A stretch of 64,000 bases of DNA from Minisyncoccota bacterium (GTDB lineage: Bacteria; Patescibacteriota; Minisyncoccia; Phycocordibacterales; UBA12079), in contig JAQTWD010000001.1 of NCBI GenBank assembly GCA_028689435.1, positions 96 to 64,095 of the forward strand, given 5' to 3'. The notes under the pieces were generated by a model. The model was not told the origin of the DNA, ran no database searches, and saw only the letters and a program-made list of their open reading frames with translations. The translations under genes were made by a program, and so were the position numbers. Below are positions 1 through 64,000 of this stretch, piece after piece (positions within the stretch are counted from its first letter, which is position 1; each line of letters begins with the position of its first letter).

Positions 1-525
1 TCTTTTTACTACATTTTCCATAACAGATTCCATTTCTTCATATTCTTGATTTTGTTCTTGTGCCATTACTCTTATTTGTTCTCCTACTGTCTCAGCATTA
101 TCAGAAACACGAATCATCTCCTGAACAGCATTAGCAATTCTACTTTTTCTTTCTTCTGCTCTCTTTGTAAATTCAAATTTATCATCACTGTCTGTTGATG
201 TTGCTGTATCATCATCCGTTGAAGTTGCTGTATTGTCGTCTGTTGATGTAGCTGAATCATCGTCAGATTCTGATTCACCGAGTCTTTCAGTTTCTCTTTC
301 TTGATTCTGATTTTTTACACCCTCTGATGAATCATCGTCTGAATCAGATGATTCCGGACATTCTGCAAACTCACAATTAGGTCCTTGTCTTCCAACAGAA
401 GATCCGTCTGGACAAATTTTTGCTTCTAATGTACACGATCTTTGTTGTTCTGCTTCAACAAATGAAATTGCTGAAACTAGTGCAAACACCAAAAACAGAA
501 CAAAATAAATACTATTCTTATTCAT
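1..525 (-). CDS. secreted acidic D/S/T-rich protein, N-terminal part (C-terminus lies beyond left window edge)
   Basis: Own translation from ATG at 525: MNKNSIYFVLFLVFALVSAISFVEAEQQRSCTLEAKICPDGSS... It has a signal-peptide-like start and the frame stays open to nt 1. Absent from the ORF track because it is truncated. Confidence 0.5.
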   Translation of the reverse strand, partial: MNKNSIYFVLFLVFALVSAISFVEAEQQRSCTLEAKICPDGSSVGRQGPNCEFAECPESSDSDDDSSEGVKNQNQERETERLGESESDDDSATSTDDNTATSTDDDTATSTDSDDKFEFTKRAEERKSRIANAVQEMIRVSDNAETVGEQIRVMAQEQNQEYEEMESVMENVVKR

Positions 526-670
526 AATTTTTATATATTTTATGTTAAATTTGACTAATAATCCTTAATCAATTGATCTCAGAAACCAATTAAAAAGGAT
601 ATCTAAATTATAGCAAAAATATCAAAAAAAACTAGTAAATTCAACACCTGTCAAAAAACCTTACATTTTA

Positions 671-1183
671 CTAGTAAACTAGAATTTTTCCTAAATGAAT
701 ATTATTAGTTGCATTCGTATATTCCCAAAGACCAACCTGAGTAAAAGTGTATTCGTAGATTCCGTCATAACCTACAGTCTGCGACTGATTTAATTGTTTG
801 TGAAATAAATCACTTTGACCCGTTGCAAAGATTCTCATTGATGTACTTGATTTGTTAATAAATCTGACAGAAGTTCCCCTCTTAATCGTCAAATCATTTG
901 GTGAAAAACCTGTTTTATAATAATAAATCAAGTAAACACCATCTGGAGTAATGGTTGGAGTTTTAGTAGTAGTCGTCTTTGTGCCAACCGTTGTTGTTTT
1001 TGAAGAAGTTGTTGTAGTTTTATTTGTAGAAGTTGTTGTTGAATTTCCTTCTATAATCTCAATATTTGGATCATTTTGATTATTAACTCCTACTCCGAAA
1101 TAATTTTGATAAAAATAATAAGCCGCGACCGCTACTGCGCCAACCAACAAAATTAAGAATATATCTTTTATTTTTTCTTCCAT
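671..1183 (-). CDS. membrane-anchored protein with Thr-rich linker and cupredoxin-like C-terminal domain
   Basis: ORF track, 170 aa. N-terminal TM helix, linker TTTSTNKTTTTSSKTTTVGTKTTTTKT, then FSPNDLTIKRGTSVRFINKS... resembling a cupredoxin beta-sandwich. No clear Cu ligands. Confidence 0.45.
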   Translation of the reverse strand: MEEKIKDIFLILLVGAVAVAAYYFYQNYFGVGVNNQNDPNIEIIEGNSTTTSTNKTTTTSSKTTTVGTKTTTTKTPTITPDGVYLIYYYKTGFSPNDLTIKRGTSVRFINKSSTSMRIFATGQSDLFHKQLNQSQTVGYDGIYEYTFTQVGLWEYTNATNNIHLGKILVY

Positions 1184-1316
1184 AAAAATTTAGTTTTAAA
1201 TTTATAATATAATTATTAAATAAAATAATTTCTTTACTATCGATTAAATTATAACATCAAAAAACAAAAGAAAAACTATGCCAAGAATTTTCTATACAAA
1301 CAAACAACACACAAAT

Positions 1317-1362
1317 AATTTTCCATATAAAAAATACGGTCGTATTTTTTATATGGAAAATT
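1317..1362 (-). terminator. perfect hairpin (stem ~17 bp, GGTC/GACC apex) directly downstream of mltG
   Basis: TTCCATATAAAAAATAC-GGTC-GTATTTTTTATATGGAA, 6 nt after the mltG stop. Member of the GACC-apex hairpin family. Confidence 0.5.
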
Positions 1363-1367
1363 ATTTT

Positions 1368-2363
1368 TTAATTTTTTAAATATTTTTCTATATTTTCTTT
1401 ATGTTCCTCGTAATTTTTTGCACAGTGAATATTTCTATTTGAATCGTGTAAATAATACAAACAGTCTGTTTTTTCAGGATATAAAACGGCGCTTATTGCA
1501 TCAATTCCTGGGTTTGCAATTGGTTGTATCGGCAAACCATTATACATATATGTGTTGTACGGAGAATTTATTTTTTTATCAGCAACACTAATCGGCGCCC
1601 ACCAACCGTTTCCCTTATCTCCTCTCGCATACTGAATGGTTGCATCAATATCCAATTTCATCTCTTGCAAAAGACGGTTCCATAAAATCCCCGCAACCAA
1701 CGGCATATCAGCTTTTCCCCCAGCTTCTCTTTCAACCAGAGAAGCAATCTTTATCAAAGTTGTCCATTTTATATTTTGACTCATTGCTTCTTTTGAAAAT
1801 GGTTCGAATTTTTCATTAAAACGAGTATATAATCTTTTTACAATATCACATGGCAATTCATCTACTGGAATCAAATAAGTATCTGGAAAAAATATACCCT
1901 CATCCAAAACAGAGATACTATTTGTCTCCTTTATAAATTCATCATATTTTTCTTTACTCCAACCAAGCTCCTTAACAAAGATTTCCCCTATTTGTTCTTT
2001 TCTATAACCTTCTTTTATAACCACCCATTTCATATAAGGATCCTCCTTTATTATTTTTGCAATTTCCCAAGCAGACATACTTTTTGAAATTTTATAAGCT
2101 CCATCTTGTACACAGTTAAAACAGCCGAGAGCAATCCCAAATCCAAATTTACTTTTTATAAAACCTTCTTCATACAAATCATTTTTTATTTTATCTGAAT
2201 TGTTTATTCCCATTTGTACAATAAATCTTTCTGGTTCACTTTCTTTTTGAGGAGCCGAAAAAAAAGTATTGTTTAAAAACAATACTACAAATCCTATCAA
2301 TAATAAAATCCCAAAAATAATAAAAAATATTGGTTTATTTTTTTGTTCCGGATGTATCAACAT
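1368..2363 (-). CDS. mltG: endolytic murein transglycosylase MltG (YceG-like)
   Basis: 331 aa. N-terminal TM helix plus YceG-type motifs (FFPDTYLIP, AGILWNRL, DATIQYA, YNTY..GLP..PIANPG). Confidence 0.85.
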   Translation of the reverse strand: MLIHPEQKNKPIFFIIFGILLLIGFVVLFLNNTFFSAPQKESEPERFIVQMGINNSDKIKNDLYEEGFIKSKFGFGIALGCFNCVQDGAYKISKSMSAWEIAKIIKEDPYMKWVVIKEGYRKEQIGEIFVKELGWSKEKYDEFIKETNSISVLDEGIFFPDTYLIPVDELPCDIVKRLYTRFNEKFEPFSKEAMSQNIKWTTLIKIASLVEREAGGKADMPLVAGILWNRLLQEMKLDIDATIQYARGDKGNGWWAPISVADKKINSPYNTYMYNGLPIQPIANPGIDAISAVLYPEKTDCLYYLHDSNRNIHCAKNYEEHKENIEKYLKN

Positions 2364-2376
2364 AAATACTAGTTAA

Positions 2377-3096
2377 TTAGTATAGTGAAAAGTGGTCAAG
2401 CATTTCAAGAAAATCTTTTCTTATTTGGGAATCTTCTTCCAAATAAGCACCATTTATATAATAAATTAACCCGTTGTTTAAAACCACCAATATCTCATTC
2501 TCATACAAACCAGAGATTTTATATCTAACAGCAGGAGATCCTGAAAAATCTAATTCTTCTATCTCGGAAACAGCAAATTCTATATTTGAAATCATTTTTT
2601 CTTTTTCTATCCATTCTTTTACTGAATAATTTTTTGAATTTTTAAAAATCAAAACAGAAATAGACGGAGGATATTCTCTGGGAATATCGCTTTCCAAAAG
2701 TTCCTCATATTCTTTTTTATTAAACAGGTTCAAAGATTCCACAACGTTTTCATCTGTCCATTGATTTTTGGAGTCAATCAAAATATATCCGTCTGGGTTT
2801 AATCTATACTCAAAACGAATTCCTAAATCATCGTTGCGATAACGAGTCCACAACTGATTATTTCTTTCAAATTGTTCGCGATCAGTTTCCAAAACATCCC
2901 AGCCATCAGGAATATCACAAAGATTTGGAAACTCTTTTATCTCACCAGTTTCAGGATTACGAGCATCCGTGAGTACCTCTACACAATTTTCTCCTCTGTC
3001 TTTATCCATAAAAAAATAAAAACTTACTATAACAAAAACAACAACAAAAAAAATTGTAGGTATTATATTATTCTTTTTAAAAAAATTGTTTAACAT
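2377..3096 (-). CDS. hypothetical membrane-anchored protein
   Basis: 239-aa ORF with an N-terminal TM helix (IIPTIFFVVVFVIVSFYFF). No recognisable family. Confidence 0.55.
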   Translation of the reverse strand: MLNNFFKKNNIIPTIFFVVVFVIVSFYFFMDKDRGENCVEVLTDARNPETGEIKEFPNLCDIPDGWDVLETDREQFERNNQLWTRYRNDDLGIRFEYRLNPDGYILIDSKNQWTDENVVESLNLFNKKEYEELLESDIPREYPPSISVLIFKNSKNYSVKEWIEKEKMISNIEFAVSEIEELDFSGSPAVRYKISGLYENEILVVLNNGLIYYINGAYLEEDSQIRKDFLEMLDHFSLY

Positions 3097-3245
3097 TGTT
3101 TATTTAAGGGTCACAATACCTCAATCGGTATTTTGATTTATCGTTGCTGGCCAATTCGAGTTAGAACGGTAGTCGGCCAAGCCCTGCAATGCGGTTTTGT
3201 TAAGTTTTATATTAGCACAACGACAGGTCTTGAGCATAATGTTTT

Positions 3246-3641
3246 TTAATCAATTAACATTGGTATTAAATCTCGCGATATTTTACGAACTTTAACTTCT
3301 TTTCTACCTTCAATAACAAGTCGACACAGTCTATGTAAGCCATCTAATATTTCTAACTTCCCCTCGAGGTTTCTCATTAAGTCAATTGGAAAATCTGTAT
3401 CTGCAGTAAATATTCTGTCTTTGTGTTTGGGATATTTTTCAATATCGATTAAAACATTTCTCGGTGAAACACAGTATTTTTTATCACCGTCGTGCCAAAA
3501 AAGAAGATCTAACTGCCATTCTATTTCGGAAACACTAATATCCTCTATTGGGATGTTTTTTAATTCCCAGATTTTGCTTTTATTCCAATTAAAGTCTAAT
3601 CCGGAATTTTTGATAAATTCTGGTCGGTAGGTATTATTCAT
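3246..3641 (-). CDS. ParB/sulfiredoxin-like nuclease-domain protein (tentative)
   Basis: 131 aa. ILDGLHRLCRL resembles the DGxHR core of ParB N-terminal-like domains. Confidence 0.45.
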   Translation of the reverse strand: MNNTYRPEFIKNSGLDFNWNKSKIWELKNIPIEDISVSEIEWQLDLLFWHDGDKKYCVSPRNVLIDIEKYPKHKDRIFTADTDFPIDLMRNLEGKLEILDGLHRLCRLVIEGRKEVKVRKISRDLIPMLID

Positions 3642-3702
3642 AAAAAATTAATAGAACTTGATTGCGAAATTACTTCTTCAATACGTTTGTTTTGTGCATT
3701 GC

Positions 3703-3771
3703 TGCGGGACTAGGACTCGAACCTAGATAGGCGGTACCAGAAACCGCAGTCCTACCATTAGACGATCCCGC
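3703..3771 (-). tRNA. tRNA-Gln (anticodon CUG)
   Basis: Reverse complement reads GCGGGATCGTCTAATGGTAGGACTGCGGTTTCTGGTACCGCCTATCTAGGTTCGAGTCCTAGTCCCGCA. Acceptor, T-arm (CTAGG-TTCGAGT-CCTAG) and anticodon arm (GCGGT-TTCTGGT-ACCGC) all pair. No CCA encoded. Confidence 0.85.
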
Positions 3772-3902
3772 AATTAACACCTTATAAGATACCACAAAAA
3801 CATATATCTTGTTAATCACCTGTAAAATTTGCTATTTAAAAAAATATTGTTATTATTGCAAACAGATACTGTAATAAAAACAAAAAAAATAATAAGAGAA
3901 AA

Positions 3903-4157
3903 ATGATGAAGGAAATAATTAAGAAAATAATCTTCCTCGCCACAACACTAATGGTTGCATTTGTTGGATATTTTGTAAAAATAACAAAAGGTTTGGAAAT
4001 GCCTTTGGAAGAAAACAAAGCTCTCATAATTATGACAATAGGAGGTGCTCTTTTGTCGGCTATCTGGCTGGTAGAAATTTTACTTTTAATTAAGGAGAGG
4101 ATTTTCCCTCCAAAGATGGAAGAAGTAAAAGAAAAAAATTCAACATTTGCCTCTTAA
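3903..4157 (+). CDS. small membrane protein
   Basis: 84-aa ORF with two hydrophobic helices, followed by a bidirectional terminator. Confidence 0.5.
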   Translation: MMKEIIKKIIFLATTLMVAFVGYFVKITKGLEMPLEENKALIIMTIGGALLSAIWLVEILLLIKERIFPPKMEEVKEKNSTFAS

Positions 4158-4165
4158 ATAAATTT

Positions 4166-4196
4166 AAAAAGGTGCCCCCATAAGCACCTTTTTTTA
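4166..4196. terminator. bidirectional intrinsic terminator
   Basis: AAAAAGGTGC-CCCCATAA-GCACCTTTTTT between convergent genes 3903..4157 (+) and ftsX (-). Confidence 0.7.
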
Positions 4197-4197
4197 T

Positions 4198-5121
4198 TTA
4201 AACTTTCAAATATTTTCTAACCGCTAGGAAACTCGAAACAACACCTAAGAAAATTCCAGAACCCAAGATTATCAATGAAATACTCCAGAAATTGCCAAGG
4301 TAGTGACTAAACATATTTAACCCAAACAACTTTTCAGAAAATGATCCCAAATAATAAGTCACTGGCAAAAAGACAATCAAAGTAAGTATCGCTGAAATCG
4401 CTCCATATATCATACCTTCAACAACAAAAGGTCCTCTAACATATTTATTACTTGCTCCTACCAATCGCATAACAGCAATTTCTTCTTTTGAAATATAAAT
4501 TGTTAGACGAATGGTATTAAAAGTTATTATTATAGACATAACAACCAACAACAGCGTAACAATAAGCCCGATTTTTTCTGTGGCATTGATGATTTTTGAA
4601 AGACGGTCAATAACTATTTTATTTTGATTATAATTAACCTTGTCTATAATATCTGTTCCCTCTGACGATAAAGCACTATCGCTCTCCAAAAACTTTGCAA
4701 TAAATTCATATTGTTGAGTTTCTTTCGCTTGAATATTCAAAGCCGGTCCCAAAGGATTGTTCCCCAATTCTTCTAGTGCTTGCAAGGTTAGCTGATCATC
4801 ACCGTGTCGCAATTTAAAATTTTCTAGTGCTTGTTCGCTAGAAATATATTCTACAGAACCGACTTCGGAAAGACCCTCTAGAGATTGTTTGATAGCTAAA
4901 ACATCTTCTTCGTTTGCTGTTGTGGAAAAATAAACATTGATATCTACTTTGCTCTTTATCTGAGTTAGCACAGATTCCAAAAGAGCATTACTAAAAATAA
5001 GGGTACCGAAAACAAACAGTGTAATAGACATCACCAAAATAGAAGAAAGAGAAACAACTCTGCTTCTCCACAAATTAACGATCGCTGATTTTGTTATTCT
5101 TTTTATGTTTACTATTATCAT
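4198..5121 (-). CDS. ftsX: cell-division permease-like protein FtsX
   Basis: 307 aa. TM1, large periplasmic loop and three C-terminal TM helices. Immediately downstream of ftsE. Confidence 0.85.
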   Translation of the reverse strand: MIIVNIKRITKSAIVNLWRSRVVSLSSILVMSITLFVFGTLIFSNALLESVLTQIKSKVDINVYFSTTANEEDVLAIKQSLEGLSEVGSVEYISSEQALENFKLRHGDDQLTLQALEELGNNPLGPALNIQAKETQQYEFIAKFLESDSALSSEGTDIIDKVNYNQNKIVIDRLSKIINATEKIGLIVTLLLVVMSIIITFNTIRLTIYISKEEIAVMRLVGASNKYVRGPFVVEGMIYGAISAILTLIVFLPVTYYLGSFSEKLFGLNMFSHYLGNFWSISLIILGSGIFLGVVSSFLAVRKYLKV

Positions 5122-5224
5122 CCGAATACTACAAATTATATCCTAATACTCCGAATCTACAAATTTATCCGAATTTTACTCGTAATAATTCGATTCGTAA
5201 TTATTCGTAGTATTCGGATTATAT
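5122..5224. repeat. CCGAAT-rich palindromic spacer between ftsE and ftsX
   Basis: CCGAATACTAC...GTAGTATTCGG inverted arms. Contains TACTCCGAATCTACAAATTTATCCGAA, a variant of the 27-mer found upstream of rplB and rplC. Confidence 0.6.
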
Positions 5225-5905
5225 TTATAAAGAAAATTTACCCGTCTTGTCATCTCTCACAACCTTTCCTTTATCCATTGTAATAACTCTTTTTCCAATG
5301 GAATCTATTATACCTTTATTGTGAGTAGTCAAAATAACGGTTGTCCCCAACTCGTTTATTTTTTTCAATATTTGAACAATCTCAAATGTATTGATTGGAT
5401 CAAGATTTCCTGTTGGCTCGTCGGCAATAATAACATCGGGCTGATTTACAATTGCGCGAGCAATCGCCAATCTTTGTTTTTCTCCGCCAGATAATTCATG
5501 AGGAAAATTCCAAGCCTTATCACCCAAATCAACCAGCTCTAAAACGTGCGGAACATCTGACGCAATATCTTCATCGCTTCTTCCCGCAGCCTCCATTGCA
5601 AAAGCAACATTCTCATAAGCTGTCTTATGAGGTAACAATCTGAAATCTTGAAAAATAGTTCCGATCTTTCTTCTAAAAGAATTTTTGTCATCTTTTCTCA
5701 ATTCGTGAATATTCTCTGAACCAAAATATATACATCCCTCAGTTGGATGTTCTTCTGCTAAAAGCATTTTCAAAAGAGTTGTTTTGCCTGCTCCTGAATG
5801 ACCGACAATAGAGACAAATTCTCTTGGTTCAATAGTTATGGTTACGGTATCAACTACCTTGTCGCCGTTTTTATATGTTTTTGAAACTTTATCGAAATAA
5901 ATCAT
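5225..5905 (-). CDS. ftsE: cell-division ATP-binding protein FtsE
   Basis: 226 aa. Walker A GHSGAGKTT, ABC signature LSGGEKQR, Walker B IIADEPTGNLD. Confidence 0.9.
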   Translation of the reverse strand: MIYFDKVSKTYKNGDKVVDTVTITIEPREFVSIVGHSGAGKTTLLKMLLAEEHPTEGCIYFGSENIHELRKDDKNSFRRKIGTIFQDFRLLPHKTAYENVAFAMEAAGRSDEDIASDVPHVLELVDLGDKAWNFPHELSGGEKQRLAIARAIVNQPDVIIADEPTGNLDPINTFEIVQILKKINELGTTVILTTHNKGIIDSIGKRVITMDKGKVVRDDKTGKFSL

Positions 5906-5931
5906 AAGAAAATTTTTTATAAAAAAATTTT

Positions 5932-6040
5932 AGTAACAAGTATTAAGTATCTAGTATTAAGTAAAAAATTTCCAAAGGAAATTTTTTCGTTTCTTACTAC
6001 TTACACCTTACTACTCATTACTCTCTTATTATACTCTACT
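5932..6040. repeat. AGTAAGTA-type long hairpin element (intergenic copy)
   Basis: ...GTATTAAGTAAAAAATTTCCAAAGGAAATTTTTTCGTTTCTTACTACTTACACCTTACTAC... The same family is inserted in the 16S and 23S genes. Confidence 0.6.
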
Positions 6041-6101
6041 CCCTATAATTTTCAATTCCCGCCTGCCAAAGCCTGGCACTAGCGGGCAGGTCCAATTTAT
6101 G

Positions 6102-6130
6102 TTGACAATGAATGGTAATTCCCATAGTAT
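6102..6130 (+). promoter_or_regulatory. sigma70-like promoter TTGACA-N17-TAGTAT
   Basis: TTGACA at 6102-6107, 17-nt spacer, TAGTAT at 6125-6130, upstream of the EamA-like ORF. Confidence 0.55.
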
Positions 6131-6184
6131 GATTTGAGAAATTTTGTCACATCTTACAAACAAAATACGAGACAGAGGAACAAA

Positions 6185-6622
6185 ATGAACCCTTTGAAAT
6201 TGGCAGTAATTGCATCTCTTGGCTACGGACTATGTATGCCGTTTGCCAAAATGGCATATAAAAACGGTATGCACGCAAATGGTTTTTGCTTGTTATATGG
6301 AATAATCTTGGTGACAATTTCGTTGCCAACAATTTATTCCGGCGGAATGACCACCCTTTTTCCGAGCAACCCAGCACTGTGGTACGGAATAATTTCTACG
6401 CTAATTTGTGCTATTGGATTTAAAGCCCAAACAGACGCTTCGGCGGCCCCAGCTTCAATTCTCGCGGTTGTTTCAATTATCGCCGCAACTTATCCGTTGG
6501 TATCATCAAGTGTGCTTTTGCCGTTTATGGGCGAGGCGGGAAAAATTGTCGTTCCCAAATTTCTGTTCGGATCAGTCCTTATCATTGCTGGGGGTTTCTT
6601 GGTAAGCACCAGCCTCAAATGA
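6185..6622 (+). CDS. EamA/SMR-like small membrane transporter (single EamA-type domain)
   Basis: The ORF track frame opens at 6134. The ATG at 6185 follows AGAGGA, and the product MNPLKLAVIASLGYG... has 4-5 TM helices. GC visibly above surroundings. Confidence 0.55.
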   Translation: MNPLKLAVIASLGYGLCMPFAKMAYKNGMHANGFCLLYGIILVTISLPTIYSGGMTTLFPSNPALWYGIISTLICAIGFKAQTDASAAPASILAVVSIIAATYPLVSSSVLLPFMGEAGKIVVPKFLFGSVLIIAGGFLVSTSLK

Positions 6623-6627
6623 TTTCA

Positions 6628-6668
6628 TCGCTCAATGCAAAAAGTCGCATTGAGCGACTTTTTGTTTT
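6628..6668 (+). terminator. intrinsic terminator
   Basis: TCGCTCAATGC-loop-GCATTGAGCGA followed by CTTTTTGTTTT. Confidence 0.75.
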
Positions 6669-6671
6669 AGG

Positions 6672-6700
6672 TTGACAAATGCCTACAAAGACTTTATTAT
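6672..6700 (+). promoter_or_regulatory. sigma70-like promoter TTGACA-N17-TATTAT
   Basis: TTGACA at 6672-6677, TATTAT at 6695-6700. Confidence 0.55.
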
Positions 6701-6745
6701 TCAAAAAGAATTTTCGTAATATTTATCTCAACTGAGGGAGGAAAA

Positions 6746-6931
6746 ATGCGAGAAATTAAAAATGGTCCAAATCAAAAATTGAAAAAGAAATCATTTCTTG
6801 TAGCCGTAGCCAGTGTATTTGGAATATACATATTTGGAGGATGTCTAATTGTAGAAATATTTTTTACCCTATTATTTATGGTAGCCTGCGTCGTCTGTTT
6901 TTGTACACCATCAATAGATTATAAAAGCTGA
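6746..6931 (+). CDS. small membrane protein
   Basis: 61 aa. GGGAGG lies 5 nt upstream of the ATG. Two hydrophobic segments. Confidence 0.45.
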   Translation: MREIKNGPNQKLKKKSFLVAVASVFGIYIFGGCLIVEIFFTLLFMVACVVCFCTPSIDYKS

Positions 6932-6943
6932 CAAGGAGAAAAA

Positions 6944-7207
6944 ATGGACAAAAAAAGTTTCATTACTTGGATGCGTGCTATAGGTGAAATACGTGACAAA
7001 AATGTCCAACGACTGGTTATCTATCACATTACGGACTTAGCAACGGTATCAGAAAACTGGGAAACGTGGTCCAGTTCTGATAAAAAGGATTATTTGGAAG
7101 AAAGAATCGAATCTCTGAAAAAATTACCTGCTGACAATCACGACAGCGGGAGAATAGATACAATCATTAGTCGCCTGAGAAGACTAGAGAAAGATTTAAT
7201 GTGCTAA
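6944..7207 (+). CDS. hypothetical protein
   Basis: 87 aa. AAGGAG lies 6 nt upstream; a terminator follows. Confidence 0.5.
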   Translation: MDKKSFITWMRAIGEIRDKNVQRLVIYHITDLATVSENWETWSSSDKKDYLEERIESLKKLPADNHDSGRIDTIISRLRRLEKDLMC

Positions 7208-7252
7208 ACGCCCGACGCAAAACAAAAATCGCGTTTGGGCGATTTTTGTTTT
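7207..7252 (+). terminator. intrinsic terminator
   Basis: CGCCCGACGC...GCGTTTGGGCG followed by ATTTTTGTTTTT. Confidence 0.65.
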
Positions 7253-7283
7253 TAAAGTATCTAGATATTGCTGAATTAATATC

Positions 7284-7475
7284 TTATTTCTTATTTAATT
7301 GTTTAAAAACTTTTTCCTGTAATTCTTTATTTATCACCTGAATCGGCTCGAGAATTATTTTTTCATTTTTAAAACTTATTTCCAAAAAATCACCCTCTTC
7401 TAAACCCAAAACTTCTCTTATTTCTTTTGGAATAGTTATGACTCCTTTGGATTGTACTTTTAATAGTTTATTCAT
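7284..7475 (-). CDS. AbrB/MazE/SpoVT-family DNA-binding protein (antitoxin-like, no partner seen)
   Basis: 63 aa. KVQSKGVITIPKEIREVLGLEEGDFLEI matches the SpoVT-AbrB looped-hinge pattern. Confidence 0.7.
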   Translation of the reverse strand: MNKLLKVQSKGVITIPKEIREVLGLEEGDFLEISFKNEKIILEPIQVINKELQEKVFKQLNKK

Positions 7476-7538
7476 AACAAAAATAATAACAAAAAATTTT
7501 TCTTTGAAACACCCTCAGGCTTGCGCAAACTTGTGCAC

Positions 7539-7636
7539 AAAAAATACGACCGTATTTTTTATATCATTTTTCTGAATTTCCGAATTTCCGAATTATCATA
7601 AAATTTATGCGACCGCATAAATTTTATGATAATTCG
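7539..7636. repeat. two GACC-apex hairpins plus CCGAAT repeats
   Basis: AAAAAATAC-GACC-GTATTTTTT (7539-7562) and CCGAATTATCATAAAATTTATGC-GACC-GCATAAATTTTATGATAATTCGG (7588-7636). Confidence 0.6.
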
Positions 7637-7676
7637 GATAATAGCGACCTCACAAGAATTAATCCAGCACGGGTAA

Positions 7677-7705
7677 TTGACACTTTAAAATAGTTGATGT
7701 ATTAT
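7677..7705 (+). promoter_or_regulatory. sigma70-like promoter TTGACA-N17-TATTAT
   Basis: TTGACA at 7677-7682, TATTAT at 7700-7705. Confidence 0.55.
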
Positions 7706-7755
7706 CATAAATAGAAAAAGTGGTAAATTTTTTAACTCAATACAAGAAGTAAATA

Positions 7756-8526
7756 ATGGAACAATGGACGCTTGAAAAAATTTGTAGAGAAATGGAACAA
7801 AATCATAACACAGGTTCCCCTCTTTACAAACTCATCGTGCAAAGTAATCACGGAAAAATAAAAACTGATGTTCTTTTGGAGAAACAGACGCGAGTGGGCA
7901 GTATTGGTGATGTTACCAGATCAATACTTCCGGACTTCTTGAACGGCAACTTTGGCCTTAGTACCATAAATCATATATTTAGGCGACACGGAGCGGTATC
8001 TCTTGGTTTAGGCTTGGGTAGTTCTTGGCTTTGTTATAATCCATCAAGGTTCCCGTCCGATCTCGTATGTAGAACCCCGCTTGGGGGCGGGTTGATTACA
8101 CCAGAGTTGTCAGAAACAACCCCGTACTGGTTCAAGATAGAAAAGACGGAACTTTTTAAAAACTCAGGGTTTGAAACATTTTATCAGGTATATGAAGACC
8201 TAAAACAATCTGATTTGTTACATAAATGTCCTTCATACGCAGACGGAGGAGATCTGCGTGAACAGATAGAGTTGGTCAGATCACGTTTTGGAAACCAGAA
8301 CAAAATATTACTTTGGCGCTCGGTGTTTCTTGAAAAATTTCAGATCAAATATACCGAAGCACATATCAGTTTGACCGTCCCATATCTTGATTGCACTGAA
8401 AATGAAATCGGGAAAAAAAGGATAAAAATTTCCAAAGGCGGAAGATGGAATGATCTGACGAAACTCGGCGATGATGCCGAGGAAAAAAACCTTGAAGAGA
8501 ATTTTATTACCGTTATTTGCAAATAA
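7756..8526 (+). CDS. hypothetical protein (GC-richer single-gene cassette)
   Basis: 256-aa ORF with its own promoter and terminator. No family recognised. Confidence 0.6.
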   Translation: MEQWTLEKICREMEQNHNTGSPLYKLIVQSNHGKIKTDVLLEKQTRVGSIGDVTRSILPDFLNGNFGLSTINHIFRRHGAVSLGLGLGSSWLCYNPSRFPSDLVCRTPLGGGLITPELSETTPYWFKIEKTELFKNSGFETFYQVYEDLKQSDLLHKCPSYADGGDLREQIELVRSRFGNQNKILLWRSVFLEKFQIKYTEAHISLTVPYLDCTENEIGKKRIKISKGGRWNDLTKLGDDAEEKNLEENFITVICK

Positions 8527-8531
8527 CAAAA

Positions 8532-8566
8532 AGGGCGAAATTTTGCTTTAGCAAAATTTCGTCCTC
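8532..8566. terminator. bidirectional hairpin terminator
   Basis: GGGCGAAATTTTGC-TTTA-GCAAAATTTCGTCC between convergent 7756..8526 (+) and prfB (-). Confidence 0.6.
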
Positions 8567-8596
8567 TTTAATTTAAAATCTAAAATTTAAAATTTT

Positions 8597-9484
8597 CTAT
8601 AGGTTTTTCTCGGCCTCTATAAATTCATCTATCTCCCCATCATCCAATACTTTATCAACATCTCTCACCTCTACCCCAGTTCTATGATCCTTTACCTGTT
8701 TATAAGGATGCAATACATATGAACGGATTTGGCTTCCCCACTCATTTTCTACCGTCGCACTTATCTGCATTCCCTTTTCTTGCTTTAACCTGTCTTCTTC
8801 TTGTTTTTTGATCAATTTTGCTTCTATCATAGCAATCGCTTTCTCTCTATTTTGCATCTGAGACCTTTCTGATTCTACATGAACAGCAATGTTTGTTGGG
8901 ATGTGCACCACTCTAACAGCCGTTTCTCTTTTATTTACATTTTGTCCCCCAGGGCCCGATGATTTTGCAAATTCTATTTTCAAATCTTCCTCTGGAATAT
9001 TTATCTCACCCGCTTTTTCCAATTTTGGTATTACCTCTACCATAGAAAAAGAAGTATGTCTTTTTTGTTGAGCGTTGAAAGGAGAAATTCTCACGAGACG
9101 ATGCACTCCTGATTCATTTTTTAATTTTCCATATGCTCCGTTACCAATAACTTCAAAAGTAATATTTCTGTAACCGCCATGATCATTTTCATTTGAATGA
9201 ATTAGAAAAGTTTCCCAGTTTTTATTTTGAGAAAATTTTAAATACATATTATATAAAATTCTAGAAAAATCTTCCGAATCATCTCCGCCTGCTCCTGACA
9301 AAATAGTTACGACTGCATTTCCTTTATCATATTTTCCCACTCCTTCTAACTCATCTTTCAATTGATTAAATTCTTTTATAACCACCTGTGCAGTTTCTTT
9401 GTCGTTCCAAAAATCAGCACGGCTCATTTGTTTTTCCAGTGCTTCTATTTTTTTTAATATTTCATTTTTTTTATCCGTACTCAT
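8597..9484 (-). CDS. prfB: peptide chain release factor 2 (short form, no programmed frameshift seen)
   Basis: 295 aa. SPF tripeptide (RISPFNAQ), GGQ motif (SGPGGQNVNK), WGSQIRSYVLHPY. Confidence 0.85.
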   Translation of the reverse strand: MSTDKKNEILKKIEALEKQMSRADFWNDKETAQVVIKEFNQLKDELEGVGKYDKGNAVVTILSGAGGDDSEDFSRILYNMYLKFSQNKNWETFLIHSNENDHGGYRNITFEVIGNGAYGKLKNESGVHRLVRISPFNAQQKRHTSFSMVEVIPKLEKAGEINIPEEDLKIEFAKSSGPGGQNVNKRETAVRVVHIPTNIAVHVESERSQMQNREKAIAMIEAKLIKKQEEDRLKQEKGMQISATVENEWGSQIRSYVLHPYKQVKDHRTGVEVRDVDKVLDDGEIDEFIEAEKNL

Positions 9485-9485
9485 T

Positions 9486-9716
9486 TTAAATCAATGTAAA
9501 AGAATAGATTGCCAACAAAAGTGCTGTAGTAAAAAATATTGCTCCAACAAAACATTTTGATCTGAAAGGACTCGCTTTCAAACCAACAGAACATGTATCA
9601 CATCTTTTTATCAAAACTTGATAGAACTGATACCACGCATAAAGAGTACCCAAACTTAAAACTAATATTAAAATTTTTAATGTGATTATTAATTCCATAC
9701 GAATATTATAAATCAA
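9486..9716 (-). CDS. small membrane protein with Cys pairs
   Basis: 76 aa, two or three TM helices, CDTCS motif. Its stop abuts the prfB start. Confidence 0.5.
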   Translation of the reverse strand: MIYNIRMELIITLKILILVLSLGTLYAWYQFYQVLIKRCDTCSVGLKASPFRSKCFVGAIFFTTALLLAIYSFTLI

Positions 9717-9863
9717 AAAATTAATTTTAAAAAATACTAAATTCTAATACCTAAATCCTAAACAAATTCAAGTTTTTTAATTTCCAAAATTTAAAACCTT
9801 TGTATTTTAAATTTTTGATAATTTGTCATGTTGCTTGCTAAAGCAAGTTGTTTAGAATTTAGA

Positions 9864-9883
9864 CCTGCCTGCCGGCAGGCAGG
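9864..9883. repeat. 20-nt perfect palindrome CCTGCCTGCCGGCAGGCAGG
   Basis: Exact palindrome, one of at least 6 copies in the window. Confidence 0.8.
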
Positions 9884-9974
9884 CAGGGTTTAGTGCTTAG
9901 AGTTTTAATTAAAAAGGACATTTTCGTATAAGACATCTCAAAGACATCAAAAAGACAAAACTGGGGATAACCTA

Positions 9975-10001
9975 TTGACTTTTATATAAAAGTGCTATAA
10001 T
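9975..10001 (+). promoter_or_regulatory. sigma70-like promoter TTGACT-N15-TATAAT
   Basis: TTGACT at 9975-9980, TATAAT at 9996-10001. The spacer is short (15 nt). Confidence 0.45.
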
Positions 10002-10055
10002 TAGAATAGGAAAAGGGTGATTTGTCAATAATCTCTGTTTTTTGTGGAGGATATT

Positions 10056-10280
10056 ATGACGACCTGGGCACGTGAAGAAGCACTTGAGGCGTTGTACGAA
10101 GTCACTTCCTTCGCTTTCATGAGCAAGGAAGACCAGGAGAGGGCGATTGTTCATCAGATTGTTGTGATGAACGGGAGTCCTGCCCAAATGGAACGACTCC
10201 GTCAACAGGAAGCTCTGCGAGCAGACCATCTCGCCAATCAGTGTGGTGAACGATTGCTTCGTAGGTATTCAATCCATTAA
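10056..10280 (+). CDS. hypothetical protein (GC-rich cassette)
   Basis: ATG at 10056 preceded by GGAGG (5-nt spacer). 74 aa: MTTWAREEALEALYEV... Region clearly GC-richer than its flanks. Confidence 0.5.
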   Translation: MTTWAREEALEALYEVTSFAFMSKEDQERAIVHQIVVMNGSPAQMERLRQQEALRADHLANQCGERLLRRYSIH

Positions 10281-10316
10281 CCCAAAGGAGGTACGATGAC
10301 GTCCGTAGATATTTAA

Positions 10317-10352
10317 GACCCCGTTCGCACAAGCGACACGGGGTCTGTTTTT
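10317..10352. terminator. intrinsic terminator shared by convergent genes
   Basis: GACCCCG-loop-CGGGGTC followed by TGTTTTTATTTTTTT. Overlaps the murC stop. Confidence 0.75.
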
Positions 10353-11646
10353 ATTTTTTTGAAAGAATTTTTTCGCCTACTTTGTAAACATCTCCCGCCC
10401 CCATTGTAATGATGACATCTTCTGGTCCAAAAATATCCGAATTAAATTCATTCATGATTTGATCGTATTCTATATAATAAGTTTCTCTATTATTTTTCTT
10501 TATCTTACTTGCAAGCATTTTGGAATTTATTTCTTTGTCTTCTTCTTCTCTGGCTGCATAAATTGGCAAAACAATTACACGGTCAACATCATTAAAACTT
10601 TTCGCAAAATCTTCTAAAAATATTTTTGTTCTACTATATAGATGTGGTTGAAAGATAACTGTGATTTTTTTACCTCTAAAAAATTCTCGCGCACCCTTCA
10701 ATGTCACTTGTACCTCTGTCGGATTGTGAGCATAGTCATCGTAAATCAAAGCACCTTTTTTTGTTTTGCCCTTTAACTCAAACCTTCTCCACGTACCTTC
10801 AAAATTGTTTAAAGATTTTATTGCATCGCTGTGATTGATACCCAAAATATTCGCAACGGCTAGACAAGCAAAAGCATTTTTTATATTGTGTTCTCCTGGT
10901 ATTTTCAACTTTAAACCAATCGCTCCTTGTGTAGTATAATCGACAACTTTTGAAACAGCCTTAACCAAAGCAGGGGCAACCCTCTTGTCATTTGGATCAC
11001 AAACTATATAGTCCTTTTCCCCCATTTTTGCCATCAGTTCTTTAAATGCTTTTTGGATATCAAAAATATTTTTAAAATAATCTAGATGATCCAAATCTAT
11101 ATTTGTAATCACAAGAATATTTGGTTTTAACTCTAAAAAAGATCTTTTATATTCGCACGCTTCTGTTACAAAATATTTGCTGTTTCCATGTATAAAGTTT
11201 GTTTTTTCTTTTTTTAAAAGACTTCCAACAATAACGGTTGGATCAAAATATGAATCTCGCAATACATCTGCCAACATTGCGGTAGTGGTTGTTTTTCCAT
11301 GTGTTCCAGATACAGCAATCGTATATTTATTTTCTGAAACACTCCCAAGAGAACGCGGATAAGATATTGCAGGGATTCCAATTTTTTTTGCCTTTAACAA
11401 TTCGGGATTATCTTTTGGAACAGCCGGAGAAAAAATAACCAAATCTGTACCAGATTCTATATTTTCTTCGTCGTGTTGAAATTTTATTACAGCTCCAAAT
11501 TTTTTTAATTCAGATGTAATCTCTGATTCTGCCAAATTTGAACCAGTAACCTTTTTTCCTTCTTTCAAAGCCATCCTTGCCATAGCAGAAACACCGATAC
11601 CCCCGATACCGATAAAGTGTATTTTTCTGGCATTTTTGAATTTCAT
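10351..11646 (-). CDS. murC: UDP-N-acetylmuramate--L-alanine ligase
   Basis: 431 aa. IHFIGIGGIGVSAMA, GTHGKTTTT P-loop, Mur ligase middle and C-terminal domains. Confidence 0.9.
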   Translation of the reverse strand: MKFKNARKIHFIGIGGIGVSAMARMALKEGKKVTGSNLAESEITSELKKFGAVIKFQHDEENIESGTDLVIFSPAVPKDNPELLKAKKIGIPAISYPRSLGSVSENKYTIAVSGTHGKTTTTAMLADVLRDSYFDPTVIVGSLLKKEKTNFIHGNSKYFVTEACEYKRSFLELKPNILVITNIDLDHLDYFKNIFDIQKAFKELMAKMGEKDYIVCDPNDKRVAPALVKAVSKVVDYTTQGAIGLKLKIPGEHNIKNAFACLAVANILGINHSDAIKSLNNFEGTWRRFELKGKTKKGALIYDDYAHNPTEVQVTLKGAREFFRGKKITVIFQPHLYSRTKIFLEDFAKSFNDVDRVIVLPIYAAREEEDKEINSKMLASKIKKNNRETYYIEYDQIMNEFNSDIFGPEDVIITMGAGDVYKVGEKILSKK

Positions 11647-11940
11647 CCAGTTAGAAGTAGCGAAGCTACTTCTAACGGGACAAGTCCCTAAAAAGTAACT
11701 GCTAATTTAATTTAATAATCTATTTTCCCGCTATCTCTAACGGGATTCATAACAAAAGTATTATAGCACAAGCTTGTGAGTAATAAGTAGTAAGGTGTAA
11801 GGTGTAAGGAGTAAGAATTAATGTGTAAATAAAAAAGCGAACTGAGTAATGAGAGTATCCAATCATCTTGTGGATACATGCCGTCATAGAGAAAACGTCT
11901 CTCTGTTAGCACTTTTATCACATCATCAATTCGCTTTTTG

Positions 11941-12188
11941 TGCGAATGCCAGGACTCGAACTCTGAAACACTCCATCGTGTTTCAGCCCGTCATTATCAG
12001 ATTAAATAGTTCCCAAGAACTGTTTAATCGCTCTAACTTTTTAAAGATAAAATAATGTATTAAGTGCGAATGCCAGGACTCGAACCTGGGACCTCGTCAT
12101 TATCAGTGACGCGCTCTAACCACCTGAGCTACACTCGCACTTAATACACTATTTTATTTTTAAAAAGAGCCACCTGAGCTACACTCGC
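11941..12188 (-). pseudogene. outer tRNA-Ile-like gene split in its D-loop by a 133-nt cassette carrying the intact tRNA-Ile
   Basis: cgctctaa (12029-12036) plus ccacctgagctacactcgc (12170-12188) together reproduce the D-arm of the intact gene. The 3' part keeps CTGATAATGACG and GAGTTCGAGTCCTGGCATTCGCA. Unrelated hairpins replace the anticodon-stem and T-stem 5' strands. Confidence 0.7.
12065..12138 (-). tRNA. tRNA-Ile (anticodon GAU)
   Basis: Reverse complement reads GCGAGTGTAGCTCAGGTGGTTAGAGCGCGTCACTGATAATGACGAGGTCCCAGGTTCGAGTCCTGGCATTCGCA, a canonical cloverleaf. Confidence 0.9.
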
Positions 12189-12460
12189 ATTTATATTTGA
12201 TTTTACCACAAACTCTATATGACGAGGTCCCCGAGTCATTATTAGGTGAGACAGTCTGGGAGACTGTCGAACCGCTCTAACCACCTGAGCTACACTCGCA
12301 CTTAATACACTATTTTATTTTTAAAAAGAGCCACCTGAGCTACACTCGCATTTATATTTGATTTTACCACGAACTCTATATGACGAGGTCCCCGAGTCAT
12401 TATTAGGTGAGACAGTCTGGGAGACTGTCGAACCGCTCTAACCACCTGAGCTACACTCGC
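12139..12460 (-). repeat. 2 x 161-nt tandem repeat built from tRNA-Ile fragments
   Basis: Unit 12139-12299 repeats at 12300-12460 with one mismatch. Each unit holds two copies of the tRNA-Ile 5' segment (ccacctgagctacactcgc) and a degenerate tRNA-like body with hairpin GACAGTCTCCCAGACTGTC. Confidence 0.8.
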
Positions 12461-12475
12461 ATATTTTATTTTTAA

Positions 12476-12550
12476 CGATACCTGCGGATTGTCATTATTA
12501 GATGAATGCGCTGGAGCATTCATCGCTCTAATCATTTAATATACACTCGC
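12476..12550 (-). pseudogene. degenerate tRNA-Ile-like copy
   Basis: Reverse complement reads GCGAGTGTATATTAAATGATTAGAGCG + hairpin ATGAATGCTCCAGCGCATTCAT + CTAATAATGAC... Confidence 0.55.
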
Positions 12551-12600
12551 ATTTATGAATATATGAATAGAAGAATACCAAAATATTCGTTCTGTTGCAA

Positions 12601-12629
12601 TAAAAAACTCCCGCCATTGCTGACGGGAG
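12601..12629 (-). terminator. intrinsic terminator of 12635..13186
   Basis: Minus strand: CTCCCG-TCAGCAATGG-CGGGAG followed by TTTTTTA. Confidence 0.75.
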
Positions 12630-12634
12630 AATAT

Positions 12635-13186
12635 TCAATTTTTGAGGAAATCCTCCAAAGGCTTTGCCTCTTCGGGGGTACTTAGATCAAGACGAATCCG
12701 GTCTAAACAAAAGAATAAAAATTCCAGAGCTTGCCCGTGTTTTTTAAGCAAGCGGTTTTTCTTTAAAAGAATCCGAAGGACATCTTCTGAAACCATTTCT
12801 GCAAACTTTAAAGTCTTGCAAGGACGAGGGTCTCCCTCTTCCAGTTTTGCAAGATAAAAATTTGCCAAATGCTTTCCATCCTCAGATTCCGACTCCGCCG
12901 TAAAAAACGGAATATCACTCAATCTCTCAAAAGAAATTCCGCATACCTCCGAGAGTATTTTAATACCCGATAAACGGGAATTTTTTTGAATATCATCCGA
13001 AGAATCAATTGACCCTCCGGGAAATTTAACAAAAAAGTTTTCCCAACGAGAACCTCCCTCTTTTTTACTCGGGTCCTCCATAACAATTAAAATATCTATT
13101 CCCTTCTTGTTATTTTTTTGTAAGATTATGCCGAAGCCGGCATAACTTGTCCTGCCGGTCTCTCTTACTTTTACTTCGGCTTGCAT
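12635..13186 (-). CDS. Nudix-like hydrolase (degenerate Nudix box; tentative)
   Basis: 183 aa. FPGGSID...ILSEVCGI loosely fits GX5EX7REUXEEXGU. Own promoter, GGGGG upstream of the ATG, and terminator. Confidence 0.45.
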   Translation of the reverse strand: MQAEVKVRETGRTSYAGFGIILQKNNKKGIDILIVMEDPSKKEGGSRWENFFVKFPGGSIDSSDDIQKNSRLSGIKILSEVCGISFERLSDIPFFTAESESEDGKHLANFYLAKLEEGDPRPCKTLKFAEMVSEDVLRILLKKNRLLKKHGQALEFLFFCLDRIRLDLSTPEEAKPLEDFLKN

Positions 13187-13233
13187 ATTTACCCCCTATT
13201 TATGTATACAAAATGAACATTATTTCAAGCCAA

Positions 13234-13262
13234 ATAATATCTTAATTAACAAAATGTGTCAA
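13234..13262 (-). promoter_or_regulatory. sigma70-like promoter TTGACA-N17-TATTAT (minus strand)
   Basis: Reverse complement of tgtcaa at 13257-13262 and of ataata at 13234-13239. Confidence 0.55.
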
Positions 13263-13469
13263 TAATAAAAAGCCACCTCTTGGCGACTTCTTTTTTTGCA
13301 TTTAAACGACAATATAATCTTTCTTTTGTTTCGTTTCATTCCCTAGTAACGGACATCTAGGGATACCGAGTATAGATTTAGGGATACAATACTATTGTCC
13401 CTATCACTTAAGAAGTGATAATCAACCGATTAAGTCTGTTTCCTCGTAAGAAAACAAACAGTTCATTTT

Positions 13470-15062
<1,593 letters not shown>

Positions 15063-15336
15063 GTTTCCTAGTATACAGAATAAATCTGTTTAGAAAAAAT
15101 TGAAATGAAACGAAACAAGAGAAAAACTACATGTACTCCTCGCTTTGCTCGTCATAAATTATAAATTTAAAATTATAAATTATAAATTAATTTCGAACGA
15201 AATGAAAAATAAGTTTCTTTGTTCCGTTATTTTGGACTTGTCATTCTAAATGCATGATTTTGAATTTTTCTATAAATTCAAATTCTTATTCAATTATCAA
15301 AGTACATGCCTCGAAATCCGAAGCAGAATATCAATC

Positions 15337-15364
15337 ATTATATACATATAAATAAAAAAGGCAA
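15337..15364 (-). promoter_or_regulatory. candidate 16S promoter TTGCCT-N16-TATAAT
   Basis: Reverse complement of aggcaa at 15359-15364 and of attata at 15337-15342, in an AT-rich context. Confidence 0.35.
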
Positions 15365-15452
15365 GCCTTTTTTATCAATTTCTAATTCTCAATTTCCAAT
15401 TTCTAAAAACGACCTAAAAACAACGGCTTTTAGTCAAAAATTTGCCAATTTT

Positions 15453-15484
15453 AAAAGCAAAAAGGGGCGTCGCGCAAACGCCCC
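15453..15484 (-). terminator. intrinsic terminator
   Basis: Minus strand: GGGGCG-TTTGCGCGA-CGCCCC followed by TTTTTGCTTTT. Confidence 0.65.
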
Positions 15485-15660
15485 AAAGACACAAGTGCCG
15501 AAGGTGTAGCTCCACAGTGGGCGACCGTTCAAAAGGGACGGCTTAATCCTTCTCAAGTTCCTGCAGTTGATCTAAATTGTGAACCCCTTGAGATCCAATT
15601 TAGACAGGTCGTTGGCTGTCAGGAATTTTATCTTTCGACCTCCTATACAAAAACAGGGAA
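15485..15660 (-). ncRNA. candidate structured small RNA (unclassified)
   Basis: GC-rich island ending in the terminator at 15453-15484. It has interleaved complementary segments (15552-15561/15581-15592 and 15571-15579/15596-15604). No long ORF. Confidence 0.3.
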
Positions 15661-15724
15661 TTAAAAACACCTGTATCTATTTCAAATAATATTACAAAAA
15701 CTTATAAAATGAAACCCTAATGAA

Positions 15725-15760
15725 ATCTTAAAGTTTTCACGGTCGTGAAAACTTTAAGAT
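15725..15760. repeat. GACC-apex hairpin
   Basis: ATCTTAAAGTTTTCAC-GGTC-GTGAAAACTTTAAGAT. Confidence 0.7.
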
Positions 15761-15800
15761 GTTTATTTTTTATTTAGCTTTGAATTACAAAATGTGGATT

Positions 15801-15916
15801 CCTGCCTGCCGGCAGGCAGGGCTTCACTTCGTTCGTAAAGACGGTAGTGGGACGAACATCCGAAGATTGTTCGTCTTCGCGAGTGAAACGAAGCGACCTG
15901 CCTGCCGGCAGGCAGG
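15801..15916. repeat. two CCTGCCTGCCGGCAGGCAGG palindromes bracketing a CTCGCGAAGACG-type inverted repeat
   Basis: Exact 20-mers at 15801-15820 and 15897-15916. Between them, TTCGTTCGTAAAGACG...CGTCTTCGCGAGTGAAACGAAGCG. Confidence 0.75.
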
Positions 15917-15975
15917 TCCACGTCGTTCGTTCGCTTCGTTCCCGCCTTCGCTGAAACTATGGCAAGGCACGACGC

Positions 15976-16018
15976 AAAAACGAACAAGGAGGGAAATTTG
16001 CGAAGCAAATTTCCCTCC
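15976..16018 (-). terminator. intrinsic terminator downstream of secF
   Basis: Minus strand: GGAGGGAAATTTGC-TTCG-CAAATTTCCCTCC followed by TTGTTCGTTTTTG. Confidence 0.65.
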
Positions 16019-16070
16019 TAAATTCTAGTTTCTAAATTCTTCTTAATACTTACACCTTACTCCTTACACC

Positions 16071-16982
16071 TTATGCCTTACTACTAAACTTCTGCCAAGT
16101 AACCAACAAAGGAGATGCCAAAAAGATTGATGAATAAGTTCCAGCAATCACTCCGATTGAAAGTACTAAAGTAAAATGTTTTGTCGTCTCTCCCCCAAAG
16201 AAAAACAAAAATAGCAAGGCAATCAAAACAGTTAATGAAGTGTTGATTGATCTACCAAATGTTTGGCTCAAACTTTTTCCAACAATTTCCTCAAACGATT
16301 CTCCTTTGCTACTATTTTTCAAGTTCTCTCTTACTCTATCAAAAACAACAATCGTATCATTAACAGAAAATCCAAGAATTGCCAAAAGCGCGGTTACAAA
16401 CAAAATATCTATTTGATAATCAATAAACATACTGCCAAGCAACACGAAAACTCCGGTAGGAATAAGGATATCGTGAATCAATGCGAAAATAGCCACGGCT
16501 CCGTATTTCCAAGAAGAAACTCTTTCTTTTCCTAATTCTGAAACTTTTCTAAATGAAAAAGCGATAAAAAGAATAATTGCGATAACAACAAAAATCAAAG
16601 CCAAAACCGCTTTACTCTTTAATTCTTGACCAATAACAGGACCAATTGAATTAAATCTTTTTTCTTCAATTTGAATTGTGTTATCAAGAGATAGTGCATT
16701 CATAACAGAAACTCTTTCAGTTTCTGTAAGATTTTTTGTTCTCAAAATAACTCCATTTTCTCCAATATCTTGAATTGTATAATTCCCCAAATTCAAAGCA
16801 TTCAATTTTTCTTTTACAACATTTAAATCAGCTTTTTCTACTGGATAACCTATTTCGGTAATTGCTCCTCCTGTAAAATCTATCCCTAGATTAAAGCCGT
16901 AAAAAACAGAAGCAAAAATAGATGCTCCGACCAAGATTCCTGATATTGTGTAAAATATTTTTCTGTATTTAATTACAAACAT
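16071..16982 (-). CDS. secF: protein translocase subunit SecF
   Basis: 303 aa, SecD/SecF family, six TM helices, GIDFTGG and DTIVVFDRVRE motifs. Confidence 0.9.
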   Translation of the reverse strand: MFVIKYRKIFYTISGILVGASIFASVFYGFNLGIDFTGGAITEIGYPVEKADLNVVKEKLNALNLGNYTIQDIGENGVILRTKNLTETERVSVMNALSLDNTIQIEEKRFNSIGPVIGQELKSKAVLALIFVVIAIILFIAFSFRKVSELGKERVSSWKYGAVAIFALIHDILIPTGVFVLLGSMFIDYQIDILFVTALLAILGFSVNDTIVVFDRVRENLKNSSKGESFEEIVGKSLSQTFGRSINTSLTVLIALLFLFFFGGETTKHFTLVLSIGVIAGTYSSIFLASPLLVTWQKFSSKA

Positions 16983-17187
16983 GTTTCAAATTAAAAGTTT
17001 AAATCTCAAAGTGCAAAATGACAAATCAAAATTTAAAATTTATATAGATTAAAATAATAAAATAATGCTCACATCTTATATTAAATAAATTCTTAGGACA
17101 AGGTCTGTGAACGTTTTTTCTCTGTATTAATTCCGCGTTTATCCGCGTCAGTTCCGAGTAATTCTGCGATAAAATAAATCTCAAGAT

Positions 17188-18534
17188 TTATTTTATACCA
17201 CATCCAAACAAAAATTGAGCGACCTTTCCTCCTTCTCTCGGAGCAACTGCTAACAAGAATGTCCTGCTAACTGTTAAAGCGGTAAACATACTTATCATAA
17301 CTCCGATTCCAAATGTCAAAGCAAAACCTTGTACCGAAGATGTTCCTAACCAAAACAAAATTATTGCAGTAATGATACTTGAAATGTTTGAGTCACGAAT
17401 TGAAAGCCATGCTCTCGCAAAACCTTCTTTAATTGCAGACTCAATATCTCTACCATTTCTCAACTCTTCTTTAATTCTTTCAAAAACCAAAACGTTGGCA
17501 TCTACCGCCATACCAATAGACATAATAAATCCAGCGATACCAGCAGATGTTAGTGTCACAGGAATCACTTTAAACAAAGCGAGCATTATGACAACATAAA
17601 ATGTAAGTGACAAAACTGAAAGAAGACCCGGAAGTCTATACCAGAAAAACATAAATACAACAATCGCAATCAATCCATAAATACCAGCATTGATACCCTT
17701 GTTCATAACATTTTCTCCCAAAGATGCACCAATATTTTGTGTTGAAACAAGTTCAATCGGAACAGGTAATGCGCCATAGTTTAGATTTTTAACCAATTCT
17801 TTTGCTTCTTCCAATGTAAAGCCACCAGAAATCTCGGCCTTTCCGTCTCTAATTTCAGAACGAACAACAGGAGTAGTAATTGGTTGTCCATCCAAATAAA
17901 TAGCGACTACTTTATTCAAATTTTCTTTTGTGATTTGAGCAAACAAATCTTTTCCTTCTGCATTAAATGACAAAAGAACAATCGGCTCTCCTGTATTTGG
18001 ATCAAAAATCAACTGAGATTTTTCCAAATAACGACCAGTCAAATTTGTACTTTGATAAGGGTCTTCTAAAGCCAAAGGATCTATACCAGATGTGTCTTCT
18101 CCATTTTGTGTTTTTTCATACAACTCTCTCTGAGCAGAAATAATTTCGGCAGTGTTTGGTTTTTCTATTTTGAATTCCAACAATGGAGTTTGCCCAATCA
18201 AAGTAACCGCTTGATTAATATCGGTAACGCCTGGCAATTCAACAATCAAACGATGAACATCGCCTGCTTTTTCCACCTGAACCAACGGTTCGGAAACACC
18301 AAACAAGTTTGTTCTTCTTTCAATAACATCTCGCAAGGTAGCCATTGAATCGTTAATACTGCCTGAATCAATATTTGAAATATCAGCCTGGTAAGTAAGT
18401 TGTGTTCCTCCAGCCAAATCAAGTCCTAATTTAAAAGGAAACTTTGAGGTAGGGTCAACCTGCGAATCATAATTAAAATAGCCAATTGAGGCTCCGAGTA
18501 ATATTAAAACAATTGCGATTATTCTCATTTTCAT
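17188..18534 (-). CDS. secD: protein translocase subunit SecD
   Basis: The ORF track frame opens at 18606. The likely start is MKMRIIAIV at 18534. Motifs LGLDLAGG and VDANVLVFERIKEE. Confidence 0.9.
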   Translation of the reverse strand: MKMRIIAIVLILLGASIGYFNYDSQVDPTSKFPFKLGLDLAGGTQLTYQADISNIDSGSINDSMATLRDVIERRTNLFGVSEPLVQVEKAGDVHRLIVELPGVTDINQAVTLIGQTPLLEFKIEKPNTAEIISAQRELYEKTQNGEDTSGIDPLALEDPYQSTNLTGRYLEKSQLIFDPNTGEPIVLLSFNAEGKDLFAQITKENLNKVVAIYLDGQPITTPVVRSEIRDGKAEISGGFTLEEAKELVKNLNYGALPVPIELVSTQNIGASLGENVMNKGINAGIYGLIAIVVFMFFWYRLPGLLSVLSLTFYVVIMLALFKVIPVTLTSAGIAGFIMSIGMAVDANVLVFERIKEELRNGRDIESAIKEGFARAWLSIRDSNISSIITAIILFWLGTSSVQGFALTFGIGVMISMFTALTVSRTFLLAVAPREGGKVAQFLFGCGIK

Positions 18535-18607
18535 AGTCTTGTGCGAAACTAACGCGGAATTTAAATTTAATGCGTTAATATTATACCAAAACGAGATTTG
18601 ATGCAAT

Positions 18608-19168
18608 TTATCTGGGTTTTTTGAGGAAAAATCGTCTGATTATGTAAAAACCGACAAAAGAAAGAGCAAAACCACCTAAAATATCCAAAGGCCAGTGAAC
18701 GCCAACAATCACCCTTGCAACACCGATTAAAACAGCACCAATCAACAAAACAGTCGCAAACCATTTTTTTGTATATAGGTAACTCATCAACGCTAGAGTA
18801 GTGAAAAATGTCGTATGTCCGGAAGGAAACGAATCTCCGTTTCCGTGTTCAAACAAAACATTAATATTATCTAATGCTATAAAAGGTCTAGGACTGTAAT
18901 AAAAAAAGTTTATTATTTGAGAAACAAACCAAATCAATACAGCTGAAAAAGAAATAATAAAAAATTCTTTTATTATTTTTTTATCAAAATTTGATTTATA
19001 AAATCTGTAAAAATAAAATACTACAAAAATCCCCACCAAAATGTATGGAAGATATTGAGCAAAAAACAACACCAAGAAATCGATGGTTTCATTTTTACCC
19101 GCAAGATTATTTAAAAAATAAAAAATTTCATAGTTTAAATTCATACAGAAATTTATTATGGCGAACAA
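18608..19168 (-). CDS. PAP2-family phosphatase (undecaprenyl-diphosphatase-like)
   Basis: 186 aa. SFPSGHT ... GVARVIVGVHWPLDILGG PAP2 signature; multiple TM helices. Confidence 0.75.
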   Translation of the reverse strand: MFAIINFCMNLNYEIFYFLNNLAGKNETIDFLVLFFAQYLPYILVGIFVVFYFYRFYKSNFDKKIIKEFFIISFSAVLIWFVSQIINFFYYSPRPFIALDNINVLFEHGNGDSFPSGHTTFFTTLALMSYLYTKKWFATVLLIGAVLIGVARVIVGVHWPLDILGGFALSFVGFYIIRRFFLKKPR

Positions 19169-19184
19169 AGACGAGTGAGGCGGT

Positions 19185-19565
19185 TTAATTAATAGGTTCT
19201 ATCTTGATTTTATTTATTAAAATACTTAACAAATCTTTTACTTTTTCCTGTGCTTCATTTTCGTCTTGACTCGCTACAAATTCTTGCCATTGTTTTAAAA
19301 TATCTTTATCATTCAAATTTCTTACCGCATTTTCAAGCATCAATCTTGTCTCAAAATCAACCTCCGTCTCAGTTTTTAAAACTTTTTCAATAAAAAGTTT
19401 TGTAAAATTTAAAATATCTTCGTTTAACTTTTGATTTTCTAAAACAACTTTTTCTTGATTAAATTCTTTTTGAGACAAAATATATTTTCCTCCAAAAAAT
19501 ACGTTCCCTGCTAACAAAACGATAACGAAAATTATTTGAATATAATTTTTTGATGAAGATATCAT
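19185..19565 (-). CDS. hypothetical membrane-anchored coiled-coil protein
   Basis: 126 aa with an N-terminal TM helix. Confidence 0.5.
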   Translation of the reverse strand: MISSSKNYIQIIFVIVLLAGNVFFGGKYILSQKEFNQEKVVLENQKLNEDILNFTKLFIEKVLKTETEVDFETRLMLENAVRNLNDKDILKQWQEFVASQDENEAQEKVKDLLSILINKIKIEPIN

Positions 19566-19570
19566 AAATT

Positions 19571-21586
19571 TTATTTTATTTTTTGATTAAGTAAATTTTC
19601 CCTAATTTTATCACGATAAAAATTATAGGACAACAAAACGACAACAAACAATAATAAGGCAATTTTCCAATCAAAAATCTTTAACCAGTAATATTTTGAT
19701 TTAAGCTCAATATTCATATGAACACCTCTACCGCTCTCAACCTGAAAATATTCACTTTCATAAACAGAATATCCTTTTGCTTCAGCTTTCAAGTAATACA
19801 TTCCCTCTGGAACCAAAAATGAATATTTGCCTGTAACATCCGTGGTCTGAGGATTTTCTTGTTGATATTCTTTTGCTGGCCATAACACATATTCGTTTGT
19901 GTTTGAATCAAGACGATATATAGAAACAACAACATCAGGAATACGGATTTCCTTTTTGCCAAATTTCTCATAAACATAACCTTCCGGATCAACGACAGCA
20001 ATCAATCTTATTTCTTTTCTGCCCAATTCTTCATCATAAAAATCAAGTACAGTGATAATTTCATATTCACCCTCAACTACGGGCATTTGAATCTCTGCGG
20101 TGTAAATTCCATCCGAATCTGGATCAGTATATTCAAATTCAAGTAATACAAGTTTATTTTCAATTTCTACAATTTCTTTTTGTTCACGAGCAAACACTGG
20201 GTCAGAAAAAACAACAGAGGCCATCAATTCTTGAATTGGAAATGATAATTTTGAAATAATCCCATTCTCGTTGTCAGATTTTGAAATATGATTTTGTGGT
20301 TTTAAAACGACATAACCACGAACACTTTTCACAGGATTTTCTGGTTTAACTGTTAACTGCAAAGGTTTTCCAGAAATCGTCGTTATTTTTTGTTCAATTC
20401 TATTTTTATCATTAAGTGATAAAACTATATCAAAATCAATCATATGTCCAGATGTTTTTGCAAAAACTATTTCCGTAGGAATCTTTTTTTTCTCTTCTAA
20501 GGTCAATTCGCCAATGGGTAAACCTTTCGTCTTGGCAAGAGAAGGTAAAATTAATTTTGCCTCTCTCAATTTTTCAATGTCAGTAAGTTTACGAACACCT
20601 ACTTCTTCAAGAGTTTTTTCAAACTCGGGGAATTTTTGTGCCAAAACTCTAATCTCTTTTGGTAAAGGCGCTAAAACAAATTTTTCAAGAGCAAATGAAG
20701 ACATTAAATCCCATTGTCCTCTCATAGACAAAGGAGTATCTTTTGAAACTAATTTATCAACTGTTTCTTCTGTTTTATCAGTATTAAAAATATTCCAAAT
20801 CGTACCTATAATAGGTGTTTTTTTGATACCTTCAGTAATTTTTTTTGCAACATCACGAGTCACATCTTGAATATCCTTAAAAACATCTTCTAAAATTTCA
20901 GGAACATTCGGAACAATTTCTTCAACAAAATTATTTGGATTTGGAATCAATCCAGAAATAATGCCTCCTCCAAAAACAGGATCTGTCTCGTCATTATCTT
21001 CCAAAGAACCACAACCCTGATCGTTTGGATAATCCACAAGTCCGTCATTGTCATCGTCAAGAGAATTGTTACACTGAGATCTTGCACTTATTGGTCTCCA
21101 ATCTGTTTTTATTTTGTAATCAACAGAACTACAAGAGTCTGTGGTAATACAATTAAAAACAATCCATCCCGTGCTTTCACTATATGCATAACCTGAAAAA
21201 TTACCAGATGTATCAATAGTTACTCCTCCATAATCAGGATTAAAATTTATCCAACCGGTATTTTCACTCCACGCATAACCTGACAAATTTCCATATCCAT
21301 CATTTTCAACAGCATAATCAACAGATGAACAGGAATTATCATTTGAACAATTTAAAGAAACCCAACCAATATTTTCACCCCAAAAATAACCTGTTAAACC
21401 AGAATCACTTACAACTATGTTTCCTTCGCTCGTTCCAAAATTTAACCATCCAACATTTTCTGACCATGCATATTTATAAATAGGATCAACAACACCACTC
21501 GTTGAAGAAGCCAAAGCATCACCACCAAAAGAAATCAGAAAAAACGAAACGAACACTAATAAAGTAATTTTAATATTCTTTTTCAT
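19571..21586 (-). CDS. large secreted repeat protein with C-terminal carboxypeptidase-regulatory-like domain and TM anchor
   Basis: The track frame opens at 21649; the likely start is MKKNIKITLL at 21586. Four GY(A/F)WSEN(V/I/T)GW(L/V/I)NF-type repeats, VTGKYSFLVPEGMYYLKAEAKGY, and a C-terminal TM helix. Confidence 0.7.
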   Translation of the reverse strand: MKKNIKITLLVFVSFFLISFGGDALASSTSGVVDPIYKYAWSENVGWLNFGTSEGNIVVSDSGLTGYFWGENIGWVSLNCSNDNSCSSVDYAVENDGYGNLSGYAWSENTGWINFNPDYGGVTIDTSGNFSGYAYSESTGWIVFNCITTDSCSSVDYKIKTDWRPISARSQCNNSLDDDNDGLVDYPNDQGCGSLEDNDETDPVFGGGIISGLIPNPNNFVEEIVPNVPEILEDVFKDIQDVTRDVAKKITEGIKKTPIIGTIWNIFNTDKTEETVDKLVSKDTPLSMRGQWDLMSSFALEKFVLAPLPKEIRVLAQKFPEFEKTLEEVGVRKLTDIEKLREAKLILPSLAKTKGLPIGELTLEEKKKIPTEIVFAKTSGHMIDFDIVLSLNDKNRIEQKITTISGKPLQLTVKPENPVKSVRGYVVLKPQNHISKSDNENGIISKLSFPIQELMASVVFSDPVFAREQKEIVEIENKLVLLEFEYTDPDSDGIYTAEIQMPVVEGEYEIITVLDFYDEELGRKEIRLIAVVDPEGYVYEKFGKKEIRIPDVVVSIYRLDSNTNEYVLWPAKEYQQENPQTTDVTGKYSFLVPEGMYYLKAEAKGYSVYESEYFQVESGRGVHMNIELKSKYYWLKIFDWKIALLLFVVVLLSYNFYRDKIRENLLNQKIK

Positions 21587-21661
21587 AATCATAACAATTA
21601 TTGATATTGTAACATAAATAATAAATCTAAAACAAACAATTATCACCAAAAAAATATACCT

Positions 21662-22891
21662 GTGGATAATTCAAATATTACAAATAAACACAAAAAAGAG
21701 TGCCGAAAACAAGATTTATTCTCATTTAGAAATCTTTTAAAAGCATATTATCAATGCAGAAAAAGAAAAAGAAAGACGGTCAACGCATCAAAATTTGAAC
21801 TTGATTTTGAGAATGAATTATTAAGACTTGAAAAAGAACTAACGAACAAAACATACAAAATAGGTAATTCTATCTGTTTTGTTGTAACATATCCAACACC
21901 ACGAGAAATATTTGCGGCAGATTTTAAAGACAGAATTGTGCACCATCTTTTTATAAACCATATAGAAAAAATCTGGAATAAAAAATTTATTCATCATTCT
22001 TATGCTTGCAGAAAAAACAAAGGAGCACATGAAGCTATCAAAGATTTAAGAAAAACTCTCAGAAAAATAAGCTGTGATTTTTCCTGCCCTGTATATTATT
22101 TACAAGTTGATATTTCTGCATTTTTTATGTCTTTAAAAAAAGATATTCTTTTTGATTTAATTTGCAAACACTTAAAAAATCCTCAATTATTATGGCTAGC
22201 AAAACAAATTATTTTTCACGATCCAACCAAAGATTTTTATTGCAAAAGTGATAAAAAACTTTTTGAATTAATTCCAGACCATAAATCGCTTTTTAAAGTA
22301 CCTTGTAGACAAGGACTTCCTATTGGAAATCTTACATCTCAATTTTTTGCAAATATATATATGAATGAGCTAGACCAATTTGCCAAACACAATCTAAAAA
22401 TAAAATATTATTTTCGTTATGTTGATGATATTTTAATAATTGATGAAGATCCAAAACAACTAGAAAATTGGAAGAATCAAATAAATATTTTTCTCAAAAC
22501 AAAATTAGAAATTCACTTGCATCCAAAAAAATCAAAATTAAGATCTATTTATAAAGGAATAAATTTTGTCGGATTTATTATAAAACCAAATTATTTGATT
22601 ATTAGAAAAAGAACAATATCAAATTTAAAAAGAAAATTGTGGCAATTTAATCAATTTTTTGTAAAAAAAGATTATATTATTTCAAAAAATCAACTTGAAA
22701 AAATTTTGGCCGTTATCAATTCTTATTATGGACATTTTAAACATGCAAATACTTACAATCTTAAGAAATCTATTTATCAAAAACATTTTAAAAAATTAGA
22801 AAAATATATTGTACCCGCAAATGAAAATTTTGATTATTTTGAATTAAAATCTTCTCACACTACAAAAAATAGTTTTAGCAAAAATAAATAA
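21662..22891 (+). CDS. diversity-generating retroelement reverse transcriptase
   Basis: 409 aa. PREIFAADFKDRIVHHL, QGLPIGNLTSQFFANIY (DGR-type IGNxxSQ rather than group-II QGxxxSP), catalytic YVDD. TR and VR lie within 3.5 kb. Confidence 0.85.
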   Translation: MDNSNITNKHKKECRKQDLFSFRNLLKAYYQCRKRKRKTVNASKFELDFENELLRLEKELTNKTYKIGNSICFVVTYPTPREIFAADFKDRIVHHLFINHIEKIWNKKFIHHSYACRKNKGAHEAIKDLRKTLRKISCDFSCPVYYLQVDISAFFMSLKKDILFDLICKHLKNPQLLWLAKQIIFHDPTKDFYCKSDKKLFELIPDHKSLFKVPCRQGLPIGNLTSQFFANIYMNELDQFAKHNLKIKYYFRYVDDILIIDEDPKQLENWKNQINIFLKTKLEIHLHPKKSKLRSIYKGINFVGFIIKPNYLIIRKRTISNLKRKLWQFNQFFVKKDYIISKNQLEKILAVINSYYGHFKHANTYNLKKSIYQKHFKKLEKYIVPANENFDYFELKSSHTTKNSFSKNK

Positions 22892-22931
22892 AATATTTAT
22901 CAAGTTTATATTTATATAATTTTTAAAAAAA

Positions 22932-22967
22932 TGTTTAAAAATGTAGCGGTCGCGATTTTTTTAAACA
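22932..22967. repeat. hairpin TGTTTAAAAATGTAGC-GGTC-GCGATTTTTTTAAACA
   Basis: First of three near-identical hairpins partitioning the DGR locus (also 23614 and 24171). Confidence 0.7.
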
Positions 22968-23003
22968 AATCGGGAAATACCAGATTACAAAACATACTTA
23001 TTT

Positions 23004-23564
23004 TTAATCAATATCAAAAATCTCTTTTAACCACTTATCATTTTCTAGTTTATCAACAGTCATATAAAGCACATCTTTTCCAAGAAACAAATTAGATTTC
23101 ATTAATATTACTAGTTCTTCACAATCATAAGGAAATATCCAAACACTGTTTTGTAATTTAACAAAACCCAACCTGTCCAATGCAGATCTTAATATATGCC
23201 TTGTTCCTTTTCTACTTTCTTTTATATCAAACATCACCACTCGCCATTTTTTATCCCACCTTTTTGGTTTTTTTATTTCTAAATCTCCTATTTCATATTT
23301 AGCCAACTGTTCTTTCCCTTTTTCTGTTATGCGTAGAAATTTTTTTCCGTTTTTTTCCTCCCAAATCAAATTTCCTTTTTGAATAAGATTTTTTATTGAT
23401 TTATTTAGATAATTTTTTCTATTTCTGGTATCTTTTGAAAACTGTTTAAAAACTTGCAAAATATTTGGTGCCAAAACAGCAATACTGATTAGCCCAACTG
23501 TCGCAACTGTTGTCAAAACTATTTTTTGAATATTTAAATTATTTTTTACTTTTTGATTATTCAT
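23004..23564 (-). CDS. PaaX-like / Cas2-fold domain protein with N-terminal TM helix and winged-helix segment
   Basis: 186 aa. KRWDKKWRVVMFDIKESRKGTRHILRSALDRLGFVKLQNSVWIFP resembles the PaaX C-terminal (Cas2-like) domain. Paralog at 55360..55911. Confidence 0.55.
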   Translation of the reverse strand: MNNQKVKNNLNIQKIVLTTVATVGLISIAVLAPNILQVFKQFSKDTRNRKNYLNKSIKNLIQKGNLIWEEKNGKKFLRITEKGKEQLAKYEIGDLEIKKPKRWDKKWRVVMFDIKESRKGTRHILRSALDRLGFVKLQNSVWIFPYDCEELVILMKSNLFLGKDVLYMTVDKLENDKWLKEIFDID

Positions 23565-23613
23565 GATTATTATTGCGGTTACTATTATTACTATAATAAG
23601 TATACTAAAAAGG

Positions 23614-23649
23614 TGTTTAAAAATGTAGCGGTCGTTATTTTTTTAAACA
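23614..23649. repeat. hairpin TGTTTAAAAATGTAGC-GGTC-GTTATTTTTTTAAACA
   Basis: Second DGR-locus hairpin, upstream of the PaaX-like gene start. Confidence 0.7.
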
Positions 23650-23839
23650 ATATATTTTATATTTTATTATTATTTATTATATATACTTTATTTTAAACAC
23701 CTTATCTTTTATTTGTTTCCGAAAACATTCTATTTTAGATTTGATTTTAGACATTTTTTATAAATTTAAAATATTTTAATTTTCTTGAAAGAGCCGAGTT
23801 TTTATAAAATTTAGAGCATTTTTATTAAAATTATAATAA

Positions 23840-23976
23840 CCTAGCGAACACAACGAGAATCGTTCGCGTTAGTCTTAGCATTGTTGTTCGTGTTCCCGTT
23901 GTTCAAGTTCGTGTTCCAAGCATTCTGAGTAGCGTTAGATTGAGTAGTAGCAGACCAATAGTTGTTGGCGGCGTGG
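23840..23976 (-). repeat. DGR template repeat (TR)
   Basis: 137 nt aligning to 24875-25011. All 13 differences are plus-strand T in TR, which is A on the functional minus strand. The TR reading frame is rich in AAC/AAT codons. Confidence 0.9.
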
Positions 23977-24170
23977 ATTATTTCACTATTTGAAACATAA
24001 CCAAATTAATCTTTATCTAAACAAAGTATAATTTGAAAAAACTTTATACTTATTTAATTTATAAAATAAGTAAGTGAAATCGTGATTAAAATTTTAGCTC
24101 TCTTTTGATGTTCTCAAACAATCAAAACTCTGGCTCTTTCAAAAAAATTATTTTTTAGAATATATTATTA

Positions 24171-24206
24171 TGTTTAAAGATGCAGCAGTCGCAATTTTTT
24201 TAAACA
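24171..24206. repeat. hairpin TGTTTAAAGATGCAGCA-GTC-GCAATTTTTTAAACA
   Basis: Third DGR-locus hairpin, between TR and avd. Confidence 0.65.
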
Positions 24207-24461
24207 TCTTTAATTTAATTAAGCATTATTTAAAATTAAAAGTGTGACTATATTTATGTGGATTGCTTCGTGGTACTGCTTCAAATTTTTTCTCAAAAAA
24301 TTTGAAGTGCTCGCAAAGACGGGGGGATTCGTCGTCTTCGCGAGGAGTGGAACGAAGTGGAGCGACGAAGCGATCCACGTCGTTTGTGTTTTGGGTTCTG
24401 TGATTTGTTTGGTCATCTTTGGAATTTGTGTTTTGTGTTTTGTGTTTCTTCTTGAATTACT

Positions 24462-24824
24462 TCACTGCATTCGCAATGATGACGAAGTAGACCACTCTTT
24501 CCATTTGTTTAGTTGTCTACCTATTTCATCTATTTTTCTAGTCAAAAATTCAAAACCTTTTTGACCCAAAATTTTTAAATCAAAACAAATTCTAATATAG
24601 ATTTTTAATTTTTCTAAAATATTTTGTGCATTTTCAAGGTACATTGTTTTATTTTTAGCAGAATTAGCTGTAACAATCAAATCTAACAAATCAATACTCG
24701 TATTTTTTATTTTCTCTCCTATTGAGTGTCTATGCATTCTTGGAAAATTATTCGCTCTTTTGTGAATTTCCAAAGTCAAATCATACGTAGATTGAAAAAT
24801 CGGTAAATGCTGATAACGAGCCAT
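24462..24824 (-). CDS. avd: DGR accessory variability determinant (Avd; four-helix-bundle, 23S-IVS-protein family)
   Basis: 120 aa. NFPRMHRHSIGEKIKNTSIDLLDLIV parallels the Bordetella phage bAvd IPRKHGVAREMF... region. Located between VR and TR as in canonical DGRs. Confidence 0.75.
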   Translation of the reverse strand: MARYQHLPIFQSTYDLTLEIHKRANNFPRMHRHSIGEKIKNTSIDLLDLIVTANSAKNKTMYLENAQNILEKLKIYIRICFDLKILGQKGFEFLTRKIDEIGRQLNKWKEWSTSSSLRMQ

Positions 24825-24874
24825 ATTTAAAATAGATAAATAATTTAAATAATAAAATTACAAAATAATAATCA

Positions 24875-25011
24875 CCTAGCGAACACAACGAGAATCGTTC
24901 GCGTTAGTCTTAGCACTGGCGTTCGTGTACCCGTTGTACAAGGGCGTGTACCAAGCATTCTGAGTAGCGCTAGATAGAGTAGCAGCAGACCAATAGGTGT
25001 AGGCGGCGTGG
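24875..25011 (-). repeat. DGR variable repeat (VR)
   Basis: 3' end of the target gene. The first 41 nt (including the stop codon) are identical to TR; 13 substitutions follow, only at TR-adenine positions. Confidence 0.9.
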
Positions 25012-26204
25012 GGAAGATTCCCCCAAGAACCATCAATATAAGCCTGCATCAATTCTTTTTGATAAGGGGCACGCCAATTACCGTCCCCTAACAATTTACA
25101 ACCTGTAATGTTTGGGGTACTTGTTGCTGTAACACACTGACAGGCATCGTCACCTGTTGCAGAACAAGCCCCAGGGTTTGCCCAAGTCCCCGGCTCCCAA
25201 CAATTGTTTACCCAAAACCAAGTATGATTTGCTCCTCCATCCAACCAATCAGACCAAATCAAACCTGTGCTATTATCTTGATAACAAATATTTCCTGAAC
25301 AAGCGGTGGAATCGCCTGTTTTACAATAATTGTTCGCAGAGGTACATTGTGTCCAAGATGCAGAAAAAGTATCTGTTGGCATAGTGGTATTGTTGTTGTA
25401 ATCGTCCACACCACCCTTGACCTGAGTATAAAAAGCATAATCAAGAACACTCGTTCCAGCAGTTCCATTTTTTTGATTAACCACAGAAAACATACTCCTA
25501 TTCTCCAAATATTCTAGTCTTTCCAAAATATTTCCATCAGCATTCGCGGTTATTGTAGTTGAGCTATACCCTGTTTGAGAAATTGCGTCTAAATGACCGG
25601 CTCTTTCATCTGTCCATGTCGTCGTTGATAGTGCCGTATCTGATGAAGGAACTTTGTCCCACAGTCTTTTAAACCAACCAAAAATAGTATCTGTGCTTGT
25701 CGCAACAGAAGAACTACCAATATTATAGGCAATACTGCCTTCAACCGGAGTTGTTGATGATGTTGAGCTGGAAACAAGAAATCTTAAATCTGAATTAATA
25801 AAATCTAGATATCCAGCTCTCGTATCTGTCCATGTTGTTGTTGAAAGAGCAGTATCAGAAGATGCTCTTGATGAAATAGTAGTATTTAGATTATCTACAA
25901 TCAATTTACCAACACTATCAACGGTGGTTAATTCGGAAACACTTTTATTCCAAATACCAGAAACCAAACCTGCTATTGAATCACTAATTGCCTCCAAACT
26001 ATCTGTTGTTCTGTCAAAAGTATTATTAACATCTTTGGCTGTCATTTCCAAAATTGTCCACATGGTAGAAGCTGGGCTGGAAGAGGGGGTCAGAGACCCT
26101 GCTCTTACAACAGTCGAAACGGCAAAAGAAGATACCAAAACAATAGCCAAGACTTTTGAAAGATTTTGTATGCCCATTTTTATAAATCTATTCTTATTTT
26201 TCAT
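24876..26204 (-). CDS. DGR target protein: secreted/anchored, C-terminal DUF1566 / C-type-lectin (FGE-like) fold
   Basis: 442 aa. N-terminal signal/TM, internal duplication SSDTALSTTTWTD(T/E)RAG(Y/H)LD, C-terminus NWRAPYQKEL...NDSRCVR carrying the VR. Confidence 0.8.
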   Translation of the reverse strand: MKNKNRFIKMGIQNLSKVLAIVLVSSFAVSTVVRAGSLTPSSSPASTMWTILEMTAKDVNNTFDRTTDSLEAISDSIAGLVSGIWNKSVSELTTVDSVGKLIVDNLNTTISSRASSDTALSTTTWTDTRAGYLDFINSDLRFLVSSSTSSTTPVEGSIAYNIGSSSVATSTDTIFGWFKRLWDKVPSSDTALSTTTWTDERAGHLDAISQTGYSSTTITANADGNILERLEYLENRSMFSVVNQKNGTAGTSVLDYAFYTQVKGGVDDYNNNTTMPTDTFSASWTQCTSANNYCKTGDSTACSGNICYQDNSTGLIWSDWLDGGANHTWFWVNNCWEPGTWANPGACSATGDDACQCVTATSTPNITGCKLLGDGNWRAPYQKELMQAYIDGSWGNLPHAAYTYWSAATLSSATQNAWYTPLYNGYTNASAKTNANDSRCVR

Positions 26205-26289
26205 ATAACTTTATTTATTAAATAACTAGTAATTGGAAATTTTTTAATTATAGTTATTATTATATTACACATAAACAAAATTATCCAAG

Positions 26290-26574
26290 TCAATAAAGGA
26301 TTTGTGTGGATAATACAAAATGCTGTATTTTATAAAAAATACTTTGAATTTTTAATCCAAAGTCTCGCAAAGACGATAAGGATTCATCAAAAACAAGGGA
26401 AACCTTTTCCCCCATCTTATTAATTTCTAAATTATTACTAGATAGTTTTTCATTTAAAATACTAAAACCACTACCTAGTCCAAAAAAGAAAACTATAAAA
26501 AATATTATAAAAATCTTTGAATTCTTCATAAAATAAGACTTTGCACCACAAATACAATTATTTACAAAAGTCAC
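26290..26574 (-). CDS. small membrane-anchored hypothetical protein (start may be MKNSKIF at 26529)
   Basis: 94-aa ORF upstream of the DGR target on the same strand, with a TM helix. Confidence 0.4.
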   Translation of the reverse strand: MTFVNNCICGAKSYFMKNSKIFIIFFIVFFFGLGSGFSILNEKLSSNNLEINKMGEKVSLVFDESLSSLRDFGLKIQSIFYKIQHFVLSTQILY

Positions 26575-26721
26575 GCAGACAAAATTATTACCATTTTGTT
26601 TTATAACTATATATTATCACAATATTTTAACTTTTATTAAAGATTTAGGTGTGAGTAACTTTCGGCTGTTCTTTAAGAATTGTAAGACGTCGGACGTCTT
26701 ACAATACTTCACAGTAAGACA

Positions 26722-26750
26722 TTGACAAAATGTATATTTTAGTGTATCTT
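26722..26750 (+). promoter_or_regulatory. sigma70-like promoter TTGACA-N17-TATCTT
   Basis: TTGACA at 26722-26727, TATCTT at 26745-26750. Confidence 0.5.
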
Positions 26751-26805
26751 TTATATCAAGAATTTGTTCTTCTTTTTTTTAAAACATATTTTAAACGGAG
26801 GAATT

Positions 26806-26991
26806 ATGGCCGAGCAGAATTGTTTTCCGGAAGAAAGGGTTTGGATCAAGCCAACCCCTATCTGTGCAAACGAAACATGCTCGGAAGTAATCCTCCCGGG
26901 CATGAAAAAAGTCGTAGACGATGAGAGAGACGTCGTCTACTGTTCGGAGAGATGTCGTCGTCTCTCCGAAACACGCCCTGGGCGTGTATAA
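26806..26991 (+). CDS. small Cys-rich (zinc-ribbon-like) protein
   Basis: ATG at 26806 preceded by GGAGG (4 nt). 61 aa: MAEQNCF...ICANETC...YCSERC. GC-rich. Confidence 0.5.
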   Translation: MAEQNCFPEERVWIKPTPICANETCSEVILPGMKKVVDDERDVVYCSERCRRLSETRPGRV

Positions 26992-26998
26992 AATATCC

Positions 26999-27044
26999 AG
27001 CCCGACATCGCTTTTTGCAAAAAGCGATGTCGGGCTATTTTCTT
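26999..27044 (+). terminator. intrinsic terminator
   Basis: AGCCCGACATCGCTTTTT-GC-AAAAAGCGATGTCGGGCT followed by ATTTTCTTT. Confidence 0.8.
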
Positions 27045-27072
27045 TCTCTCTCACACTGCTATAATAAAGATC

Positions 27073-28227
27073 ATGACAAACGAAGACAAAAAGAAAATCC
27101 TATTTGTAGTCACAAAATCTAATTGGGGTGGAGCCCAAAAGTATGTCTATGATCTAGCTATTAACATTCCCTCAGAATATAAACCAATCGTCATTCATGG
27201 AGGAAATGGCTTGATGTGTGAAAAATTGGACGAAGCAAAAATCAAAAGAATTGAAATTAAGGCACTTAAAAGAGATGTCTTTTTTTGGGACGATATAAAA
27301 GTGCTAAAAAATTTAATTGATATTTTAAAACTAGAAAACCCTTCAATTATCCACCTAAATAGCTCAAAAATAGGAGGTTTGGGTGCATTGGCAGGCAGAA
27401 TCGCAGGAATTCAAAAAATAATTTTTACCGCTCACGGGTTTGCTTTTAATGAAGATCGCCCTCTTTGGCAAAGAATTATAATCAAAATACTAACCTATAT
27501 TACATTACTACTCTCCCACCAAATAATCGTCATTTCAAAAAAAGAATTTGATCAAGTAAAAGACTGGCCATTATTAAAAAATAAAATATCCTTGATTTAT
27601 AACGGTTCCCCAAAAATAGATTTTATTGAAAAAACAAAAGCTAGAAAATTTTTTACAGATAAATTAAAAATAGAAAACAAAAACTACAACGATCTGATTT
27701 GGATTGGAACAATTTCAGAACTAACTAAAAATAAAGGTCTTGGGTATGCCATAAAAGGCATCCGTGATTTAAAGAGAAGCCTTCATTCACAATGGAATGG
27801 AATATTTATTATTGTTGGAAGTGGAGAAGAAAGAGGTTACTTAGAAAATCTAATTGAAGAATACAATCTGGAAAAAGATGTTTATTTGGCTGGATTTATT
27901 GACGCAAAAGAATACTTAAAAGCATTTGATATATTTTTGCTTTCTTCTGTAAAAGAAGGTTTGCCTTATGTTTTATTGGAATCAGGCCTTGCTGGTAACA
28001 CAATAATCTCTACCGATGTAGGTGGAACAAGTGAAATAATAGACAACCTTGATAATGGATTTTTAATCAGACCTAAAAACCCAAAAGAGATTATGAACGC
28101 AATAAGAGTATATATGGAAAACGAAGAAAAAATGTCCACTTTCGGAAAGAAAATACAGAAAAAGATAGAGAATGATTTTTCAATAGAAAAAATGGTGTCT
28201 GAAACAACTAAACTTTATAAACTTTGA
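27073..28227 (+). CDS. glycosyltransferase family 4 (GT-B, group 1)
   Basis: 384 aa. GGAQKYVYDLA, and an E(x7)E-type C-terminal region SVKEGLPYVLLESGLAG. TATAAT at 27060-27065 ends 7 nt before the ATG, so the mRNA may be leaderless. Confidence 0.8.
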   Translation: MTNEDKKKILFVVTKSNWGGAQKYVYDLAINIPSEYKPIVIHGGNGLMCEKLDEAKIKRIEIKALKRDVFFWDDIKVLKNLIDILKLENPSIIHLNSSKIGGLGALAGRIAGIQKIIFTAHGFAFNEDRPLWQRIIIKILTYITLLLSHQIIVISKKEFDQVKDWPLLKNKISLIYNGSPKIDFIEKTKARKFFTDKLKIENKNYNDLIWIGTISELTKNKGLGYAIKGIRDLKRSLHSQWNGIFIIVGSGEERGYLENLIEEYNLEKDVYLAGFIDAKEYLKAFDIFLLSSVKEGLPYVLLESGLAGNTIISTDVGGTSEIIDNLDNGFLIRPKNPKEIMNAIRVYMENEEKMSTFGKKIQKKIENDFSIEKMVSETTKLYKL

Positions 28228-28321
28228 ATTAAATAAATAGAAGCTTATAGCCGATAGCTTATAGCTGATAGCACGAACGGTGTTGATTGCTTCGTCGCAA
28301 GCTCCTCACAAAGACAAACAA

Positions 28322-28352
28322 GGCGGGAAATTTGCTTCGCAAATTTTCCGCC
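28322..28352. terminator. hairpin GGCGGGAAATTTGC-TTCG-CAAATTTTCCGCC between convergent genes
   Basis: Same hairpin type as at 15988-16018 and 63958-64000. Confidence 0.5.
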
Positions 28353-28402
28353 TAAATTCTAAATTCTTCTTAACCCTTACACCTTGTGCCTTGCCCCTTA
28401 CA

Positions 28403-29524
28403 TCAAGAGCCGAGAAATTCATTACCCATATCTTCTTTATGAAATCTTTTTGATTTTTCTCGCATACCCATCAACATCCCAAGACCCATAAATTCTGTCA
28501 GCAAGTGAGACCCTCCATAACTCATAAAAGGAATAGTAACCCCTGTTACTGGCAAAAGACCAATATTCATTCCAATATGAATAATAAAATGACTTATAAA
28601 CAAGACGGCCAAACCAAGACCAAACAATGTTTCAAAATTTGTTGCTCCATACAGAGAGATTAAAAGTATCCTCCAAATAACAATTGAAAAAAGAGAAAAC
28701 AGCAAAATCACGCCCAAAAAACCCCACTCTTCCGCAAAAGAGGCAAAAATAAAGTCTGTTTCGTATTCTGGCAAAAACTGCAATCTTGATTGTGTTCCAA
28801 AACCAACTCCCTTTCCTAACATCTGTCCCGAACCCACCGCTATTGTAGATTGATAGGCGTTATAACCTGCCCCTTGTATATCAGCCAATGGATCCAAAAA
28901 TGTTTTTATTCTGTCTTTTTGATAATCTTGAAAAACAAAAAACCACAAACCACCAAAAGACAATGCCCCAACCAAAAAAACTAGCAACAAATGTTTTTTT
29001 GAAATTCCCGATACCATAACCATTCCAAACCAAACAAAAAAAATTATAATGGCAGAACCAAAATCGGGTTGCAATAAAACCAAAAGAAAAAATACAAAGG
29101 CATACGTTCCTGAAACAAAAATGTGTTTGAAATTGGCAATTTCTATATGTCTTTTGGAAAAATATTTTGCCAACAAAAGTATAGTAACAAGTTTGACAGG
29201 ATCAGCTGGTTGAAAAGCAAAAAACCCAAGATTAAACCAGCTCTGAGCTCCTTTGAAAACGCTTCCTGTAATAAACAAAGCCAAAAGAACAGCAACGGAA
29301 ATAAAAAACAAAACTATCAACATACGAGACCTTCTTAAAAAACTCCAATCGATCAAACTAAATGCAAAAAAAACTGCAAAAGAAATTATTACAGAGATTA
29401 ATTGTTTTTCAAAAAAATAATTTTCGCTAACAAAAGAATTCATCGTGAGAAGCCCTGCCCCCACAATAAGAGAAACTGCAAAAAACAGTATCCAATCAAC
29501 ACTTGAAACTATACGAGAAAACAT
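28403..29524 (-). CDS. FtsW/RodA/SpoVE-family peptidoglycan glycosyltransferase
   Basis: 373 aa, about 10 TM helices, QPDFGSA and PVTGVTIPFMSYGGS motifs. Confidence 0.85.
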   Translation of the reverse strand: MFSRIVSSVDWILFFAVSLIVGAGLLTMNSFVSENYFFEKQLISVIISFAVFFAFSLIDWSFLRRSRMLIVLFFISVAVLLALFITGSVFKGAQSWFNLGFFAFQPADPVKLVTILLLAKYFSKRHIEIANFKHIFVSGTYAFVFFLLVLLQPDFGSAIIIFFVWFGMVMVSGISKKHLLLVFLVGALSFGGLWFFVFQDYQKDRIKTFLDPLADIQGAGYNAYQSTIAVGSGQMLGKGVGFGTQSRLQFLPEYETDFIFASFAEEWGFLGVILLFSLFSIVIWRILLISLYGATNFETLFGLGLAVLFISHFIIHIGMNIGLLPVTGVTIPFMSYGGSHLLTEFMGLGMLMGMREKSKRFHKEDMGNEFLGS

Positions 29525-29527
29525 ATT

Positions 29528-30286
29528 TTATTTTTCAACTAAAATAATAACTTCTATCTGACTAGTTTGGTCTTTCAAAAGTCCTGGCCAAGTAAACACG
29601 ACATTTTCTATCGCATTTTTAGACATTTTTTCAATGATTGTTTGAGAAACAGCCACAGCGTTGCCTTCTTTATCGGTCAAAATTCCTGTGATTTTTATAT
29701 TCTCAATCGTCCTAACTGTTTCATTTTTTATATTTGCTTCCAGCCTTGTATTTCCATCTTTTTCAGTTAATTCTTTATTCTGAACAACAACAGCTGGCTG
29801 TTCATAATCTGTTTTTACCCACTCTGGATTTTTCAAAAATTCAAACAAAGGCGAACGGCCAGGCTCTCTTTCCTGAGTTATAATTGTTCTTTCAAAAATT
29901 GCTGTAACTGCTCTCGGAGGAATATAGGCCTTTCCCAATCTTTCTGCAATCAAAATATTATCTTTGTCATAAATTTTGAAAGAGTAGGGAACATCATGTG
30001 CTTCTGTTTTAAAATTTGGGTTTTCCACCAAAGCGACAACATTATAAATTCCGTCTTTAACCTTGAAAAATCTACTCCAAAGTATTATTGGATCAAGCGC
30101 TTGAAATTCACAAATTTTTGGACACACACCACCGCAGTCTATGTCTTGTTCGTCTTGATTTTGAATTCCATCTGTACAAGTTGGGGCTGTGTAAATAAAA
30201 ATGTAATAAAACAAAGACACTATCAACAAAAACAGTGATAAGAAAAATGAAAAATATATTGTTCTTCTTTTTGATGCCCAAGACAT
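29528..30286 (-). CDS. hypothetical membrane-anchored protein
   Basis: 252 aa. N-terminal TM helix and a Cys-rich segment CTDGIQNQDEQDIDCGGVCPKIC. Confidence 0.55.
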   Translation of the reverse strand: MSWASKRRTIYFSFFLSLFLLIVSLFYYIFIYTAPTCTDGIQNQDEQDIDCGGVCPKICEFQALDPIILWSRFFKVKDGIYNVVALVENPNFKTEAHDVPYSFKIYDKDNILIAERLGKAYIPPRAVTAIFERTIITQEREPGRSPLFEFLKNPEWVKTDYEQPAVVVQNKELTEKDGNTRLEANIKNETVRTIENIKITGILTDKEGNAVAVSQTIIEKMSKNAIENVVFTWPGLLKDQTSQIEVIILVEK

Positions 30287-30563
30287 AATGAAAATTCAAA
30301 AGTTAAAAATCAAAAGTCAAAATTAAGACTTAAAATTAAAATTATAAAGATGGTTAAATGATAACAAAAAAACATCACTTTTGTAAGTGACAGTAGAAAC
30401 TAAGCTTATAGCTGATAGCGACGACGACAGAATCGTCATCTTTGCGAACGAAGTGAAGCAATCCAGAAGAATTTTGCCTGCAATGTCGTTGTTTTTCTTT
30501 AAGAAAATAAGCAGAGATTAACCCAGCACTCAAGTTTTTACCAAAAACTTGAGTGCTGGGCGT

Positions 30564-30880
30564 ACTGCCGTGTGCGGAACTTGCAAATTTAAGTTTTTAT
30601 AGAAATAAAAAAATTGAATACCTAATGTTGGCGCTTACCTACTTTCCCCATAAAAGAGTATCATCGGTTCTAGAAGGCTTAACTGCCGTGTGCGGAATGA
30701 GAACGGGTGTACCCCTTCCGACGAAGCACCAACATTAGATATTCAATTTTCAATTTTTTTTATTTCTATAAAAACACAATTATTTGCAAGGGTGTCGTAT
30801 TGTTTTCATCTTACAAAATATTTAGTTTATACAAACTAACTATTTTGTAAGATGAAAGCCCTTCCGACGAAGCACCAACA
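30564..30880 (-). pseudogene. outer, truncated 5S-like copy interrupted by the palindromic cassette that carries the intact 5S gene
   Basis: actgccgtgtgcggaa (30564-30579), gggtgt (30790-30795) and cccttccgacgaagcaccaaca (30859-30880) duplicate consecutive segments of the intact 5S 5' half. They are separated by hairpins and by the cassette. Confidence 0.65.
30626..30734 (-). rRNA. rrf: 5S rRNA
   Basis: Reverse complement reads TGTTGGTGCTTCGTCGGAAGGGGTACACCCGTTCTCATTCCGCACACGGCAGTTAAGCC...GGGAAAGTAGGTAAGCGCCAACA. Helix I pairs. Confidence 0.85.
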
Positions 30881-31101
30881 CAAAGTGTTTTAATTTTTGT
30901 TCTGTATGTAATATTTTAAAGTATGAGGAATTTTCACTTCTATTAAAGAAGTGAAAATTCCTCAAATGGTCGGGGAATTCGATCTAACTCAGTTTGCTCT
31001 ATCTATGTTTCTCTTTTGGAAAAACATAGCCGGATTCATCCTTTGGGGATGTACCGGTAACAAAAAGAATTCTTTCGCAATCAAAAACCCCGTTTCAAAT
31101 T

Positions 31102-31182
31102 TGGAGCAAGGGGCTGGATTTGAACCAGCGACAACACAACCTACTCAGGCTATGAGCTCTGTCCTGACTGAGCTACCCTTGC
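31102..31182 (-). tRNA. tRNA-like element in the 23S-5S spacer with a non-canonical anticodon arm (identity undetermined)
   Basis: Reverse complement reads GCAAGGG-TA-GCTCAGTCAGGACAGAGC-T-CATAGCCTGAGTAGGTTGTG-TTGTC-GCTGGTTCAAATCCAGC-CCCTTGC-T-CCA. Acceptor, D-arm, T-arm and an encoded CCA are perfect, but the anticodon arm is a 7-8 bp stem with a 4-6 nt loop. Confidence 0.55.
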
Positions 31183-31474
31183 CCAATATATATGAATAAC
31201 AAGAAATTGTTTTTAAAATAAGAATCGTGTCCTTTGAAATTCCTAATAAGAAATATCTCGATGCATTAGTACTCCTCGGCTGAACACATTACTGTGCTTA
31301 CACCTAGAGCCTATCACCTGATCATCTCTCAGGGATCTTAAACGATTCCTAATCTTGAAGTTGGCTTCCCTCTTAGATGCTTTCAGAGGTTATCCATTCC
31401 CAACATAGCTACCCAGCGGTGCTCCTGGCGGAACAGCTGGTACACCAGAGGTTAGTTCACTCCGGTCCTCTCGT

Positions 31475-32333
31475 CGTGTTTAAAAAATTTCATTCTTTTC
31501 GAAATTCGAAACTATGAATTCAAAATTTTTTATCTTCCCCTATTTCTAGGAGCACAGACTATATCTTCACCCTTTCCTCATGAACAGGACTGGGGTGGTG
31601 GCGTGTTACATACAGAGACTGTCATTTTCACCGAAATGATTCAGCACATCCATACGTCTGTCATAAAAATGGTTTTATTTTTATAGACAAGTCGTTACGG
31701 GGTCAAACCCAAAATTCTATACAAATCTTTTTTATTTAAAGTACTTCGACTGGCATAATTTTCTTTTTTGATTATTAATACCAAATCAACTATTCTGCGT
31801 ATTTGTTGTTTAGATAAATTGTTTATATTAACAGAGCTTAAAATTTCACAAGCTTCTATAAGAGCTTTAGTCTGTTTAGACTTGAACTTTATAAAAGGTT
31901 GTAATAATAAAAGAATTTCTTTTATTGTTTTAAATCCATTAATACGCAATTCGGACATTCCATCGTTTCTACGAGAAATGTATCCCACTCCAAACACTTT
32001 ACGCATCCACAAAAGTGGTTTTTCATGACGAGTATCTTGATACAGACAAATTGTTGCCATAAATCTTACGCCCTTTTTTGTATCAGAACGTTTTTTGATT
32101 TGTAACATCAAACTGCCATCACCATCAAGAAAACCCGCGATGTACGCTAAATTATTTGTATTGATTTTGAATCGACTTCCCACGGTATTGCCTTAAAGAG
32201 GATTATGGTCCTCAAGCATATTATACCACACAAGAACCGAGAGTGTGTATAATACTCAAACCACAACCATATGAAGGTTTCACCGTTATAGCCACTTTGT
32301 CATCACACATCTCTGTGTGAAGTAGCAAAATTT
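31475..32333 (-). mobile_element. group-I intron in the sarcin-ricin loop (between E. coli positions ~2656 and 2657) with a LAGLIDADG ORF
   Basis: Exon junction CCTAGT|...|ACGAGAGGACCGG. The 5' exon ends in U and the intron ends in G. J8/7-like GAAGATATAGTCTG is present. Confidence 0.75.
31695..32183 (-). CDS. LAGLIDADG homing endonuclease (single-motif type)
   Basis: 162 aa. LAYIAGFLDGDGSLML. GTG start inside the conserved 17-mer CAATACCGTGGGAAGTC. Confidence 0.8.
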   Translation of the reverse strand: MGSRFKINTNNLAYIAGFLDGDGSLMLQIKKRSDTKKGVRFMATICLYQDTRHEKPLLWMRKVFGVGYISRRNDGMSELRINGFKTIKEILLLLQPFIKFKSKQTKALIEACEILSSVNINNLSKQQIRRIVDLVLIIKKENYASRSTLNKKDLYRILGLTP

Positions 32334-32384
32334 ACTAGGAGCAAATCTTCTCAAGAATCAACGCCTGCAGCAGATAGGAGACCA

Positions 32385-32419
<35 letters not shown>

Positions 32420-32489
32420 ACTTTTTAATTGGCGAACAGCCAAACCCTTGGGACCTTCTCCAGCCCCAGGATAAGTTGAGCCGACATCG

Positions 32490-33341
32490 CAATGTCGTCT
32501 TTGAACCGCGAGATTCAAAGTTTTAATCCATTGTTACCAATGGTTTGGACTATATATTCACCTTTTTTTTAAAAAAGTTAAGGTGTTGGCGTTTTAGCAC
32601 TTCGTATTTGAAGCACTCTGTCCGTCAACCGACGGACAAGTCTCTACGGGGTCATAACTCAATTTGTATTTCATTGAAGGAATAATGTGTGGTTCAATAA
32701 TAGAATTCAATTTTTCAATACTTTCTTTCAAAAATCTAATCCTATAATATTTTTTATCTTTATTTAAACGAGCCTTTAAGCCCATTTTTCTCAAAGAATG
32801 CAATAATATTTTTTGTTCCTTCATAGAAAATTGTTGTGTGTTTAAATACACATCATTTTTTCTAGATTTACTTCCATCATCCATAAACCAAACCGCTAAA
32901 ATAATTGAATCTAATTCCAAATTATTTGGTATGGTTTTACTTTTATTTTTGTAAAAGTTTTTCATTAAATCAGTTATTTCTGGATGTTGTTTTGTAAAAA
33001 ATCTATAAGCTTTTCTGTCATTTTCTCCACTACTTCCTTTTGGAGGAGAAACACAAATATTTTTTAATATAGAATATTTCCAATCAACATATTCTTTGGC
33101 TTTGATAGAATGATTTATTTCTAAAAATGCATCTTTCCTGTTAGGTGCAATCCTAACATATCCATCACCAAGAATAGATCCCATTATTACTGATTTTTGT
33201 TGTTGAGTTAGACTTCCCACGGTATTGTCCATAATCATTACATTATAGCTGATTATATTATGGAGTCCACCGTTATAAGCCAATATTTTTTGTAGGATAT
33301 TTCTATCCTAGGCACCCCGATGTAAGTTGTAACTTAAGTTA
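32490..33341 (-). mobile_element. group-I intron at 23S position ~2500 (peptidyl-transferase centre) with a LAGLIDADG ORF
   Basis: Exon junction GGCACCT|...|CGATGTCGGCTC. The 5' exon ends in U and the intron ends in G. J8/7-like GAATATATAGTCC is present. Confidence 0.8.
32594..33283 (-). CDS. LAGLIDADG homing endonuclease (double-motif type)
   Basis: 229 aa in the track. Motifs IMGSILGDGY and AVWFMDDGS. The true start may be the GTG at 33220, inside the same 17-mer seen in the other intron. Confidence 0.8.
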   Translation of the reverse strand: MAYNGGLHNIISYNVMIMDNTVGSLTQQQKSVIMGSILGDGYVRIAPNRKDAFLEINHSIKAKEYVDWKYSILKNICVSPPKGSSGENDRKAYRFFTKQHPEITDLMKNFYKNKSKTIPNNLELDSIILAVWFMDDGSKSRKNDVYLNTQQFSMKEQKILLHSLRKMGLKARLNKDKKYYRIRFLKESIEKLNSIIEPHIIPSMKYKLSYDPVETCPSVDGQSASNTKC

Positions 33342-33911
33342 AGGTGCCGAACATCGCCGTCGATATGAACTCTTAGGCGATACCAGCCTGTTATCCCCAG
33401 GGTAGCTTTTATCCGTTAATCTTCACCCGCGTCTAATGCGAGGTGTCGGTTCACTATGCTCTGCTTTCGCACTTGTTCGGCATGCACGCCTCACAATCAA
33501 GCCAGCTTGTGCCATTACACTATCAGCACGGTTTCCATTCGCGCTTAGCTGACCTTAATAGGCTCCTCCGTTACTTTTTAGGAGGATAGCGCCCCACTAA
33601 AACTACCTGCCAGATACTGTCTCCCGCCGTTTTTTCCGTCGAGATTAGAATGTACATTTTTAAAGAGTGGTATTTCACTGATGACTCCAGACAATCCAAA
33701 AACTGCCCTTCAAAGTCTCCCACCTATGCTACGCATCAAAAACATACACCCAATACCAAGCTATAGTAAAGCTCCTGGGGTCTTTTCGTCTAGCTGCAGG
33801 TAACCGGCATCTTCACCGGTATTGTATTTTCACCGAGCTGTTCCCCGAGACAGTATCCCACTCATTACGCCATTCGTGCACGTCTACAATTACTAGACAA
33901 GGAATTTCGCT

Positions 33912-34290
33912 TGATTTTGTTACTATCCAATTTAAAACTGGATGAATGAATCATTTCTGTTCATTTCTACATATCGCTATGCAGTCCGGACTATAATTTC
34001 TAAGTTTAAAACTTAGTCTAGCGTTTAGTCTCTGAGGATTCTTGCGTATTTTGCAAGTCTTTCCTGCTGATTTTCCGCACTGATCAGATTTTTACTTTTT
34101 AGAAAAGTACTGTCAGATTCTCGGATTTTCCAGCATATGGCTAGATGTTTTATGACGTTTTATAAAATAAATTTTATAAAACAGGCAACATTTATTCCTT
34201 AAATTACTTTGTACACCAATTTTTTATCTTGTTTATCTTAGTATCCACAACAGTCCTAGTCTTTGTACCTCCTTATAAAAAAGAGGCACA
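33912..34290 (-). mobile_element. ORF-less group-I-like intron at 23S position ~1931
   Basis: Exon junction CCTAAGGT|...|AGCGAAATTCC. J8/7-P7-like GAAATTATAGTCCGGAC is present. The last intron base reads A, not the expected G. Confidence 0.6.
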
Positions 34291-34325
<35 letters not shown>

Positions 34326-34344
34326 CAGGGCTTATATCAGACAG

Positions 34345-34485
34345 CACGCTCCTCGCTTCGCTCGGAGCAAGTAGTAAGTAAAAGGCAAAAGTAATAAGTA
34401 AAAAATTTGCTTCGCAAATTTTTTCGTTTCTTACTACTTACACCTTACTCCTTAGCACTTGCGTTCCAAACGCAGTGAGGAACGT
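34345..34485. repeat. AGTAAGTA-type palindromic insertion in 23S
   Basis: ACGCTCCTCGCTTCGCTCGGAGCAAGTAGTAAGTAA...AAAAAATTTGCTTCGCAAATTTTTT...CTTAGCACTTGCGTTCCAAACGCAGTGAGGAACGT, absent from the recalled E. coli sequence at this helix. Confidence 0.7.
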
Positions 34486-34600
34486 ACCACCAATATTTAA
34501 CCTTCTGGCATTGGTCAGGCGTCACCCCCTATACATCCTCTTGCGAGTTCGCAGGGAGCTGTGTTTTTGATAAACAGTTGGCAGGATTACTTTCGCTGCG

Positions 34601-34815
34601 GCCGTCGCATCTCGCTACGCTCGATACTCAAATTTTTAATTTTTAATTTTTAATTTTCAAACAATTTTTAATGAAATAATTTTTAAACACGACGACAAAA
34701 TTTGCTTTGCAAATTTTGTGTTTAAAAATTTAAGACATTTTAAAATTTGATATTGTTTAGAAATTAAAAATTAAAAATTAAAAATTCGGCATCAAATGTA
34801 ATGAGATGCGACGGC
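34601..34815. repeat. 215-nt AT-rich palindromic insertion in 23S
   Basis: Arms GCCGTCGCATCTC / GAGATGCGACGGC enclose (AAATTTTTAATTTTT)n arms and a central AAAATTTGCTTTGCAAATTTT hairpin. Confidence 0.7.
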
Positions 34816-35352
34816 AAGCCTTATTCCGAAGTTACGGCTGCTATTTTGCCGAGTTCCTTGGGGAATTATCACTCGTTCGCCTTGGTCTTCTCGACCTGAC
34901 TACCTGTGTCGGTTTACGGTACGGGTTCTTTATACTTAACCTTAGAAGCTTTTCTTGGAAGGCTCTTCGTAAGAATTTTCCAACCCGAGGGAAGAAATTT
35001 AATCTATTTACGAAATTCGACATTAAAGTCAGTTTCCCGGATTTTCCTAAGAAACAATTCTTAAAATAAAATACACAAATCCAATAATGTGCTCTTACTT
35101 GTGTCCTCCGTCACTCCATCGAAATACAAAGAAGTTACGGAATATTAACCGTATGTCCATCAGATCCGGTTTTCACCATCTCCTTAGGCCCGACTAACCC
35201 TTCGCTGATCACCATTGCGAAGGAAACCTTAGTCTTTCGGCGTGCAGGGATCTCACCTGCATTGCGGTTACTTGTGCCAACATTCTCGCTTCTGTACGCT
35301 CCACCATGGCTTACGCCTTTGGCTTCATTGCAGAACAGAATGCTCTCCTACC

Positions 35353-35483
35353 GCTTGTGCAAAGCACAAGCGAGTCATAAGTGATAAGTACTAAGTAATA
35401 AGTAAAAAATTTGCTTCGCAAATTTTTTCGTTTCTTACTACTTAAACCTTACTACTTTTAACTCGCTTGTGCTTTGCACAAGC
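35353..35483. repeat. AGTAAGTA-type palindromic insertion in 23S
   Basis: GCTTGTGCAAAGCACAAGC + ...AGTAATAAGTAAAAAATTTGCTTCGCAAATTTTTTCGTTTCTTACTACTT... + GCTTGTGCTTTGCACAAGC. Confidence 0.7.
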
Positions 35484-36100
35484 CCTAACCTTCGGTACCA
35501 TACTTAGCCCCGATTATTTGCGGCGCAATATCTCTTGATGAGTGAGCTGTTACGCTATCTTTAAAGGATGGCTGCTTCTAAGCCAACCTCCTCATTGTCT
35601 GAGAAATTTCACCTCCTTAAGTGCACTTAGTATGAATTTTGGGACCTTAGATGTAGGTCTGGGCTGTTTCCCTTTTGACCAATGGAGCTTAGCCCCCACA
35701 GTCTAACTGCCTAGAAATTGACTACTGGTATTCGGAGTTTGATAGGATTGACGAAGTTTCCCCCTATTCAATCCTTCCAGTGCTCTACCCCCAGTAGGTA
35801 ATCTAGACGCTAACCCTAAAGCTATTTCGGAGAGAACCAGCTATTACCAAGTTCGATTAGCTTTTCACTACTTGCCACAAGTCATCCGATAGAGTTGAAC
35901 GACTAACCGGTTCGGGCCTCCTTCCGTCTTTCGACGAAATTCACCCTGCTCATGGCAAGCTCACTTGGCTTCGGGTCCTAAACATACAACACAATTTTTT
36001 CGCGCTATTCACACTCGCTTTCGCTGTGCCTCCTTGCTAACGCAATTAGGCTGCTGCATATTTAGACTCGTTGGCTCATTCTTCAATAGGCACGCGGTCA

Positions 36101-36248
36101 CCGTCGCATCTTGCTATGCAAGATGCGACGAAATTAAAAATTTTAAATTATAAATTTGACCAAACAAAAAATAAATTTTTTGTTTTAATTTATAATTTAA
36201 AATTTATCATTTATAATTCCGTCGTTCTTACGCAGTAAGATACGACGG
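36101..36248. repeat. multi-hairpin palindromic insertion in 23S
   Basis: CCGTCGCATCTTGC-TATG-CAAGATGCGACG + an AT-rich palindrome + CGTCGTTCTTACGCAGTAAGATACGACGG. Confidence 0.65.
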
Positions 36249-36299
36249 CTCCCACTCCTTGTAGGCATATGGTTTCAGGTCTATTTCACTCCCCTCTCC

Positions 36300-36342
<43 letters not shown>

Positions 36343-36555
36343 ATCTCTAAAAGTATTTAGCCTTACCGGTTAGTTCCGGCAGATTCCCCCAAGCCATTCG
36401 TGTCTTGAGGTACTCAGGAACAACAATAAAAAAGATAAATTGTTTTCGTTTACGGGACTATTACCCTCTAGGGTCCTGCTTCCCAGCAGATTCAACTAAC
36501 AAAATATTTTTTGACTTTTTTCATTACAAGAATGACACTGTTGTCCTACAACCCC

Positions 36556-36702
36556 AGTCGCTCCTCGCTATGCTCGGAGCAAGTAGTAAGTAATAAGGTA
36601 TAAATAATAAGTAAAAAATTTGCTTCGCAAATTTTTTCGTTTCTTACTACTTATACCTTACTCCTTAGCACTTGCGTTCCGAACGCAGTGAGGAACGACT
36701 GG
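36556..36702. repeat. AGTAAGTA-type palindromic insertion in 23S (near-duplicate of 34345..34485)
   Basis: CAGTCGCTCCTCGCTATGCTCGGAGCAAGTAGTAAGTAATAAGG...CTTAGCACTTGCGTTCCGAACGCAGTGAGGAACGACTGG. Confidence 0.7.
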
Positions 36703-37335
36703 TTTGGGCTCTTTCGCTTTCGCTCGCCACTACTTACGAAATATTATCTAAATAAATAGACATTGTTTTCTTTTCCTCTGGGTACTGAGATGTTTCACTT
36801 CCCCAGGTGCACTCCGAGTATCCTTTATAGATACAAGGTAATCTGTGTTCAACAGATTGGGTTCCCCCATTCGGAAATCTCCGGATCACAGGTTGCTAGT
36901 CACCTACCCGAAGCTTATCGCAGACATGCCACGTCCTTCATCGCCTTTTAGAGTCAAGGCATCCACCATACGCCCTTATGAATTTCCTATTAGGAAATTC
37001 AAACAACGCAATTCTTATTTTAATACAATTTTTTTACCTACAGATCTAAAAATTTAATTTTTAATTAAACTTAAAGACCCATTGATTGACTTGTCTCTGG
37101 TATAAGACAAATCACTTGTTATTCATTTTTCAACGAACATTTCATTCAGCCATTTAATCTTACAGTCTCGGCGAAGTTTTGGATAAATCCAAAACTTCGC
37201 TGAAACAATAAATTTAAAAAAAATAAAACCGCTCTTTTTGTTTTAAGCGGTATCTACCCAAGATAGCATCTAAAAGACGCCTACATCACCCGCTTATTTA
37301 AATTAGTTTTAGCTACTCTATTTAGCACGGTTACT

Positions 37336-37363
37336 AGTATATACAAACTAAAATTTTTGTCAA
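37336..37363 (-). promoter_or_regulatory. candidate 23S operon promoter TTGACA-N16-TATACT
   Basis: Reverse complement of tgtcaa at 37358-37363 and of agtata at 37336-37341, about 340 nt upstream of the 23S 5' end. Confidence 0.5.
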
Positions 37364-37392
37364 CAAAAAAAGCCCTGCTCAAGAGCAGGGCT
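37364..37392 (-). terminator. intrinsic terminator of 37417..38436
   Basis: Minus strand: AGCCCTGC-TCTTG-AGCAGGGCT followed by TTTTTTTGTTG. Confidence 0.8.
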
Positions 37393-37416
37393 TTACTATA
37401 TTTCGGAAAACGGAAA

Positions 37417-38436
37417 TTATCCGTAAGAACTAACGCTTTTTGCCTCTTCGGACGCCAGCATGCAACACAACTGAGTGTAAAGAGTTCCTCCAACCATTCT
37501 CAAGTGATATTGTTTTTGAGATACATTGGCAGAAATATTAAAATCCCCCCAATTTTTAATTCCACTGTGAGCCATCAACAAAAGACGAAGGTCTCCTCCG
37601 TCAGAAAAATTACATTTCGTAGAACCAACAAAGGCGATATTACCTTTTCGCCACTGTTTTGTTTTTCTATAATCAGGTTTTTCAGGATCATTTTTTTCTT
37701 TGTGAATAATCAGGGCGTGAATTTCTACCCCATCCTTAAAACCAACGATGGTCCCGTCTTTTGTAACTCCATCATTCCAAGTGACAGAAATGTATTGTTC
37801 AGTCAAATCAGAGAAAAAAGATTGCAAAGGTTTCCATTGAATACATGGACAAGAAACAGAGAGTTTTCTAAAAATTTCACAAAAATCTACTTCAACAGAG
37901 TTTTCACTTCTGTGTTCCATGGGCACCGGAATAGAGCACTCTATCCTGTGAAAAAATTTATAGACACACGGGTCTTTTTCTTTACACATATTCAAGATTG
38001 TCTGCACTCCTGTGTTATGAATATTTCCACTATCTGATAAAACCCGAAAGCCCAAACAATTTCCAAATCTTTTTATATAAAAGAAAGAACCGTTCATTGG
38101 CACAGAAATCTCTGCTGTTTTTTCGCCAGAACAAATTTTATCCAAAAGATTGTCGATATTAAAACAACTAGCAAAATCAAAAATTCCGGACAGCACACGA
38201 TTCCTATTCTTTTTTTCAAAATCCGGATTTTCGTTTATCCAATTCAACATATATTCTTTGACAATGCTTTTAATCGCTCTTACTGTATCGGCTTTTTCAT
38301 CTTGATTTTTGAGATTTTCGAAAAAAATTGCTCCCGTCCTAAAAGGAAAATCCATTTCACAGGTTTTTAATCCAACATTGTTGAATAATGAAAACAAACC
38401 CGACATTTCCAACAAATCCAATGCTTCTTTTTCCAT
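37417..38436 (-). CDS. hypothetical protein (GC-richer cassette, Cys-rich)
   Basis: 339-aa ORF. GGAGG lies 7 nt upstream of the ATG. Own promoter, a ~150-nt structured leader and a terminator. The overlapping plus-strand ORF 37357..38037 is judged spurious. Confidence 0.6.
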   Translation of the reverse strand: MEKEALDLLEMSGLFSLFNNVGLKTCEMDFPFRTGAIFFENLKNQDEKADTVRAIKSIVKEYMLNWINENPDFEKKNRNRVLSGIFDFASCFNIDNLLDKICSGEKTAEISVPMNGSFFYIKRFGNCLGFRVLSDSGNIHNTGVQTILNMCKEKDPCVYKFFHRIECSIPVPMEHRSENSVEVDFCEIFRKLSVSCPCIQWKPLQSFFSDLTEQYISVTWNDGVTKDGTIVGFKDGVEIHALIIHKEKNDPEKPDYRKTKQWRKGNIAFVGSTKCNFSDGGDLRLLLMAHSGIKNWGDFNISANVSQKQYHLRMVGGTLYTQLCCMLASEEAKSVSSYG

Positions 38437-38594
38437 GATGTAACCTCCGATTCAAAGGACTTTAAATAACGGCCTGCGACAGCCGTCCTGCCAGTCGCCC
38501 GACAGGATAAAGCAAGACGACCTCGCTTTACCGTTTAAAATACATATTCCAATATATTCTAAATGGTAAAGCCAGATGCCTCACACCTTTGTTC

Positions 38595-38623
38595 ATTTAT
38601 CCAAAAAACGGACAAAAAGTCAA
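38595..38623 (-). promoter_or_regulatory. sigma70-like promoter TTGACT-N17-ATAAAT
   Basis: Reverse complement of agtcaa at 38618-38623 and of atttat at 38595-38600. Confidence 0.45.
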
Positions 38624-38643
38624 ACAAAAGATAAACATACCAA

Positions 38644-38663
38644 CCTGCCTGCCGGCAGGCAGG
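38644..38663. repeat. CCTGCCTGCCGGCAGGCAGG palindrome
   Basis: Exact 20-mer. Confidence 0.8.
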
Positions 38664-38734
38664 TATACGAATGATACGAATAATACAAATGCAATACAAA
38701 TATGCCCAACCAATTTACCTTAAATTAAGAAACA

Positions 38735-38777
38735 AAAAATACCAAAATTTATGCGACCGCATAAATTTTGGTATTTT
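38735..38777. repeat. GACC-apex hairpin (possible terminator of 38785..38988)
   Basis: AAAAATACCAAAATTTATGC-GACC-GCATAAATTTTGGTATTTTT. Shares the inner stem with the copy at 7601-7623. Confidence 0.65.
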
Positions 38778-38784
38778 TGTTTTT

Positions 38785-38988
38785 TTATAAAAGTCCCTGA
38801 AAGGAGCTTATATAATTTTTCATAAACATCGGCACAACAAACATCATAAGAATCAATGGCAAAACAAAGGTAACTAAAGTAATCCAAAAAATCAAAAGAA
38901 AGTACTTTCTCATTTTTTCTACCGATTGATAAACCGCGTCTATTTTTTTCTCCAACTCTTCTATTTTGTTTTTTAGTTCTTGATCCAT
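38785..38988 (-). CDS. small membrane protein
   Basis: 67 aa: an N-terminal amphipathic helix, then a long TM segment. Confidence 0.5.
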   Translation of the reverse strand: MDQELKNKIEELEKKIDAVYQSVEKMRKYFLLIFWITLVTFVLPLILMMFVVPMFMKNYISSFQGLL

Positions 38989-39190
38989 GTCTTTAGGGTT
39001 TAGCGGTTAGGGATTAGGGTATAAAAAAACAATTTCTAATTATTAATTTCGAATTTCGATTCAAAATCTAATTTCAAAATATTTAATGTCGAAACACTAA
39101 AAATTTCTTTTAGAAATTTTTATTCACTACACGCTAAACGCTATACGCTTTATTATTTTTTTTAAAAAACTATTCACCACTTTCCGCTCA

Positions 39191-39793
39191 CTACTCACTA
39201 CTCACTACTAAATTGTATCTCTTTTCCAAAACATCACCATTTATATTTTTTAAAAAAGCTTCAACGTATTTTGCTTTTTCGCTTGGTACATAATCCACCA
39301 TAAATGCATGTTCCCACATATCCATCACTGCAATTATCGGCAATCCACCTAACTGACCTAATTCATGGTCTCCTACCCAAACGATGTGTGGAATCTTTAC
39401 TTCTGTATCATAAGCCAACACAACCCATCCGATACCCCGACTCTTCCCAACCTCTGCAAAATGCTCAATTGATTTTTCTAAACTACCATACTTTTCTGCT
39501 AAAACTTTTGCCAAATTACTTTCTCTATCCAAATCTTTTGCACCACCCTCAAACTGTTCAAAATAATATTCATGCATTCTCATTCCATTAAATTCAAAAT
39601 TAAATCTCCTTCTCAATTCAGAAATCAAATAAGAGTTAACTTCTTTGTCCTGCGACAATTCCGCAATCTTTTCTCTAATTAAATTTGTGTGTTTAACATA
39701 ACCAGAATAAAGCTTTAAATGTTCTTCTATTTGTTTTTCAGAAAGCCCTTCCAGTTTTGGAATATTAAATTTTCTCTCCTCGTATTTTTGCAT
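39191..39793 (-). CDS. superoxide dismutase (Fe/Mn family)
   Basis: 200 aa. LKLYSGYVKHTN, and a C-terminal DMWEHAFMVDY matching the D-x-W-E-H-A-Y metal site. Confidence 0.85.
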   Translation of the reverse strand: MQKYEERKFNIPKLEGLSEKQIEEHLKLYSGYVKHTNLIREKIAELSQDKEVNSYLISELRRRFNFEFNGMRMHEYYFEQFEGGAKDLDRESNLAKVLAEKYGSLEKSIEHFAEVGKSRGIGWVVLAYDTEVKIPHIVWVGDHELGQLGGLPIIAVMDMWEHAFMVDYVPSEKAKYVEAFLKNINGDVLEKRYNLVVSSE

Positions 39794-39920
39794 AAAATAA
39801 ATATATTAATTTATAGTCTAATTTTAACACTTTTATTGCTTATATAAAAACGATTTCCAAGAAAAATCATATTATGTAATAATATAATCAGATAATATTA
39901 AAAACTAATTTTAAAAAAAT

Positions 39921-40343
39921 ATGACTAAAAAATTAATTATTTTTATAGTTGTGGTTCTAATAATCTGGCTTTCTGCTGTGTATTACAACAGCAAGAATAA
40001 ATCAGAAGAAATCATCATCAACGGAAATTCCGAACAATCAGAAAAGATTGGTACAACAACAAAAGAAAAATTACCGATAGGCGAAATTCCAGAATCTGTT
40101 GAAAACGCACTTTTTCAAAAAGCGGAAACATATTGCAACAAAGAAAATACAGCTAGTGTCTATGTATCAACAGGCACAATCAAAGTTGTTGGAAGTCTTC
40201 TTGGTGCAGGAGCAACTTACATAAACGCCAACAACGACACATCATTTTCTTGTCCTGTTGTAGCGCCAGAATATATAACACAAGAGTGTAAAGATATAAT
40301 GAATATTTCTGAACAGTCTTGGAAAAAAGTTTGCGAAAATTAA
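39921..40343 (+). CDS. hypothetical secreted/anchored protein
   Basis: 140 aa, N-terminal TM/signal, four Cys. Confidence 0.55.
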   Translation: MTKKLIIFIVVVLIIWLSAVYYNSKNKSEEIIINGNSEQSEKIGTTTKEKLPIGEIPESVENALFQKAETYCNKENTASVYVSTGTIKVVGSLLGAGATYINANNDTSFSCPVVAPEYITQECKDIMNISEQSWKKVCEN

Positions 40344-40356
40344 AATATTAAAAAAC

Positions 40357-40388
40357 AAAACCTCGGATTATCCGAGGTTTTGTTTTTT
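40357..40388 (+). terminator. intrinsic terminator
   Basis: AAAACCTCGGA-TTA-TCCGAGGTTTT followed by GTTTTTT. Confidence 0.8.
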
Positions 40389-40454
40389 GATAAATAAAAA
40401 ATTATTTATAAAAAATTATATCAATAAAAAATTTACGTTTAAAAAATATGTTTA

Positions 40455-40505
40455 AAAAATTTACGTAAAATTAGTCCGACCGTTCCAATTTTACGTAAAT
40501 TTTTT
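40455..40505. repeat. GACC-apex hairpin
   Basis: AAAATTTACGTAAAATTAGTCC-GACC-GTTCCAATTTTACGTAAATTTT. Confidence 0.6.
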
Positions 40506-40557
40506 TAAGACAAGTTTTTTATTTTTTATTCATTCTTTATGTTTTTTTGCATTTTAT

Positions 40558-41469
40558 TTATATCTTCTTTACAAATGTTTTAAATGGAATAAACATAAAA
40601 GACCAAGGAATAATGGACAAAACTATTGGCAAAATTATATTTGGATCAGAAAAAAATTTGTTTGCCAATTCAATCGCCAATGTAAAATTCATATAGGTAA
40701 CACAAACTGAAATAGTTATCCTGTCTCTCCTATCCCGCCAAGGGGTCAAGAAATATCCAATGATGTGCAGAAAGAAAAAGAAAACAAAGAGTGTCACAAC
40801 AACAAACAAATTAAAATTTTCAATTAAAATATTTGATTGTTTTGCAACAATGATCATTATCAAAATACCTAAAAGGATTGTGGAAAAAGATTTAAATATA
40901 GGAGAAACTTTATCAATTGTCCTTTGCCAAAATCTTTTAAAAAACTGTGCGACAAAAAATGGAATATAAATAACAATTGCTAATAACTTAAACATACCGA
41001 AAACATCAACCTTTACAGATGTTCCTACCAAAAATTCTACAATAAAAGGAACTGTTAAGGGTGCAAGAAGCGAAGTAATAACTGCCAAAACCAAAGCGAG
41101 ACTTTGTCTCCCCCCAGAAATCTCCGTCAATAATGGGGTAACCATCCCAGCAGGCATTGCTGACAAAAGCAAAAAAGCGACAGCAAATGATGGAAAAAAT
41201 AAATTAGCAATATAATAGACAACAACGGGAAGAATTAGAAGAATAAAAAAAGTTATAATAAACAAGGCCCACTTATCTTCTAATTGCCTCAAAACTTTTT
41301 TCAAATCAATCTTTAAAGCACTCAAGAAAAATATCCCTGCCAAAATTGATGTGGTATAAGAAGATGCCCATAATACATTTTGCGAATAAAAAATACCCAC
41401 AAAAAAAGCGAGCCCTATTACGATATAGTGGCTCTCGGTTATGTTTTTAATTAAATTAAATATTTTCAC
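40558..41469 (-). CDS. bile acid:sodium symporter (BASS/SBF-like) family transporter
   Basis: 303 aa, about 9 TM helices, LLSAMPAGMVTPLLTEISGG. Confidence 0.6.
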   Translation of the reverse strand: MKIFNLIKNITESHYIVIGLAFFVGIFYSQNVLWASSYTTSILAGIFFLSALKIDLKKVLRQLEDKWALFIITFFILLILPVVVYYIANLFFPSFAVAFLLLSAMPAGMVTPLLTEISGGRQSLALVLAVITSLLAPLTVPFIVEFLVGTSVKVDVFGMFKLLAIVIYIPFFVAQFFKRFWQRTIDKVSPIFKSFSTILLGILIMIIVAKQSNILIENFNLFVVVTLFVFFFFLHIIGYFLTPWRDRRDRITISVCVTYMNFTLAIELANKFFSDPNIILPIVLSIIPWSFMFIPFKTFVKKI

Positions 41470-41487
41470 GATAATAATTATATCATT

Positions 41488-42381
41488 TTATTTCTGACAA
41501 ACAGGACAATAAAAAATACTTCTCTGTCCCAATTTTTCTCTGATAATTGTCGTCCCGCAAAGTTTACATGGATCTCCTTCACGGTTATAAACCATCAAAA
41601 CCTTCTGAAAACCACCTTTCTTCCCTTCTATGTCGCGATAATCAGAATCAGATGTCCCGCGCATTTTAAGCGCCTTTTTTAATATTTTTTTGGTTGAATC
41701 AAAAATTTTTTTCTTTTCAATTTCGCTTAATGTATAAATTTTTCTTTGTGGTAAAACGCCTGCACCGAACAATATTTCACTGCGATAAATGTTTCCTATT
41801 CCAACAATCAATTCTTGATCCAAAAGAACAACTCCAATTATTCCATTTTTCCTTTTATCTAAAATTTCTTTAAAAACGTTAGCAGTGAATCTATTATCTA
41901 ACGCATCAATTCCCAACCTCTTTATTTCTTTTACATTTTCAACTTCATTTGTCTTTACCACACTCAGCCATCCAAATTTTCGTAAATCTGAAAAATCTAA
42001 AATATTTCCACTTTCAAAAACAAACTTATGTCTAATATATTGATTCACTCTTTCCTCAAAATAATCGTGTTGTTTTGAATTTTGAATTTTTAATTTGGAA
42101 TTTGTTTGTAATTTGTTATTTGTAATTTGATGCTTATACAAGAGATGACCTGTCATTTTCAAATGAATCACTACCGAATAATCACTGTTTAAATCTAAAA
42201 TAATATGCTTACCTATCCTCCTCACCCCAACTATTTTTGCACCTACAATTTCTTTTTTAAATTTTGCAAAACTAGGTCTAACATTCTTTTTCCAAACACT
42301 TTCAAAATCAGCGATTTTCTCGCCAACAATTTTTCTATTTAAATCATTTACGATTGTTTGTACTTCGGGTAGTTCGGGCAT
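41488..42381 (-). CDS. mutM: formamidopyrimidine-DNA glycosylase
   Basis: 297 aa. N-terminal MPELPEV, H2TH region, C-terminal zinc finger CKLCGTTI...CPVCQ. Confidence 0.85.
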   Translation of the reverse strand: MPELPEVQTIVNDLNRKIVGEKIADFESVWKKNVRPSFAKFKKEIVGAKIVGVRRIGKHIILDLNSDYSVVIHLKMTGHLLYKHQITNNKLQTNSKLKIQNSKQHDYFEERVNQYIRHKFVFESGNILDFSDLRKFGWLSVVKTNEVENVKEIKRLGIDALDNRFTANVFKEILDKRKNGIIGVVLLDQELIVGIGNIYRSEILFGAGVLPQRKIYTLSEIEKKKIFDSTKKILKKALKMRGTSDSDYRDIEGKKGGFQKVLMVYNREGDPCKLCGTTIIREKLGQRSIFYCPVCQK

Positions 42382-42434
42382 GACAAAAATTTAAAAGTTA
42401 AAAATCAAAATTTAAAAATACAATTCAAAATTTA

Positions 42435-42555
42435 AAAGTTTAAAAATTGAGTGAAGTTCGAGGAAGCGAGGAAAAAATGTTTGAGTCGTATTTTAAATAC
42501 GGTGAAAATATTTTTTCTGAAGCTGACGAAGAAATTCACCAATTTTTAAACTTTT
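42435..42555. repeat. ~120-nt palindrome centred on CGTATTTTAAATACG, abutting a gene 3' end
   Basis: AAATTGAGTGAAGTTCGAGGAAGCGAGG...CGTATTTTAAATACGG...CTGACGAAGAAATTCACCAATTT. Family also at 45884, 49389, 56113 and 63055. Confidence 0.7.
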
Positions 42556-42559
42556 AACT

Positions 42560-43540
42560 TTAATTTTTAGTTAGAACAGTCCATATATCTAATATACGAG
42601 CGAGGGATTCTACTTGTCCCAAAGATGCATAAGTAGGAACACCTAATAGACAATTTTTCTTAGACAAAATCGCTGCTCCTCCAGAATTGCCCTGTTCTAC
42701 TTTTGCGGAAGTCACAAAATAATCTCCATCAAAACCAGAAACGATTCCCTCTGTGGCTGTAATGGTTGTTTTTGACCCAATATCTGGATATCCCAAAACA
42801 ATTACACTGTCCCCGAGAGATGGTTTCTGTTCGCAAATGTTTGGAAAAACTTCTGTAATTTTTGTTAGATTTTCATCAGGATCTATGATTTCCAATATCC
42901 CCCAATCATAATTATTTGCGGATACTTCTGCCCTGTCAGGCGATACGAAAAATTCTTTCGTGCTTCCCGTCACTTTTACGACACAACCTGTCATATTATA
43001 CAAATAGGGTGCAGTCAAAACATGTTTGTTAGTAACAATCTTTATTGAAGAATCCGAAAAGGCCAAAGCCGTCCCCGAACCACTTGTGCTGTAACTTAGA
43101 TAAGAATTTGCTAAAGAAAAATCGCAATCAATAAGCACTATCAATTTTTCCCAATTTTTTATAACAGAAGAAAGATCGCTTGATAAACTGGTCAAAGACA
43201 ACCTATTTTCAAGACTGGATATTTTTTTCTGAGAGGCAAGAGATTGTTTGTCCATTTGGTCTTCTATTGATTTTCTTATCTCTTCTTCTTGACTTAATTT
43301 TTGATTCAATTCTTCAACCTTTCCTGTACTTTCAAAACGCAAAAGATTTATTTCTTTTCTTATGTTTTCTAATTCAGTTTGTTGGTCAGATAATTGTTTT
43401 TGCAAATCCTGATTTTCTAAAGCGATGTCTTTATACCCTGTATAATTGTAAAAATATGACGCACCAACGACAACGCAAACAACGGCTATTGCAATAATAG
43501 ATGTGTGCAAAGATATTTCAATATGTTCTTCCTGACTCAT
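42560..43540 (-). CDS. membrane-anchored trypsin-like serine protease (S1C-like, no PDZ)
   Basis: 326 aa. TM helix, coiled coil, C-terminal protease domain with GNSGGA. Confidence 0.65.
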   Translation of the reverse strand: MSQEEHIEISLHTSIIAIAVVCVVVGASYFYNYTGYKDIALENQDLQKQLSDQQTELENIRKEINLLRFESTGKVEELNQKLSQEEEIRKSIEDQMDKQSLASQKKISSLENRLSLTSLSSDLSSVIKNWEKLIVLIDCDFSLANSYLSYSTSGSGTALAFSDSSIKIVTNKHVLTAPYLYNMTGCVVKVTGSTKEFFVSPDRAEVSANNYDWGILEIIDPDENLTKITEVFPNICEQKPSLGDSVIVLGYPDIGSKTTITATEGIVSGFDGDYFVTSAKVEQGNSGGAAILSKKNCLLGVPTYASLGQVESLARILDIWTVLTKN

Positions 43541-43561
43541 TACAAATATAATAACATACCA

Positions 43562-43590
43562 AAATAAAAAAGAACGGCCGAAACCGCTCT
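43562..43590 (-). terminator. intrinsic terminator of 43611..44054
   Basis: Minus strand: GAGCGG-TTTCGG-CCGTTC followed by TTTTTTATTTT. Confidence 0.6.
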
Positions 43591-43610
43591 TTTAATTAAC
43601 CCCTTACGAG

Positions 43611-44054
43611 TTAAATTTTCCCAATGACTTTTATCGTGGTTTCCATATTGATCAAAATCCGTCGCACACAATCATCGTTATAAGACAACACGAGTATCGT
43701 GCCAGGATTTTTTTCGATTTCAAACCAATCGGGACAACCCGTCCAATAAACATACATTTCATTAGGGTTAATATCTCCCGTAACAATTCCACCCGAAACG
43801 GAAACTATTTTTCCTCTGAGAAATTTGTTCGCTAAACTTTGCTGAGCTTCAAAGTACCCCCTATTAAAACCCTCCATGAAAAATTTTCTGAGTGTTTCTC
43901 TAAGTTCTGTCTCTTCTAAAAAATCAATATAATTCAAAAACATCCCAAAATTATTATTATAAATGTCTCCAAGTAAAACATGTCCGTTATAAACACCATC
44001 TTGGCCGAAAATAAGACCTTCATTCTCAATTACAAACAAATCTTTTGCTTCCAT
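43611..44054 (-). CDS. hypothetical protein (GC-richer cassette)
   Basis: The track frame opens at 44126. The ATG at 44054 is preceded by GGAGGTG (3 nt). Product MEAKDLFVIENEG..., 147 aa. Confidence 0.55.
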   Translation of the reverse strand: MEAKDLFVIENEGLIFGQDGVYNGHVLLGDIYNNNFGMFLNYIDFLEETELRETLRKFFMEGFNRGYFEAQQSLANKFLRGKIVSVSGGIVTGDINPNEMYVYWTGCPDWFEIEKNPGTILVLSYNDDCVRRILINMETTIKVIGKI

Positions 44055-44128
44055 TACACCTCCGTATGATAAAGATTGATAAAAAATATCTAAACTCATT
44101 AAAACAATTGTCTTGTAAAAAAGCAAGT

Positions 44129-44159
44129 AAAAACAAAAAGAACGAGCGGGTGCTCGTTC
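44129..44159 (-). terminator. intrinsic terminator after the three-ORF mini-operon
   Basis: Minus strand: GAACGAGC-ACCC-GCTCGTTC followed by TTTTTGTTTTT. Confidence 0.8.
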
Positions 44160-44165
44160 TTCTTA

Positions 44166-44336
44166 TTAATAAATGACGATGTGAGACCTTGTGGAGGTTT
44201 CTCTCCATTCTCTCATTTTTTTAATAAATTCTGCTACCTCAACAGGCTTTCTTCGCCAGTTGGGAATTTTGTCCAAATCAATTTTAAAGTCACTATCACT
44301 GTGACATTTCTTTTTTATCGATTGTTTTTTTGACAT
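44166..44336 (-). CDS. small basic hypothetical protein (56 aa)
   Basis: Own translation: MSKKQSIKKKCHSDSDFKIDLDKIPNWRRKPVEVAEFIKKMREWRETSTRSHIVIY. Below the ORF-track size cut-off. Confidence 0.35.
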   Translation of the reverse strand: MSKKQSIKKKCHSDSDFKIDLDKIPNWRRKPVEVAEFIKKMREWRETSTRSHIVIY

Positions 44337-44343
44337 ACCGTAC

Positions 44344-44508
44344 CTACAACCGAAGATCAGAATTTAAAATAGATACCGCTGAAAATCTTTCCGCGAAAGA
44401 AATAAATTCAACGAAAGAAAATTCTTTATCTGAGAGACTCAAATCGACACGAGCCAAATGATTTTTCCATTCTTCAACAAAAGATTTACTTTCTTCGTCT
44501 TTCATTAT
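44344..44508 (-). CDS. small acidic hypothetical protein (54 aa)
   Basis: Own translation: MKDEESKSFVEEWKNHLARVDLSLSDKEFSFVEFISFAERFSAVSILNSDLRL. The start lies 4 nt after the upstream stop. Confidence 0.35.
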   Translation of the reverse strand: MMKDEESKSFVEEWKNHLARVDLSLSDKEFSFVEFISFAERFSAVSILNSDLRL

Positions 44509-44512
44509 TTTA

Positions 44513-44683
44513 CCCTTCTACTTTTGTAATTTTTGCGTCGGCAAATTCCCATGTTTGTCTGTCATAATACTGGCAAAAACCAGCGCAACGAGTCTGCCAC
44601 AATTCTATGGAGCGACCGCAACGACAATGATTGAATCTAATGTGAACAGGTTTAATTTTATTCCATCTTATTCCTCTTGGCAC
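44513..44683 (-). CDS. small Cys-rich (zinc-ribbon-like) protein (56 aa, GTG start)
   Basis: GGGAGGA lies 4-5 nt upstream of the GTG. Own translation: VPRGIRWNKIKPVHIRFNHCRCGRSIELWQTRCAGFCQYYDRQTWEFADAKITKVEG. Confidence 0.4.
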
Positions 44684-44765
44684 AGTATCCTCCCTGTATG
44701 TGGTTTAAAAAATTATACAAATCTAATTCAATATTAAAACTAATTTTTCAAAAAAACAATCATAC

Positions 44766-44794
44766 TTGATTTAAATAAAGAGATTGGTTAATAT
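44766..44794 (+). promoter_or_regulatory. sigma70-like promoter TTGATT-N17-TAATAT
   Basis: TTGATT at 44766-44771, TAATAT at 44789-44794. Confidence 0.5.
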
Positions 44795-44843
44795 CAGTCC
44801 AGAGTTTTAAACAAGCATAGTAAACACAAGGAGGATTATCAAT

Positions 44844-45089
44844 ATGTTTCAAATTTTTTGGTTTTTTGTTTTTGTGTTGGCAAATTCCATTGTTTATTTA
44901 AATTTTTTTTCAGGTGAAGAGACAAGGATTAGAGAGTTGAGTGTATACCATCGCAGAAGATATCCTGTAGAGCTAGCAATAGCATTTCAGTGTTTTATGA
45001 TTTCATTTTTTATTGTTTTTGCTATGTTGTTGTTTTTCATCGCATATATTTTGGTAAATTTAAAAGTACATCCGAATTTTTTTATGTAA
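44844..45089 (+). CDS. small membrane protein
   Basis: 81 aa, two TM helices, AGGAGG 9 nt upstream. Confidence 0.5.
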   Translation: MFQIFWFFVFVLANSIVYLNFFSGEETRIRELSVYHRRRYPVELAIAFQCFMISFFIVFAMLLFFIAYILVNLKVHPNFFM

Positions 45090-45091
45090 AC

Positions 45092-45120
45092 AAAACTCCC
45101 GCCTAGGCGGGAGTTTTTTA
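45092..45120 (+). terminator. intrinsic terminator
   Basis: CTCCCGCC-TAG-GCGGGAG followed by TTTTTTA. Confidence 0.85.
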
Positions 45121-45161
45121 TCATTCATACATTCAATTGAATGCATGAATGATAGAAAATA

Positions 45162-45707
45162 TCAAATCTTTATTTTTGCAAAAATTAGAGAAGGAAACAA
45201 AAATTTTCTTTTTTGACCACAACAAATCTGTTTATATTCGAAAAGATCTACTTTCATTCCAGTGTTTTCCATATCTTTGACAATAGAATATCCTTCTTTT
45301 AAACAATCTGAGAGACCATCAGCATCTTGTATTTTATTCAACAAATTACCAAATTTTTCATAGTCAAATACATCTATTTTTCTTCGCGTAACAAATCCAC
45401 GCTCTCTTAAAATATCAAGAATAATTATGAGTCTCATATTAAAGAAAAATAAAAAATATACCGAAGAATTTTTATTAAAACTAAGGTTCCACTGATGTCT
45501 AAGCTCTTTAAAACTTATTGGAATGCTGATAAACCACACATCCCTAGCAATTTTCTTAGATTTTAAAATATCATTTATTTCACCCAGACTGTTCCACTCA
45601 AAAGGAATATTTTTAGAAATTCTAGTTACAATTGTGGCAGCTATCATCTGGGACAAAAAAGATACTAATAAAAACAGCACAACAAAATATACTATATTTT
45701 GAAACAT
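45162..45707 (-). CDS. hypothetical membrane-anchored protein
   Basis: 181-aa ORF with an N-terminal TM helix. Confidence 0.5.
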   Translation of the reverse strand: MFQNIVYFVVLFLLVSFLSQMIAATIVTRISKNIPFEWNSLGEINDILKSKKIARDVWFISIPISFKELRHQWNLSFNKNSSVYFLFFFNMRLIIILDILRERGFVTRRKIDVFDYEKFGNLLNKIQDADGLSDCLKEGYSIVKDMENTGMKVDLFEYKQICCGQKRKFLFPSLIFAKIKI

Positions 45708-45883
45708 TTATTTTCTCCTTTTAATATTGAACAAAATCTGAATAATTTATAACACATATAATTCAAACAAACAATCACCGTTTTTCTGGATTGCTTCGCC
45801 AAGGCTCGCAAAGACGACGATATAAGGAAGTTTTTTTCGTATGCGACAAAGAATTTCGTCAAATTTAGATTTATTTAAAATAA

Positions 45884-45997
45884 TTTCAAATTTAGATGCA
45901 GAGCGAGGAGATAAAGAAAAAACGCTTAAGACGTATTTAAAATACGGCGAAAGCGTTTTTTCTGAAATCGACGAAGCTCTGCGCTAAATTTGAAATT
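45884..45997. repeat. ~115-nt palindrome centred on CGTATTTAAAATACG, abutting the rplB stop
   Basis: ATTTCAAATTTAGATGCAGAGCGAGGAG...CGTATTTAAAATACGG...CGACGAAGCTCTGCGCTAAATTTGAAAT. Confidence 0.7.
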
Positions 45998-46838
45998 ATT
46001 TTCTTTTTCCAACTTTTCGACGTCGAACCACAAACTGATTTGAATATTTTTTAGGAGTTCTTGTCTTTTGACCAATTCCTGATGGTTTACCCCATTTAGT
46101 TTTTGCTCTTCTCATACCACGGCCAGATCTTCCTTCACCTCCTCCGTATGGGTGGTCAACAGGGTTCATAGCACTACCTCTGACAGTTGGTCTGATTCCT
46201 TTCCATCTTGATCTTCCTGCTTTTCCGTAATTTACCAACTTGTGTTCATCATTTGAAACCGATCCGATTGAGCCCCAAGCTGTATCCAAAACTTTTCTTA
46301 CTTCTGTTGAAGGCATCTTTAGATGAACGTATCCAGAATCGTGAGCAATAATTTCTACAAAGTTTCCTGCTGATCTTGCAATCTTTGCCCCACTTTGTGG
46401 TTTTATTTCTACGTTGTAAATAAAAGTACCAACTGGAATATTTTTTAGAATAGTTCTGTTTCCTACCTTTAATTCTGCGTTTTCTGAAACAATCATCTCG
46501 TCCCCTACTTTCATAGATTTTGGAGCAAGAACATATCTTCTTTCTCCGTCCCTGTAACATACAAGAGCGATAAATCCTGATCTGTATGGGTCGTATTCAA
46601 TAGTTTCAATTTTTGCAGGAATGTTTAATTTTTCATATTTAAAATCAATATCTCTGTATTTTCTCTTGTGTCCTCCACCTTTGTGTCTAGTAGTAATTCT
46701 GCCGTCGGCATTTCTTCCTACTCCTCTTTTTCCTCCTTTCGTCAAAGACTTGTGAGGTTTTGATGAAGTCAAAAAATCTCGGTAATTGATACCGATTGTA
46801 TGTCTTTGTGATGCTGTTGTTGGTTTGTTTATCTTCAT
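45996..46838 (-). CDS. rplB: 50S ribosomal protein L2
   Basis: 280 aa. RHKGGGHKRKYR and GSAMNPVDHPYGGGEG. Confidence 0.95.
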   Translation of the reverse strand: MKINKPTTASQRHTIGINYRDFLTSSKPHKSLTKGGKRGVGRNADGRITTRHKGGGHKRKYRDIDFKYEKLNIPAKIETIEYDPYRSGFIALVCYRDGERRYVLAPKSMKVGDEMIVSENAELKVGNRTILKNIPVGTFIYNVEIKPQSGAKIARSAGNFVEIIAHDSGYVHLKMPSTEVRKVLDTAWGSIGSVSNDEHKLVNYGKAGRSRWKGIRPTVRGSAMNPVDHPYGGGEGRSGRGMRRAKTKWGKPSGIGQKTRTPKKYSNQFVVRRRKVGKRK

Positions 46839-46847
46839 ATCTTTATA

Positions 46848-46874
46848 TAATCCGAATCTACGAATTTATCCGAA
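46848..46874 (-). promoter_or_regulatory. conserved 27-mer TTCGGATAAATTCGTAGATTCGGATTA, 9 nt upstream of the rplB ATG
   Basis: Identical 27-mer at 48678-48704 upstream of rplC; variant at 5148-5174 upstream of ftsX. Confidence 0.45.
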
Positions 46875-47048
46875 TACCCCGAATTACGAATTATCCAAAT
46901 AAAAAACGAAACGGTTCAATATTTATCGGCTATTGAGAACCTTAATTTGTAATTTAAGCTTATAGCCCATAGCTGGTAGCTAATAGCAAAAACTCCAAAA
47001 AAAGTTAAGTGCTATCGGCTATAAGCTATCAGCTACAAGCTTCGTTCT

Positions 47049-47354
47049 CTATATAGTTTCAATCTTGTCTTCTTTTTTCAAATACACGATTGCTTTTTTC
47101 CCTCCTGATTTTATCCCTTTTCTTCCTCTTGAAAAAATCTTTTTTGATTGGATTTTACAAATATTGATTTTCAAAGCATCAACTTTGTAAATACTTTTAA
47201 CAGCTTCTTTTATTTGAGTTTTTGAAGCTTTTGGAGCAACCTCAAAAATGTAAACATTTTCTCCTGTCTTGTCTGAGGCTTTTTCTGTGATTCTTGGTCT
47301 CAAAATAACTGCTTCTAGACCTCCAATATTATTTTTTATTTCTCCTGTCTTCAT
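47049..47354 (-). CDS. rplW: 50S ribosomal protein L23
   Basis: 101 aa. ILRPRITEKA..YIFEV and its position in the S10 cluster. Confidence 0.9.
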   Translation of the reverse strand: MKTGEIKNNIGGLEAVILRPRITEKASDKTGENVYIFEVAPKASKTQIKEAVKSIYKVDALKINICKIQSKKIFSRGRKGIKSGGKKAIVYLKKEDKIETI

Positions 47355-47356
47355 AA

Positions 47357-48025
47357 TTATTTACTTGAAATTTTACTTGTCAAAAATTCCACTGATTTTT
47401 CAGGACTTGAAATCACTAAATACTTGTATTTTAACAAATTCATAATATTTAAGTTTCTCACTTCTCCTACTTCTATATTTCCAAAGTTAGCAAAACTCTT
47501 TTGTGCGTTTTCTTGTTTTTCTCCCAAAGCGATGTATGCTGAGTTTTTTCTCTTTGAAACCATTTTATCAAAACCATCTACCTTTCCAAGATTTGCAAAA
47601 ATGTCTTTTGCATCTTTTGTCTTTGGTTCTTTCATTTCAAAATTATCCACGAAAAGAATTTCTCCATCTTTCATCTTCTGAGACAACACTGTAAACAATG
47701 CTTTGACACTCATCTTTTTGTTTATTTTTCTGTTGTAATTTATATCGTTTGTTGGTCCAAAAGAAACACCTCCACCGATCCAGATTGGAGAACGAGTTGA
47801 CCCGTGTCTTGCTCTACCTGTTCCTTTTTGTCTCCATGGTTTTTTACCACCTCCACTAACTTCTCCTCTACCTTTTGTATTAGCAATAGGATTTCTAGCA
47901 TTAGACATCATAGAAACCATAACTTGGTGAACAAGATCGTTATTCCAAGACAAACCAAAAACAGTTTCTGGTAAATTTACCTTTCCTGATTCTTTTCCTT
48001 GTTTGTTATAAATTTTAGCTTCCAT
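47357..48025 (-). CDS. rplD: 50S ribosomal protein L4
   Basis: 222 aa. GGGKKPWRQKGTGRARHGS. Confidence 0.92.
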   Translation of the reverse strand: MEAKIYNKQGKESGKVNLPETVFGLSWNNDLVHQVMVSMMSNARNPIANTKGRGEVSGGGKKPWRQKGTGRARHGSTRSPIWIGGGVSFGPTNDINYNRKINKKMSVKALFTVLSQKMKDGEILFVDNFEMKEPKTKDAKDIFANLGKVDGFDKMVSKRKNSAYIALGEKQENAQKSFANFGNIEVGEVRNLNIMNLLKYKYLVISSPEKSVEFLTSKISSK

Positions 48026-48065
48026 ATTTTTATAGTTTTTAGTTCTTAGTTCTTAGTTTTTAGAA

Positions 48066-48671
48066 TTATTTTGCGACTATCTCTACCAATGTTCCCTTTC
48101 TTCCCGGAACGGCACCTCTTACCAACAATATGTTATTTTTCTTATCAACTTGTACTACTTTCAAATTCTTTACTGTTATTCTGTCAGATCCCATTCTTCC
48201 CGCCATTCTCAAACCTTTAAATACTCTTTGGATTCCTCCGGCTCCGATTGAACCAGGTTTTCTTTCGCTGTGCTTTTGTCCGTGTGTTCTTGGACCGCCC
48301 GCAAAACCATGTCTTTTCACAACACCTTGAAAACCTTTACCTTTGCTTACCGAAGAAATAGTTATTGAATCACCTTCTGCAAAAGAAGAAACATCAATTT
48401 TGTCTCCCAGTTTTAAATCTCCAAATTTTTCAAACTCTTTTATATATTTAAAATTACCCAAATCTTTTAGATGGCCTTTTAATGGCTTGTTTATATTTTT
48501 TGAATGCTTTTCACCGTATCCTATTTGTACAGCTTCATATCCATCTTTATCCAAATCTTTTATCTGAGTTACAACAATTGGACCTGCGTTGATAACTGTT
48601 ACAGGATAAACAACACCGTCTTTATCAAAGGTCTGTGTCATTTTTTCTTTTGTTCCAAGTATAAATTTCAT
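48066..48671 (-). CDS. rplC: 50S ribosomal protein L3
   Basis: 201 aa. GKGFQGVVKRHGF and HGQKHSERKPGSIG. Confidence 0.95.
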   Translation of the reverse strand: MKFILGTKEKMTQTFDKDGVVYPVTVINAGPIVVTQIKDLDKDGYEAVQIGYGEKHSKNINKPLKGHLKDLGNFKYIKEFEKFGDLKLGDKIDVSSFAEGDSITISSVSKGKGFQGVVKRHGFAGGPRTHGQKHSERKPGSIGAGGIQRVFKGLRMAGRMGSDRITVKNLKVVQVDKKNNILLVRGAVPGRKGTLVEIVAK

Positions 48672-48677
48672 AAAATA

Positions 48678-48704
48678 TAATCCGAATCTACGAATTTATC
48701 CGAA
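48678..48704 (-). promoter_or_regulatory. conserved 27-mer TTCGGATAAATTCGTAGATTCGGATTA, 6 nt upstream of the rplC ATG
   Basis: Exact duplicate of 46848-46874. Confidence 0.45.
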
Positions 48705-48724
48705 CCTGCCTGCCGGTAGGCAGG
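48705..48724. repeat. CCTGCCTGCCGGTAGGCAGG palindrome (1 mismatch)
   Basis: Member of the 20-nt palindrome family, inside the rpsJ-rplC spacer. Confidence 0.75.
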
Positions 48725-48889
48725 TACCCAGAATATTACGAGACATCCGAATATTAGTTAAAACACCTTTTTATGCTTGTAATATTCTACACAAAAACTC
48801 GCTAAAAGCAAGTTTTTACAGTCTAAATTGCAAATTTAAAGCTCACTAAGAAACTCTTTGCAATAAAAGTATCCTAGCGAGCTTTAAAT

Positions 48890-49240
48890 TTAGACAATCT
48901 TTACATCAATACTTACTCCTGATGGCAAACTCAAGTTTGTAAGAGATTCAATAATCTTTGCAGAAGGATTGATAATATCAATCAATCTTCTGTGAACTCT
49001 CATCTCAAATTGTTCTCTTGCGTCCTTGTGAACGAAAGTAGATCTATTCACTGTGTACTTCTTAATTTCTGTAGGAAGTGGAATAGGTCCATTGATTTTT
49101 GCGTCATGTCTCAAAGCAGTATCTATTATCTGTTTGATTGATGTATCAAGAATTTTGTACTCGTATGCAAAGACTCTAATCCTAAGCTTTTGGGTTTCTT
49201 CTGTCTTTTTTATTTTTTTTGTACTTTCTTTTGTTGACAT
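48890..49240 (-). CDS. rpsJ: 30S ribosomal protein S10
   Basis: 116 aa. KLRIRVFAYEYKILD...GPIPLPT. Confidence 0.95.
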   Translation of the reverse strand: MSTKESTKKIKKTEETQKLRIRVFAYEYKILDTSIKQIIDTALRHDAKINGPIPLPTEIKKYTVNRSTFVHKDAREQFEMRVHRRLIDIINPSAKIIESLTNLSLPSGVSIDVKIV

Positions 49241-49388
49241 AATAATATTAGTTTGTAGTGAGTAGTGAGTAGTGTGTAGTTAGTAGTAAAACTAAAAACT
49301 TTAACTTCTATATATCAATCTCACTATTGTGTCGCTTTTTGCAAAGCGACACTAAGTGAGATTGATATTGTCCAAAACATGGTAAAGA

Positions 49389-49505
49389 GTTTTCAAAATT
49401 GAATGCAGAGCGAGGAGCAAGAGTAAAATTTTGTGAGGCGTATTTTAAATACGACGAACAAAATTTTACGAATTGCGACAAAGCTATGCTTCAATTTTGG
49501 AAATT
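49389..49505. repeat. ~115-nt palindrome centred on CGTATTTTAAATACG, abutting the tuf stop
   Basis: AAATTGAATGCAGAGCGAGGAGCAAG...CGTATTTTAAATACGACG...GCGACAAAGCTATGCTTCAATTTT. Confidence 0.7.
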
Positions 49506-49506
49506 C

Positions 49507-50700
49507 TTAAGCTACGATTTTTGTAACAACTCCCGCTCCAACCGTTCTACCTCCCTCACGGATAGCAAACTTTTGCTGATCTTCAAGAGCAATTGGAGAA
49601 TGTAGTTTAACTTTGAATGTTGCTGTATCTCCTGGCATAACCATTTCTACACCGTCAGCCAAAGTAACTTCTCCTGTAACGTCAGTTGTTCTGATGTAGA
49701 ACTGAGGTTTGTAACCTGAGAAGAATGGTGTGTGTCTTCCTCCTTCTTCTTTCTTTAGAATCAAAACTTCTGCTTCAAATTCTGTATGAGGAGTAACAGA
49801 TCCTGTCTTAGCAAGAACTTGTCCTCTGTGGATATCTTCTTTCTTAACACCTCTCAACAAGATACCTGCGTTATCTCCTGCTTGTCCTTCTGACAAAGAT
49901 TTGTTGAACATTTCGATACCTGTAACTGTTGTTTTAACAGTGTCTTTGATACCAACAATTTCAACTTCTTCTCCAACCTTTACGATACCTCTTTCAATTT
50001 TACCAGTAACTACTGTTCCTCTACCTTCAATTGAGAAGATGTCTTCGATAGGCATCAAAAATGGTTTTGCTGTATCTCTTTCAGGAACTGGAATATAAGT
50101 GTCTAGTTGATTTGCAAGTTCAATGATTGGTTTTGCCCATTCATCTTCTGCCGATGTTGCTTCAAGAGCTTTTACGGCTGAACCTTTGATGAAAGGAGTA
50201 TTTTCTCCGTCAAATCCGTATTGATTCAACATTTCTTTTACCTCTTCTTGTACAAGTTCTACCATTTCTTGATCATCAACAAGATCAATCTTGTTTAGGA
50301 AAACGATAATTTTTGGAACACCTACTTGGTAAGCCAAAAGGATGTGTTCTCTTGTTTGAGGCATTGCCCCGTCGTTAGCTGCAACCACAAGAATAGCACC
50401 GTCCATCTGAGCAGCACCTGTAATCATGTTTTTGATGTAGTCGGCGTGTCCAGGAGCGTCAATGTGAGCGTAGTGACGAGCTGCTGTTTCGTACTCGTTG
50501 TGAGAAAGAGAAATGGTAATACCTCTTTCTTTTTCTTCAGGAGCCTTGTCAATTTCGTCAATTCCTCTCATTTTAACTTTGTTACCAGCCAAATTAAGAA
50601 CATGCAAAATAGCTGCTGTAAGAGTTGTCTTTCCGTGGTCAACGTGACCAATTGTTCCCACATTTACGTGTGGTTTGTCTCTATTAAATGCTTCTGCCAT
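49507..50700 (-). CDS. tuf: elongation factor Tu
   Basis: 397 aa. [26 protein letters not shown]. Confidence 0.97.
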
Positions 50701-50712
50701 ATTTATTTAATT

Positions 50713-50742
50713 AGCTTATAGCTTATAGCTTATAGCTTATAG
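50713..50742. repeat. tandem octamer (AGCTTATA)x3.75
   Basis: agcttatagcttatagcttatagcttatag, directly upstream of tuf. Related AGCTTATAGCTGATAGC blocks occur at 28245, 30404, 46962-47040 and 51370. Confidence 0.8.
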
Positions 50743-50989
50743 AAATATTTATTCTATCGGCTATTGGCTTTCAGCTGTCAGCTTTATAAATTAATTAATA
50801 ATAACTTTAACACCTAGGTTTATGCTACTTCCAGAAAAAATGATCTTATTTCTCTGGAAGTAGCACCAATAAACCACTTGGTGATTAAATACGAAAAGAA
50901 CGCCATTAGCGTTACCGTACTATAATAGCAAAATAGTAATAATAGTCAAATCGTGTTTTGTGAAAATTGGGCAGGCAAAATAGTCTTTT

Positions 50990-51436
50990 TTACTTTTTAA
51001 TAAATTTTCTAAAACCAAAGGCAATTATCAAAAAACCGATGGTTGATAATAGATGATGAAAGAAAACAATCAAATATGCTTCATGATGATCGGGCAAACT
51101 TAGAGACCAAATTTCTACAAAATATGAAATACCCATCAAAACCACTCCCCAACCAATCATTTTCAAAGATTTTCCCACCTCCCCTCCATATCCAGAAACA
51201 ATAGAAAAGATCCAAACAACTGAAAAAAATACAGTTATAAGAAAAATTATATCAAAAGATGTAACCAAATTTATATCCATAATGAACAATAATACCATTA
51301 AAAAAATAAAAACAATCCACAGCAAGACGAAGCTGATAGCCAATACCTGCCTGCCGTGTCGTTGCTTTTCTTTCAGAAAAGAGGCAGGGCTGATAGCTGA
51401 TAGCACGGACGACGTTGATTGCTTCGTTCCTCGCAA
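50990..51436 (-). CDS. hypothetical multi-pass membrane protein (start uncertain)
   Basis: 148-aa ORF. Repeat sequence encodes the N-terminal ~45 aa, so a downstream Met is more likely. Inserted between fusA and tuf. Confidence 0.45.
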   Translation of the reverse strand: MRGTKQSTSSVLSAISPASFLKEKQRHGRQVLAISFVLLWIVFIFLMVLLFIMDINLVTSFDIIFLITVFFSVVWIFSIVSGYGGEVGKSLKMIGWGVVLMGISYFVEIWSLSLPDHHEAYLIVFFHHLLSTIGFLIIAFGFRKFIKK

Positions 51437-51655
51437 AGACGAAGTTTCGCAAAGCGAAACTTCGTCCTATCTGTCTTTGCGAGAGAAGCGAAGCAATCCA
51501 CAGGGATATTTGTTAAAAATAAATTACAAATTACAAAAATGTCCAAACAAAACCCAAAAACAAAGATTTTGTGTCGTGCGTAAAATTTATCATTTATAAT
51601 TTAAAATTTAAAACAAAAAACCACGGAAGCTTAACTTCCGTGATTTTTTGTTTTT

Positions 51656-53803
51656 TTATTTTCTCGCGTCAATAATTTCTTTTGCAACATTTTGAGGAAC
51701 GATAGCATAGTTACTAAATTCCATTGTTGATGATGCTCTACCTTCTGTCATAGATCTCAAAGCTGTCGTGTATCCAAACATTTCTGACAAAGGAACTTTT
51801 GCATTGACTACTTTCATTCCTTCTCCTCTGTCATCCATACTTTCAATTTGACCTCTCTTTGAACTTAGGTTTCCGGTGATGTCTCCCATGAATTGTTCTG
51901 GAGTAACCACTTCCACTTTCATTATTGGTTCCAACAAAACAGGAGTTGCTTTTCTGGCTGCCTCTTGAAAAGCCTGTGAAGCAGCGATTTTGAAAGCAAT
52001 TTCTGACGAATCCACATCGTGATAAGTACCGTCATACAAATCTGTAGAAACATCTACCATCTTGAATCCAGCGACTACTCCTCTGCTCATACCCTCTTTG
52101 ATACCTTTTTCAACAGCGGGGATAAATTCTTGAGGAATAACACCTCCTTTAATACTGTTTACAAATTCAAAACCTTCATCTCTTTTAACATTTTTTGGAA
52201 GACCTTTTACTTCTTCTTCTGTCAAAATGTCCATTGGTTTGATTTTGATCTTTACGTGTCCGTATTGACCTTTACCTCCTGATTGTTTTACATATTTTAC
52301 TTCTGCTTCGGATGGTTTTGTGACAGTTTCTCTGTATGCTACTTGTGGTTTTCCGATGTTTGCTTCTACTCCGAATTCTCTCTTCATTCTGTCCACCAAA
52401 ATTTCTAGGTGAAGTTCTCCCATTCCAGAAATAATTGTTTCCATTGTTTCTTCATCCGAGCTAACAACGAAAGTAGGATCTTCGTCTGACAATTTTTTCA
52501 AAGCGATACCCATCTTTTCTTGATCTGCTTTTGTTTTTGGTTCAATTCTTACAGAAACCACAGGTTTCATAAATTCAATTTTTTCCAAAATAATTGGTTT
52601 GTTTTCATCACACAAAGTATCTGATGTTTTTGTTTCTTTCAATCCAACAGCGGCTGCAATTTCACCAGCGTAAACTTTCTTTACTTCTTCTCTTTCATTA
52701 GCATGCATTCTCAAAATTCTTCCCAATCTTTCTTTCTTTTCTGTTGTAGAGTTGTAGATATAAGAACCAGATTCTACTGTTCCAGAATAAACACGAAAAA
52801 ATGTAAGTTGTCCCACGAATGGATCTGTTTGCAATTTAAAAGCCAGCGCTGAAAAAGGTTCTTCGTCTGACGCTTTTCTTTCAATTTCTTCATCTGTTTT
52901 TGGATCAATTCCCTTAACTGGTGGAATATCCAAAGGAGACGGAAGATAGTCTACGACAGCGTCCAAAACTTCTTGTACACCTTTGTTCTTCAAAGCAGAA
53001 CCTGTGAAAACAGGAATTACATTCAAAGCGATAACTCCTTTTCTAAGAGTGGTTTTCAAAGTGTCTAGTGGAATTTCTTTTCCTTCCAAATATTCATTCA
53101 TTAATACTTCGTCATTTTCAACGATTCTTTCAATCAATTCTCCTCTGTATTTTTCTGCGTCGGCTTTCATATTTTCAGGGATCTCGTCTTCTCTCACATC
53201 GGTACCCATTTCTCCTTCAAAGTAATAGGCTTTCATTGTCAAAAGATCTACCACTCCTTGGTGGTTAGATTCTTCACCGATTGGCAACTGCATTCTGATA
53301 GCTTTTTTTGTAAGTCTCTTCAAAATACTTTGGTATGATCTTTCAAAAGATGCTCCTGTTCTGTCCAATTTGTTGATAAAACAAACTCTTGGAACTTTGT
53401 ATTTGTCAGCTTGTCTCCAAACTGTTTCTGATTGAGATTCTACTCCAGCCACACCATCAAAAACAACCACTCCTCCGTCAAGAACTTTCAAAGATCTTTC
53501 TACTTCGGCAGTAAAGTCTACGTGACCTGGTGTATCAATAATATTAAATCTATGTTTTAAAGTAGGATCATTTTTTGCATAAGTAGGAGTCCAAAAACAT
53601 GTAGTAGCAGCAGAAGTAATTGTAATACCTCTTTCTCTTTCTTGTTCCATCCAGTCCATCACAGCGGCACCTTCGTGTACTTCACCAATTTTGTGTGATA
53701 CTCCTGTATAAAAAAGGACTCTTTCTGACACAGTTGTTTTACCCGCATCAATGTGGGCAATAATTCCAATATTTCTAACTTTTTCCAATGGATAATCACG
53801 CAT
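51656..53803 (-). CDS. fusA: elongation factor G
   Basis: 715 aa. [22 protein letters not shown], domain IV and V motifs. Confidence 0.97.
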
Positions 53804-54122
53804 AAATTATAAATTTTAAATGATAAATTTTAAATTAAACATCTCCGTCTTTGCGAGTGGTTTTTTTAGTGGAATTTTTAAAAACAAAGTTTTTAAAAAT
53901 TCCACTAAAAAAATCACGAAGCAATCCAGAAAGATAAAATAAAGTCACTAATGACTTTTTAACAAAAATAATAATATACCAAAAACCCGACAAAAGCAAC
54001 GAAATTTTGCTAGGCAAAATTTCTAGGTGTAAGGGTTAAGGAGTAAGGTGTAAGTAAATTGATACAATTAACCTAAACAAAAATTACTAACAAAAAATTA
54101 AAAGTTACAAAATATAAAAAAC

Positions 54123-54164
54123 ATAATCTTAAACTTCTGACGACCGTCAGAAGTTTAAGATTAT
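54123..54164. repeat. GACC-apex hairpin ATAATCTTAAACTTCTGAC-GACC-GTCAGAAGTTTAAGATTAT
   Basis: Perfect 19-bp stem. Related copies at 55254, 55927 and 15725. Confidence 0.75.
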
Positions 54165-54404
54165 TTATTTTTTAAAGTTAATATCAAATTCTAACTACTA
54201 AAATAATGTTTAAAATATTGCACCCGCAAAAATTTGAACATTTTTTATATTCTCAATTCAAATACTCTTTACTCAATCCATACGACCGTATAAATTGAGT
54301 AAAAGAATATTTTTGTTATATACATGTGTAATATATACGTAATGTGTATAAAGTTGACGACCGTCAAAGTCATACACATTTTAAAAAATGAATTATTAAA
54401 TTTT

Positions 54405-54453
54405 GAAAACAAAAAACCCTTGGTTATTCCAACTTTCGTCGGAACGACCAAGG
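54405..54453 (-). terminator. intrinsic terminator of 54488..55111
   Basis: Minus strand: CCCTTGGT...ACCAAGGG followed by TTTTTTGTTTTC. Confidence 0.8.
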
Positions 54454-54487
54454 GTCAAAGGGACAAAGAGTCCAAGGGTCATGAGGG

Positions 54488-55111
54488 CTATTTATCCAAG
54501 TTACTGTTACGAGAAAAAGCGCGGCAGTCAGCGCTCCACCGAGAGCCATCCAACAGATACGCAATCACACGCCACTCCCGATCGTCGGCGTTCCAGTACA
54601 CAATCACGGCAAAGACCTCATCGTTTTTTCCGCGAACATAGAAAATGTTTGCTTTGCCGTTATTAACGAGAACGCCGACTTCACCGTTCGGTTGCCGATC
54701 GATCATACCGGCAAGGACGGAGCAAAATTCACTCGCATCCTCGTAGATGTACCCCTCACCAAGCCTCTTTTGGGTCTCGGCGTCGTTCATCGGCGTTGGC
54801 AGATCAAAGTGATTTGCCCCGTCCATCGACACTTTCGCAATCTTTTTTGCAACGGACAAAATCCTGTCGCGAAAGTTGTCGGAGACCCAGAGACCTTGGC
54901 GGGTCACGAAGAATTTGCGAGGATCAAAAAAACCTATTTTTTCTGCGATGCTTTGAAGTTCTTCCGCGACGAACTCCACATCCGACTCCGTGCCGGTTTC
55001 CCGAATTCTTTTCTTGATTTCGTCCACTCGGCGGGTGAAAAGCCCGAGATCCTCGTTGGACATTCTATAACCTTTTTTCACACCGTCGCCAACAACTTTC
55101 GTCGTTTCCAT
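54488..55111 (-). CDS. hypothetical protein (GC-rich cassette inside the str operon)
   Basis: The track frame opens at 55195. The ATG at 55111 follows AGAGGA and lies downstream of a consensus promoter. Product METTKVVGDGVKKGY..., 207 aa. Confidence 0.6.
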   Translation of the reverse strand: METTKVVGDGVKKGYRMSNEDLGLFTRRVDEIKKRIRETGTESDVEFVAEELQSIAEKIGFFDPRKFFVTRQGLWVSDNFRDRILSVAKKIAKVSMDGANHFDLPTPMNDAETQKRLGEGYIYEDASEFCSVLAGMIDRQPNGEVGVLVNNGKANIFYVRGKNDEVFAVIVYWNADDREWRVIAYLLDGSRWSADCRAFSRNSNLDK

Positions 55112-55186
55112 GACAGTTTCCTCTTTTTTTGTTTTCGGTTTTAGACAGTTTTTAAGCCGTCGTGTTAAGGTACAAATTACACAATC

Positions 55187-55215
55187 AATATACACATCGC
55201 GTCAAACAAAGTCAA
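55187..55215 (-). promoter_or_regulatory. sigma70-like promoter TTGACT-N17-TATATT
   Basis: Reverse complement of agtcaa at 55210-55215 and of aatata at 55187-55192. Confidence 0.55.
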
Positions 55216-55253
55216 TATATTAAAAAACTCTAGTAAAAAATTAAAGAATGTAT

Positions 55254-55290
55254 CATCTTAAACTTTTGACGACCGTCAGAATTCTAAGAT
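55254..55290. repeat. GACC-apex hairpin ATCTTAAACTTTTGAC-GACC-GTCAGAATTCTAAGAT
   Basis: Lies between the two island genes, downstream of the PaaX-like paralog. Confidence 0.7.
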
Positions 55291-55359
55291 TATTTTAAAA
55301 AACGTTATTTATTATCTATAATCTCTACCCTCTTATTTCTTGTCTATCATCTATTTAAA

Positions 55360-55911
55360 TTATTTTAAACCAAAAAACTCCTTCAACCGACTTTCGTTTT
55401 CTATCCTATTTACTTCCATATATAAAACATCACTATCAACAAAAAAATTTGTTTTAAGCAAAAATATCAATTCTTCACATTCATAAGGAAACACCCAAAC
55501 ACTGTTTTGTAATTTAACAAAACCAATTCTTTCTAAATTTGACCTTAATAAATTTCTTAAATTTCTTTTCTTTTCTTCTACATCAAAAATAACCACTCTC
55601 CATTTTTTATCCCATCGTTTTGGCTTTTTTATCTCCAAATCACCCAACTCATATTTTGCGAACATCTCCTTTCCTTTTTTTGTAATTTTTATAAATTCAG
55701 AATTGCCTTTTCTAACTTTTTCTAACAAACCTTTTTCTAATAATTTTTTTATGGTTTCACTTAAATAGTATCTTTCATTTACCCATTTCTTTTTATTTGG
55801 TGAAAATTGTTTTACTACCTGCAATGCGTTTGGAGCAACAACGGCAATACCAATCAAACCAACCGCAACAACAGTCTTTAAAATAATTTTTTGATAATTT
55901 ATATTACTCAT
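55360..55911 (-). CDS. PaaX-like / Cas2-fold domain protein with N-terminal TM helix (paralog of 23004..23564)
   Basis: The track frame opens at 55932, but that extension overlaps the upstream hairpin. The likely start is MSNINYQKI at 55911. KRWDKKWRVVIFDVEEKKRNLRNLLRSNLERIGFVKLQNSVWVFP. Confidence 0.55.
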   Translation of the reverse strand: MSNINYQKIILKTVVAVGLIGIAVVAPNALQVVKQFSPNKKKWVNERYYLSETIKKLLEKGLLEKVRKGNSEFIKITKKGKEMFAKYELGDLEIKKPKRWDKKWRVVIFDVEEKKRNLRNLLRSNLERIGFVKLQNSVWVFPYECEELIFLLKTNFFVDSDVLYMEVNRIENESRLKEFFGLK

Positions 55912-55926
55912 ACTATATATATTAAC

Positions 55927-55972
55927 ATACAATCTTAGAATTATGACGACCGTCAGAATTCTAAGATTGTAT
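55927..55972. repeat. GACC-apex hairpin ATACAATCTTAGAATTATGAC-GACC-GTCAGAATTCTAAGATTGTAT
   Basis: 16 nt upstream of the PaaX-like start. Confidence 0.7.
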
Positions 55973-56112
55973 TTTTATCTGTAAATATTTTCAAAATTGA
56001 ATAAAGTTCGATGAGACAAAAAGGTGTGTCAATTTTGAAATTATTTTAAATTTTTCTAAAATTGAGTGCAGAACGAGGAGATAAAGAAAACTCAAGACGA
56101 AACAAAAAATTA

Positions 56113-56227
56113 ATCCAAATTTGAATGATATTCGAGGAGACAAAAGAAAAAGCCCCGAGGCGTATTTTAAATACGACGAGGGGCTTTTTCTTGTAGGCGA
56201 CGAAGAAGATCGTCAAATTTGGATTAA
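56113..56227. repeat. ~115-nt palindrome centred on CGTATTTTAAATACG, abutting the rpsG stop
   Basis: TAATCCAAATTTGAATGATATTCGAGGAG...GCCCCGAGGCGTATTTTAAATACGACGAGGGGC...GACGAAGAAGATCGTCAAATTTGGATTA. Confidence 0.7.
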
Positions 56228-56229
56228 TT

Positions 56230-56697
56230 TTACCATGCAAAGTGGGCAAAAGCTTTGTTAGCGTCGGCCATCTTATGAACATTTTCTTTCTTCTTGATGA
56301 CTTCACCCTCATTTTTACTTGCGTCCAACAATTCTTTTGCAAGTCTTTCGCTCATTGGAGATCCTTTCTTTGATCTTGATGCCTCAATCAACCATCTCAT
56401 TGCAAGAGCCATTCTTCTGTTAGCTGGAACTTCTATTGGAACCTGATAGTTAGCACCTCCGATTCTTCTTGATTTAACCTCCATCAAAGGTCCTGAATTT
56501 TTGATTGCTCCGTTGAAAACTTCCATTGGATCACCTTTTGTTTTTTCTTTTATATTTTCCAAGGCATCATAAACAACCTTTCTGGCAGTACTCTTTTTAC
56601 CGTCGTGCATAATATAATTTATAAATCTCTCTAAAACGAGTGAGTTATAAACTCTATCTGGTTGAATATTTCTTTTGTCTTTAATTGGTCGGCGCAT
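56230..56697 (-). CDS. rpsG: 30S ribosomal protein S7
   Basis: 155 aa. DGKKSTARKVVYDAL and YQVPIEV. Confidence 0.95.
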   Translation of the reverse strand: MRRPIKDKRNIQPDRVYNSLVLERFINYIMHDGKKSTARKVVYDALENIKEKTKGDPMEVFNGAIKNSGPLMEVKSRRIGGANYQVPIEVPANRRMALAMRWLIEASRSKKGSPMSERLAKELLDASKNEGEVIKKKENVHKMADANKAFAHFAW

Positions 56698-56753
56698 AAA
56701 ATTTTTTCAAAATTTTCTGAATTATAAATTATAAATGTTAAATTATAAATGAA

Positions 56754-57164
56754 TTAAGCTTTTGGTTTTTTTGTTCCATAACGACTTCTTCCCTTTCTTC
56801 TCTTGTCTACTCCAGATGTGTCAATCTTTCCTCTAACAATTGTATATCTAATACCAACGTCTTTTACTCTACCTCCTCTAAGCAAAACAACTGAGTGTTC
56901 TTGCAAATTGTGTCCCATACCTGGAATGTAAGCAGTTACTTCCAATCCATTTGTTAGACGTACTCTGGCAATCTTTCTAATAGCAGAGTTTGGCTTTTTA
57001 GGAGTCTTTGTTGTAACTTTTGTACAAACACCTCTTTTAAAAGGAGCTGGGTAATAGTTTGGCTTGTTCTTTTCATTATTAAAACCACGACGAAGAGCGA
57101 TAGCTTTTGGCTTCTTTACAACTTTTTTTCTGTTTTTCTTAACAAGCTGATTAACTGTTGACAT
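56754..57164 (-). CDS. rpsL: 30S ribosomal protein S12
   Basis: 136 aa. [20 protein letters not shown] and GHNLQEHS. Confidence 0.95.
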
Positions 57165-57277
57165 ATTTCAAATTAAAAATTTAAATCTCAAAATTGAAAA
57201 TTACAATTCAAAATGTAAAATTCATTTCAAGTGCCTATAAATCTACTATATTATTAAATAAAATGCAAATTTATACT

Positions 57278-57883
57278 TTAAAAGTTTAAACCGGTTAGTA
57301 AATGAAAAATTGTTCCGACTATTGGAGTAACAAATTTCCATAAAAAGAATATAAATACAAGCAAAATCCAAAACCAATGAGTTTCTAGAAAATATTTAAT
57401 TCCCCTCAACTGATATGGCAAAATTCCAAAGAGAACTTTTGAACCGTCTAGTGGAGGAATGGGTATCATATTGAAAACACCCAAAATTATATTTATAAAG
57501 ACAATCAGCCCTGCCGCTGGAATGAGACTGCCTGTAAAAACATCAAATCTGATCAAAAGACCAAATACTGTTGCAACAAAAAAATTGGACAATGGGCCAG
57601 CAAAAGCCACCAACGGTTCGGCGTAACGAGCATTTCTCAGGTTGTATGGATTATAAGGAACCGGTTTTGCCCAACCAAAAATAAATCCTGTTGTCATAAA
57701 AGCAATAACAGGAACAACAATAGACCCCATCATATCCAAATGTTTCAAAGGGTTTAGTGTGAGCCTTCTGGCAAGCTTTGCTGTAGAATCACCAAAAGCA
57801 TAGGCCATATAACCATGAGAAACCTCGTGTATCACAACAGACATTATTAATATTATTATTGAAAAGATAAAGTCTAATTCCAT
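57278..57883 (-). CDS. site-2 protease family (M50) zinc metalloprotease
   Basis: 201 aa. HEVSHG (HExxH) in TM1; multi-pass; PIPPLDGSK. Confidence 0.75.
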   Translation of the reverse strand: MELDFIFSIIILIMSVVIHEVSHGYMAYAFGDSTAKLARRLTLNPLKHLDMMGSIVVPVIAFMTTGFIFGWAKPVPYNPYNLRNARYAEPLVAFAGPLSNFFVATVFGLLIRFDVFTGSLIPAAGLIVFINIILGVFNMIPIPPLDGSKVLFGILPYQLRGIKYFLETHWFWILLVFIFFLWKFVTPIVGTIFHLLTGLNF

Positions 57884-58093
57884 AAAAAATTTTAATTTAT
57901 TAAAATTTAAAATTCCAAATCACAAGCACCAAATTACAAACAATCACTGAACTTTAATAACAAAAACTCAAAACAATATCTTATATTTGTTATTTGTTAT
58001 TTAGAATTTGTTTGTAATTTGGAATTTGTTTTTTGTTATTTTTTAATCTTTGCTTGCTAAATATTAGAACTAATGATAACATAACCAACAATT

Positions 58094-58339
58094 ATGGCAA
58101 AAGAATGTCCAATCACAAAAAAAAGTTCCAAGGTTGCTGGCGGATACAGCAACCGTGTTCGTGCTACAAAATTTAACCCAACAGGAAACAAGAGGAAAAA
58201 AGCAAACTTGCAAAAGAAAAAAGTTTTCATTCCAGAACTAGGAAAAAGCATGAAGCTAACACTTTCCACAAAAGGTATCAAAACAATCAACAAAAACGGA
58301 GCATACGACACGCTAAAGAAAGCAGGGCTAATTAAATAA
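58094..58339 (+). CDS. rpmB: 50S ribosomal protein L28
   Basis: 81 aa. MAKECPITKKSSKVAGGYSNRVRATKF... Confidence 0.9.
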   Translation: MAKECPITKKSSKVAGGYSNRVRATKFNPTGNKRKKANLQKKKVFIPELGKSMKLTLSTKGIKTINKNGAYDTLKKAGLIK

Positions 58340-58351
58340 AACAAAACAAAA

Positions 58352-58386
58352 AAAACTTAGACATACAATGTCTAAGTTTTTTTGTT
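58352..58386 (+). terminator. intrinsic terminator
   Basis: AAAACTTAGACA-TACAA-TGTCTAAGTTTT followed by TTTG. Confidence 0.85.
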
Positions 58387-58400
58387 TTTTATTTTATTCC

Positions 58401-58430
58401 TTGCTATTTTTTTAAATATATTTATATAAT
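58401..58430 (+). promoter_or_regulatory. sigma70-like promoter TTGCTA-N18-TATAAT
   Basis: TTGCTA at 58401-58406, TATAAT at 58425-58430. Confidence 0.5.
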
Positions 58431-58469
58431 TAAAAAGGAAGTTCATATAAACTCAACGGAGGAAGCGGA

Positions 58470-58646
58470 ATGAAAGAAGGACAGTGTGTTACAACATCAA
58501 GAGTCGCAGTAGGAAAAAAGCGGGACAAAAATTATTTCAATTCATGCGCAGAAAACGAACCTCGACTCGATTTATGTAAAGGCTGTATTTTATTGGACGA
58601 ATGTCCGATAAGAAAGGCAGCCCTTGAAATTAAATCCCACAATTAA
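58470..58646 (+). CDS. small 4-Cys protein (C-x10-C-x2-C-x5-C)
   Basis: GGAGG lies 7 nt upstream. Own translation, 58 aa: MKEGQCVTTSRVAVGKKRDKNYFNSCAENEPRLDLCKGCILLDECPIRKAALEIKSHN. Confidence 0.45.
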   Translation: MKEGQCVTTSRVAVGKKRDKNYFNSCAENEPRLDLCKGCILLDECPIRKAALEIKSHN

Positions 58647-58651
58647 ACAAA

Positions 58652-58689
58652 GGTGTGCTTGGAAATCGAGTTTTCCAAGCACGCCTTTT
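58652..58689. terminator. hairpin terminator between convergent genes
   Basis: GGTGTGCTTGGAAA-TCGAG-TTTTCCAAGCACGCC followed by TTTT. Confidence 0.8.
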
Positions 58690-58694
58690 ACTTA

Positions 58695-59561
58695 TTACTT
58701 ACTACTTATTACTTGATACTCCGTTCCCCCGTCACTCTCAAAAACAATCATTCCGCTTTCATCTGTCCTAAACAAATTTATATCCATTTTATCTAACAAA
58801 TCCAAAACTTCTTTGTGCGGATGACCATAGCGATTATCCTTCCCTACCGATGCAATTGCATATTCCGGACTAACAAAACCTAAAAACAATTCAGAGCTAG
58901 ATGTCTTTGATCCATGATGCCCCAATTTCAAAACATCTGTGTCCAACTCGTTTCCAAAAGCTCCTACCAAATATTTTTCTATTACTTGAGGAGAGTCTCC
59001 TGTGAAAAGAAAAGAGTTTTCTCTGTAAACCAATTTCAAAATAACAGAGGCAGTATTTGTTTCAAAATCGCTTGTATCCCCCACAGGGAACAAAACAGAA
59101 AGATAAGCACCGTTGCCTAAATCTATCACTTGCCCTTGTCGGGCCAAAATACTTTTAATTCCTTTTGTCTTTACTTGTTCTTTATATTCTAAATAAATTT
59201 CACTATCAGTTTCTACCCCAGGCTCCATTACAAGATCAACATTGTAATCTTTTAAAACAGGTAGCAGTCCTCCAAGATGGTCAGTGTCAGGATGAGTCAT
59301 AACAACCAAATCAATTGAACGATCATAAAACGGCATTACCTGTCCCAAATTTCTCATCACGGCTCTATTGCTTCCGCCATCAATCAAAACTTGTTTTCCA
59401 TTTGGAGATTCAATAAAAATGGCGTCTCCTTGTCCCACATCAAAAAAAACAACTTTCAAAATATTTCCCTGTTCGCCAAAGACAGCTGACCAAATAAATA
59501 AATTGGAAAACAACAAAACGCCCAAAACATATAATTTAAAGCTTCCTCTAAAATTTTGCAT
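58695..59561 (-). CDS. ComEC/Rec2-related metallo-beta-lactamase-domain protein
   Basis: 288 aa. TM helix plus FFDVGQGDAIFI, HPDTDHLGG, LKLGHHGSKTSS. Confidence 0.75.
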   Translation of the reverse strand: MQNFRGSFKLYVLGVLLFSNLFIWSAVFGEQGNILKVVFFDVGQGDAIFIESPNGKQVLIDGGSNRAVMRNLGQVMPFYDRSIDLVVMTHPDTDHLGGLLPVLKDYNVDLVMEPGVETDSEIYLEYKEQVKTKGIKSILARQGQVIDLGNGAYLSVLFPVGDTSDFETNTASVILKLVYRENSFLFTGDSPQVIEKYLVGAFGNELDTDVLKLGHHGSKTSSSELFLGFVSPEYAIASVGKDNRYGHPHKEVLDLLDKMDINLFRTDESGMIVFESDGGTEYQVISSK

Positions 59562-59580
59562 TAGAAATATTTTAACAAAT

Positions 59581-59620
59581 AAAAAACAGTCCCGTATTCA
59601 CATACGGGACTGTTTTTTAT
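59581..59620 (-). terminator. intrinsic terminator downstream of creD
   Basis: ACAGTCCCGTA-loop-TACGGGACTGT with A/T runs on both sides. Confidence 0.8.
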
Positions 59621-61026
59621 TAAAATATTTTTGTTTGAAGGTCGTTATCTCTATCATCAATAGAATACCAATCAACTTTTCGTGAAAGATACATTATTGT
59701 TGAAAGAATAAAGAACAAACCAACACTACCTATAAACAACGCGTAATCTTCTAGTTGAAGCAAGATATAAATAAACAAATACAAAAATATCAAAACACCC
59801 CCTTCTATAAACACGAGTTTCTTTTCGTTTAAAATCGTATATGAATACAACAAGATAAGTCCTACAGTAGAAACCCCTGCTATTCCATAAGCAATATTAA
59901 ATCCCAATATTTCTGAAATTGATACCAACAAAGAATAGAAAAGTACGAGAGCTAGACCCACAAGAATATACTGAATTGGGTGGACTCTTCTTCTATTAAA
60001 TATTTCAAAAGAAAGAAATACTAAAAATGTAAGAGCTATTATCAATAGTGCGTATTTAGCAGAACGATTTGATTTTTGATAATCGTCAACCGGTTTTATC
60101 AAACTCACGCCAAAAACAGAATCATAAATACCATATGTACTACCTGTCCATGATTGTGGATAATTTCTATTTAAATCCAATATGTGCCAATCGCTTTTGA
60201 AACCATTTTCATCGATTTCTCTATTGTCTGGCAAAAAAGAACCGTCAAAACTTGGAGCCGTCCAAGCCGAAGATACTTTTACATCGGTAGTTTTTCCAAC
60301 AGGAACAAAAGCGATCCTTTCACTTCCCTTCAACTTTAAATCAAAAGAAAATGTATTTTTTGAAGAAAGAGCGCTGGAAGGAACATTAACACTCAACCCA
60401 GAAGAACTTTTACCAAAACCCTCCATTGTAACCATTTTTGCCTCAATTTCTCTGTTAGGATATACACCTCCTCCAATGTCTCTAATAACATCATCTGTTT
60501 TTATTCCAGAAATAAATTGAAGTTTTTGATTATTTAAATTAAAATCGGTTCTCTCTTCTAATCCTCTGATATCTGGAATACCCACAGAGATAAAAGCATT
60601 ATTCCAATGTATATATTGCAAACCTATTCCCAAAGAAGCAAAATCTGGTTTCTCAAAATCTCCAGAAAAAGAAATATTTGAAGAATAAACAACCGCGTCA
60701 TAAATTCCGCGAGATCTTAATTCAGGAGAAATAGTTGTTTCAATATTTAAATGTTCTGGAAGAAAATGAGCATAAGCAGTTTCTTTAATTTGTTTTCCGT
60801 CAACTGTTTTGTATAAATCATAAGGAACTGTCAAAATAGGTCCTGCTATAATTTGTTCATTTCCCCATTTTGATGTTATGTCTTGAATGGCAAATTCACG
60901 ATTATTTTCTCTGTCATGTATTACAGACTTAATCATTTCAACAGGAATAAGTAATAAAAGAGCAAGAATTGCAACAAAAACAGCTCTAAGAGTTGTACTT
61001 TGTAATATTTTTTGTATTTTGTTCAT
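59620..61026 (-). CDS. creD: cell-envelope integrity inner-membrane protein CreD
   Basis: 468 aa. N-terminal LLLLIPVEMIKSVIHDRENNR pattern as in E. coli CreD; five C-terminal TM helices. Confidence 0.8.
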   Translation of the reverse strand: MNKIQKILQSTTLRAVFVAILALLLLIPVEMIKSVIHDRENNREFAIQDITSKWGNEQIIAGPILTVPYDLYKTVDGKQIKETAYAHFLPEHLNIETTISPELRSRGIYDAVVYSSNISFSGDFEKPDFASLGIGLQYIHWNNAFISVGIPDIRGLEERTDFNLNNQKLQFISGIKTDDVIRDIGGGVYPNREIEAKMVTMEGFGKSSSGLSVNVPSSALSSKNTFSFDLKLKGSERIAFVPVGKTTDVKVSSAWTAPSFDGSFLPDNREIDENGFKSDWHILDLNRNYPQSWTGSTYGIYDSVFGVSLIKPVDDYQKSNRSAKYALLIIALTFLVFLSFEIFNRRRVHPIQYILVGLALVLFYSLLVSISEILGFNIAYGIAGVSTVGLILLYSYTILNEKKLVFIEGGVLIFLYLFIYILLQLEDYALFIGSVGLFFILSTIMYLSRKVDWYSIDDRDNDLQTKIF

Positions 61027-61035
61027 AACGCTATT

Positions 61036-61623
61036 TTACCACTTATTCAAAATTTTGAAATCTTTTAACAAAATTTCTCTCATTCCCCCGTTATATAAAG
61101 CCACCGCTGGATGATATAAAGGAATTATTTTTACCTTGCCGTATGCATAAGATTTCCCGTGCGCCTTGCTAATCGGCTCAATCTGATTTTCCAAACCAAA
61201 ATGTCGCATTACATATTCAAAAGAAAATCTCCCAAGAGTTGCAATTATTTTGGGCTGGATTATTTCAATCTGTCTATCCAAAAACGGTCCATACAATTTT
61301 ATTTCTTCAGCAGACGGGTCGCGATTGTCCTCTGGCCTATCTTTCACAATATTAGTTATATAAACGTCTTCTCTTTTTAGATTTACAGAAACCAACATAA
61401 TATCCAGAAATTTTCCTGACGCACCGCAAAAAGGCTTGCCAGTTTGGGCTTCTTTTTTACCAGGAGCTTCGCCGACAAACATAATCTTTGAATTCAAACT
61501 TCCTTCTCCAACGACAGGAAAAAATTTGTTCTCAATACGATATTTATACAAAGGAGATTGTTTGAAATCAATTAATTCCCTCTCAATTTTTTTCATCAAT
61601 TCAATCTTTTTTTTCATAATCAA
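61036..61623 (-). CDS. uracil-DNA glycosylase, family 4
   Basis: 195 aa. GEAPGKKEAQTGKPFCGASGKFLD and HPAVALY. Confidence 0.85.
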   Translation of the reverse strand: MIMKKKIELMKKIERELIDFKQSPLYKYRIENKFFPVVGEGSLNSKIMFVGEAPGKKEAQTGKPFCGASGKFLDIMLVSVNLKREDVYITNIVKDRPEDNRDPSAEEIKLYGPFLDRQIEIIQPKIIATLGRFSFEYVMRHFGLENQIEPISKAHGKSYAYGKVKIIPLYHPAVALYNGGMREILLKDFKILNKW

Positions 61624-61713
61624 ATAATATCACAACTTGTGGCTTGTCATTCTAATTTATGATATAAATTTATCAGAAACGAATTTTTTAAAAAACCCTA
61701 ACAAGGAGATTCT

Positions 61714-62421
61714 ATGTCAGTATTAACCTGTATGATTCTATCCGGCGAACTTAGTAGTTCTGATATCACAAAAGCAATTGAACTGAGTGATTACAACAAA
61801 GAGACAATCATTGCCGGACTGGAAACAAACCAACTTTCAACTAGGCAAATGTTAAAAATTTTGAAAGGAGTTGAAGAACGAGTTTTTCAGGGAAAAGACG
61901 AGATTTCTCAAAAAATTGTCGCGAAAATAAGTTTCAAAGGACTTTCGTGGGAGAAAAAAATCGGAATGATACCAGAACACAAACACAACATTCCGCTTAC
62001 TCGCAGAATAGTCAGGTCAATTCTCTGGAAAAATCTTAGCCAAAAAAATTTGGAAAAAGCGGTTAAATTGTCCCACTATAATCACTTTGTTCTGATTGCC
62101 GCAATAGAAACTGGTAAACTCACGAACCAAACAAAATTTGAAGCGATCAAAAAAGTGTCAGGAAACGGAAAAGATCGCCCACGCATTACCGATGCAGTTA
62201 TTCGGATGAACCACTGGGGAGAGATGAGTGTCATCGATTGCTGTGTTGCGATAACACTGAGCGGAGGAAACAGAAAAATTGCCGAATCAGTAAAAGATCA
62301 CATAGATTTCAAAAAGATGTCTTTGGAAACGATTCTCAAGGTTATTGAACTCTCTGGCAGACATATAGTGATTATGGATGCTGTTGGGAAAGAAATGGAT
62401 AGACGAGGTTTGAGAAAATAA
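61714..62421 (+). CDS. hypothetical protein with about 3 internal helical repeats
   Basis: 235 aa. AAGGAG lies 6 nt upstream. Repeats resemble KAIELSDYNKETIIAGLETNQLS / KAVKLSHYNHFVLIAAIETGKLT. Confidence 0.55.
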   Translation: MSVLTCMILSGELSSSDITKAIELSDYNKETIIAGLETNQLSTRQMLKILKGVEERVFQGKDEISQKIVAKISFKGLSWEKKIGMIPEHKHNIPLTRRIVRSILWKNLSQKNLEKAVKLSHYNHFVLIAAIETGKLTNQTKFEAIKKVSGNGKDRPRITDAVIRMNHWGEMSVIDCCVAITLSGGNRKIAESVKDHIDFKKMSLETILKVIELSGRHIVIMDAVGKEMDRRGLRK

Positions 62422-62429
62422 TTTTGTTT

Positions 62430-62475
62430 AAGCCGGAAAAACTTTGTGCACAAAGTTTTTCCGGCTTATTTTATT
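62430..62475 (+). terminator. intrinsic terminator
   Basis: AAGCCGGAAAAACTTTGTG-CA-CAAAGTTTTTCCGGCTT followed by ATTTTATTT. Confidence 0.85.
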
Positions 62476-62522
62476 TGAATTTTTATTATTTCTATGTTAT
62501 AAATAGTACCTAAGTTTAATAG

Positions 62523-63038
62523 ATGTCACAAAAAACTCACACAAGAATAAATGAAGCTATCAGTGCCCGCGAGGTTAGGGTTATTGCCGAGAACGGTGAT
62601 AATTTGGGTGTCATTACAACGAAAGAAGCTATTCAAAGAGCTCAAGAGGTTGGGTTAGATCTGATTGAAATTTCACCAAACAGCAATCCTCCCATTGCAA
62701 AGATAATGGATTATGGTAAATTTCAATACGAACAAAACAAGAAAGCCAAGATTGCAAAAGCAAAAGCTCATGTAACAGAAACAAAAGTAATTCAGATAAA
62801 GGTGGGAACGAGCGAACACGATTTAAGCTTAAAAGCAAAAAACATATCTAAATGGCTAAAAGAAGGAAATAGAATAAAATTGGATTTATTCTTGGCAGGA
62901 AGAACAAAATATATGGATATGCAGTTTCTAAAAGGAAGACTGGAAAGAATTTTAAATCTGATAACCGAGGAATACAAGATAGCGGATGAACCCAAAAAAG
63001 GACCGAAAGGATTAACGATGACCTTGGAAAGAAAATAA
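62523..63038 (+). CDS. infC: translation initiation factor IF-3
   Basis: 171 aa. RINEAISAREVRVI..., and DYGKFQYEQNKK. Confidence 0.9.
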   Translation: MSQKTHTRINEAISAREVRVIAENGDNLGVITTKEAIQRAQEVGLDLIEISPNSNPPIAKIMDYGKFQYEQNKKAKIAKAKAHVTETKVIQIKVGTSEHDLSLKAKNISKWLKEGNRIKLDLFLAGRTKYMDMQFLKGRLERILNLITEEYKIADEPKKGPKGLTMTLERK

Positions 63039-63054
63039 ATAATCTTAAATTTAA

Positions 63055-63180
63055 CACATTTCTTTGTCGCAATTCGTAAAATTTTATTCGTCGTAATTAA
63101 AATACGCCCTGCCTACCGGCAGGCAGACTCATAAAATTTTACTCTTGGCTCCTCGAGCTGCACTAAATTTAAGATTATTT
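63055..63180. repeat. long palindrome of the gene-3'-end family with a CCTGCCTACCGGCAGGCAG core
   Basis: TTGTCGCAATTCGTAAAATTTT...CCTGCCTACCGGCAGGCAG...AAAATTTTACTCTTGGCTCCTCGAGCTGCACTAAATTT. Confidence 0.65.
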
Positions 63181-63291
63181 AATTGGACTTGAAAAAATAT
63201 AGATATTAATGTAATATAATGAGGTTTAAAATATCTGCGTTGATCTGCGTAATATTCGCATCGATTTACGCTTTATTTTTTAAATAAAGCT

Positions 63292-63471
63292 ATGAAAACA
63301 AACAAATCATACAAAAAAAGAATAAAAGTAAGTAAAAACGGAAAGCTTGTTACAAGAAAGATCGGACAAGGTCACTTCAACGCAAAAGCATCTGGAACAA
63401 CAAATCTTAAAAAAAGACGTGCGTCATCAATCACAATGACAAACAAGTCAAAAGCAAGATTTTTAAGCTAA
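63292..63471 (+). CDS. rpmI: 50S ribosomal protein L35
   Basis: Own translation, 59 aa: MKTNKSYKKRIKVSKNGKLVTRKIGQGHFNAKASGTTNLKKRRASSITMTNKSKARFLS. Lies between infC and rplT. Confidence 0.85.
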   Translation: MKTNKSYKKRIKVSKNGKLVTRKIGQGHFNAKASGTTNLKKRRASSITMTNKSKARFLS

Positions 63472-63514
63472 AAACTAATCTAAAAACTATTAACTAAAAA
63501 CTAACAACTGATAT

Positions 63515-63895
63515 ATGACAAGAGTAAAAAGAGGAACAACCTCGCTAAAAAGAAGAAAGAAGGTTTTGAAACTAGCAAAAGGATTCAGAAATGCTAGATC
63601 AACAAAAGAAAGACAAGCTCACGAAGCTTTGATGCATGCTGGAGTTCACGCGTTTGCCCACAGAAGAGACAAGAAAAACGACTTCAGAAGATTGTGGCAA
63701 ACAAAGATGAACGCAGGGCTAAGAGCAATCGGATTTACATACAGCAAATTCACAGGTGAATTAAAGAAAAAAGGAATTGCTTTGAACAGAAAAATGTTGG
63801 CAGAAATTGCAGAAAAACATCCAGAAACATTAGAAAGAATTGCAAAACAAGTTGCATCCGCAACACCTACAACAAAAACTGTTGTTACAGAATAA
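63515..63895 (+). CDS. rplT: 50S ribosomal protein L20
   Basis: 126 aa. MTRVKRGTTSLKRRKKVLKLAKGFRN. Confidence 0.95.
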   Translation: MTRVKRGTTSLKRRKKVLKLAKGFRNARSTKERQAHEALMHAGVHAFAHRRDKKNDFRRLWQTKMNAGLRAIGFTYSKFTGELKKKGIALNRKMLAEIAEKHPETLERIAKQVASATPTTKTVVTE

Positions 63896-63905
63896 TAACC
63901 AAAAA

Positions 63906-63936
63906 CAAAAAATCTCCGCAAGGAGATTTTTTTGTT
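63906..63936 (+). terminator. intrinsic terminator
   Basis: AAAAAATCTCC-GCA-AGGAGATTTTTTTG. Confidence 0.85.
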
Positions 63937-64000
63937 TGTATAATCGTCTTTTTAAATAAGTACGGCGGAAAATTTGCGAAGCAAATTTTCCGCCTACTCA

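Follow-up and report, generated by a model that had tools for sequence, protein, structure and literature searches.

Shine-Dalgarno-type motifs before accessory genes of a Candidatus Campbellbacteria genome whose 16S rRNA lacks an anti-Shine-Dalgarno sequence

The analysis covered a 64-kb window (the whole stretch of DNA studied) of a roughly 750-kb Candidatus Campbellbacteria (Parcubacteria) genome that shares about 90% identity with CP011215.1, and revealed a ribosome without an anti-Shine-Dalgarno (anti-SD) sequence next to genes that are preceded by SD motifs. These SD-bearing genes form a distinct class, a view supported by their higher GC3, their own expression signals and products of no recognisable function. 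The joint reading that we prefer, and which we consider about as probable as all others together, is that the SD motifs are selectively kept in anti-SD-less genomes and are read by something besides the 3' tail of the 16S rRNA.

Ribosome and gene classes

The 16S rRNA gene (13466-15061, minus strand; Rfam SSU_rRNA_bacteria, 1333.9 bits, model positions 1-1533) ends, after an intact helix 45 with a GGAA loop, in the tail GGAAUAUUUCAAAA (13480-13466; mature 3' end as placed by alignment), which differs from the usual anti-SD-bearing tail GGAUCACCUCCUUA. A sequence scan revealed no CCUCC in this tail, in line with the lack of an anti-SD considered in the preliminary description, and none elsewhere in the entire 16S rRNA. 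The tail is conserved in the relatives L004, L005 and L006, and CCUCC is missing from 119 of 120 related metagenomic 16S genes, demonstrating that the absence of an anti-SD holds across this Parcubacteria clade. Loss of the anti-SD in this group agrees with the literature; about half of Parcubacteria retain it (PMC9297842). The sole 16S gene among the 120 that keeps CCUCC (L082) has the same helix-45 sequence, which shows that there are relatives with an anti-SD that could contribute to a common gene pool. No molecule that might read GGAGG was found, the best alternative 16S site being a universally paired helix, and no candidate for a trans-acting anti-SD RNA turned up within the 64 kb.

As initially described, GGAGG, AAGGAG or AGGGGG is located 4-9 nt before the starts at 6746, 6944, 10056, 26806, 44844, 58470 and 61714 on the plus strand and at 13186, 38436, 44054 and 44683 on the minus strand; the SD-led start at 45707 (minus strand) is added here. 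The motif before 6185 is weak (GAGG, -6.0 kcal/mol), as stated earlier, and 55111, previously listed with the full motifs, has a motif of only this weaker kind. Pairing to the canonical anti-SD ACCUCCUUA reached -8.5 kcal/mol or less for 12 of 66 genes (start sites being partly picked with the motif in view), compared to a chance rate of 1.9% in random 22-nt windows (binomial p=3e-9). The energies are bimodal, with 12 genes at or below -8.5, two at -6.0 and the other 52 at or above -4.6 kcal/mol. Across 120 loci, 119 of them without anti-SD, an exact SD at proper spacing precedes 4.2% of ORF starts versus 0.96% of internal ATGs (odds ratio 4.5, p=4e-7), and the Parcubacteria relatives sampled are all SD-poor.

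With a GC3 of 0.362 versus 0.255 for other genes (Mann-Whitney p=1.6e-4) and a GC of 0.389 versus 0.325, the SD class is GC-richer as claimed, but 37417-38436, given as an example, lies just slightly above background (0.35). None of 16 SD-class genes has a Pfam match, compared to 14 of 21 others, and the cassette products match nothing in Pfam, PHROG or PADLOC, in line with the earlier impression. Leaders of core genes are AU-rich and of low complexity, and lack complementarity to the native 16S tail (-3.05 versus -3.07 kcal/mol for shuffles). The TATAAT ending 7 nt upstream of the ATG at 27073 was found as described, hexamers of -10 type whose last base lies 4-9 nt upstream of a core-gene ATG are more frequent than expected (16 versus about 7, p=0.002), and some housekeeping genes appear to be leaderless.

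The window contains seven exact TTGAC[AT]-N17-TAnnnT sites (chance 2.4 ± 1.5), six of which sit 46-76 nt before the cassette ATGs 6185, 6746, 7756, 26806, 13186 and 55111 (binomial 9e-14). Of the proposed promoters, those of these six cassettes are exact, and the sites at 38595 (TTGACT-17-ATAAAT) and 44766 (TTGATT-17-TAATAT) are weaker matches; before 10056 the promoter spacer measures 15 nt. Terminator-like hairpins follow 10 of 15 cassette genes versus 13 of 51 others (p=0.005), which agrees with the strong terminators noted previously, and the cassette leaders are mostly unstructured, offering an RBS-like context. Since the native 23S rRNA promoter (TTGACA-16-TATACT) has the same -35 TTGACA as the cassettes, their native transcription is plausible.

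Organisation of the cassettes

On the plus strand, cassette 6102-6657 comprises promoter TTGACA-17-TAGTAT (6102-6130), the weak GAGG, a 145-aa membrane ORF (6185-6622; GC 0.44, GC3 0.43) and a terminator (6628-6657). The L004 homologue shows 81% protein identity and a dN/dS of 0.085, the cassette dS against L004 being 1.45 versus about 0.5 in core genes; the cassette is missing from L005, and the SD-like motif is retained in L004 and L007. Cassette 6672-7258 (promoter TTGACA-17-TATTAT, 6672-6700; terminator at about 7209-7258) holds a 61-aa membrane ORF (6746-6931) preceded by GGAGG and an 87-aa ORF (6944-7207) preceded by AAGGAG. It is missing from L004 and L005, and at its site L004 has another small SD-led membrane ORF and a homologous terminator remnant. 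Also missing from both is the SD-less cassette 7677-8565 (promoter TTGACA-17-TATTAT, 7677-7705; terminator 8532-8565), where AAGAAG lies upstream of a 256-aa ORF (7756-8526; GC3 0.38; no Pfam, PHROG or PADLOC match); three short Logan contigs carry an identical gene.

In cassette 9975-10346, a TTGACT-15-TATAAT promoter and GGAGG (10046-10050) precede a 74-aa ORF (10056-10280; GC 0.50), and diverged homologues of this ORF are found at the corresponding site in L004 and L100 (42-44% protein identity, with AAGGAG or GAGGAG) and in L005 (AGGGGG). The second GGAGG reported before 10296 exists, but the ORF there is only 6 codons long before the terminator (10316-10346). Cassette 26722-27036 contains promoter TTGACA-17-TATCTT (26722-26750), GGAGG (26797-26801), a 61-aa Cys-rich ORF (26806-26991; GC 0.51) and a strong terminator (26999-27036), whereas 44766-45117, with its weaker promoter, has AAGGAGG (44829-44834), an 81-aa membrane ORF (44844-45089) and a terminator (45092-45117). 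Cassette 58401-58688 is composed of a TTGCTA-18-TATAAT promoter, GGAGG (58458-58462), a 58-aa Cys-rich ORF (58470-58646) and a terminator (58649-58688), and 61640-62470 of AAGGAG (61703-61708), a 235-aa internally repetitive ORF (61714-62421; GC3 0.36; no Pfam, PHROG or PADLOC match) and a terminator (about 62431-62466).

On the minus strand, cassette 12608-13262 is found directly downstream of the 16S gene, with promoter TTGACA-17-TATTAT (13262-13234), AGGGGG, a 183-aa ORF (13186-12635) and a terminator (12629-12608); its homologue in L004 and L100 (86% protein identity, dN/dS 0.10) keeps AGGGGG though flanking UTR bases differ. Cassette 43568-44167 carries GGAGG (44063-44059), a 147-aa ORF (44054-43611) and a terminator (43593-43568), and the upstream terminator at 44167-44132 forms the boundary with a three-gene mini-operon without Pfam matches (44132-44740). 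The latter begins, behind GGAGG (44693-44689), with a 57-aa Cys-rich ORF that has a GTG start (44683-44510), and continues with ORFs of 53 aa (44505-44344) and 56 aa (44336-44166). The motif formerly assigned to a start at 44508 is indeed weak, but 44508 is an ATA and the real ATG is at 44505. A further SD-led unit (45162-45725) consists of AAAGGAG (45721-45715) and a 181-aa ORF (45707-45162) without PHROG or PADLOC match. This ORF directly follows rplB, at the usual continuation point of the S10 operon.

Cassette 54488-55215 (minus strand), flanked on both sides by palindromes (54103-54166 and 55232-55295), has promoter TTGACT-17-TATATT (55215-55187), a weak AGAGGA motif and a 207-aa ORF (55111-54488; GC 0.50, GC3 0.58). 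Among 15 homologues of this family the only named one is from Campbellbacteria. The L029 homologue, at the same position, shows 65% protein identity, a dN/dS of 0.27 and a nearly identical 40-nt 5' UTR (1 mismatch); L029 also has a paralogue with AAAGGAG between rpsJ and rplC, and the L033 homologue, elsewhere in its genome, has AGGAGG. The C-terminal domain also occurs in a phage contig, where the homologue is SD-less.

Cassette 37369-38623 (minus strand) starts with the weak promoter at 38623-38595 and contains GGAGG (38448-38444), a 339-aa ORF (38436-37417) and a terminator (37394-37369), beyond which the 23S promoter follows immediately. For this family of 67 representatives, the AF2 model of the protein (pLDDT 91.5) had no fold match in PDB or BFVD. 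Upstream of the ORF lies a conserved structured leader RNA (38541-38464) with three hairpins and compensatory changes in 16 of 41 predicted pairs; its covariance model R1 matched six homologues (76-95 bits), and the RNA was not found in Rfam. All eight inspected homologues (23-46% identity to the window protein) carry the SD next to SD-less neighbours. The GC3 of the family tracks each resident genome, which indicates long residence, yet the SD persists. In some cassettes an upstream pyrimidine tract is able to pair with the SD motif.

Variation and conservation among relatives

The cassettes are part of the flexible gene pool of the clade: window regions 6621-8606 and 15453-16041 are missing from CP011215.1, and comparison with L004, L005 and L029 shows cassettes as insertions, as deletions or with a divergent allele in their place. 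The earlier proposal of recently acquired modules is partly supported by such indels and replaced alleles between genomes of about 90% identity and by the one phage-shared domain. The conserved synteny of several families (those of 10056, 13186 and 6185 in L004, L005 and L007, that of 55111 in L029), however, argues against a simple recent arrival with leftover signals, as do purifying selection and the retained motif described below. The non-synonymous rate of the cassettes is 3-30 times that of core genes, yet dN/dS values of 0.09-0.27 reveal purifying selection, which indicates that their proteins are produced and have a use.

An SD-like motif is present in every inspected homologue of five families, down to 23% protein identity, and is kept while flanking UTR bases diverge (about 20 UTRs, biased toward relatives of the query), whereas the neighbouring RRF, M50, ABC, CSD and RibD_C genes have no SD. 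Its retention among SD-less neighbours suggests that the motif itself is selected for in genomes without an anti-SD and, together with the dN/dS values, argues that the cassettes are not decaying relics. All detectable cassette homologues are on similarly AT-rich, SD-poor contigs, and no donor lineage is visible.

Origin and reading of the motif

Translation of housekeeping genes starts without an SD, in some cases apparently leaderless. Interspersed with these genes are twelve or more accessory units of transcription that are complete in themselves: a sigma-70 promoter close to consensus, some 30-75 nt of leader, a GGAGG-type motif 4-9 nt ahead of the AUG, a small GC3-richer ORF and an intrinsic terminator. 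The 339-aa family is an exception with its conserved, riboswitch-like leader of about 150 nt, and paralogues occur at other sites, some inside ribosomal-protein operons. According to the reading that we prefer, GGAGG, kept by selection and no decaying import scar, would most likely act as an element of translation initiation or translational control with a reader other than the 16S 3' tail; this applies less well to 6185 and 55111 with their weak GAGG and to 7756, which has none.

It is conceivable, at roughly one chance in four by our judgement, that the cassettes instead often move between Parcubacteria, carried by phages or plasmids or exchanged by recombination, and that these include anti-SD-positive lineages, which would maintain promoter, SD and terminator, the SD being inert elsewhere and initiation proceeding as in core genes. 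Indels, divergent alleles at the same site, elevated dS, paralogues at different sites, the family with a phage homologue, a GC3 above genome background, the Parcubacteria retaining an anti-SD and L082 are all compatible with such a pool. However, neighbours are SD-less in every inspectable context, the relatives sampled with RF2 are all SD-poor, the 339-aa family retains its SD despite a GC3 that follows that of each resident genome, and the single phage homologue has no SD.

We disfavour as unlikely the idea of recent horizontal imports from SD-using donors, with SD, promoter and GC as undecayed scars. An unusual composition, a patchy distribution in close relatives and the lack of functions shared with the core genome would fit, but several cassettes keep their synteny between genomes in which saturation of synonymous sites ranges from about 50% to complete, the SD-like motif is always there although UTR flanks have diverged (in the 339-aa family in all members inspected), the proteins are under purifying selection and the AT-rich, SD-poor contigs reveal no donor. 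Somewhat less probable still, and a special case of the preferred explanation, would be that GGAGG or GGA is the site for a trans-acting repressor (a GGA-binding protein of the CsrA type or a small RNA carrying CCUCC) that co-regulates accessory genes while ribosome recruitment is SD-independent. Conservation of the motif at the start codon, its location below the structured leader in the 339-aa family and the upstream pyrimidine tracts are in agreement with this, but the 64 kb contain no CCUCC-bearing small-RNA candidate and the motif sits at precisely the distance (4-9 nt) of a ribosomal SD. That the cassettes are meant for expression elsewhere, for example in the bacterium that hosts this episymbiont, or depend on phage-supplied SD reading is very improbable: generic bacterial consensus signals that the resident ribosome is unable to pair with are its sole support, and we found no transfer machinery, cassettes unclustered and single among core genes, a native 23S promoter with the same -35 consensus and a related phage contig that is itself SD-less. 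Chance or ORF-calling artefacts, to which the missing homologues of 6746, 26806, 58470 and the 44166-44683 trio and the partly motif-guided choice of starts might point, are refuted for the class as a whole by the enrichment and promoter-placement statistics and by the independent association of composition, terminators, Pfam status and homologue conservation with the SD class.

That these accessory genes retain their SD motifs in all relatives inspected, in genomes whose ribosome has no anti-SD and whose housekeeping genes carry no SD, is a situation that is not explained by standard models of translation.

Two classes of genes in the window

Shine-Dalgarno (SD) potential was scored for 66 curated genes as the duplex energy of the 22 nt upstream of the start with ACCUCCUUA. 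The energies were bimodally distributed, with 12 genes at -8.5 kcal/mol or below, two at -6.0 kcal/mol and all remaining genes at -4.6 kcal/mol or above. Only 1.9% of random 22-nt windows reached -8.5 kcal/mol (binomial p = 3e-9 for 12 of 66 genes), confirming the SD-bearing class postulated in the preliminary description, and in these 12 genes the motif is spaced 4-9 nt from the start. The supposed difference in composition was also found, in a window with an overall GC content of 33%, as third-codon-position GC (GC3) amounted to 0.362 in the SD class versus 0.255 in the other genes (p = 1.6e-4); the segment 37417-38436, thought to be clearly GC-richer, is only marginally so. Median ORF length was 116 aa in the SD class and 201 aa in the others. 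SD-led genes belong to cassettes, accessory units with their own predicted promoter and terminator that are named here by their start codons. None of 16 cassette proteins had a Pfam domain, whereas 14 of the 21 proteins tested from genes without SD did (p = 2e-5), and PHROG and PADLOC gave no match either, in line with the earlier statement that their products have no recognisable function.

The genes without SD comprise ftsE/X, prfB, murC, secD/F, rpsL/G, fusA, tuf, the S10 operon up to rplB, infC-rpmI-rplT and the genes for a glycosyltransferase, CreD, YceG, PAP2, an M50 peptidase and an MBL-fold protein. The S10 operon ends after rplB (45162-46838), and SD-led cassettes then stand in place of rpsS-rplV-rpsC. 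An additional SD-led gene was located at 45162-45707, and two entries of the original list were corrected, since 10296 is an ORF of 6 codons that precedes a terminator and 44508 is not a start codon.

Cassette promoters and terminators were called by consensus scans only. The window contains seven exact TTGAC[AT]-N17-TAnnnT sites (2.4 expected), six of which are located 46-76 nt upstream of cassette start codons. The promoters reported at 38595 and 44766 are present, although weaker than described, and the exact 17-nt spacing does not hold for the promoter of 10056, where the spacer is 15 nt. A terminator-like hairpin was seen after 10 of 15 cassette genes versus 13 of 51 others (p = 0.005), and over the first 60 kb of the window terminators were about three times as frequent as in shuffled sequence. 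The native 23S promoter reads TTGACA-16-TATACT, and presumably the resident RNA polymerase recognises the same consensus as that of the cassette promoters. A common mobile promoter module was discarded as an explanation, for the promoter-UTR regions of the cassettes share consensus elements only and are not homologous. Their leaders are mostly unstructured and resemble ordinary ribosome-binding regions.

Core-gene leaders are AU-rich and many consist of short low-complexity repeats. Such repeats (ataagctataagct, ctaagaactaagaac, cactactcactac, ttcggataaattcgtagattcgg) compose the leaders at 16979-17043, 30283-30347, 42378-42450 and 57161-57225 and also occur upstream of tuf, rpsJ, rplD, rplC, rplB and rplT; one 65-nt leader family is common to secF, rpsL, fpg and a gene for a 252-aa protein. 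Enrichment was about 2.3-fold (p = 0.002) for hexamers that resemble a -10 element and end 4-9 nt before core-gene ATGs, in support of leaderless initiation, as suggested, for a subset of genes, that at 27073 included.

The 16S rRNA tail and the search for an SD partner

The rRNA genes are dispersed, with 16S at 13466-15061, 23S from 36989 to about 31258 and 5S at 30626-30733, all on the minus strand. The 23S gene (31258-36989) reaches past the first Rfam match, with exons at 32384-32489 and within 31258-32360 and two insertions between, in which LAGLIDADG-type ORFs are found at 32594-33283 and 31695-32183. Also, an element of about 103 nt with purine/pyrimidine-rich arms and a AAATTTGC..GCAAATTT hairpin occurs once in the 16S gene (13867-13969), three times in the 23S gene (34382-34484, 35386-35488 and 36595-36697) and once in an intergenic spacer (5945-6047), and may be a mobile rRNA intervening sequence.

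Helix 45 of the 16S rRNA is intact and has a GGAA loop. The sequence 3' of the helix is GGAAUAUUUCAAAAUGAAC, not GGAUCACCUCCUUA, and the tail is read as GGAAUAUUUCAAAA, its 3' end being predicted. CCUCC occurs neither anywhere in the 16S gene nor in the 85 nt downstream of it. In a scan with the RF2 protein, the nearest genome was that of Candidatus Campbellbacteria GW2011_OD1_34_28 (CP011215.1, hereafter L004), with an RF2 96% identical and core-gene DNA about 90% identical to the window, followed by a second Campbellbacteria genome (L005, RF2 81% identical), the remaining Parcubacteria being farther off. Both genomes and a further relative (L006) have the same kind of 16S tail. A metagenome scan with the helix-45 sequence yielded 120 16S 3' ends, 119 of which have variable A/U-rich tails without CCUCC, and a single locus, L082, has the canonical tail. 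As far as predicted tails can tell, these data show that the anti-SD was lost across the clade.

Several candidates for another partner of the motif were examined. The best partner of AAGGAGGU in the 16S rRNA is the 338 region (-7.9 kcal/mol), which is universally base-paired and was therefore rejected as a relocated anti-SD, CCUCC being absent from the 16S altogether. A hidden or relocated anti-SD at cggttgattatcacttcttaag, downstream and resembling CGGUUGGAUCACCUCCUUA, was rejected as well, since this sequence forms a hairpin with a loop that is not conserved in L005 or L006. Neither ATCACCTCCTT-like or tail-complementary small-RNA candidates nor any other candidate reader of GGAGG was found within the 64 kb. 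A variant SD that co-evolved with the new tail was dismissed too, as core leaders are no more complementary to GGAAUAUUUCAAAAUGAAC (-3.05 kcal/mol) than shuffles (-3.07) or intergenic windows (-3.26). In most bacteria, the prfB frameshift is SD-stimulated. Here prfB (8597-9484, minus strand) is a single 295-aa ORF without a programmed +1 frameshift site and offers no internal control of SD use; its Pfam PCRF match covers the C-terminal half of the domain model only (profile positions 95-194 of 194).

Turnover of the cassettes, their products and a leader RNA

The comparison with relatives covered 1-20 kb and 46-55 kb of the window. L004 has no more than 460 nt in place of the segment 6621-8606, in which the window carries the 6746/6944 and 7756 units and a MazE-like gene. 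Those 460 nt contain another small membrane ORF, led by GAGG, and a homologous remnant of a terminator. The segment 15453-16041 has no counterpart in L004 either. The distance between prfB and ftsE is a mere 95 nt in L005, from which 6185-6622 is absent. Homologues of 10056 occupy the same position in L004, L005 and a third relative's locus (L100), with protein identities of 42-44% as compared to 96% for core proteins. For the 6185 unit, dS amounted to 1.45 versus about 0.5 for its neighbours, as would be expected if a divergent allele had recombined in. The 207-aa family (54488-55111) is found upstream of fusA in the window and in the related locus L029, which also carries a 229-aa SD-led paralogue inserted between rpsJ and rplC; in another relative (L033) a member stands at an unrelated site. 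All cassette homologues found were in similar AT-rich, CPR-like contigs, and no integrase or transposase was found in the window. The cassettes are part of the flexible genome, with indels and allele replacement among close relatives and deviant GC3.

A phage contig of IMG/VR (IMGVR_UViG_3300002098_000015) with tail-fibre-like, lysin-like and holin-like genes also encodes the C-terminal domain found in the 207-aa family, in a 158-aa ORF (5779-6255) 55% identical over 55 aa. This contig has a GC content of 47% and a strong SD at one of the 14 ORF starts checked (AAAGGAG at the lysin-like gene), and its cassette homologue has none, which suggests an SD-independent host. A phage origin of the cassettes is not borne out by sequence, as no relatives of the 339-aa and 256-aa proteins were found in IMG/VR, where only the C-terminal domain of the 207-aa protein has a match.

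Repeated sequences were also observed. Between the intact tRNA-Ile gene (12064-12138) and the 13186 cassette stand 161-nt tandem repeats (12112-12461), each with part of tRNA-Ile(GAT), that may be the scar of repeated integration. The GC-rich palindrome CCTGCCTGCCGGCAGGCAGG has six intergenic copies (9853-9889, 15790-15826, 15886-15922, 38633-38669, 48694-48730 and 63097-63133), several of which adjoin cassettes or stand upstream of rRNA genes. Perfect palindromes that are long, AT-rich and centred on CGGTCG/CGACCG (1318-1361, 15725-15760, 22924-22968, 23606-23650, 24163-24207, 38735-38778, 54103-54166, 55232-55295 and 55909-55972) flank two PaaX-like paralogues (23004-23564 and 55360-55911), the template region of a diversity-generating retroelement and the 207-aa cassette, and are like module boundaries or bidirectional terminators. 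The retroelement (21662-26204) is complete and comprises a reverse transcriptase (RVT_1, 21662-22891), a bAvd-like protein (24462-24824) and a target protein with a C-terminal Lcl_C domain (24876-26204); template repeat (23827-23976) and variable repeat (24862-25011) differ at 15 positions, 14 of which are template adenines.

AlphaFold2 modelled the 339-aa protein of the 38436 cassette with a pLDDT of 91.5 and the 207-aa protein with 79.8, and neither model had a significant match among PDB and BFVD folds. A HigB2/RelE-like assignment of the 207-aa model was discarded, its best match (E = 0.24) being too weak, and a profile of the 339-aa family, which numbers 67 representatives, found nothing among PDB sequences and Pfam. 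A 5' leader of about 80 nt (38541-38464, minus strand) is conserved in this family; it has three hairpins and, among six sequences, compensatory changes in 16 of 41 predicted pairs. Copies in related loci were located at L034 5897-5974, L035 163-242, L156 140-217, L157 239-318 and L158 1449-1527. With a covariance model of the leader (R1), homologues reached 76-95 bits and a distant one 17 bits. A search of 925 kb of related DNA with R1 gave no copy outside the 339-aa family, which speaks against a general cassette feature, and an Rfam search gave no credible match, only miRNA models below threshold. Judged by its predicted pairs, the leader is a candidate for a new cis-regulatory RNA or riboswitch.

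Persistence of the SD motif and its possible meaning

The cassettes constitute a discrete accessory class, autonomously signalled, GC3-richer, fast-evolving, variably present and under selection, next to core genes that are free of SDs. An SD-like motif precedes every homologue inspected in five families (cellular members in the case of 55111), with differing adjoining UTR bases: AGAGGA, GAGGAA or GAGGAG in the 6185 family, GGAGG, AAGGAG, GAGGAG or AGGGGG in that of 10056, AGGGGG in three genomes for 13186, AGAGGA, AGGAGG or AAAGGAG for 55111, and GGAGG, AAGGAGG, AAAGGAG, TGGAGG, CAAGGAGG or AGGAG in eight distinct members of the 38436 family with identities from 46% down to 23%. From this we infer that the GGAGG motif is kept by selection. 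In the contigs of the 38436 family, the visible neighbours (genes for RRF, an M50 peptidase, an ABC transporter, a cold-shock protein, RibD_C and a 252-aa core protein) have no SD. The Parcubacteria loci retrieved by RF2 are all SD-poor, with 0-11% at -8.5 kcal/mol or below; in non-CPR controls 27-50% of genes are at -6 kcal/mol or below. In the 120 metagenomic loci, 119 of them without anti-SD, an exact motif at the right distance stands before 4.2% of ORF starts and before 0.96% of internal ATGs (odds ratio 4.5, p = 4e-7). SD-led genes as a minority class are therefore characteristic of the clade; among the SD tests on these loci this one alone was clearly significant, an energy-based test giving a weak difference (4.9% versus 3.5% at internal ATGs).

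The explanation that we favour, to which we give about even chances on these sequence comparisons, is that GGAGG is selected within anti-SD-less cells, where it would be an initiation or control element read by something besides the 16S tail. This is favoured because every sampled family member sits among SD-less neighbours. The same observation weakens the main alternative, by which a universal expression package is maintained because the cassettes pass frequently enough through relatives that have an anti-SD. Clearly mobile cassettes and one canonical 16S tail (L082) in the clade keep such gene flow alive, and we hold it to be possible, albeit distinctly less probable than a reader inside the cells. 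Going further along the favoured line, translation might be two-tiered, with accessory mRNAs initiated or controlled via GGAGG and a protein, a trans-acting RNA or another ribosomal site as the reader; in our view this is rather unlikely.

For the proteins encoded, dN/dS amounted to 0.085 (6185 unit), 0.10 (13186) and 0.27 (55111), compared to 0.008-0.08 (L004) and 0.06-0.20 (L029) for core genes, and they are therefore under purifying selection. Together with the SD-like motifs in all homologues inspected, these values argue that the cassettes are probably not decaying relics, and neutral persistence of the motifs is improbable. The preliminary reading of the cassettes, as recent acquisitions or as made for another translation context, is partly supported; expression in another cell has very little in its favour and an artefact is scarcely credible.

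Tsurumaki et al. (2022; RNA 28:1041, PMC9297842) state, in the part of their article considered here, that only 48% of Parcubacteria have the anti-SD motif. The 16S tail without CCUCCU of their remaining Parcubacteria is matched by the window, its close relatives and 119 of the 120 metagenomic ends; that part of the article deals with the rRNA feature, infers that SD helices do not form and describes no minority SD-led class. Organisms without anti-SD generally lack SDs too (Amin et al., 2018; PMC6107228), and Lim et al. (2012, as cited in PMC6107228) is another survey of anti-SD-less bacteria. The core genes of the window agree with such surveys, as neither SD enrichment nor a variant SD matching the new tail was detected. 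However, where genome-wide motif tests reported SDs as absent, a discrete 5-18% of genes here have canonical SDs that are conserved among homologues.

Bacteroidota, Flavobacteriia in particular, are said to have mostly SD-less genes with A/U-rich leaders and a few that keep strong SDs; their anti-SD is reportedly present but sequestered, so that the exceptional SDs retain a partner. The window likewise has few SD-led genes, but its 16S rRNA holds no partner sequence. Phage morons, in the concept of Hendrix and Juhala, are autonomous promoter-gene-terminator units of deviant composition. The cassettes resemble them in being single-gene units with their own predicted promoter and terminator, odd composition, variable presence and one phage-shared domain. 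In contrast to morons they are not inside a prophage but among chromosomal housekeeping genes, even beside rRNA genes and operons for ribosomal proteins, with ftsE, prfB, murC, the 16S and 23S rRNA genes, rpsG, fusA and rplB as neighbours, and no phage structural or integrase genes were found in the window. Similarly to integron cassettes, they are small, variable, mostly function-unknown single-gene units, some bracketed by palindromes; unlike these, they have their own consensus promoters and are scattered rather than arrayed, and neither an integrase nor a shared attC-like family was seen, for which reason this assignment was rejected. In comparison with canonical SD genes, motif and spacing agree, but the 16S rRNA has no CCUCC.

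In textbook models, pairing with the 16S tail is the sole way in which an SD acts. Anti-SD loss is a known phenomenon, and so are cassettes that resemble morons or belong to a flexible genome; neither accounts for conserved SDs without a partner. The clade departs in a structured way from the rule that genomes without anti-SD have no SDs: vertically inherited genes lost their SDs, and fast-turnover accessory genes keep them across deep divergence, along with consensus promoters and terminators. The cassettes also reveal protein families with confidently predicted folds and no known fold relatives, and a candidate cis-regulatory RNA. If gene flow via SD-using hosts alone keeps the motif, SD presence would be a quantitative tracer of horizontal gene transfer in uncultivated CPR bacteria. 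If the reader of GGAGG is not the 16S tail, this would be a new mechanism of initiation or control, and a two-tier system, if true, would separate the genes of the flexible genome from the housekeeping genes.

Follow-up and report, generated by a model that had tools for sequence, protein, structure and literature searches.

A tRNA-Ile gene nested in a degenerate copy of itself within a strain-variable relic array, and a similar nest at the 5S rRNA gene, in a CPR bacterium

Overview

The intact tRNA-Ile(GAU) gene of the window (the whole 64 kb stretch of DNA analysed) lies between the arms of a long inverted repeat, inside the D-loop of a second, degenerate copy of the same gene. The original prediction treated this nest as a stand-alone locus. 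We found instead that it is one form of an array of tRNA-Ile relics that varies between strains and whose design is repeated at the 5S rRNA gene. The outer copy and the upstream units E, D and C represent colinear pieces of tRNA-Ile, 100% identical to it in patches, with perfect hairpins between them. Our preferred explanation, which we give about an even chance of being correct, is that these are self-derived relics of template switching at breaks or stalls, reshuffled by recombination between tRNA-derived repeats, with the inner gene alone working and its arms probably forming a processing stem.

MurC in the window is 96% identical to MurC of CP011215 (Candidatus Campbellbacteria), and on sequence grounds the host is a Campbellbacteria-like CPR bacterium. 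The window is AT-rich and rRNA introns are present, as might suggest a chloroplast; this origin was rejected because MurC, SecDF and RF2, together with matching genome contigs, identify a CPR bacterium.

The tRNA-Ile nest

The nest and its 3′ flank consist of the following features.

12170 to 12189, minus strand: 5′ part of the outer copy, from T(-1) through gene nt 19, covering the acceptor 5′ strand and the D arm to GGTGG, identical to the inner gene at 20/20 positions
12140 to 12169, minus strand: L arm, CTCTTTTTAAAAATAAAATAGTGTATTAAG, forming the 5′ side of the long stem
12065 to 12138, minus strand: intact tRNA-Ile(GAU), the sole copy able to fold as a tRNA, with CCA unencoded
12037 to 12064, minus strand: R arm, the inverse of the L arm at 26/28 positions
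11941 to 12036, minus strand: 3′ part of the outer copy, TTAGAGCG (nt 20-27), a 28-nt hairpin (12001-12028), CTGATAATGACG (nt 33-44), GGC, a 22-nt hairpin (11964-11985), GA and GTTCGAGTCCTGGCATTCGCA (nt 54-74)
11832 to 11939, minus strand: remodelled 3′ flank, a 14-bp long-range stem (AAAAAGCGAATTGA with TCAGTTCGCTTTTT) around two small hairpins

ARAGORN and Rfam both called the inner gene on the minus strand, starting at 12064 or 12065 and ending at 12138, and the covariance-model run suggested with the original prediction thus recovered the tRNA-Ile(GAU) that had been placed at 12065-12138. It scored 70.7 bits against RF00005 (threshold 29), as a canonical bacterial tRNA does. The pair T(-1):A74 and the R arm prolong the acceptor helix without a break, and an inverted-repeat search accordingly returned 12037-12072 with 12132-12167 (36 nt, 92% complementarity), acceptor stem included. 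The arms proper pair at about 26 of 28 positions, as predicted, with a score of 48 against 17.4 +/- 2.9 for shuffled sequences. The predicted fold of the 271-nt region combines an outer acceptor helix, the L/R stem and the inner cloverleaf; its minimum free energy of -100.4 kcal/mol (z = -8.3) was equalled by none of 200 shuffles. A processing stem would be expected to show a flanking helix of at least 20 bp, and the L/R helix has 28 bp, continuous with the acceptor stem. Since it continues the acceptor stem, it probably must be cut first, and the arms probably serve the inner tRNA as a processing stem. The working gene is the inner copy only.

The 133-nt block at 12037-12169 interrupts the colinear second copy within its D-loop, between GGTGG and TTAGAGCG. 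When the block is removed, GCTCAGGTGG meets TTAGAGCG, the two being contiguous in the intact gene, and nothing is lost; the exact junction originally described holds base for base. Once spliced, the outer copy matches the inner gene at 60 of 74 nt, in three colinear blocks of 100% identity (nt 1-27, 33-44 and 54-74). The 28-nt hairpin stands in for gene nt 28-32, which is exactly the 5′ strand of the anticodon stem, and gene nt 45-53 are swapped for GGC, the 22-nt hairpin and two bases. Each hairpin is perfect and unique within the window. ARAGORN called no tRNA gene in the spliced outer copy with or without its two hairpins, and cmscan (E<=10) over 11600-12700 gave no second tRNA match. The description of the outer copy as degenerate, with hairpins substituted for stem strands, was therefore accurate.

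The outer copy sits at the site of the working gene in the sister genomes L001 (CP011215), L082 and L098, where the gene is preceded by a D-unit tail ending in AAATATAAA and followed by CAAAAA. The uninterrupted outer gene, whose presence in sister genomes had been proposed as a check, therefore exists at the same position in all three. The 3′ flank stem of the window takes the place of the simple terminator of sister genomes (compared with L001).

The upstream relic array

Relic units continue upstream of the nest to 12551. They had gone unmentioned in the earlier description and are listed here with the elements that precede them.

12190 to 12300, minus strand: relic unit D, copy 1, with hairpin H1 at 12245-12273, within a 161-nt tandem repeat
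12301 to 12350, minus strand: unit C, copy 2, a 5′ head made of position -1 and gene nt 1-19 (12331-12350), with a duplicate L arm (12301-12330)
12351 to 12461, minus strand: relic unit D, copy 2, gene nt 1-27, hairpin H1 (12406-12434), CTAATAATGAC, hairpin H2, the T-loop remnant GAGTTCG and a tail
12462 to 12551, minus strand: relic unit E, the tRNA 5′ strand with a decayed D arm, an 8-bp hairpin, CTAATAATGAC and an AT-rich tail ending in TTAAAAATAAAATA
12572 to 12600, minus strand: candidate promoter, TTGCAA-17 nt-TATTCT, before the first relic unit and under the promoter-scan threshold
12608 to 12629, minus strand: intrinsic terminator of the upstream 183-aa ORF (12635-13186), a 9-bp stem followed by a T run, kept in L001 and L079

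Positions 12112-12461 form a 161-nt tandem repeat of 2.2 copies at 99% identity, and the duplication is bounded by 28-nt heads. Fragments of the gene's ends are thus present as direct repeats beside it, with copy-number changes bounded by repeats, as tandem partial duplication would leave them. The relics lie 28-111 nt from the working gene and represent both its 5′ and its 3′ parts. The terminator parts the tRNA-Ile unit from 16S and the 183-aa ORF. Positional equivalents of the promoter-like element occur in L002 (TTGCGA-17-TATATT) and L098 (TTGCAC-17-TATATT). If the putative promoter is real, all relic units lie within the tRNA-Ile primary transcript.

The perfect 8-bp hairpin of unit E (12502-12523) occupies the place of the anticodon-stem 5′ strand. 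Its orthologue in L079, E′, has the same layout, with compensated changes in three of the eight hairpin pairs and every pair intact. The 14-nt core of the L arm is the tail of unit E, a match reached by 0/500 shuffles. Within hairpin H2 of unit D, gene nt 39-51 recur as a perfect 13-nt inverted copy, adjoining its direct source. Unit D was also found in L001, L083/L098 and L002; its first 82 nt are about 90% conserved and its tail is not. A sigma-70 promoter inside D or E was rejected as the cause of conservation, the matches being weak and the spacing wrong. We also rejected D as a cloverleaf-like RNA with an acceptor pairing of its own, as the putative 3′ partner AGUUCGUG is missing in L002.

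A second nest at the 5S rRNA gene

The 5S rRNA gene, 18 kb from the tRNA-Ile locus and likewise absent from the original prediction, has the same nested layout.

30522 to 30879, minus strand: the whole 5S nest
30859 to 30879, minus strand: outer 5S nt 1-21
30804 to 30857, minus strand: perfect 25-bp hairpin
30790 to 30795, minus strand: ACACCC
30734 to 30789, minus strand: L arm
30626 to 30733, minus strand: intact 5S
30581 to 30625, minus strand: R arm
30564 to 30580, minus strand: outer 5S 3′ part, GTTCCGCACACGGCAGT
30522 to 30560, minus strand: 18-bp hairpin, with the decayed remainder beyond it

The arms span about 45 nt, and the target duplication is 0-4 nt. The layout recurs in a distant relative (L091-L093, three assemblies), in which the neighbouring protein of L091 is 64% identical to that of the window, and the limits of the cassette (TTGCAAAT and ATTTGCAA) are the same in the window and L091. 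Helix I of the outer 5S is still pairable, and the outer 3′ end in the window is largely decayed. RNAalifold on the window and L091 nests, two lineages only, found 18 pairs changed on both sides, four of them in hairpin A and 8-9 in the gene-adjacent arms. The outer 5S copies bear the variants of their own genomes (4/4 informative sites in L091, 2/2 sites covered in the window), which indicates concerted evolution. Synteny of the 5S neighbourhood is lost in more distant relatives, and the contig of the closest relatives starts 36 nt before the neighbouring gene.

Variation among relatives

Contigs that share one identical MurC protein (96% to that of the window) carried three to four other versions of the tRNA-Ile spacer. 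The contigs L079-L105 derive from metagenomes of the Rifle aquifer and related sites. The complete genome L001 has D, the tRNA and CAAAAAACC, with no nest. Four separate assemblies (L079, L080, L081 and L105) share an identical second nest, in which the intact gene splits the copy after CTGATA in the anticodon loop, with ATA duplicated at the junction (3 nt). Once spliced, the outer copy of L079 still scans as tRNA-Ile; it has two substitutions, both of which break stems. The arms of this type are about 85 and 70 nt long with a perfect 26-nt inverted core. Outside the core they are only about 80% complementary, and were therefore not made recently as one perfect snap-back, unless they have since diverged. 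Similarity between the L079 and window arms was insignificant (z of about 2.7-2.9, with a few of 300 shuffles as high), and on this shuffle test we rejected homologous cassette arms in the two. None of the relatives has arms orthologous to those of the tRNA nest in the window. L082 is L079 less exactly 101 nt bounded by a 32-nt direct repeat, a deletion derivative without the 3′ relic. Near-identical strains thus differ at the locus by events that start and end in tRNA-derived direct repeats.

A different arrangement was found in L098, whose MurC is 80% identical. Here the outer 3′ relic of the window stands in tandem downstream of the working gene, with no nest. In its distal part 58/60 nt recur, including the 22-nt hairpin (H2′), which is identical at 22/22 positions. 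L098 holds this relic and the R arm and relic of L079 in series, and the L arm of L079 is absent there. Since the outer 3′ relic is tandem and un-nested in L098, the pieces are older than the arrangement in the window, and nest or tandem arrangement could each have come first. The original idea of a cassette inserted into a second gene was thus correct as to a precise nest, but insertion is only one possible history.

Conservation along the array is graded: 100% in the tRNA, 97% in the outer 3′ relic (relicA), 91% in D and about 80% in E, with leaders and tails unalignable. The non-tRNA part of D, including H1 and H2, is about 87% identical between the window and L002, against 70.6% for murC DNA. 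L083 and L098 are 100% identical across 307 nt.

In other Parcubacteria loci, tRNA-Ile, tRNA-Gln and tRNA-Asp are flanked by partial self-copies. The same pattern of tandem tRNA-fragment repeats was seen in L017, L005 and L009; 3′ relic repeats stand next to the gene in L005, L009 and L002, and in L002 terminator palindromes run into the tRNA 3′ end. Relic breakpoints fell in loops in about 8/9 cases by an informal count, compared with 38% expected.

These comparisons make it very improbable that the nest is an assembly artefact, in which a short-read assembler joined strain variants at the 20-28-nt tRNA repeats or miscounted the 161-nt repeat. The unique segments (L, R and the two hairpins) allow a single order on the 3′ side (tRNA, R, relic, flank), and junction repeats of 20-28 nt are below the usual final k-mers. 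The source is apparently a MAG contig, and reads of 150 nt are too short to bridge a 161-nt repeat whose copies are 99% identical. Many public contigs end within the array (L083, L084, L089 and L100-L105), and L083 may be a chimera. However, the equivalent nest of L079 is identical in four independent assemblies and the 5S nest was seen again in three. The 5′ end of the array was confirmed by L089, an independent Logan assembly, which agrees with the window through the terminator, unit E and the first part of D until its contig breaks in the repeat.

Searches for a mobile, intron or known-family origin

No integrase or transposase was detected within about 9 kb of the nest. Pfam scans of 18 ORFs between 5.2 and 33.3 kb found no integrase; the matches were MurC, RF2, SecD/F, PAP2, FtsW, the reverse transcriptase of a diversity-generating retroelement and LAGLIDADG proteins. 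An att-site relic of an integrated element was rejected on the lack of an integrase and of a kb-scale insert, and on the short distances between relics and gene. The reverse transcriptase, the only one in the window, lies 9.5 kb away; a link to it was rejected because it is part of a retroelement with its own template and variable repeats and has no tie to the nests.

When the window locus and two loci of L002 were run through cmscan (E<=10), only tRNA was found besides chance matches to miRNA and sRNA models. A group I intron was rejected, since no intron family matched at E<=10, the insert is in the D-loop and holds a tRNA, and its removal restores no tRNA. Split or permuted tRNAs and bulge-helix-bulge introns were rejected as well, since the window exons do not rejoin into a foldable tRNA. 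A phage or viral source was rejected on pattern scans of IMG/VR, which gave 0 matches.

Terminal inverted repeats, as a MITE or IS element would have, are present (26/28). A target-site duplication of fixed length is lacking: the window has none, L079 has 3 nt and the 5S nests have 0-4 nt. No dispersed copies with shared ends were found in the 64 kb window and fetched loci, the arms and hairpins being confined to this locus. A dispersed hairpin or MITE family was rejected because the arms and all four hairpins are confined to the locus within the window. A search for donors of the hairpins and filler (blastn-short against the window and eight related loci) returned only the 14-nt AT-rich motif of the E tail inside L.

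These results bear on a mobile self-complementing cassette, a non-autonomous element with terminal inverted repeats and a complete stable-RNA gene that would insert into the resident copy. Insertion would be tolerated because the element brings a working copy, and would be fixed once the outer copy decays. Such an element would explain the precise junction without loss between GGTGG and TTAGAGCG, the inverted repeats, the occurrence of nests at two tRNA-Ile sites and one 5S site, the shared 5S limits and the duplicated ATA of L079. Nevertheless we regard it as improbable. The window and L079 nests differ in site, their arms are unrelated and their target duplications are inconsistent, which argues against one defined mobile cassette. 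There is no further copy of arm or hairpin in the window, fetched loci or IMG/VR, no transposase or integrase nearby, and the sole reverse transcriptase belongs to the diversity-generating retroelement. The R arm of L079 occurs in L098 without its L arm, and the inner and outer gene sequences are identical, which indicates a copy from the same genome. Among the origins suggested with the original prediction, template-switch repair and a processing scaffold remain the leading ones, and the cassette is disfavoured.

A proposed origin by template switching

We suggest the following course of events. Stable-RNA genes are highly transcribed and strongly structured, and DNA synthesis may stall or break in one of their loops. 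The nascent strand would then copy leader and gene again, fold back on the terminal helix (acceptor stem or 5S helix I) and copy the leader inverted. Its 3′ end would be returned to the base of the extruded hairpin, and synthesis would restart at the next base. One such fold-back event would suffice to produce inverted arms, a precise junction without target duplication and a working inner copy. Later, unequal homologous recombination between 20-32-nt repeats would duplicate, delete and mix units, and gene conversion from the working gene would hold the tRNA-like patches identical. At present the entire array would form one precursor, with its promoter just past the upstream terminator. The 28-bp L/R helix would probably be cut first by a double-strand-specific nuclease (RNase III), and RNase P cleavage, 3′ trimming and CCA addition would follow.

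Fold-back should leave an inverted copy beside its direct source, and this was found in the 13-nt inverted copy in D, in the R arm as the inverse of L and in the terminator palindromes of L002. Several observations count against template switching. The replication event is one that we infer, and junction microhomology is weak, with overlaps of 0-3 nt and the E-tail motif inside L as the sole donor found. The L arm differs from the present upstream flank of the outer head and does not simply repeat it. A hairpin at the same site in three relics (E, D and the outer copy) would not be predicted by a purely random process, unless these are paralogues. Some non-tRNA parts also appear too conserved for junk: the identity of H2′ and of D, and the pairing of the 5S arms and hairpin A through 12-13 double changes, suggest that the structure is under selection or that the locus is exchanged laterally.

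Selection would be expected if the relics, hairpins and arms were functional parts of the tRNA-Ile and 5S primary transcripts, a reading that we consider doubtful. Duplicated terminal strands and inverted arms would then form a long bracketing helix, which would draw the two ends together for RNase III-type processing or would protect the precursor, and the hairpins would block competing pseudo-tRNA folds or mark relics for decay. The 5S nest common to the window and so distant a relative as L091, with its 18 doubly changed pairs, is consistent with such a scaffold, as are the three compensated pairs of the E and E′ hairpins, the conservation of the H1 and H2 region of D and of relicA beside unalignable leaders and tails, and predicted folds far more stable than those of shuffles. 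The graded conservation argues against a single recent transfer. However, L001 has only D and the tRNA and L082 has no 3′ relic, so no part of the nest is indispensable. Strains with the same MurC protein vary freely at the locus, the decay of the outer 5S 3′ end in the window also speaks against a scaffold, and neither CTRATAAYGAC nor the relic heads have a nameable function. Self-correction of palindromes through template switching can look like covariation, and recombination between co-resident lineages can look like conservation, as in the 307 nt shared by L083 and L098.

It is likewise no more than tentative that self-nesting could be a distinct organisation of stable-RNA genes in Campbellbacteria-like CPR, kept by selection or a dedicated mechanism. 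The working tRNA or 5S would be expressed inside a hairpin-decorated self-copy, and the duplicated ends and covarying arms would act as a scaffold for processing or protection. The relic units (tRNA 5′ half, variable hairpin and anticodon-loop motif) would then make up a novel class of conserved leader and trailer RNA elements derived from tRNA.

Implications

We found no description in the literature of nested tRNA or 5S genes in CPR. In a streamlined genome each rRNA gene is basically single-copy (PMC9297842). The tRNA-Ile(GAU) and 5S rRNA genes are normally among the most stable of such a genome, but here each is a focus of self-duplication and palindrome formation and differs in structure between strains. 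If their origin is mutational, as under template switching, the nests would preserve natural traces of break or stall repair at structured, highly expressed genes of minimal-repair organisms, and would show a route by which an essential single-copy RNA gene can be broken up and yet retained. Were the structures selected, they would show how CPR mature tRNA and 5S rRNA, and they would establish new non-coding elements derived from tRNA. The arrays break short-read assemblies, can yield chimeric contigs and produce pseudo-tRNA calls; they could also be high-resolution strain markers.

Comparison with known systems

The tyrT locus of E. coli has 178-bp units (3.14 copies) after tRNA-Tyr, each with the last 19 nt of the tRNA, which are the source of rtT RNA. 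These are tandem tRNA-end units beside a working gene, co-transcribed with it and explained by unequal recombination, and they resemble the D and C repeat described here and the 3′ relic repeats of L005, L009 and L002. Unlike the nests, they have neither nesting, nor inverted arms around the gene, nor hairpins in place of stem strands. rRNA precursors have processing stems, and the intervening sequences of 23S rRNA are excised by RNase III. There too, long inverted repeats extend the terminal helix of a stable RNA and RNA genes tolerate hairpin inserts, and the 5S arms described here covary between two lineages. Here, in contrast, the stem encloses a tRNA that is not flanked by one in sister genomes, and it lies in turn within a dead copy of that gene.

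A complete tRNA gene beside partial identical copies of itself is also seen in att duplications, and tRNA fragments left by integrating elements are a source of false tRNA calls, according to the part of the source available to us (PMC9897764). The att copies represent one gene end, usually the 3′ end, and bound an integrase-carrying element of 9-23 kb. The relics described here are 28-111 nt away, include 5′ and 3′ parts, are nested and bear hairpins, with no recombinase nearby. Disrupted tRNA genes of archaea and red algae include multiple-intron, split and permuted forms (PMC4390854, PMC3978253, PMC3728597). In the available parts of these accounts, inserts are likewise found at non-canonical sites (D-loop, anticodon loop) and some are hairpin-like, but the interrupted gene is functional and is restored by a splicing endonuclease. 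Here removal of the inserts restores no tRNA, the insert holds a whole tRNA and the host is bacterial.

The remaining comparison is with quasi-palindrome template-switch mutagenesis and with duplications by fork stalling and template switching that carry inverted filler, for example under the ODIRA model (PMC10766183). In the part of that literature available to us, such events are described for bacterial point or short-patch mutations and for eukaryotic copy-number variants, rather than for recurrent stable-RNA nests. What they have in common with the present loci are inverted copies beside their source, perfect palindromes, filler duplications and minimal microhomology.

The nested tRNA-Ile gene

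The tRNA-Ile unit of the window consisted of an intact gene, its inverted arms (L and R), a broken outer copy and a series of tRNA-Ile relics (units E, D and C).

Parts of the tRNA-Ile unit, in RNA order
12551-12462, minus: unit E, the first relic after the terminator
12461-12351, minus: unit D
12350-12301, minus: unit C
12300-12190, minus: second unit D
12189-12170, minus: head of C
12169-12140, minus: arm L
12138-12065, minus: intact tRNA-Ile(GAU), canonical, 70.7 bits
12064-12037, minus: arm R
12036-11941, minus: 3′ part of the outer copy

Arms L and R paired at 26 of 28 positions, many more than in shuffled sequences, and extended the acceptor helix via T(-1):A74. Excising L-tRNA-R (133 nt) fused GGTGG with TTAGAGCG, exactly the D-loop sequence of the intact gene. 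Three colinear blocks of the spliced outer copy (nt 1-27, 33-44 and 54-74) were identical to the gene. Its anticodon-stem 5′ strand was exactly swapped for a 28-nt hairpin, and the variable loop, together with most of the T-stem 5′ strand, had given way to GGC and a 22-nt hairpin. ARAGORN did not detect a tRNA in the spliced copy, with the hairpins kept or removed. The region folded as a nested helix (z = -8.3). The original prediction, an intact tRNA-Ile on an inverted-repeat stem cleanly inserted into the D-loop of a degenerate copy with hairpins replacing stem strands, was thus correct in each of these respects, but it missed the relics reaching 12551 and the 161-nt tandem repeat formed by D+C (2.2 copies, 99% identity).

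The relics are self-derived, and of all the copies the inner ones alone are functional genes. Inverted copies adjoined their sources: D held 13 nt of the adjoining tRNA segment as a perfect inverted copy, and R was the inverse of L, the core of which was identical to the leader-type tail of unit E.

The locus in related genomes

The unit is flanked by a MurC-like ligase gene (10351-11646) and, on the minus strand, a 183-aa ORF (12635-13186) with its terminator (12608-12629, minus). The ligase was 96% identical to MurC of CP011215 (L001), the complete genome of a Candidatus Campbellbacteria (Parcubacteria, candidate phyla radiation), and weaker relatives were without exception from Patescibacteria. 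The 183-aa ORF, which lies between the 16S gene and the tRNA-Ile unit, had zero Pfam or NCBIfam matches, and its conservation (56-100% identity) was confined to this small clade. We compared the spacer between this ORF and murC among contigs encoding an identical MurC (P0001, 96% identical to that of the window), and it varied among them.

Spacer structure in contigs encoding P0001 (E′ and E″ are counterparts of unit E)
L001: D + tRNA, 482 nt
L079, L080, L081: E′ + nt 1-38 + 85-nt arm + intact tRNA + 70-nt arm + nt 43-74 + usual 3′ flank, 676 nt
L082, L084: as L079, minus exactly 101 nt (right arm + 3′ relic)
L083: E″ + D + tRNA

The L079 type is a second nest, in the anticodon loop. Its junction falls after CTGATA, with ATA on either side, and the region folds as a nest (z = -6.0). 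The spliced outer copy had two substitutions and still scored positive in a tRNA-Ile scan. This nest was identical in four independent assemblies. Because sister nests recur in this way, an assembly artefact is a very improbable source of the nest itself, although the D+C copy number in the window is uncertain. The L079-type arms were unrelated to those of the window, yet contained a perfect 26-nt inverted core. That the nests arose from a mobile cassette is improbable: in addition to the unrelated arms, target duplications were inconsistent, arm and hairpin sequences had no second copy in the window, and no recombinase appeared among 18 ORFs (5.2-33.3 kb) scanned with Pfam.

All simple haplotypes had the D tail 5′ of the working gene and CAAAAA 3′ of it. 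The outer copy of the window holds this working-gene position; sister genomes carry there the uninterrupted gene that the original prediction had proposed to look for. The 101-nt segment missing from L082 and L084 was bounded by a 32-nt direct repeat.

More distant relatives, L098 and L099 (MurC 80% and the 183-aa ORF 56% identical to those of the window), carried the whole tRNA-Ile transcription unit (1800-2720), between the two protein genes, in the opposite orientation to that of the window and L001. The unit comprised a promoter-like box, relics, gene and terminators, and its order in tRNA sense was promoter-like box, E″, D, intact tRNA, short spacer, a tandem 3′ relic (relicA), the L079-type right arm with its 3′ relic, terminator, and a structured element ending in the last 18 nt of the tRNA. 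Of the 60 distal nucleotides in the outer 3′ part of the window, 58 matched relicA, and the 22-nt hairpin was identical. Together with the L079-type right arm and 3′ relic, this match means that the pieces which in the window and L079 resemble the far side of an insertion occur in another lineage in tandem, 3′ of the gene. These contigs change the historical reading of the nest, and the haplotypes are mosaics linked by recombination between tRNA-derived repeats.

In L083 (ENA ERZ27254763 k141_481901, 1-519), the left 307 nt were 100% identical to the L098-type array and the right side, with its flank and murC, was that of the P0001-type lineage. As this contig is either chimeric or the product of natural recombination at the tRNA, we did not rely on it. 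Many other public contigs (L084, L089, L100-L105) end within the tRNA-Ile array. In L002 (MurC 66%, murC DNA 70.6% identical to the window), the D unit bore a 117-nt structured insertion at the equivalent D-loop position; the non-tRNA part of D, including its hairpins H1 and H2, was ~87% identical to that of the window, and leader and tail were unalignable.

A nest at the 5S rRNA gene

The rRNA genes of the window are unlinked, in the order 23S, tRNA-like gene, 5S, with 16S 15 kb beyond 5S on the same strand.

rRNA region of the window
31270-36989, minus: 23S rRNA gene, interrupted by introns bearing LAGLIDADG ORFs
31695-32183 and 32594-33283: LAGLIDADG homing-endonuclease ORFs within 23S
31102-31182, minus: tRNA-like gene, Rfam 43.7 bits
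30626-30733: 5S rRNA gene
13466-15061: 16S rRNA gene

The Rfam match to 23S covered 3699 nt (model 2925 nt), the 3′ domain resuming near 31290-31480. The tRNA-like gene had an irregular anticodon loop (4-base anticodon 'gagt' according to ARAGORN), and a counterpart was found at the equivalent position in L091 (2114-2184, 59.2 bits, loop CTGCTTG).

The 5S gene has the same design as the tRNA-Ile nest. In order, the locus contained outer 5S nt 1-21, a perfect 25-bp hairpin, ACACCC, a ~55-nt arm starting TTGCAAAT, the intact 5S, an inverted arm ending ATTTGCAA, GTTC-CGCACACGGCAGT, a perfect 18-bp hairpin and a decayed remainder. GTTC-CGCACACGGCAGT resumes the 5S sequence immediately past ACACCC. 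Parcubacteria have 5S genes of ~105-110 nt, and CPR rRNA genes are described as basically single-copy, with no mention of duplicates (PMC9297842).

L091-L093, where the neighbouring protein was just 64% identical, shared this layout, and their outer copy was better preserved. Between the two lineages the inner 5S gene differed at four positions, and outer copies carried their own genome's state at every covered site (4 in L091, 2 in the window), which we read as concerted evolution. RNAalifold of the two lineages recovered 18 pairs changed on both sides; the shared hairpin accounted for four of them, and the gene-adjacent arms, otherwise unrelated in sequence, for eight or nine. The shared layout, concerted evolution and double-sided changes indicate that the 5S nest is old and suggest that its helices have been maintained.

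Non-tRNA hairpins were conserved or compensated in several comparisons (E with E′, D with L002, relicA in the L098 comparison, and the 5S hairpin and arms), and E, D and the outer copy share one hairpin site. Structural selection, with relics, hairpins and arms serving as a precursor scaffold, would account for both observations. However, L001 has only D + tRNA, the locus varies freely among strains, and palindrome self-correction or lateral recombination would offer non-selective alternatives, leaving a scaffold possible but doubtful. No donor sequences for the hairpins were found in the window or eight related loci; like the hairpin conservation and the common hairpin site, this sits uneasily with the origin proposed below.

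Partial copies at other tRNA genes

A k-mer search for partial self-copies across 37 tRNAs, all those of the loci compared by then, detected them only in Patescibacteria: of tRNA-Ile (L005, L009, L015), tRNA-Gln (L002, L017, L080) and tRNA-Asp (L038). Some were plain tandem duplications with a single breakpoint within the gene. L017 (20400-20680) had at least two tandem 101-nt units 5′ of tRNA-Gln, in each of which the native leader accompanies gene nt 1-39 and a decayed 3′ half; such units are the plain tandem form of the relic phenomenon. L009 and L005 repeated the 3′ part and trailer, and the L009 partial copy had a 49-nt hairpin in its D-loop. By an informal count, breakpoints were mostly in loops (D-loop, anticodon loop, T-loop).

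A recurrent structured element was observed 3′ of tRNA-Ile, tRNA-Gln and tRNA-Asp genes in several Parcubacteria (L002 9183-9570 and 15548-15932; L038 11295-11465; L015 ~160-330; L098, reverse strand, 1845-2010). In L002 it began with a terminator palindrome, followed by the tRNA 3′ end in inverted copy and a GGCGGAG...GAGCCG core. Next came an AT-rich hairpin, its loop being GAGTCCNNAGGATGA, and finally the terminal 18-20 nt of the neighbouring tRNA, copied in direct orientation. The L038, L015 and L098 elements likewise had both inverted and direct tRNA-end copies, with looser forms of the core. The element had no Rfam match and was not present in the window.

Origin of the nests

The locus has evolved through repeat-bounded events. 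We suggest that synthesis stalled or broke within a loop of an RNA gene that is both structured and highly expressed, and that the nascent strand copied leader and gene again before folding back on the terminal helix. Reverse copying of the leader would then bring the strand back to the extruded hairpin's base, and synthesis would resume from there. A single such event would yield inverted arms, a precise junction, no target duplication and a viable cell, since a complete gene copy arises at the same time. Later unequal recombination and gene conversion would have produced the variety seen among haplotypes, as well as the patches of 100% identity. Today the whole array may be one transcript, and the 28-bp stem would have to open or be cleaved ahead of RNase P and 3′ processing; by analogy with rRNA processing stems, the cleavage would probably be by RNase III. 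We give this composite of stall and fold-back, recombination and single transcript an even chance.

Other features of the window

The window had a G+C content of 30-43%, and its minus strand carried nearly all genes. Long, near-perfect AT-rich palindromes were numerous in intergenic regions (arms 29-46 nt, centres 2-3 nt, several centred on CG), for example at 1302-1377, 7566-7659, 38726-38787, 53857-53917, 54113-54174 and 55916-55983. Their probable role is that of bidirectional terminators. The window had 124 inverted-repeat pairs in all (≥14 nt, within 200 nt), and the palindrome abundance suggests a genome-wide tendency toward palindrome formation.

Release factor 2 was a 295-aa ORF (8597-9484, minus) starting inside the PCRF domain, and in L079 (4058-5159) a 70-aa ORF stopped 1 nt ahead of the release factor 2 ORF; this layout matches the pattern expected for a programmed +1 frameshift of prfB.

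A diversity-generating retroelement occupied 21662-26204.

Retroelement features
21662-22891, plus: reverse transcriptase ORF
23827-23976: template repeat, 150 nt
24862-25011: matching variable repeat
24876-26204, minus: ORF with an Lcl_C/DUF1566-type C terminus and the variable repeat at its 3′ end

Fourteen of the 15 mismatches between the repeats were at template T (A on the coding strand). A 45-nt palindromic element, TAAAAAAATGTTTAAAAATGTAGCGGTCGCGATTTTTTTAAACAA, occurred in three copies of 80-100% identity spread over the region (22924-22968, 23606-23650, 24163-24207).

Comparison with known systems

Literature searches turned up no account of a working gene within its own dead copy, either in CPR or in other bacteria. 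Related features are known: tandem repeats holding a tRNA end at E. coli tyrT, long flanking stems in rRNA processing, and disrupted tRNA genes in archaea and red algae. Partial tRNA genes are well known too, left behind when elements integrate and, rarely, serving as CRISPR spacers (PMC9897764). In none of these does a complete working gene sit, as it does in the window, on an inverted-repeat stem within a colinear dead copy of itself. We consider it rather unlikely that the nest is a distinct, maintained architecture, and file the nests with self-duplication relics at stable-RNA genes, already known as a kind.

Follow-up and report, generated by a model that had tools for sequence, protein, structure and literature searches.

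The tRNA-Ile gene in the window, i.e. in the whole stretch of 64,000 nucleotides that was analyzed, belongs to a tiny uncultivated CPR bacterium (Campbellbacteria) and resides in the midst of broken copies of itself, and the same arrangement of a gene within its own remains recurs at essential tRNA and 5S rRNA genes of CPR bacteria. We found no description of nested tRNA or 5S genes in the literature searched and the layout is apparently undescribed. On balance, we consider it fairly probable that the locus as a whole constitutes a Russian-doll transcription unit with a processing stem and with dead shells that recombine.

Anatomy of the tRNA-Ile nest

Array coordinates were checked base by base. 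The features of the region are the following:

12608..12629, minus strand: intrinsic terminator of the upstream 183-aa ORF (12635-13186), 9-bp stem with 6 GC pairs, then TTTTTTATT
12572..12600, minus strand: promoter-like block, TTGCAA-17-TATTCT plus TG (extended -10), shortly before the outermost 5' part
12461..12550, minus strand: U4, outermost degenerate 5' part
12524-12550, minus strand: U4, tRNA positions 1-27, D-arm decayed
12502-12523, minus strand: U4, slot hairpin ATGAATGC-TCCAGC-GCATTCAT
12491-12501, minus strand: U4, CTAATAATGAC, followed by a 30-nt linker with the end TTAAAAATAAAATAT
12300..12460, minus strand: upstream copy of the 161-nt repeat, comprising U3, o1 (12331-12349) and linker X (12300-12330)
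within 12300..12460, minus strand: U3 of the upstream copy with positions 1-27, slot hairpin (12407-12433), CTAATAATGAC, inverted 13-mer (12380-12392) and linker
12139..12299, minus strand: downstream copy of the 161-nt repeat, comprising U3, o1 (12170-12188) and linker X (12139-12169)
within 12139..12299, minus strand: U3 of the downstream copy with 12273-12299, hairpin 12246-12272, 12235-12245 and inverted 13-mer 12219-12231
12170-12188, minus strand: o1, 19-nt tRNA-Ile 5' fragment, 5' part of the D-loop shell; second copy at 12331-12349
12139-12169 (downstream repeat copy) and 12300-12330 (upstream copy), minus strand: linker X, 31 nt
12064..12138, minus strand: tRNA-Ile(GAT), no encoded CCA (ARAGORN; Rfam RF00005, 70.7 bits, E=8e-15)
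12037..12063, minus strand: linker Y, 27 nt, complementary to X
11940..12036, minus strand: o2, 3' remainder of the D-loop shell
12029-12036, minus strand: o2, tRNA positions 20-27
12001-12028, minus strand: o2, slot-A hairpin
11989-12000, minus strand: o2, tRNA positions 33-44
11963-11986, minus strand: o2, slot-B hairpin
11940-11961, minus strand: o2, tRNA positions 54-75

The original prediction described an array of tRNA-Ile units. The repeats and fragments of such an array are real, but a concentric nest fits better, in which the live gene in the center is preceded by a stack of 5' parts and followed by the 3' part. An anatomical element absent from that earlier reading is an inverted repeat of 36 nt with 92% complementarity that brackets the intact gene and includes the acceptor stem, which X and Y prolong to a helix of about 36 bp. 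A broken outer copy, the shell, holds the X-tRNA-Y unit at a single position of its D-loop; the shell's 5' remnant o1 and 3' remnant o2 abut at tRNA position 19/20. The outer nested copy that had been proposed is present, at 11940-12036 plus 12170-12188, as is the degenerate copy with its own hairpin (12476-12551). Retained tRNA blocks in o2 are 100% identical to the live gene and the replaced blocks are completely different; the shell is devoid of the 5' strands of the anticodon stem (CGTCA) and the T stem and carries hairpins in their place. An architecture of the o2 type is also found at loci L043, L055, L058, L060, L061 and L063 of other genomes. The tRNA-Ile 5' fragment GCGAGTGTAGCTCAGGTGG occurs in five exact copies vs none in 100 shuffles, and all five copies of CTRATAATGAC are located inside the array. 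The predicted fold of the nest consists of concentric helices (z = -8.6).

The inner gene at 12064-12138 is the sole functional tRNA and the shells are dead. Neither Rfam (to E=10) nor ARAGORN detected a second tRNA in the region, with U3, U4 and the outer copy all escaping detection, and in a permissive Rfam scan of 11000-13500 the tRNA was the sole real match, the others being chance. This bears on the idea that the outer copy is a working tRNA of the archaeal, intron-containing type, from which the hairpins and the X-tRNA-Y unit would be spliced to yield a second tRNA-Ile. Insert positions in the D-loop, the anticodon loop and the variable region do resemble non-canonical archaeal tRNA intron sites (PMC4090602), and a linker helix joins the halves as in split tRNAs. 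Yet such splicing is hardly conceivable, since no contiguous removal restores the 5' strand of the anticodon stem (CGTCA) or that of the T stem, and the shells split in the anticodon loop at L064 and L010 are likewise unrestorable. Moreover, folding predicts an uninterrupted helix in which bulges comprise single bases and a bulge-helix-bulge motif is lacking, and the permissive Rfam scan of 11000-13500 matched no intron family, which also speaks against a group I intron in the tRNA gene. Multi-intron, split and permuted tRNAs of archaea share with the nest the interruption of D-loop, anticodon loop or variable region and the joining helix, but here the host is a bacterium and the interrupter holds a complete copy of the very same tRNA.

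Recurrence in CPR bacteria and a second nest at the 5S rRNA gene

We searched 185,579 species genomes for tRNAs with a 5' fragment 20-50 nt upstream and obtained 56 loci, 36 of which belong to Patescibacteria according to their record titles. A downstream 3' fragment, which lay outside the selection pattern, accompanies 32 of the 36 CPR loci vs 4 of 17 non-CPR loci; in non-CPR loci such as L018, L062 and L028, leader and 5' part have simply been duplicated in direct orientation. Of the 19 nests that were tabulated manually, 18 have the point where o1 stops no more than about 6 nt from the point where o2 resumes. The splits map to position 43/44, to the D-loop (19-24) or to the anticodon loop (34-38), and the junctions are exact, overlap by 2-6 nt or miss 2-12 nt. 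The outer acceptor stems of L043, L045, L065 and L010 remain complementary though they are unlike the inner stem, and T-arms and D-arms of the shells are degraded to a differing degree between genomes.

A second nest is present in the window at the 5S rRNA gene:

30522..30880, minus strand: 5S rRNA nest
30859-30880, minus strand: 5S fragment 1-22
30804-30857, minus strand: 25-bp hairpin, 96% complementarity
30734-30790, minus strand: 5S linker X
30626-30733, minus strand: intact 5S
30580-30625, minus strand: 5S linker Y
30564-30579, minus strand: 5S fragment 37-52
30522-30560, minus strand: perfect 18-bp hairpin

The 5S flanks pair as arms of 27 nt and 34 nt, and the predicted fold of this nest reaches z = -13.5. 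It is conserved in L072, L074 and L075, with up to three layers, and the shell hairpin differs between the window and L072 by four compensated changes in 17 bp.

Integration of phages and islands is the standard source of partial tRNA genes, and the fragments might accordingly be att-site remnants left by integrase-mediated insertion or loss of such elements. Isolated 3' fragments occur in L017 (two of them, 190-300 nt downstream of its tRNA) and in the Acidobacteriota loci L023 and L024 (about 300 nt away), as would suit this origin. It is nonetheless extremely unlikely for the nest: gene and fragments are only 31 and 27 nt apart, an integrase is missing and the ORFs called in the array are without family match, 5' and 3' fragments are both present and meet at one point of the gene, the linkers are complementary, and the same layout surrounds the 5S gene. 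A scan of IMG/VR returned a single match, a phage tRNA array that is not a nest. The sites used by phages, ICEs and islands are similar in that a complete tRNA gene stands beside its own truncated copies, which are kept because the incoming DNA restores the interrupted gene. Their remnants, however, lie on one side only, usually as the 3' part, and a kb-sized element coding for an integrase is situated in between, whereas the 'element' of the nest is made up of the gene and linkers of about 30 nt only.

The X·Y helix as a probable processing stem

Beyond the acceptor stem, 13 X·Y pairs covary across nine Paceibacteria species, and one U·G pair is kept in six of the nine. Taken together, 27 helices comprise 503 pairs of the Watson-Crick type; among the mismatches, as read on the tRNA strand, G·T (22) outnumbers A·C (7). 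As the mismatches on the tRNA strand favor G·U, the X·Y structure appears to be selected at the RNA level. X·Y exhibits both the structure of a leader-trailer stem of the RNase III type, a long helix continuous with the terminal helix, and the compensatory changes to be expected of one, with G·U tolerated on the RNA strand. Leader/trailer inverted repeats are also present at the 16S and 23S genes in the window; the tRNA-Gln gene of the same genome has neither a leader/trailer inverted repeat nor a scaffold of this kind. X·Y is probably an RNA processing stem like those flanking 16S and 23S rRNA. CPR bacteria generally retain rnc (PMC12641178). We propose that the region would be transcribed as one unit and that, once RNase III has cut X·Y, RNase P and RNase Z would complete the tRNA.

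Among the closest parallels are the leader-trailer helices of rRNA operons, in which a long flank helix is likewise continuous with the terminal helix of the stable RNA and covaries between species. We know of no leader-trailer helix around a single bacterial tRNA, nor of one lying inside the disrupted remains of its own gene. The intervening sequences of rRNA that are cut by RNase III resemble the hairpin insertions in the structured RNA genes of this genome, but the slot hairpins of the nest reside in dead copies and not in a working RNA.

The intrinsic terminator at 12608..12629, conserved in L001-L005 and L066, divides the array from the 16S/ORF transcript. Just downstream of it, the promoter-like block GAATATTTTGGTA (12572..12600), which scores 8/12 and thereby falls below the scan threshold, is conserved in L001, L066 and L017 and may serve as the promoter of the array. 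The 183-aa ORF between 16S and array has no match in Pfam or NCBIfam; a PDB sequence search returned weak matches only (E about 0.008 or worse), to designed helical-repeat proteins, and the product looks like a degenerate Nudix protein.

Recombination between tRNA blocks

The tandem duplication of 161 nt with one mismatch that had been noted at 12139-12299 and 12300-12460 was recovered in another phase by TRF (period 161 nt, 2.2 copies, 99% match, 12112-12461) and by a repeat search (12112-12272 and 12273-12433, 99% identity). The one mismatch between the copies is A12210 vs G12371. The units are bounded by a 28-nt direct repeat, CGCTCTAACCACCTGAGCTACACTCGCA, at 12112, 12273 and 12434 and, to judge from these boundaries, the tandem repeat arose when unequal crossing-over between 28-nt tRNA blocks duplicated the unit. 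The inverted 13-mer ATGACGAGGTCCC of the original prediction exists, but at 12219-12231 and 12380-12392 instead of 12210-12222 and 12371-12383. Shells of the U3 type, split at position 43/44, are also found in L065, L067, L069 and L070.

Through recombination between repeated tRNA blocks, close relatives differ sharply at the tRNA-Ile locus. L005 lacks Y and o2 through a deletion between 33-nt repeats; in L066, the whole locus consists of U3 directly followed by the intact tRNA, and the D-loop shell is absent; L001 has a different nest that is split in the anticodon loop. Within each genome the T-arm allele of the shell equals that of the inner gene, and alleles differ between genomes. L017 and the window are identical at 99 of 100 nucleotides over o1, X and tRNA positions 1-48, with unalignable flanks and a different T-stem allele, and one block thus appears to have been transferred between lineages.

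Slot hairpins

As had been predicted, three different hairpins occupy the slot between ..TTAGAGCG and CT(G/A)ATAATGAC, and their coordinates were verified. The claim that they are unrelated in sequence did not hold: two have an ACAGT core in common, which also recurs in slot hairpins of other genomes, and the third, that of U4, is an ortholog of the L001 hairpin GTTAATAC-TTA-GTATTAAC, from which it differs by three compensated pair changes. Nor are three independent insertions of unrelated hairpins supported, as the slot hairpins are homologous copies, inherited and duplicated with the shell.

Slot inserts from 14 sources (the window and 13 other contigs) are hairpins in 18 of 19 cases. They are 96.5% paired, each of the eight stem pairs has changed in both partners, and covariation scores 0.985, compared with 0.24 in shuffled and about 0.1 in slid controls. 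Of 144 pairs, 138 are Watson-Crick, 1 is G·T and 3 are A·C; such nearly exclusive Watson-Crick pairing is atypical for an RNA helix and could reflect correction of a palindrome at the DNA level. An automated census of hairpins around nests counted 46 G·T vs 26 A·C in a set that is contaminated by terminators and weak stems. The D-loop shell with slot hairpin is common to Campbell-, Nomura-, Lloyd- and Paceibacterota genomes, and CT(G/A)ATAATGAC is kept even in the decayed U4. When metagenomes were scanned for a slot hairpin beside an unsplit D-arm, just six loci (L065-L070) emerged because most shells are split in the D-loop. From their homology and covariation, the slot hairpins are to be regarded as old stem-loops, inherited and copied with the shell, whose pairing is actively maintained. 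Integron attC, Xer/dif-like and other sites of site-specific recombination were rejected for the 11+6+11 hairpins, in which the arms vary freely between species; moreover, GGTTAGAG does not match GTTRRRY.

In this respect the original prediction, according to which random decay does not easily explain the hairpins, is borne out. Neutral debris, that is tandem tRNA duplications in random decay with chance hairpins, could draw on the 161-nt tandem repeat as an ordinary duplication and on the simple direct duplications in non-CPR L018, L062 and L028. The covariation of slot hairpins and X·Y across species refutes this reading. Inverted and not direct linkers, the full identity of retained blocks beside wholly different replaced ones, and an architecture that recurs at the 5S gene as well as in 32 of 36 CPR loci argue in the same direction, and debris therefore has next to no probability.

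A different reading takes shells and hairpins as functional parts of the precursor that are under selection, either as a tRNA-like scaffold guiding or regulating the processing of the inner tRNA, with outer acceptor and D stems and the slot hairpin replacing the anticodon arm, or as a decoy that attracts a toxin or a tRNA-binding enzyme. Features of the shell are deeply conserved across Paceibacteria families, the slot hairpin covaries strongly and almost all inserts (18/19) are hairpins, CT(G/A)ATAATGAC persists in U4 and outer acceptor stems are still complementary. We nevertheless judge a function of this kind unlikely in view of relatives that do without the D-loop shell (L066) or without Y and o2 (L005), of shell T- and D-arms that are unequally degraded between genomes, of a tRNA-Gln without scaffold, and of the lack of any Rfam family match in the region outside the intact tRNA.

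A separate family of hairpins is present once in 16S, three times in 23S and in one further copy elsewhere in the window. A process placing hairpins into structured RNA genes hence exists in this genome, and the family differs from the slot hairpins. The nest might then be the footprint of a mobile palindromic element (MITE- or REP-like) with an enzyme encoded elsewhere, which enters loops of RNA genes and sometimes carries a tRNA. Apart from this multi-copy family, a palindrome, CCTGCCTGCCGGCAGGCAGG, with four exact copies plus one with a single mismatch in the 64 kb, and GC-clamped nests in other CPR lineages point in this direction. In these nests, X starts and Y ends with CCYGCCCG.../...CGGGCRGG or TTCACCCCGT...ACGGGGCAAG, the motif spans different tRNAs in both orientations, and a hairpin TCCGCCTTCG..CGGCGGA sits at the same D-loop point in a tRNA-Val shell (L045) and a tRNA-Ile shell (L070). 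An empty element consisting of the GC-clamp hairpin did not occur in exact form in the fetched loci. In the window, by contrast, X, Y and the slot hairpins are single-copy within 64 kb and share no terminal motif with the 5S linkers, and the GC-rich end motif is absent from the linkers. Neither a constant target-site duplication nor a nearby transposase or recombinase was found, and X·Y shows covariation of the RNA type and a G·U bias. A mobile palindrome is accordingly quite improbable.

Origin and maintenance of the nests

Most likely, a hairpin-flanked copy of the gene was inserted into its own gene and the locus was then reshaped by recombination. In this first event the copy would have entered a loop of the resident gene, which would be tolerated only because the insert carries a working copy. 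U3 and U4 would be the 5' parts of still older shells, stacked further upstream. Shell pieces are near-identical to the live gene because repeated tRNA blocks recombine by gene conversion and unequal crossing-over, and the same recombination led to the 161-nt duplication in the window and to deletions, extra layers and lineage transfer in relatives. With respect to the primary insertion, neither a constant target duplication among nests nor a recombinase or transposase near the array was found.

Formation of the nest by a single replication slip, snap-back synthesis, double-strand break repair or RNA-templated repair was considered and rejected, as none of them yields o2 after Y in one step; snap-back from the acceptor stem would account for the reverse complementarity of Y to X. 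The same final structure would result from two partial tandem duplications that occurred independently, but the coinciding breakpoints would be left unexplained.

A dead shell in a streamlined genome should vanish quickly, and losses are indeed seen (L005, L066). Despite these losses the D-loop shell and the slot hairpin are found in four lineages, which argues for selection or repeated horizontal reintroduction. It is possible, though we regard it as doubtful, that the nests represent unrecognized selfish DNA, a cassette of an essential small-RNA gene with self-complementary linkers that inserts into the resident copy. Such a cassette would be harmless because it brings its own replacement gene. 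The two halves of the split gene, which rank among the most conserved sequences in biology, would act as homology arms by which the cassette recombines into the intact gene of other lineages, e.g. when DNA has been taken up. Layers would be added as invasions recur and crossing-over is unequal, and deletion would remove them. Homing introns and inteins are alike in logic only, as harmless inserts in conserved essential genes that spread via flanking gene sequence; they are harmless by splicing, whereas the nest would be so by a spare gene, and no homing endonuclease is associated with it.

Implications for CPR biology

Annotation pipelines miss the nests because only the inner gene is called, although they are located at essential single-copy RNA genes in a vast bacterial radiation of which little is understood. 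A covarying helix around a single tRNA and around 5S rRNA bears on the maturation of stable RNA with a reduced set of ribonucleases. The locus records gene conversion, unequal crossing-over and transfer between lineages at nucleotide resolution in uncultivated cells. Pairing of the slot hairpins over long evolutionary distances points to either an unrecognized RNA function or a strong mutation process that corrects palindromes. Should cassettes spread via conserved gene halves, a possible new selfish strategy would be at hand, in which rescue comes from the cargo and not from splicing.

Architecture of the tRNA-Ile array

The window belongs to the AT-rich genome of a CPR (Patescibacteria) bacterium; its MurC shares 96% identity with the protein of Candidatus Campbellbacteria RIFCSPLOWO2_01_FULL_34. 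All rRNA genes are encoded by the minus strand without being linked, in the order 23S, an odd tRNA, 5S and then 16S, an ORF of 183 amino acids, the tRNA-Ile array and murC. The array contains a live gene flanked by complementary linkers (X, leader; Y, trailer) and enclosed by a shell, i.e. a broken outer gene copy with 5' part o1 and 3' remainder o2; U3 and U4 are 5' parts of older shells.

Features of the tRNA-Ile array
12629-12608, minus strand, terminator of the 183-aa ORF
12600-12572, minus strand, conserved promoter-like block
12550-12461, minus strand, U4
12460-12300, minus strand, U3 + 19-nt 5' fragment o1 + linker X, copy 1
12299-12139, minus strand, U3 + 19-nt 5' fragment o1 + linker X, copy 2
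12138-12064, minus strand, intact tRNA-Ile(GAT)
12063-12037, minus strand, linker Y
12036-11940, minus strand, o2

Within o2, positions 20-27, a hairpin, positions 33-44, a second hairpin and positions 54-75 follow each other. X, Y and the acceptor stem form an inverted repeat of 36 nt (92% complementary), which together with the order of the parts places the live gene and its linkers exactly between positions 19 and 20 of the broken outer copy. This nest folds as concentric helices (z = -8.6 versus shuffled sequence), and the inner gene is the sole tRNA detected in the array by ARAGORN and Rfam.

The original prediction of a 161-nt tandem duplication carrying isolated tRNA-Ile 5' fragments was borne out, with 2.2 copies at 99% identity, a single mismatch (12210/12371) and five exact 5' fragments where none are expected. 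The inverted 13-mer it described is present as well, but at 12219-12231 and 12380-12392, nine bases from the assigned place. Direct repeats of 28 nt at 12112, 12273 and 12434, made up of the first 27 nt of the tRNA, delimit the unit and mark it as a product of unequal crossing-over in which the live gene and U3 took part.

Several other identities were considered for the array. An att remnant was rejected in view of the lack of an element and an integrase, the presence of remnants on both sides and the complementary linkers, and a spliced archaeal-type tRNA because the missing stem strands are not restorable and no bulge-helix-bulge motif is present. [quoted passage not shown] Membership in a multi-copy MITE family was rejected within the 64-kb window, though such families exist there.

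The neighboring 183-aa ORF (12635-13186, minus strand), situated between 16S and the array and equipped with its own terminator, is kept in six loci from other genomes (L001-L005 and L066). Pfam and NCBIfam searches gave no match and the PDB search nothing meaningful; to our eye, the sequence is reminiscent of a degenerate Nudix box. Heptad repeats at 11784-11828, between murC and the tRNA shell, partially resemble an arm of the 80-140 nt hairpin element described below.

Recombinant variants in related genomes

The flanks of the array and U4 are shared with L001-L004 and L006, five independent assemblies of one relative (aligned flank segments 76-91%, mostly 85-91%, identical at the nucleotide level). 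There, the live gene resides in the anticodon loop of the shell and the linkers, 84 and 68 nt in length, are unrelated to those of the window. Assembly artefacts are ruled out, as these loci are identical in independent JGI, NCBI and ENA assemblies. L005 represents the same locus without Y and o2, following a deletion between 33-nt repeats, while in L066, a 369-kb contig with the same flanks, U3 is followed by the tRNA and nothing more. These variants indicate that the locus turns over fast, and they are the kinds that recombination among repeated tRNA blocks should produce.

In L017, which is more distant (73-77% identity in aligned coding DNA), the block of o1, X and tRNA positions 1-48 matches the window in 99 of 100 positions, with identity ending sharply on both sides; the T-stem allele differs and Y is absent. 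As an unpaired AT-rich linker is identical across such a distance, this block is best explained by a recent recombinational transfer with tRNA blocks as arms. T-stem alleles vary by genome (CCAGG, CCAAG, GTAGG, CCTGG) and, despite the homology of the nests, shell and live gene have the same allele in each genome, which requires gene conversion or repeated replacement. Acceptor alleles that are live in one genome and reside in the shell in another (L045/L022, L043/L061, and L070 versus L065 and L067) are most easily explained by allele exchange between lineages.

Distribution of nested genes

A scan of 185,579 species, each represented by one genome, for tRNA copies preceded at a distance of 20-50 nt by a tRNA 5' fragment yielded 56 loci, 36 of which are from Patescibacteria as judged by record title (Saccharibacteria, Paceibacterota, Nomura-, Lloyd-, Kaiser-, Uhr-, Woese-, Kerfeld-, Moranii- and Peribacteria). 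The tRNAs concerned are Ile-GAT, Ile-TAT, Met/CAT, Val, Thr and Ala. Although the scan pattern made no such demand, 32 of the 36 CPR loci have a 3' fragment downstream as well, versus 4 of 17 non-CPR loci; the latter are mostly plain direct duplications. In 18 of 19 hand-tabulated nests, the 5' fragment ends within ~6 nt of the start of the 3' fragment, the split lying in the D-loop, in the anticodon loop or at 43/44. A single split point per nest implies a gene opened at just one site; independent partial duplications, two in number, could lead to an identical arrangement but leave the coincidence of breakpoints unexplained. Nests with several layers occur at tRNA loci L058, L061 and L069 and, with three layers at one site, at the 5S gene of L075. 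Layers with a common junction follow from unequal crossing-over on each side, as in the (a1 X)n gene (Y a2)m arrangements of L025 and L027.

Two contigs may be mis-binned in their MAGs: the nest of L054, labelled Burkholderiaceae, looks like a Saccharibacteria tRNA-Met nest, and that of L043, labelled Saccharibacteria, like a Paceibacteria tRNA-Ile nest.

The linker helix

An alignment of nine tRNA-Ile nests from Paceibacteria shows the acceptor stem extended by ~13 pairs, many with compensated changes, and one U·G pair retained in six of the nine. The leader ends with GT, which faces AC directly after the acceptor stem, making the linker helix continuous with that stem. Over 27 linker helices, 503 Watson-Crick pairs are accompanied by 22 G·T mismatches on the tRNA strand versus 7 A·C, the latter being G·T on the opposite strand (our binomial estimate for this skew is ~0.004, the loci being partly non-independent). 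Judged from this pattern, the helix appears to be selected in the sense transcript. CPR bacteria retain RNase III, RNase J and PNPase (PMC12641178) and RNase III classically acts on the helix that leader and trailer form in rRNA operons (PMC10250234); hence, we infer that the X·Y precursor would be entered by RNase III and then processed by RNase P and RNase Z.

Slot hairpins and other hairpin families

Three hairpins do occupy one slot, replacing the 5' strand of the anticodon stem, but their supposed lack of relationship did not hold. We collected all inserts between ..TAGAGCG and CT(G/A)ATAAT in tRNA-Ile shells of the window and all fetched loci; 18 of 19 distinct inserts (14 sources) are hairpins, many with the common core AACAGTGT...ACACTGTT. 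In the outer eight pairs of these 18, 96.5% of cells are paired, with both-side changes in all eight (covariation score 0.985 versus 0.24 for shuffles and ~0.1 for slid registers). Three compensated pairs separate the U4 hairpin from the orthologous one in L001, and the two layers of L058 carry near-identical hairpins with one compensated change. Covariation, common core and these comparisons show that the hairpins are homologous, inherited and duplicated with the shell and kept paired. Thus, the proposed maintenance of a hairpin at this position stands, while separate insertion of unrelated hairpins gives way to copying along with the shell. The hairpins are almost wholly Watson-Crick (1 G·T and 3 A·C in 144 pairs), and pairing may be kept either by selection on the RNA or by DNA-level palindrome correction via template switching.

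Two further families populate the window. One, an element of 80-140 nt with the consensus AAGTAGTAAGG..AAAAAATTTGC-GAA-GCAAATTTTTT..CTTATTACTT, has four copies in 16S and 23S; as we read it, the arms form a stem rich in G·U when taken on the rRNA strand, in the manner of an intervening sequence. The other is the GC-rich perfect palindrome CCTGCCTGCCGGCAGGCAGG.

Hairpin elements in the window
13851-13944, 80-140 nt element, in 16S
36559-36697, 35378-35457 and 34347-34484, 80-140 nt element, in 23S
5938-6015, 80-140 nt element, outside rRNA
9864-9883, 15801-15820, 15897-15916 and 38644-38663, exact palindrome
48705-48724, palindrome with a single mismatch
6058-6090 and 51346-51390, palindrome variants with 15-28 nt inserted centrally

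No T-run follows the palindrome copies in the AT-rich 64-kb window. The same motif forms outer linker ends in tRNA nests of other CPR lineages and lies near the L072 5S nest (2879-2898). A GC-rich hairpin, TCCGCCTTCG..loop..CGGCGGA, sits at the same D-loop point (TAGCT^CAG) in the shells of two genomes, tRNA-Val of L045 (5563-5594) and tRNA-Ile of L070 (2436-2460), which suggests that it is mobile and prefers a target in tRNA genes.

A nested 5S gene and other rRNA genes

Self-BLAST revealed 5S fragments on either side of the 5S gene.

Features of the 5S region
30522-30964, minus strand, 5S nest, span including the extra upstream hairpin
30924-30964, minus strand, additional perfect 18-bp hairpin upstream of the nest

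Positions 1-22, a 25-bp hairpin (96% complementarity), a linker, intact 5S, a complementary linker, positions 37-52 and a perfect 18-bp hairpin succeed each other, folding as concentric helices (z = -13.5 versus shuffled sequence). The nest is kept, with up to three layers, in L072, L074 and L075. Its conservation was seen in relatives whose adjacent protein is 64% (P0126) and 55% (P0129) identical, with the split again at 36/37 and the linker ends TTGCAAAT.../...ATTTGCAAG. Between the window and L072, the shell hairpin shows four compensated transitions in 17 bp and no uncompensated change.

Leader/trailer inverted repeats bracket the entire 23S gene (36982-37023/31213-31254) and occur at 16S (15104-15124/13320-13340); for the window tRNA-Gln (3701-3772), neither such a repeat nor a nearby self-fragment was found. 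The tRNA-Gln genes of close relatives do have self-fragments, positions 12-35 located 70 nt upstream in L001 (~8940-9115) and positions 54-72 located 152 nt downstream in L002 (~8258-8500). The 23S gene (31213-37023) is interrupted near its 3' end by ~1.9 kb with two LAGLIDADG endonuclease ORFs (31695-32183, 32594-33283); Rfam reports 33291-36989 only, and by our reading the 3' domain resumes at ~31270-31400. The tRNA between 23S and 5S (31102-31182, minus strand; Rfam 43.7 bits) is of undetermined isotype according to ARAGORN, with a four-base anticodon (gagt) and thus an 8-nt anticodon loop, and its counterpart in L072 looks ordinary (59 bits).

Origin and significance

We consider it rather probable that the nests arose by insertion of a gene into its own copy, followed by recombination. 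A gene copy with base-paired flanks would have entered a loop of the resident gene, an event tolerated solely because the insert supplies the function destroyed. Highly transcribed, structured RNA genes of this genome do receive hairpin insertions, as seen from the four copies of one family in 16S and 23S, and hairpins would collect in shells because in small RNAs only redundant copies can keep them. Self-priming from the acceptor stem accounts for a trailer mirroring the leader, not for placement inside the gene. A purely neutral account does not explain why streamlined genomes have retained the shell over such evolutionary depth, which gives room to two other readings. That persistence would fit a shell serving as functional scaffold, which we regard as improbable; infectious spread of a selfish cassette rescued by its own replacement gene, which overlaps with insertion into the own gene, is somewhat less unlikely.

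A full-text literature search yielded no account of tRNA or 5S genes nested in this way, whether in CPR or other bacteria. Fragments of tRNA genes are recognised to stem from integrated elements and CRISPR spacers (PMC9897764), and in a survey of rRNA insertions in CPR the 5S genes had none that reached 100 bp (PMC11270868). The nest is related to two known kinds, leader-trailer processing stems and tRNA genes that are disrupted or duplicated, and may be more than a variant of these. Recombination among repeated blocks would homogenise the shell against the live gene, add layers and tandem repeats, delete layers and possibly transfer the cassette to related lineages, into a gene that is still intact.
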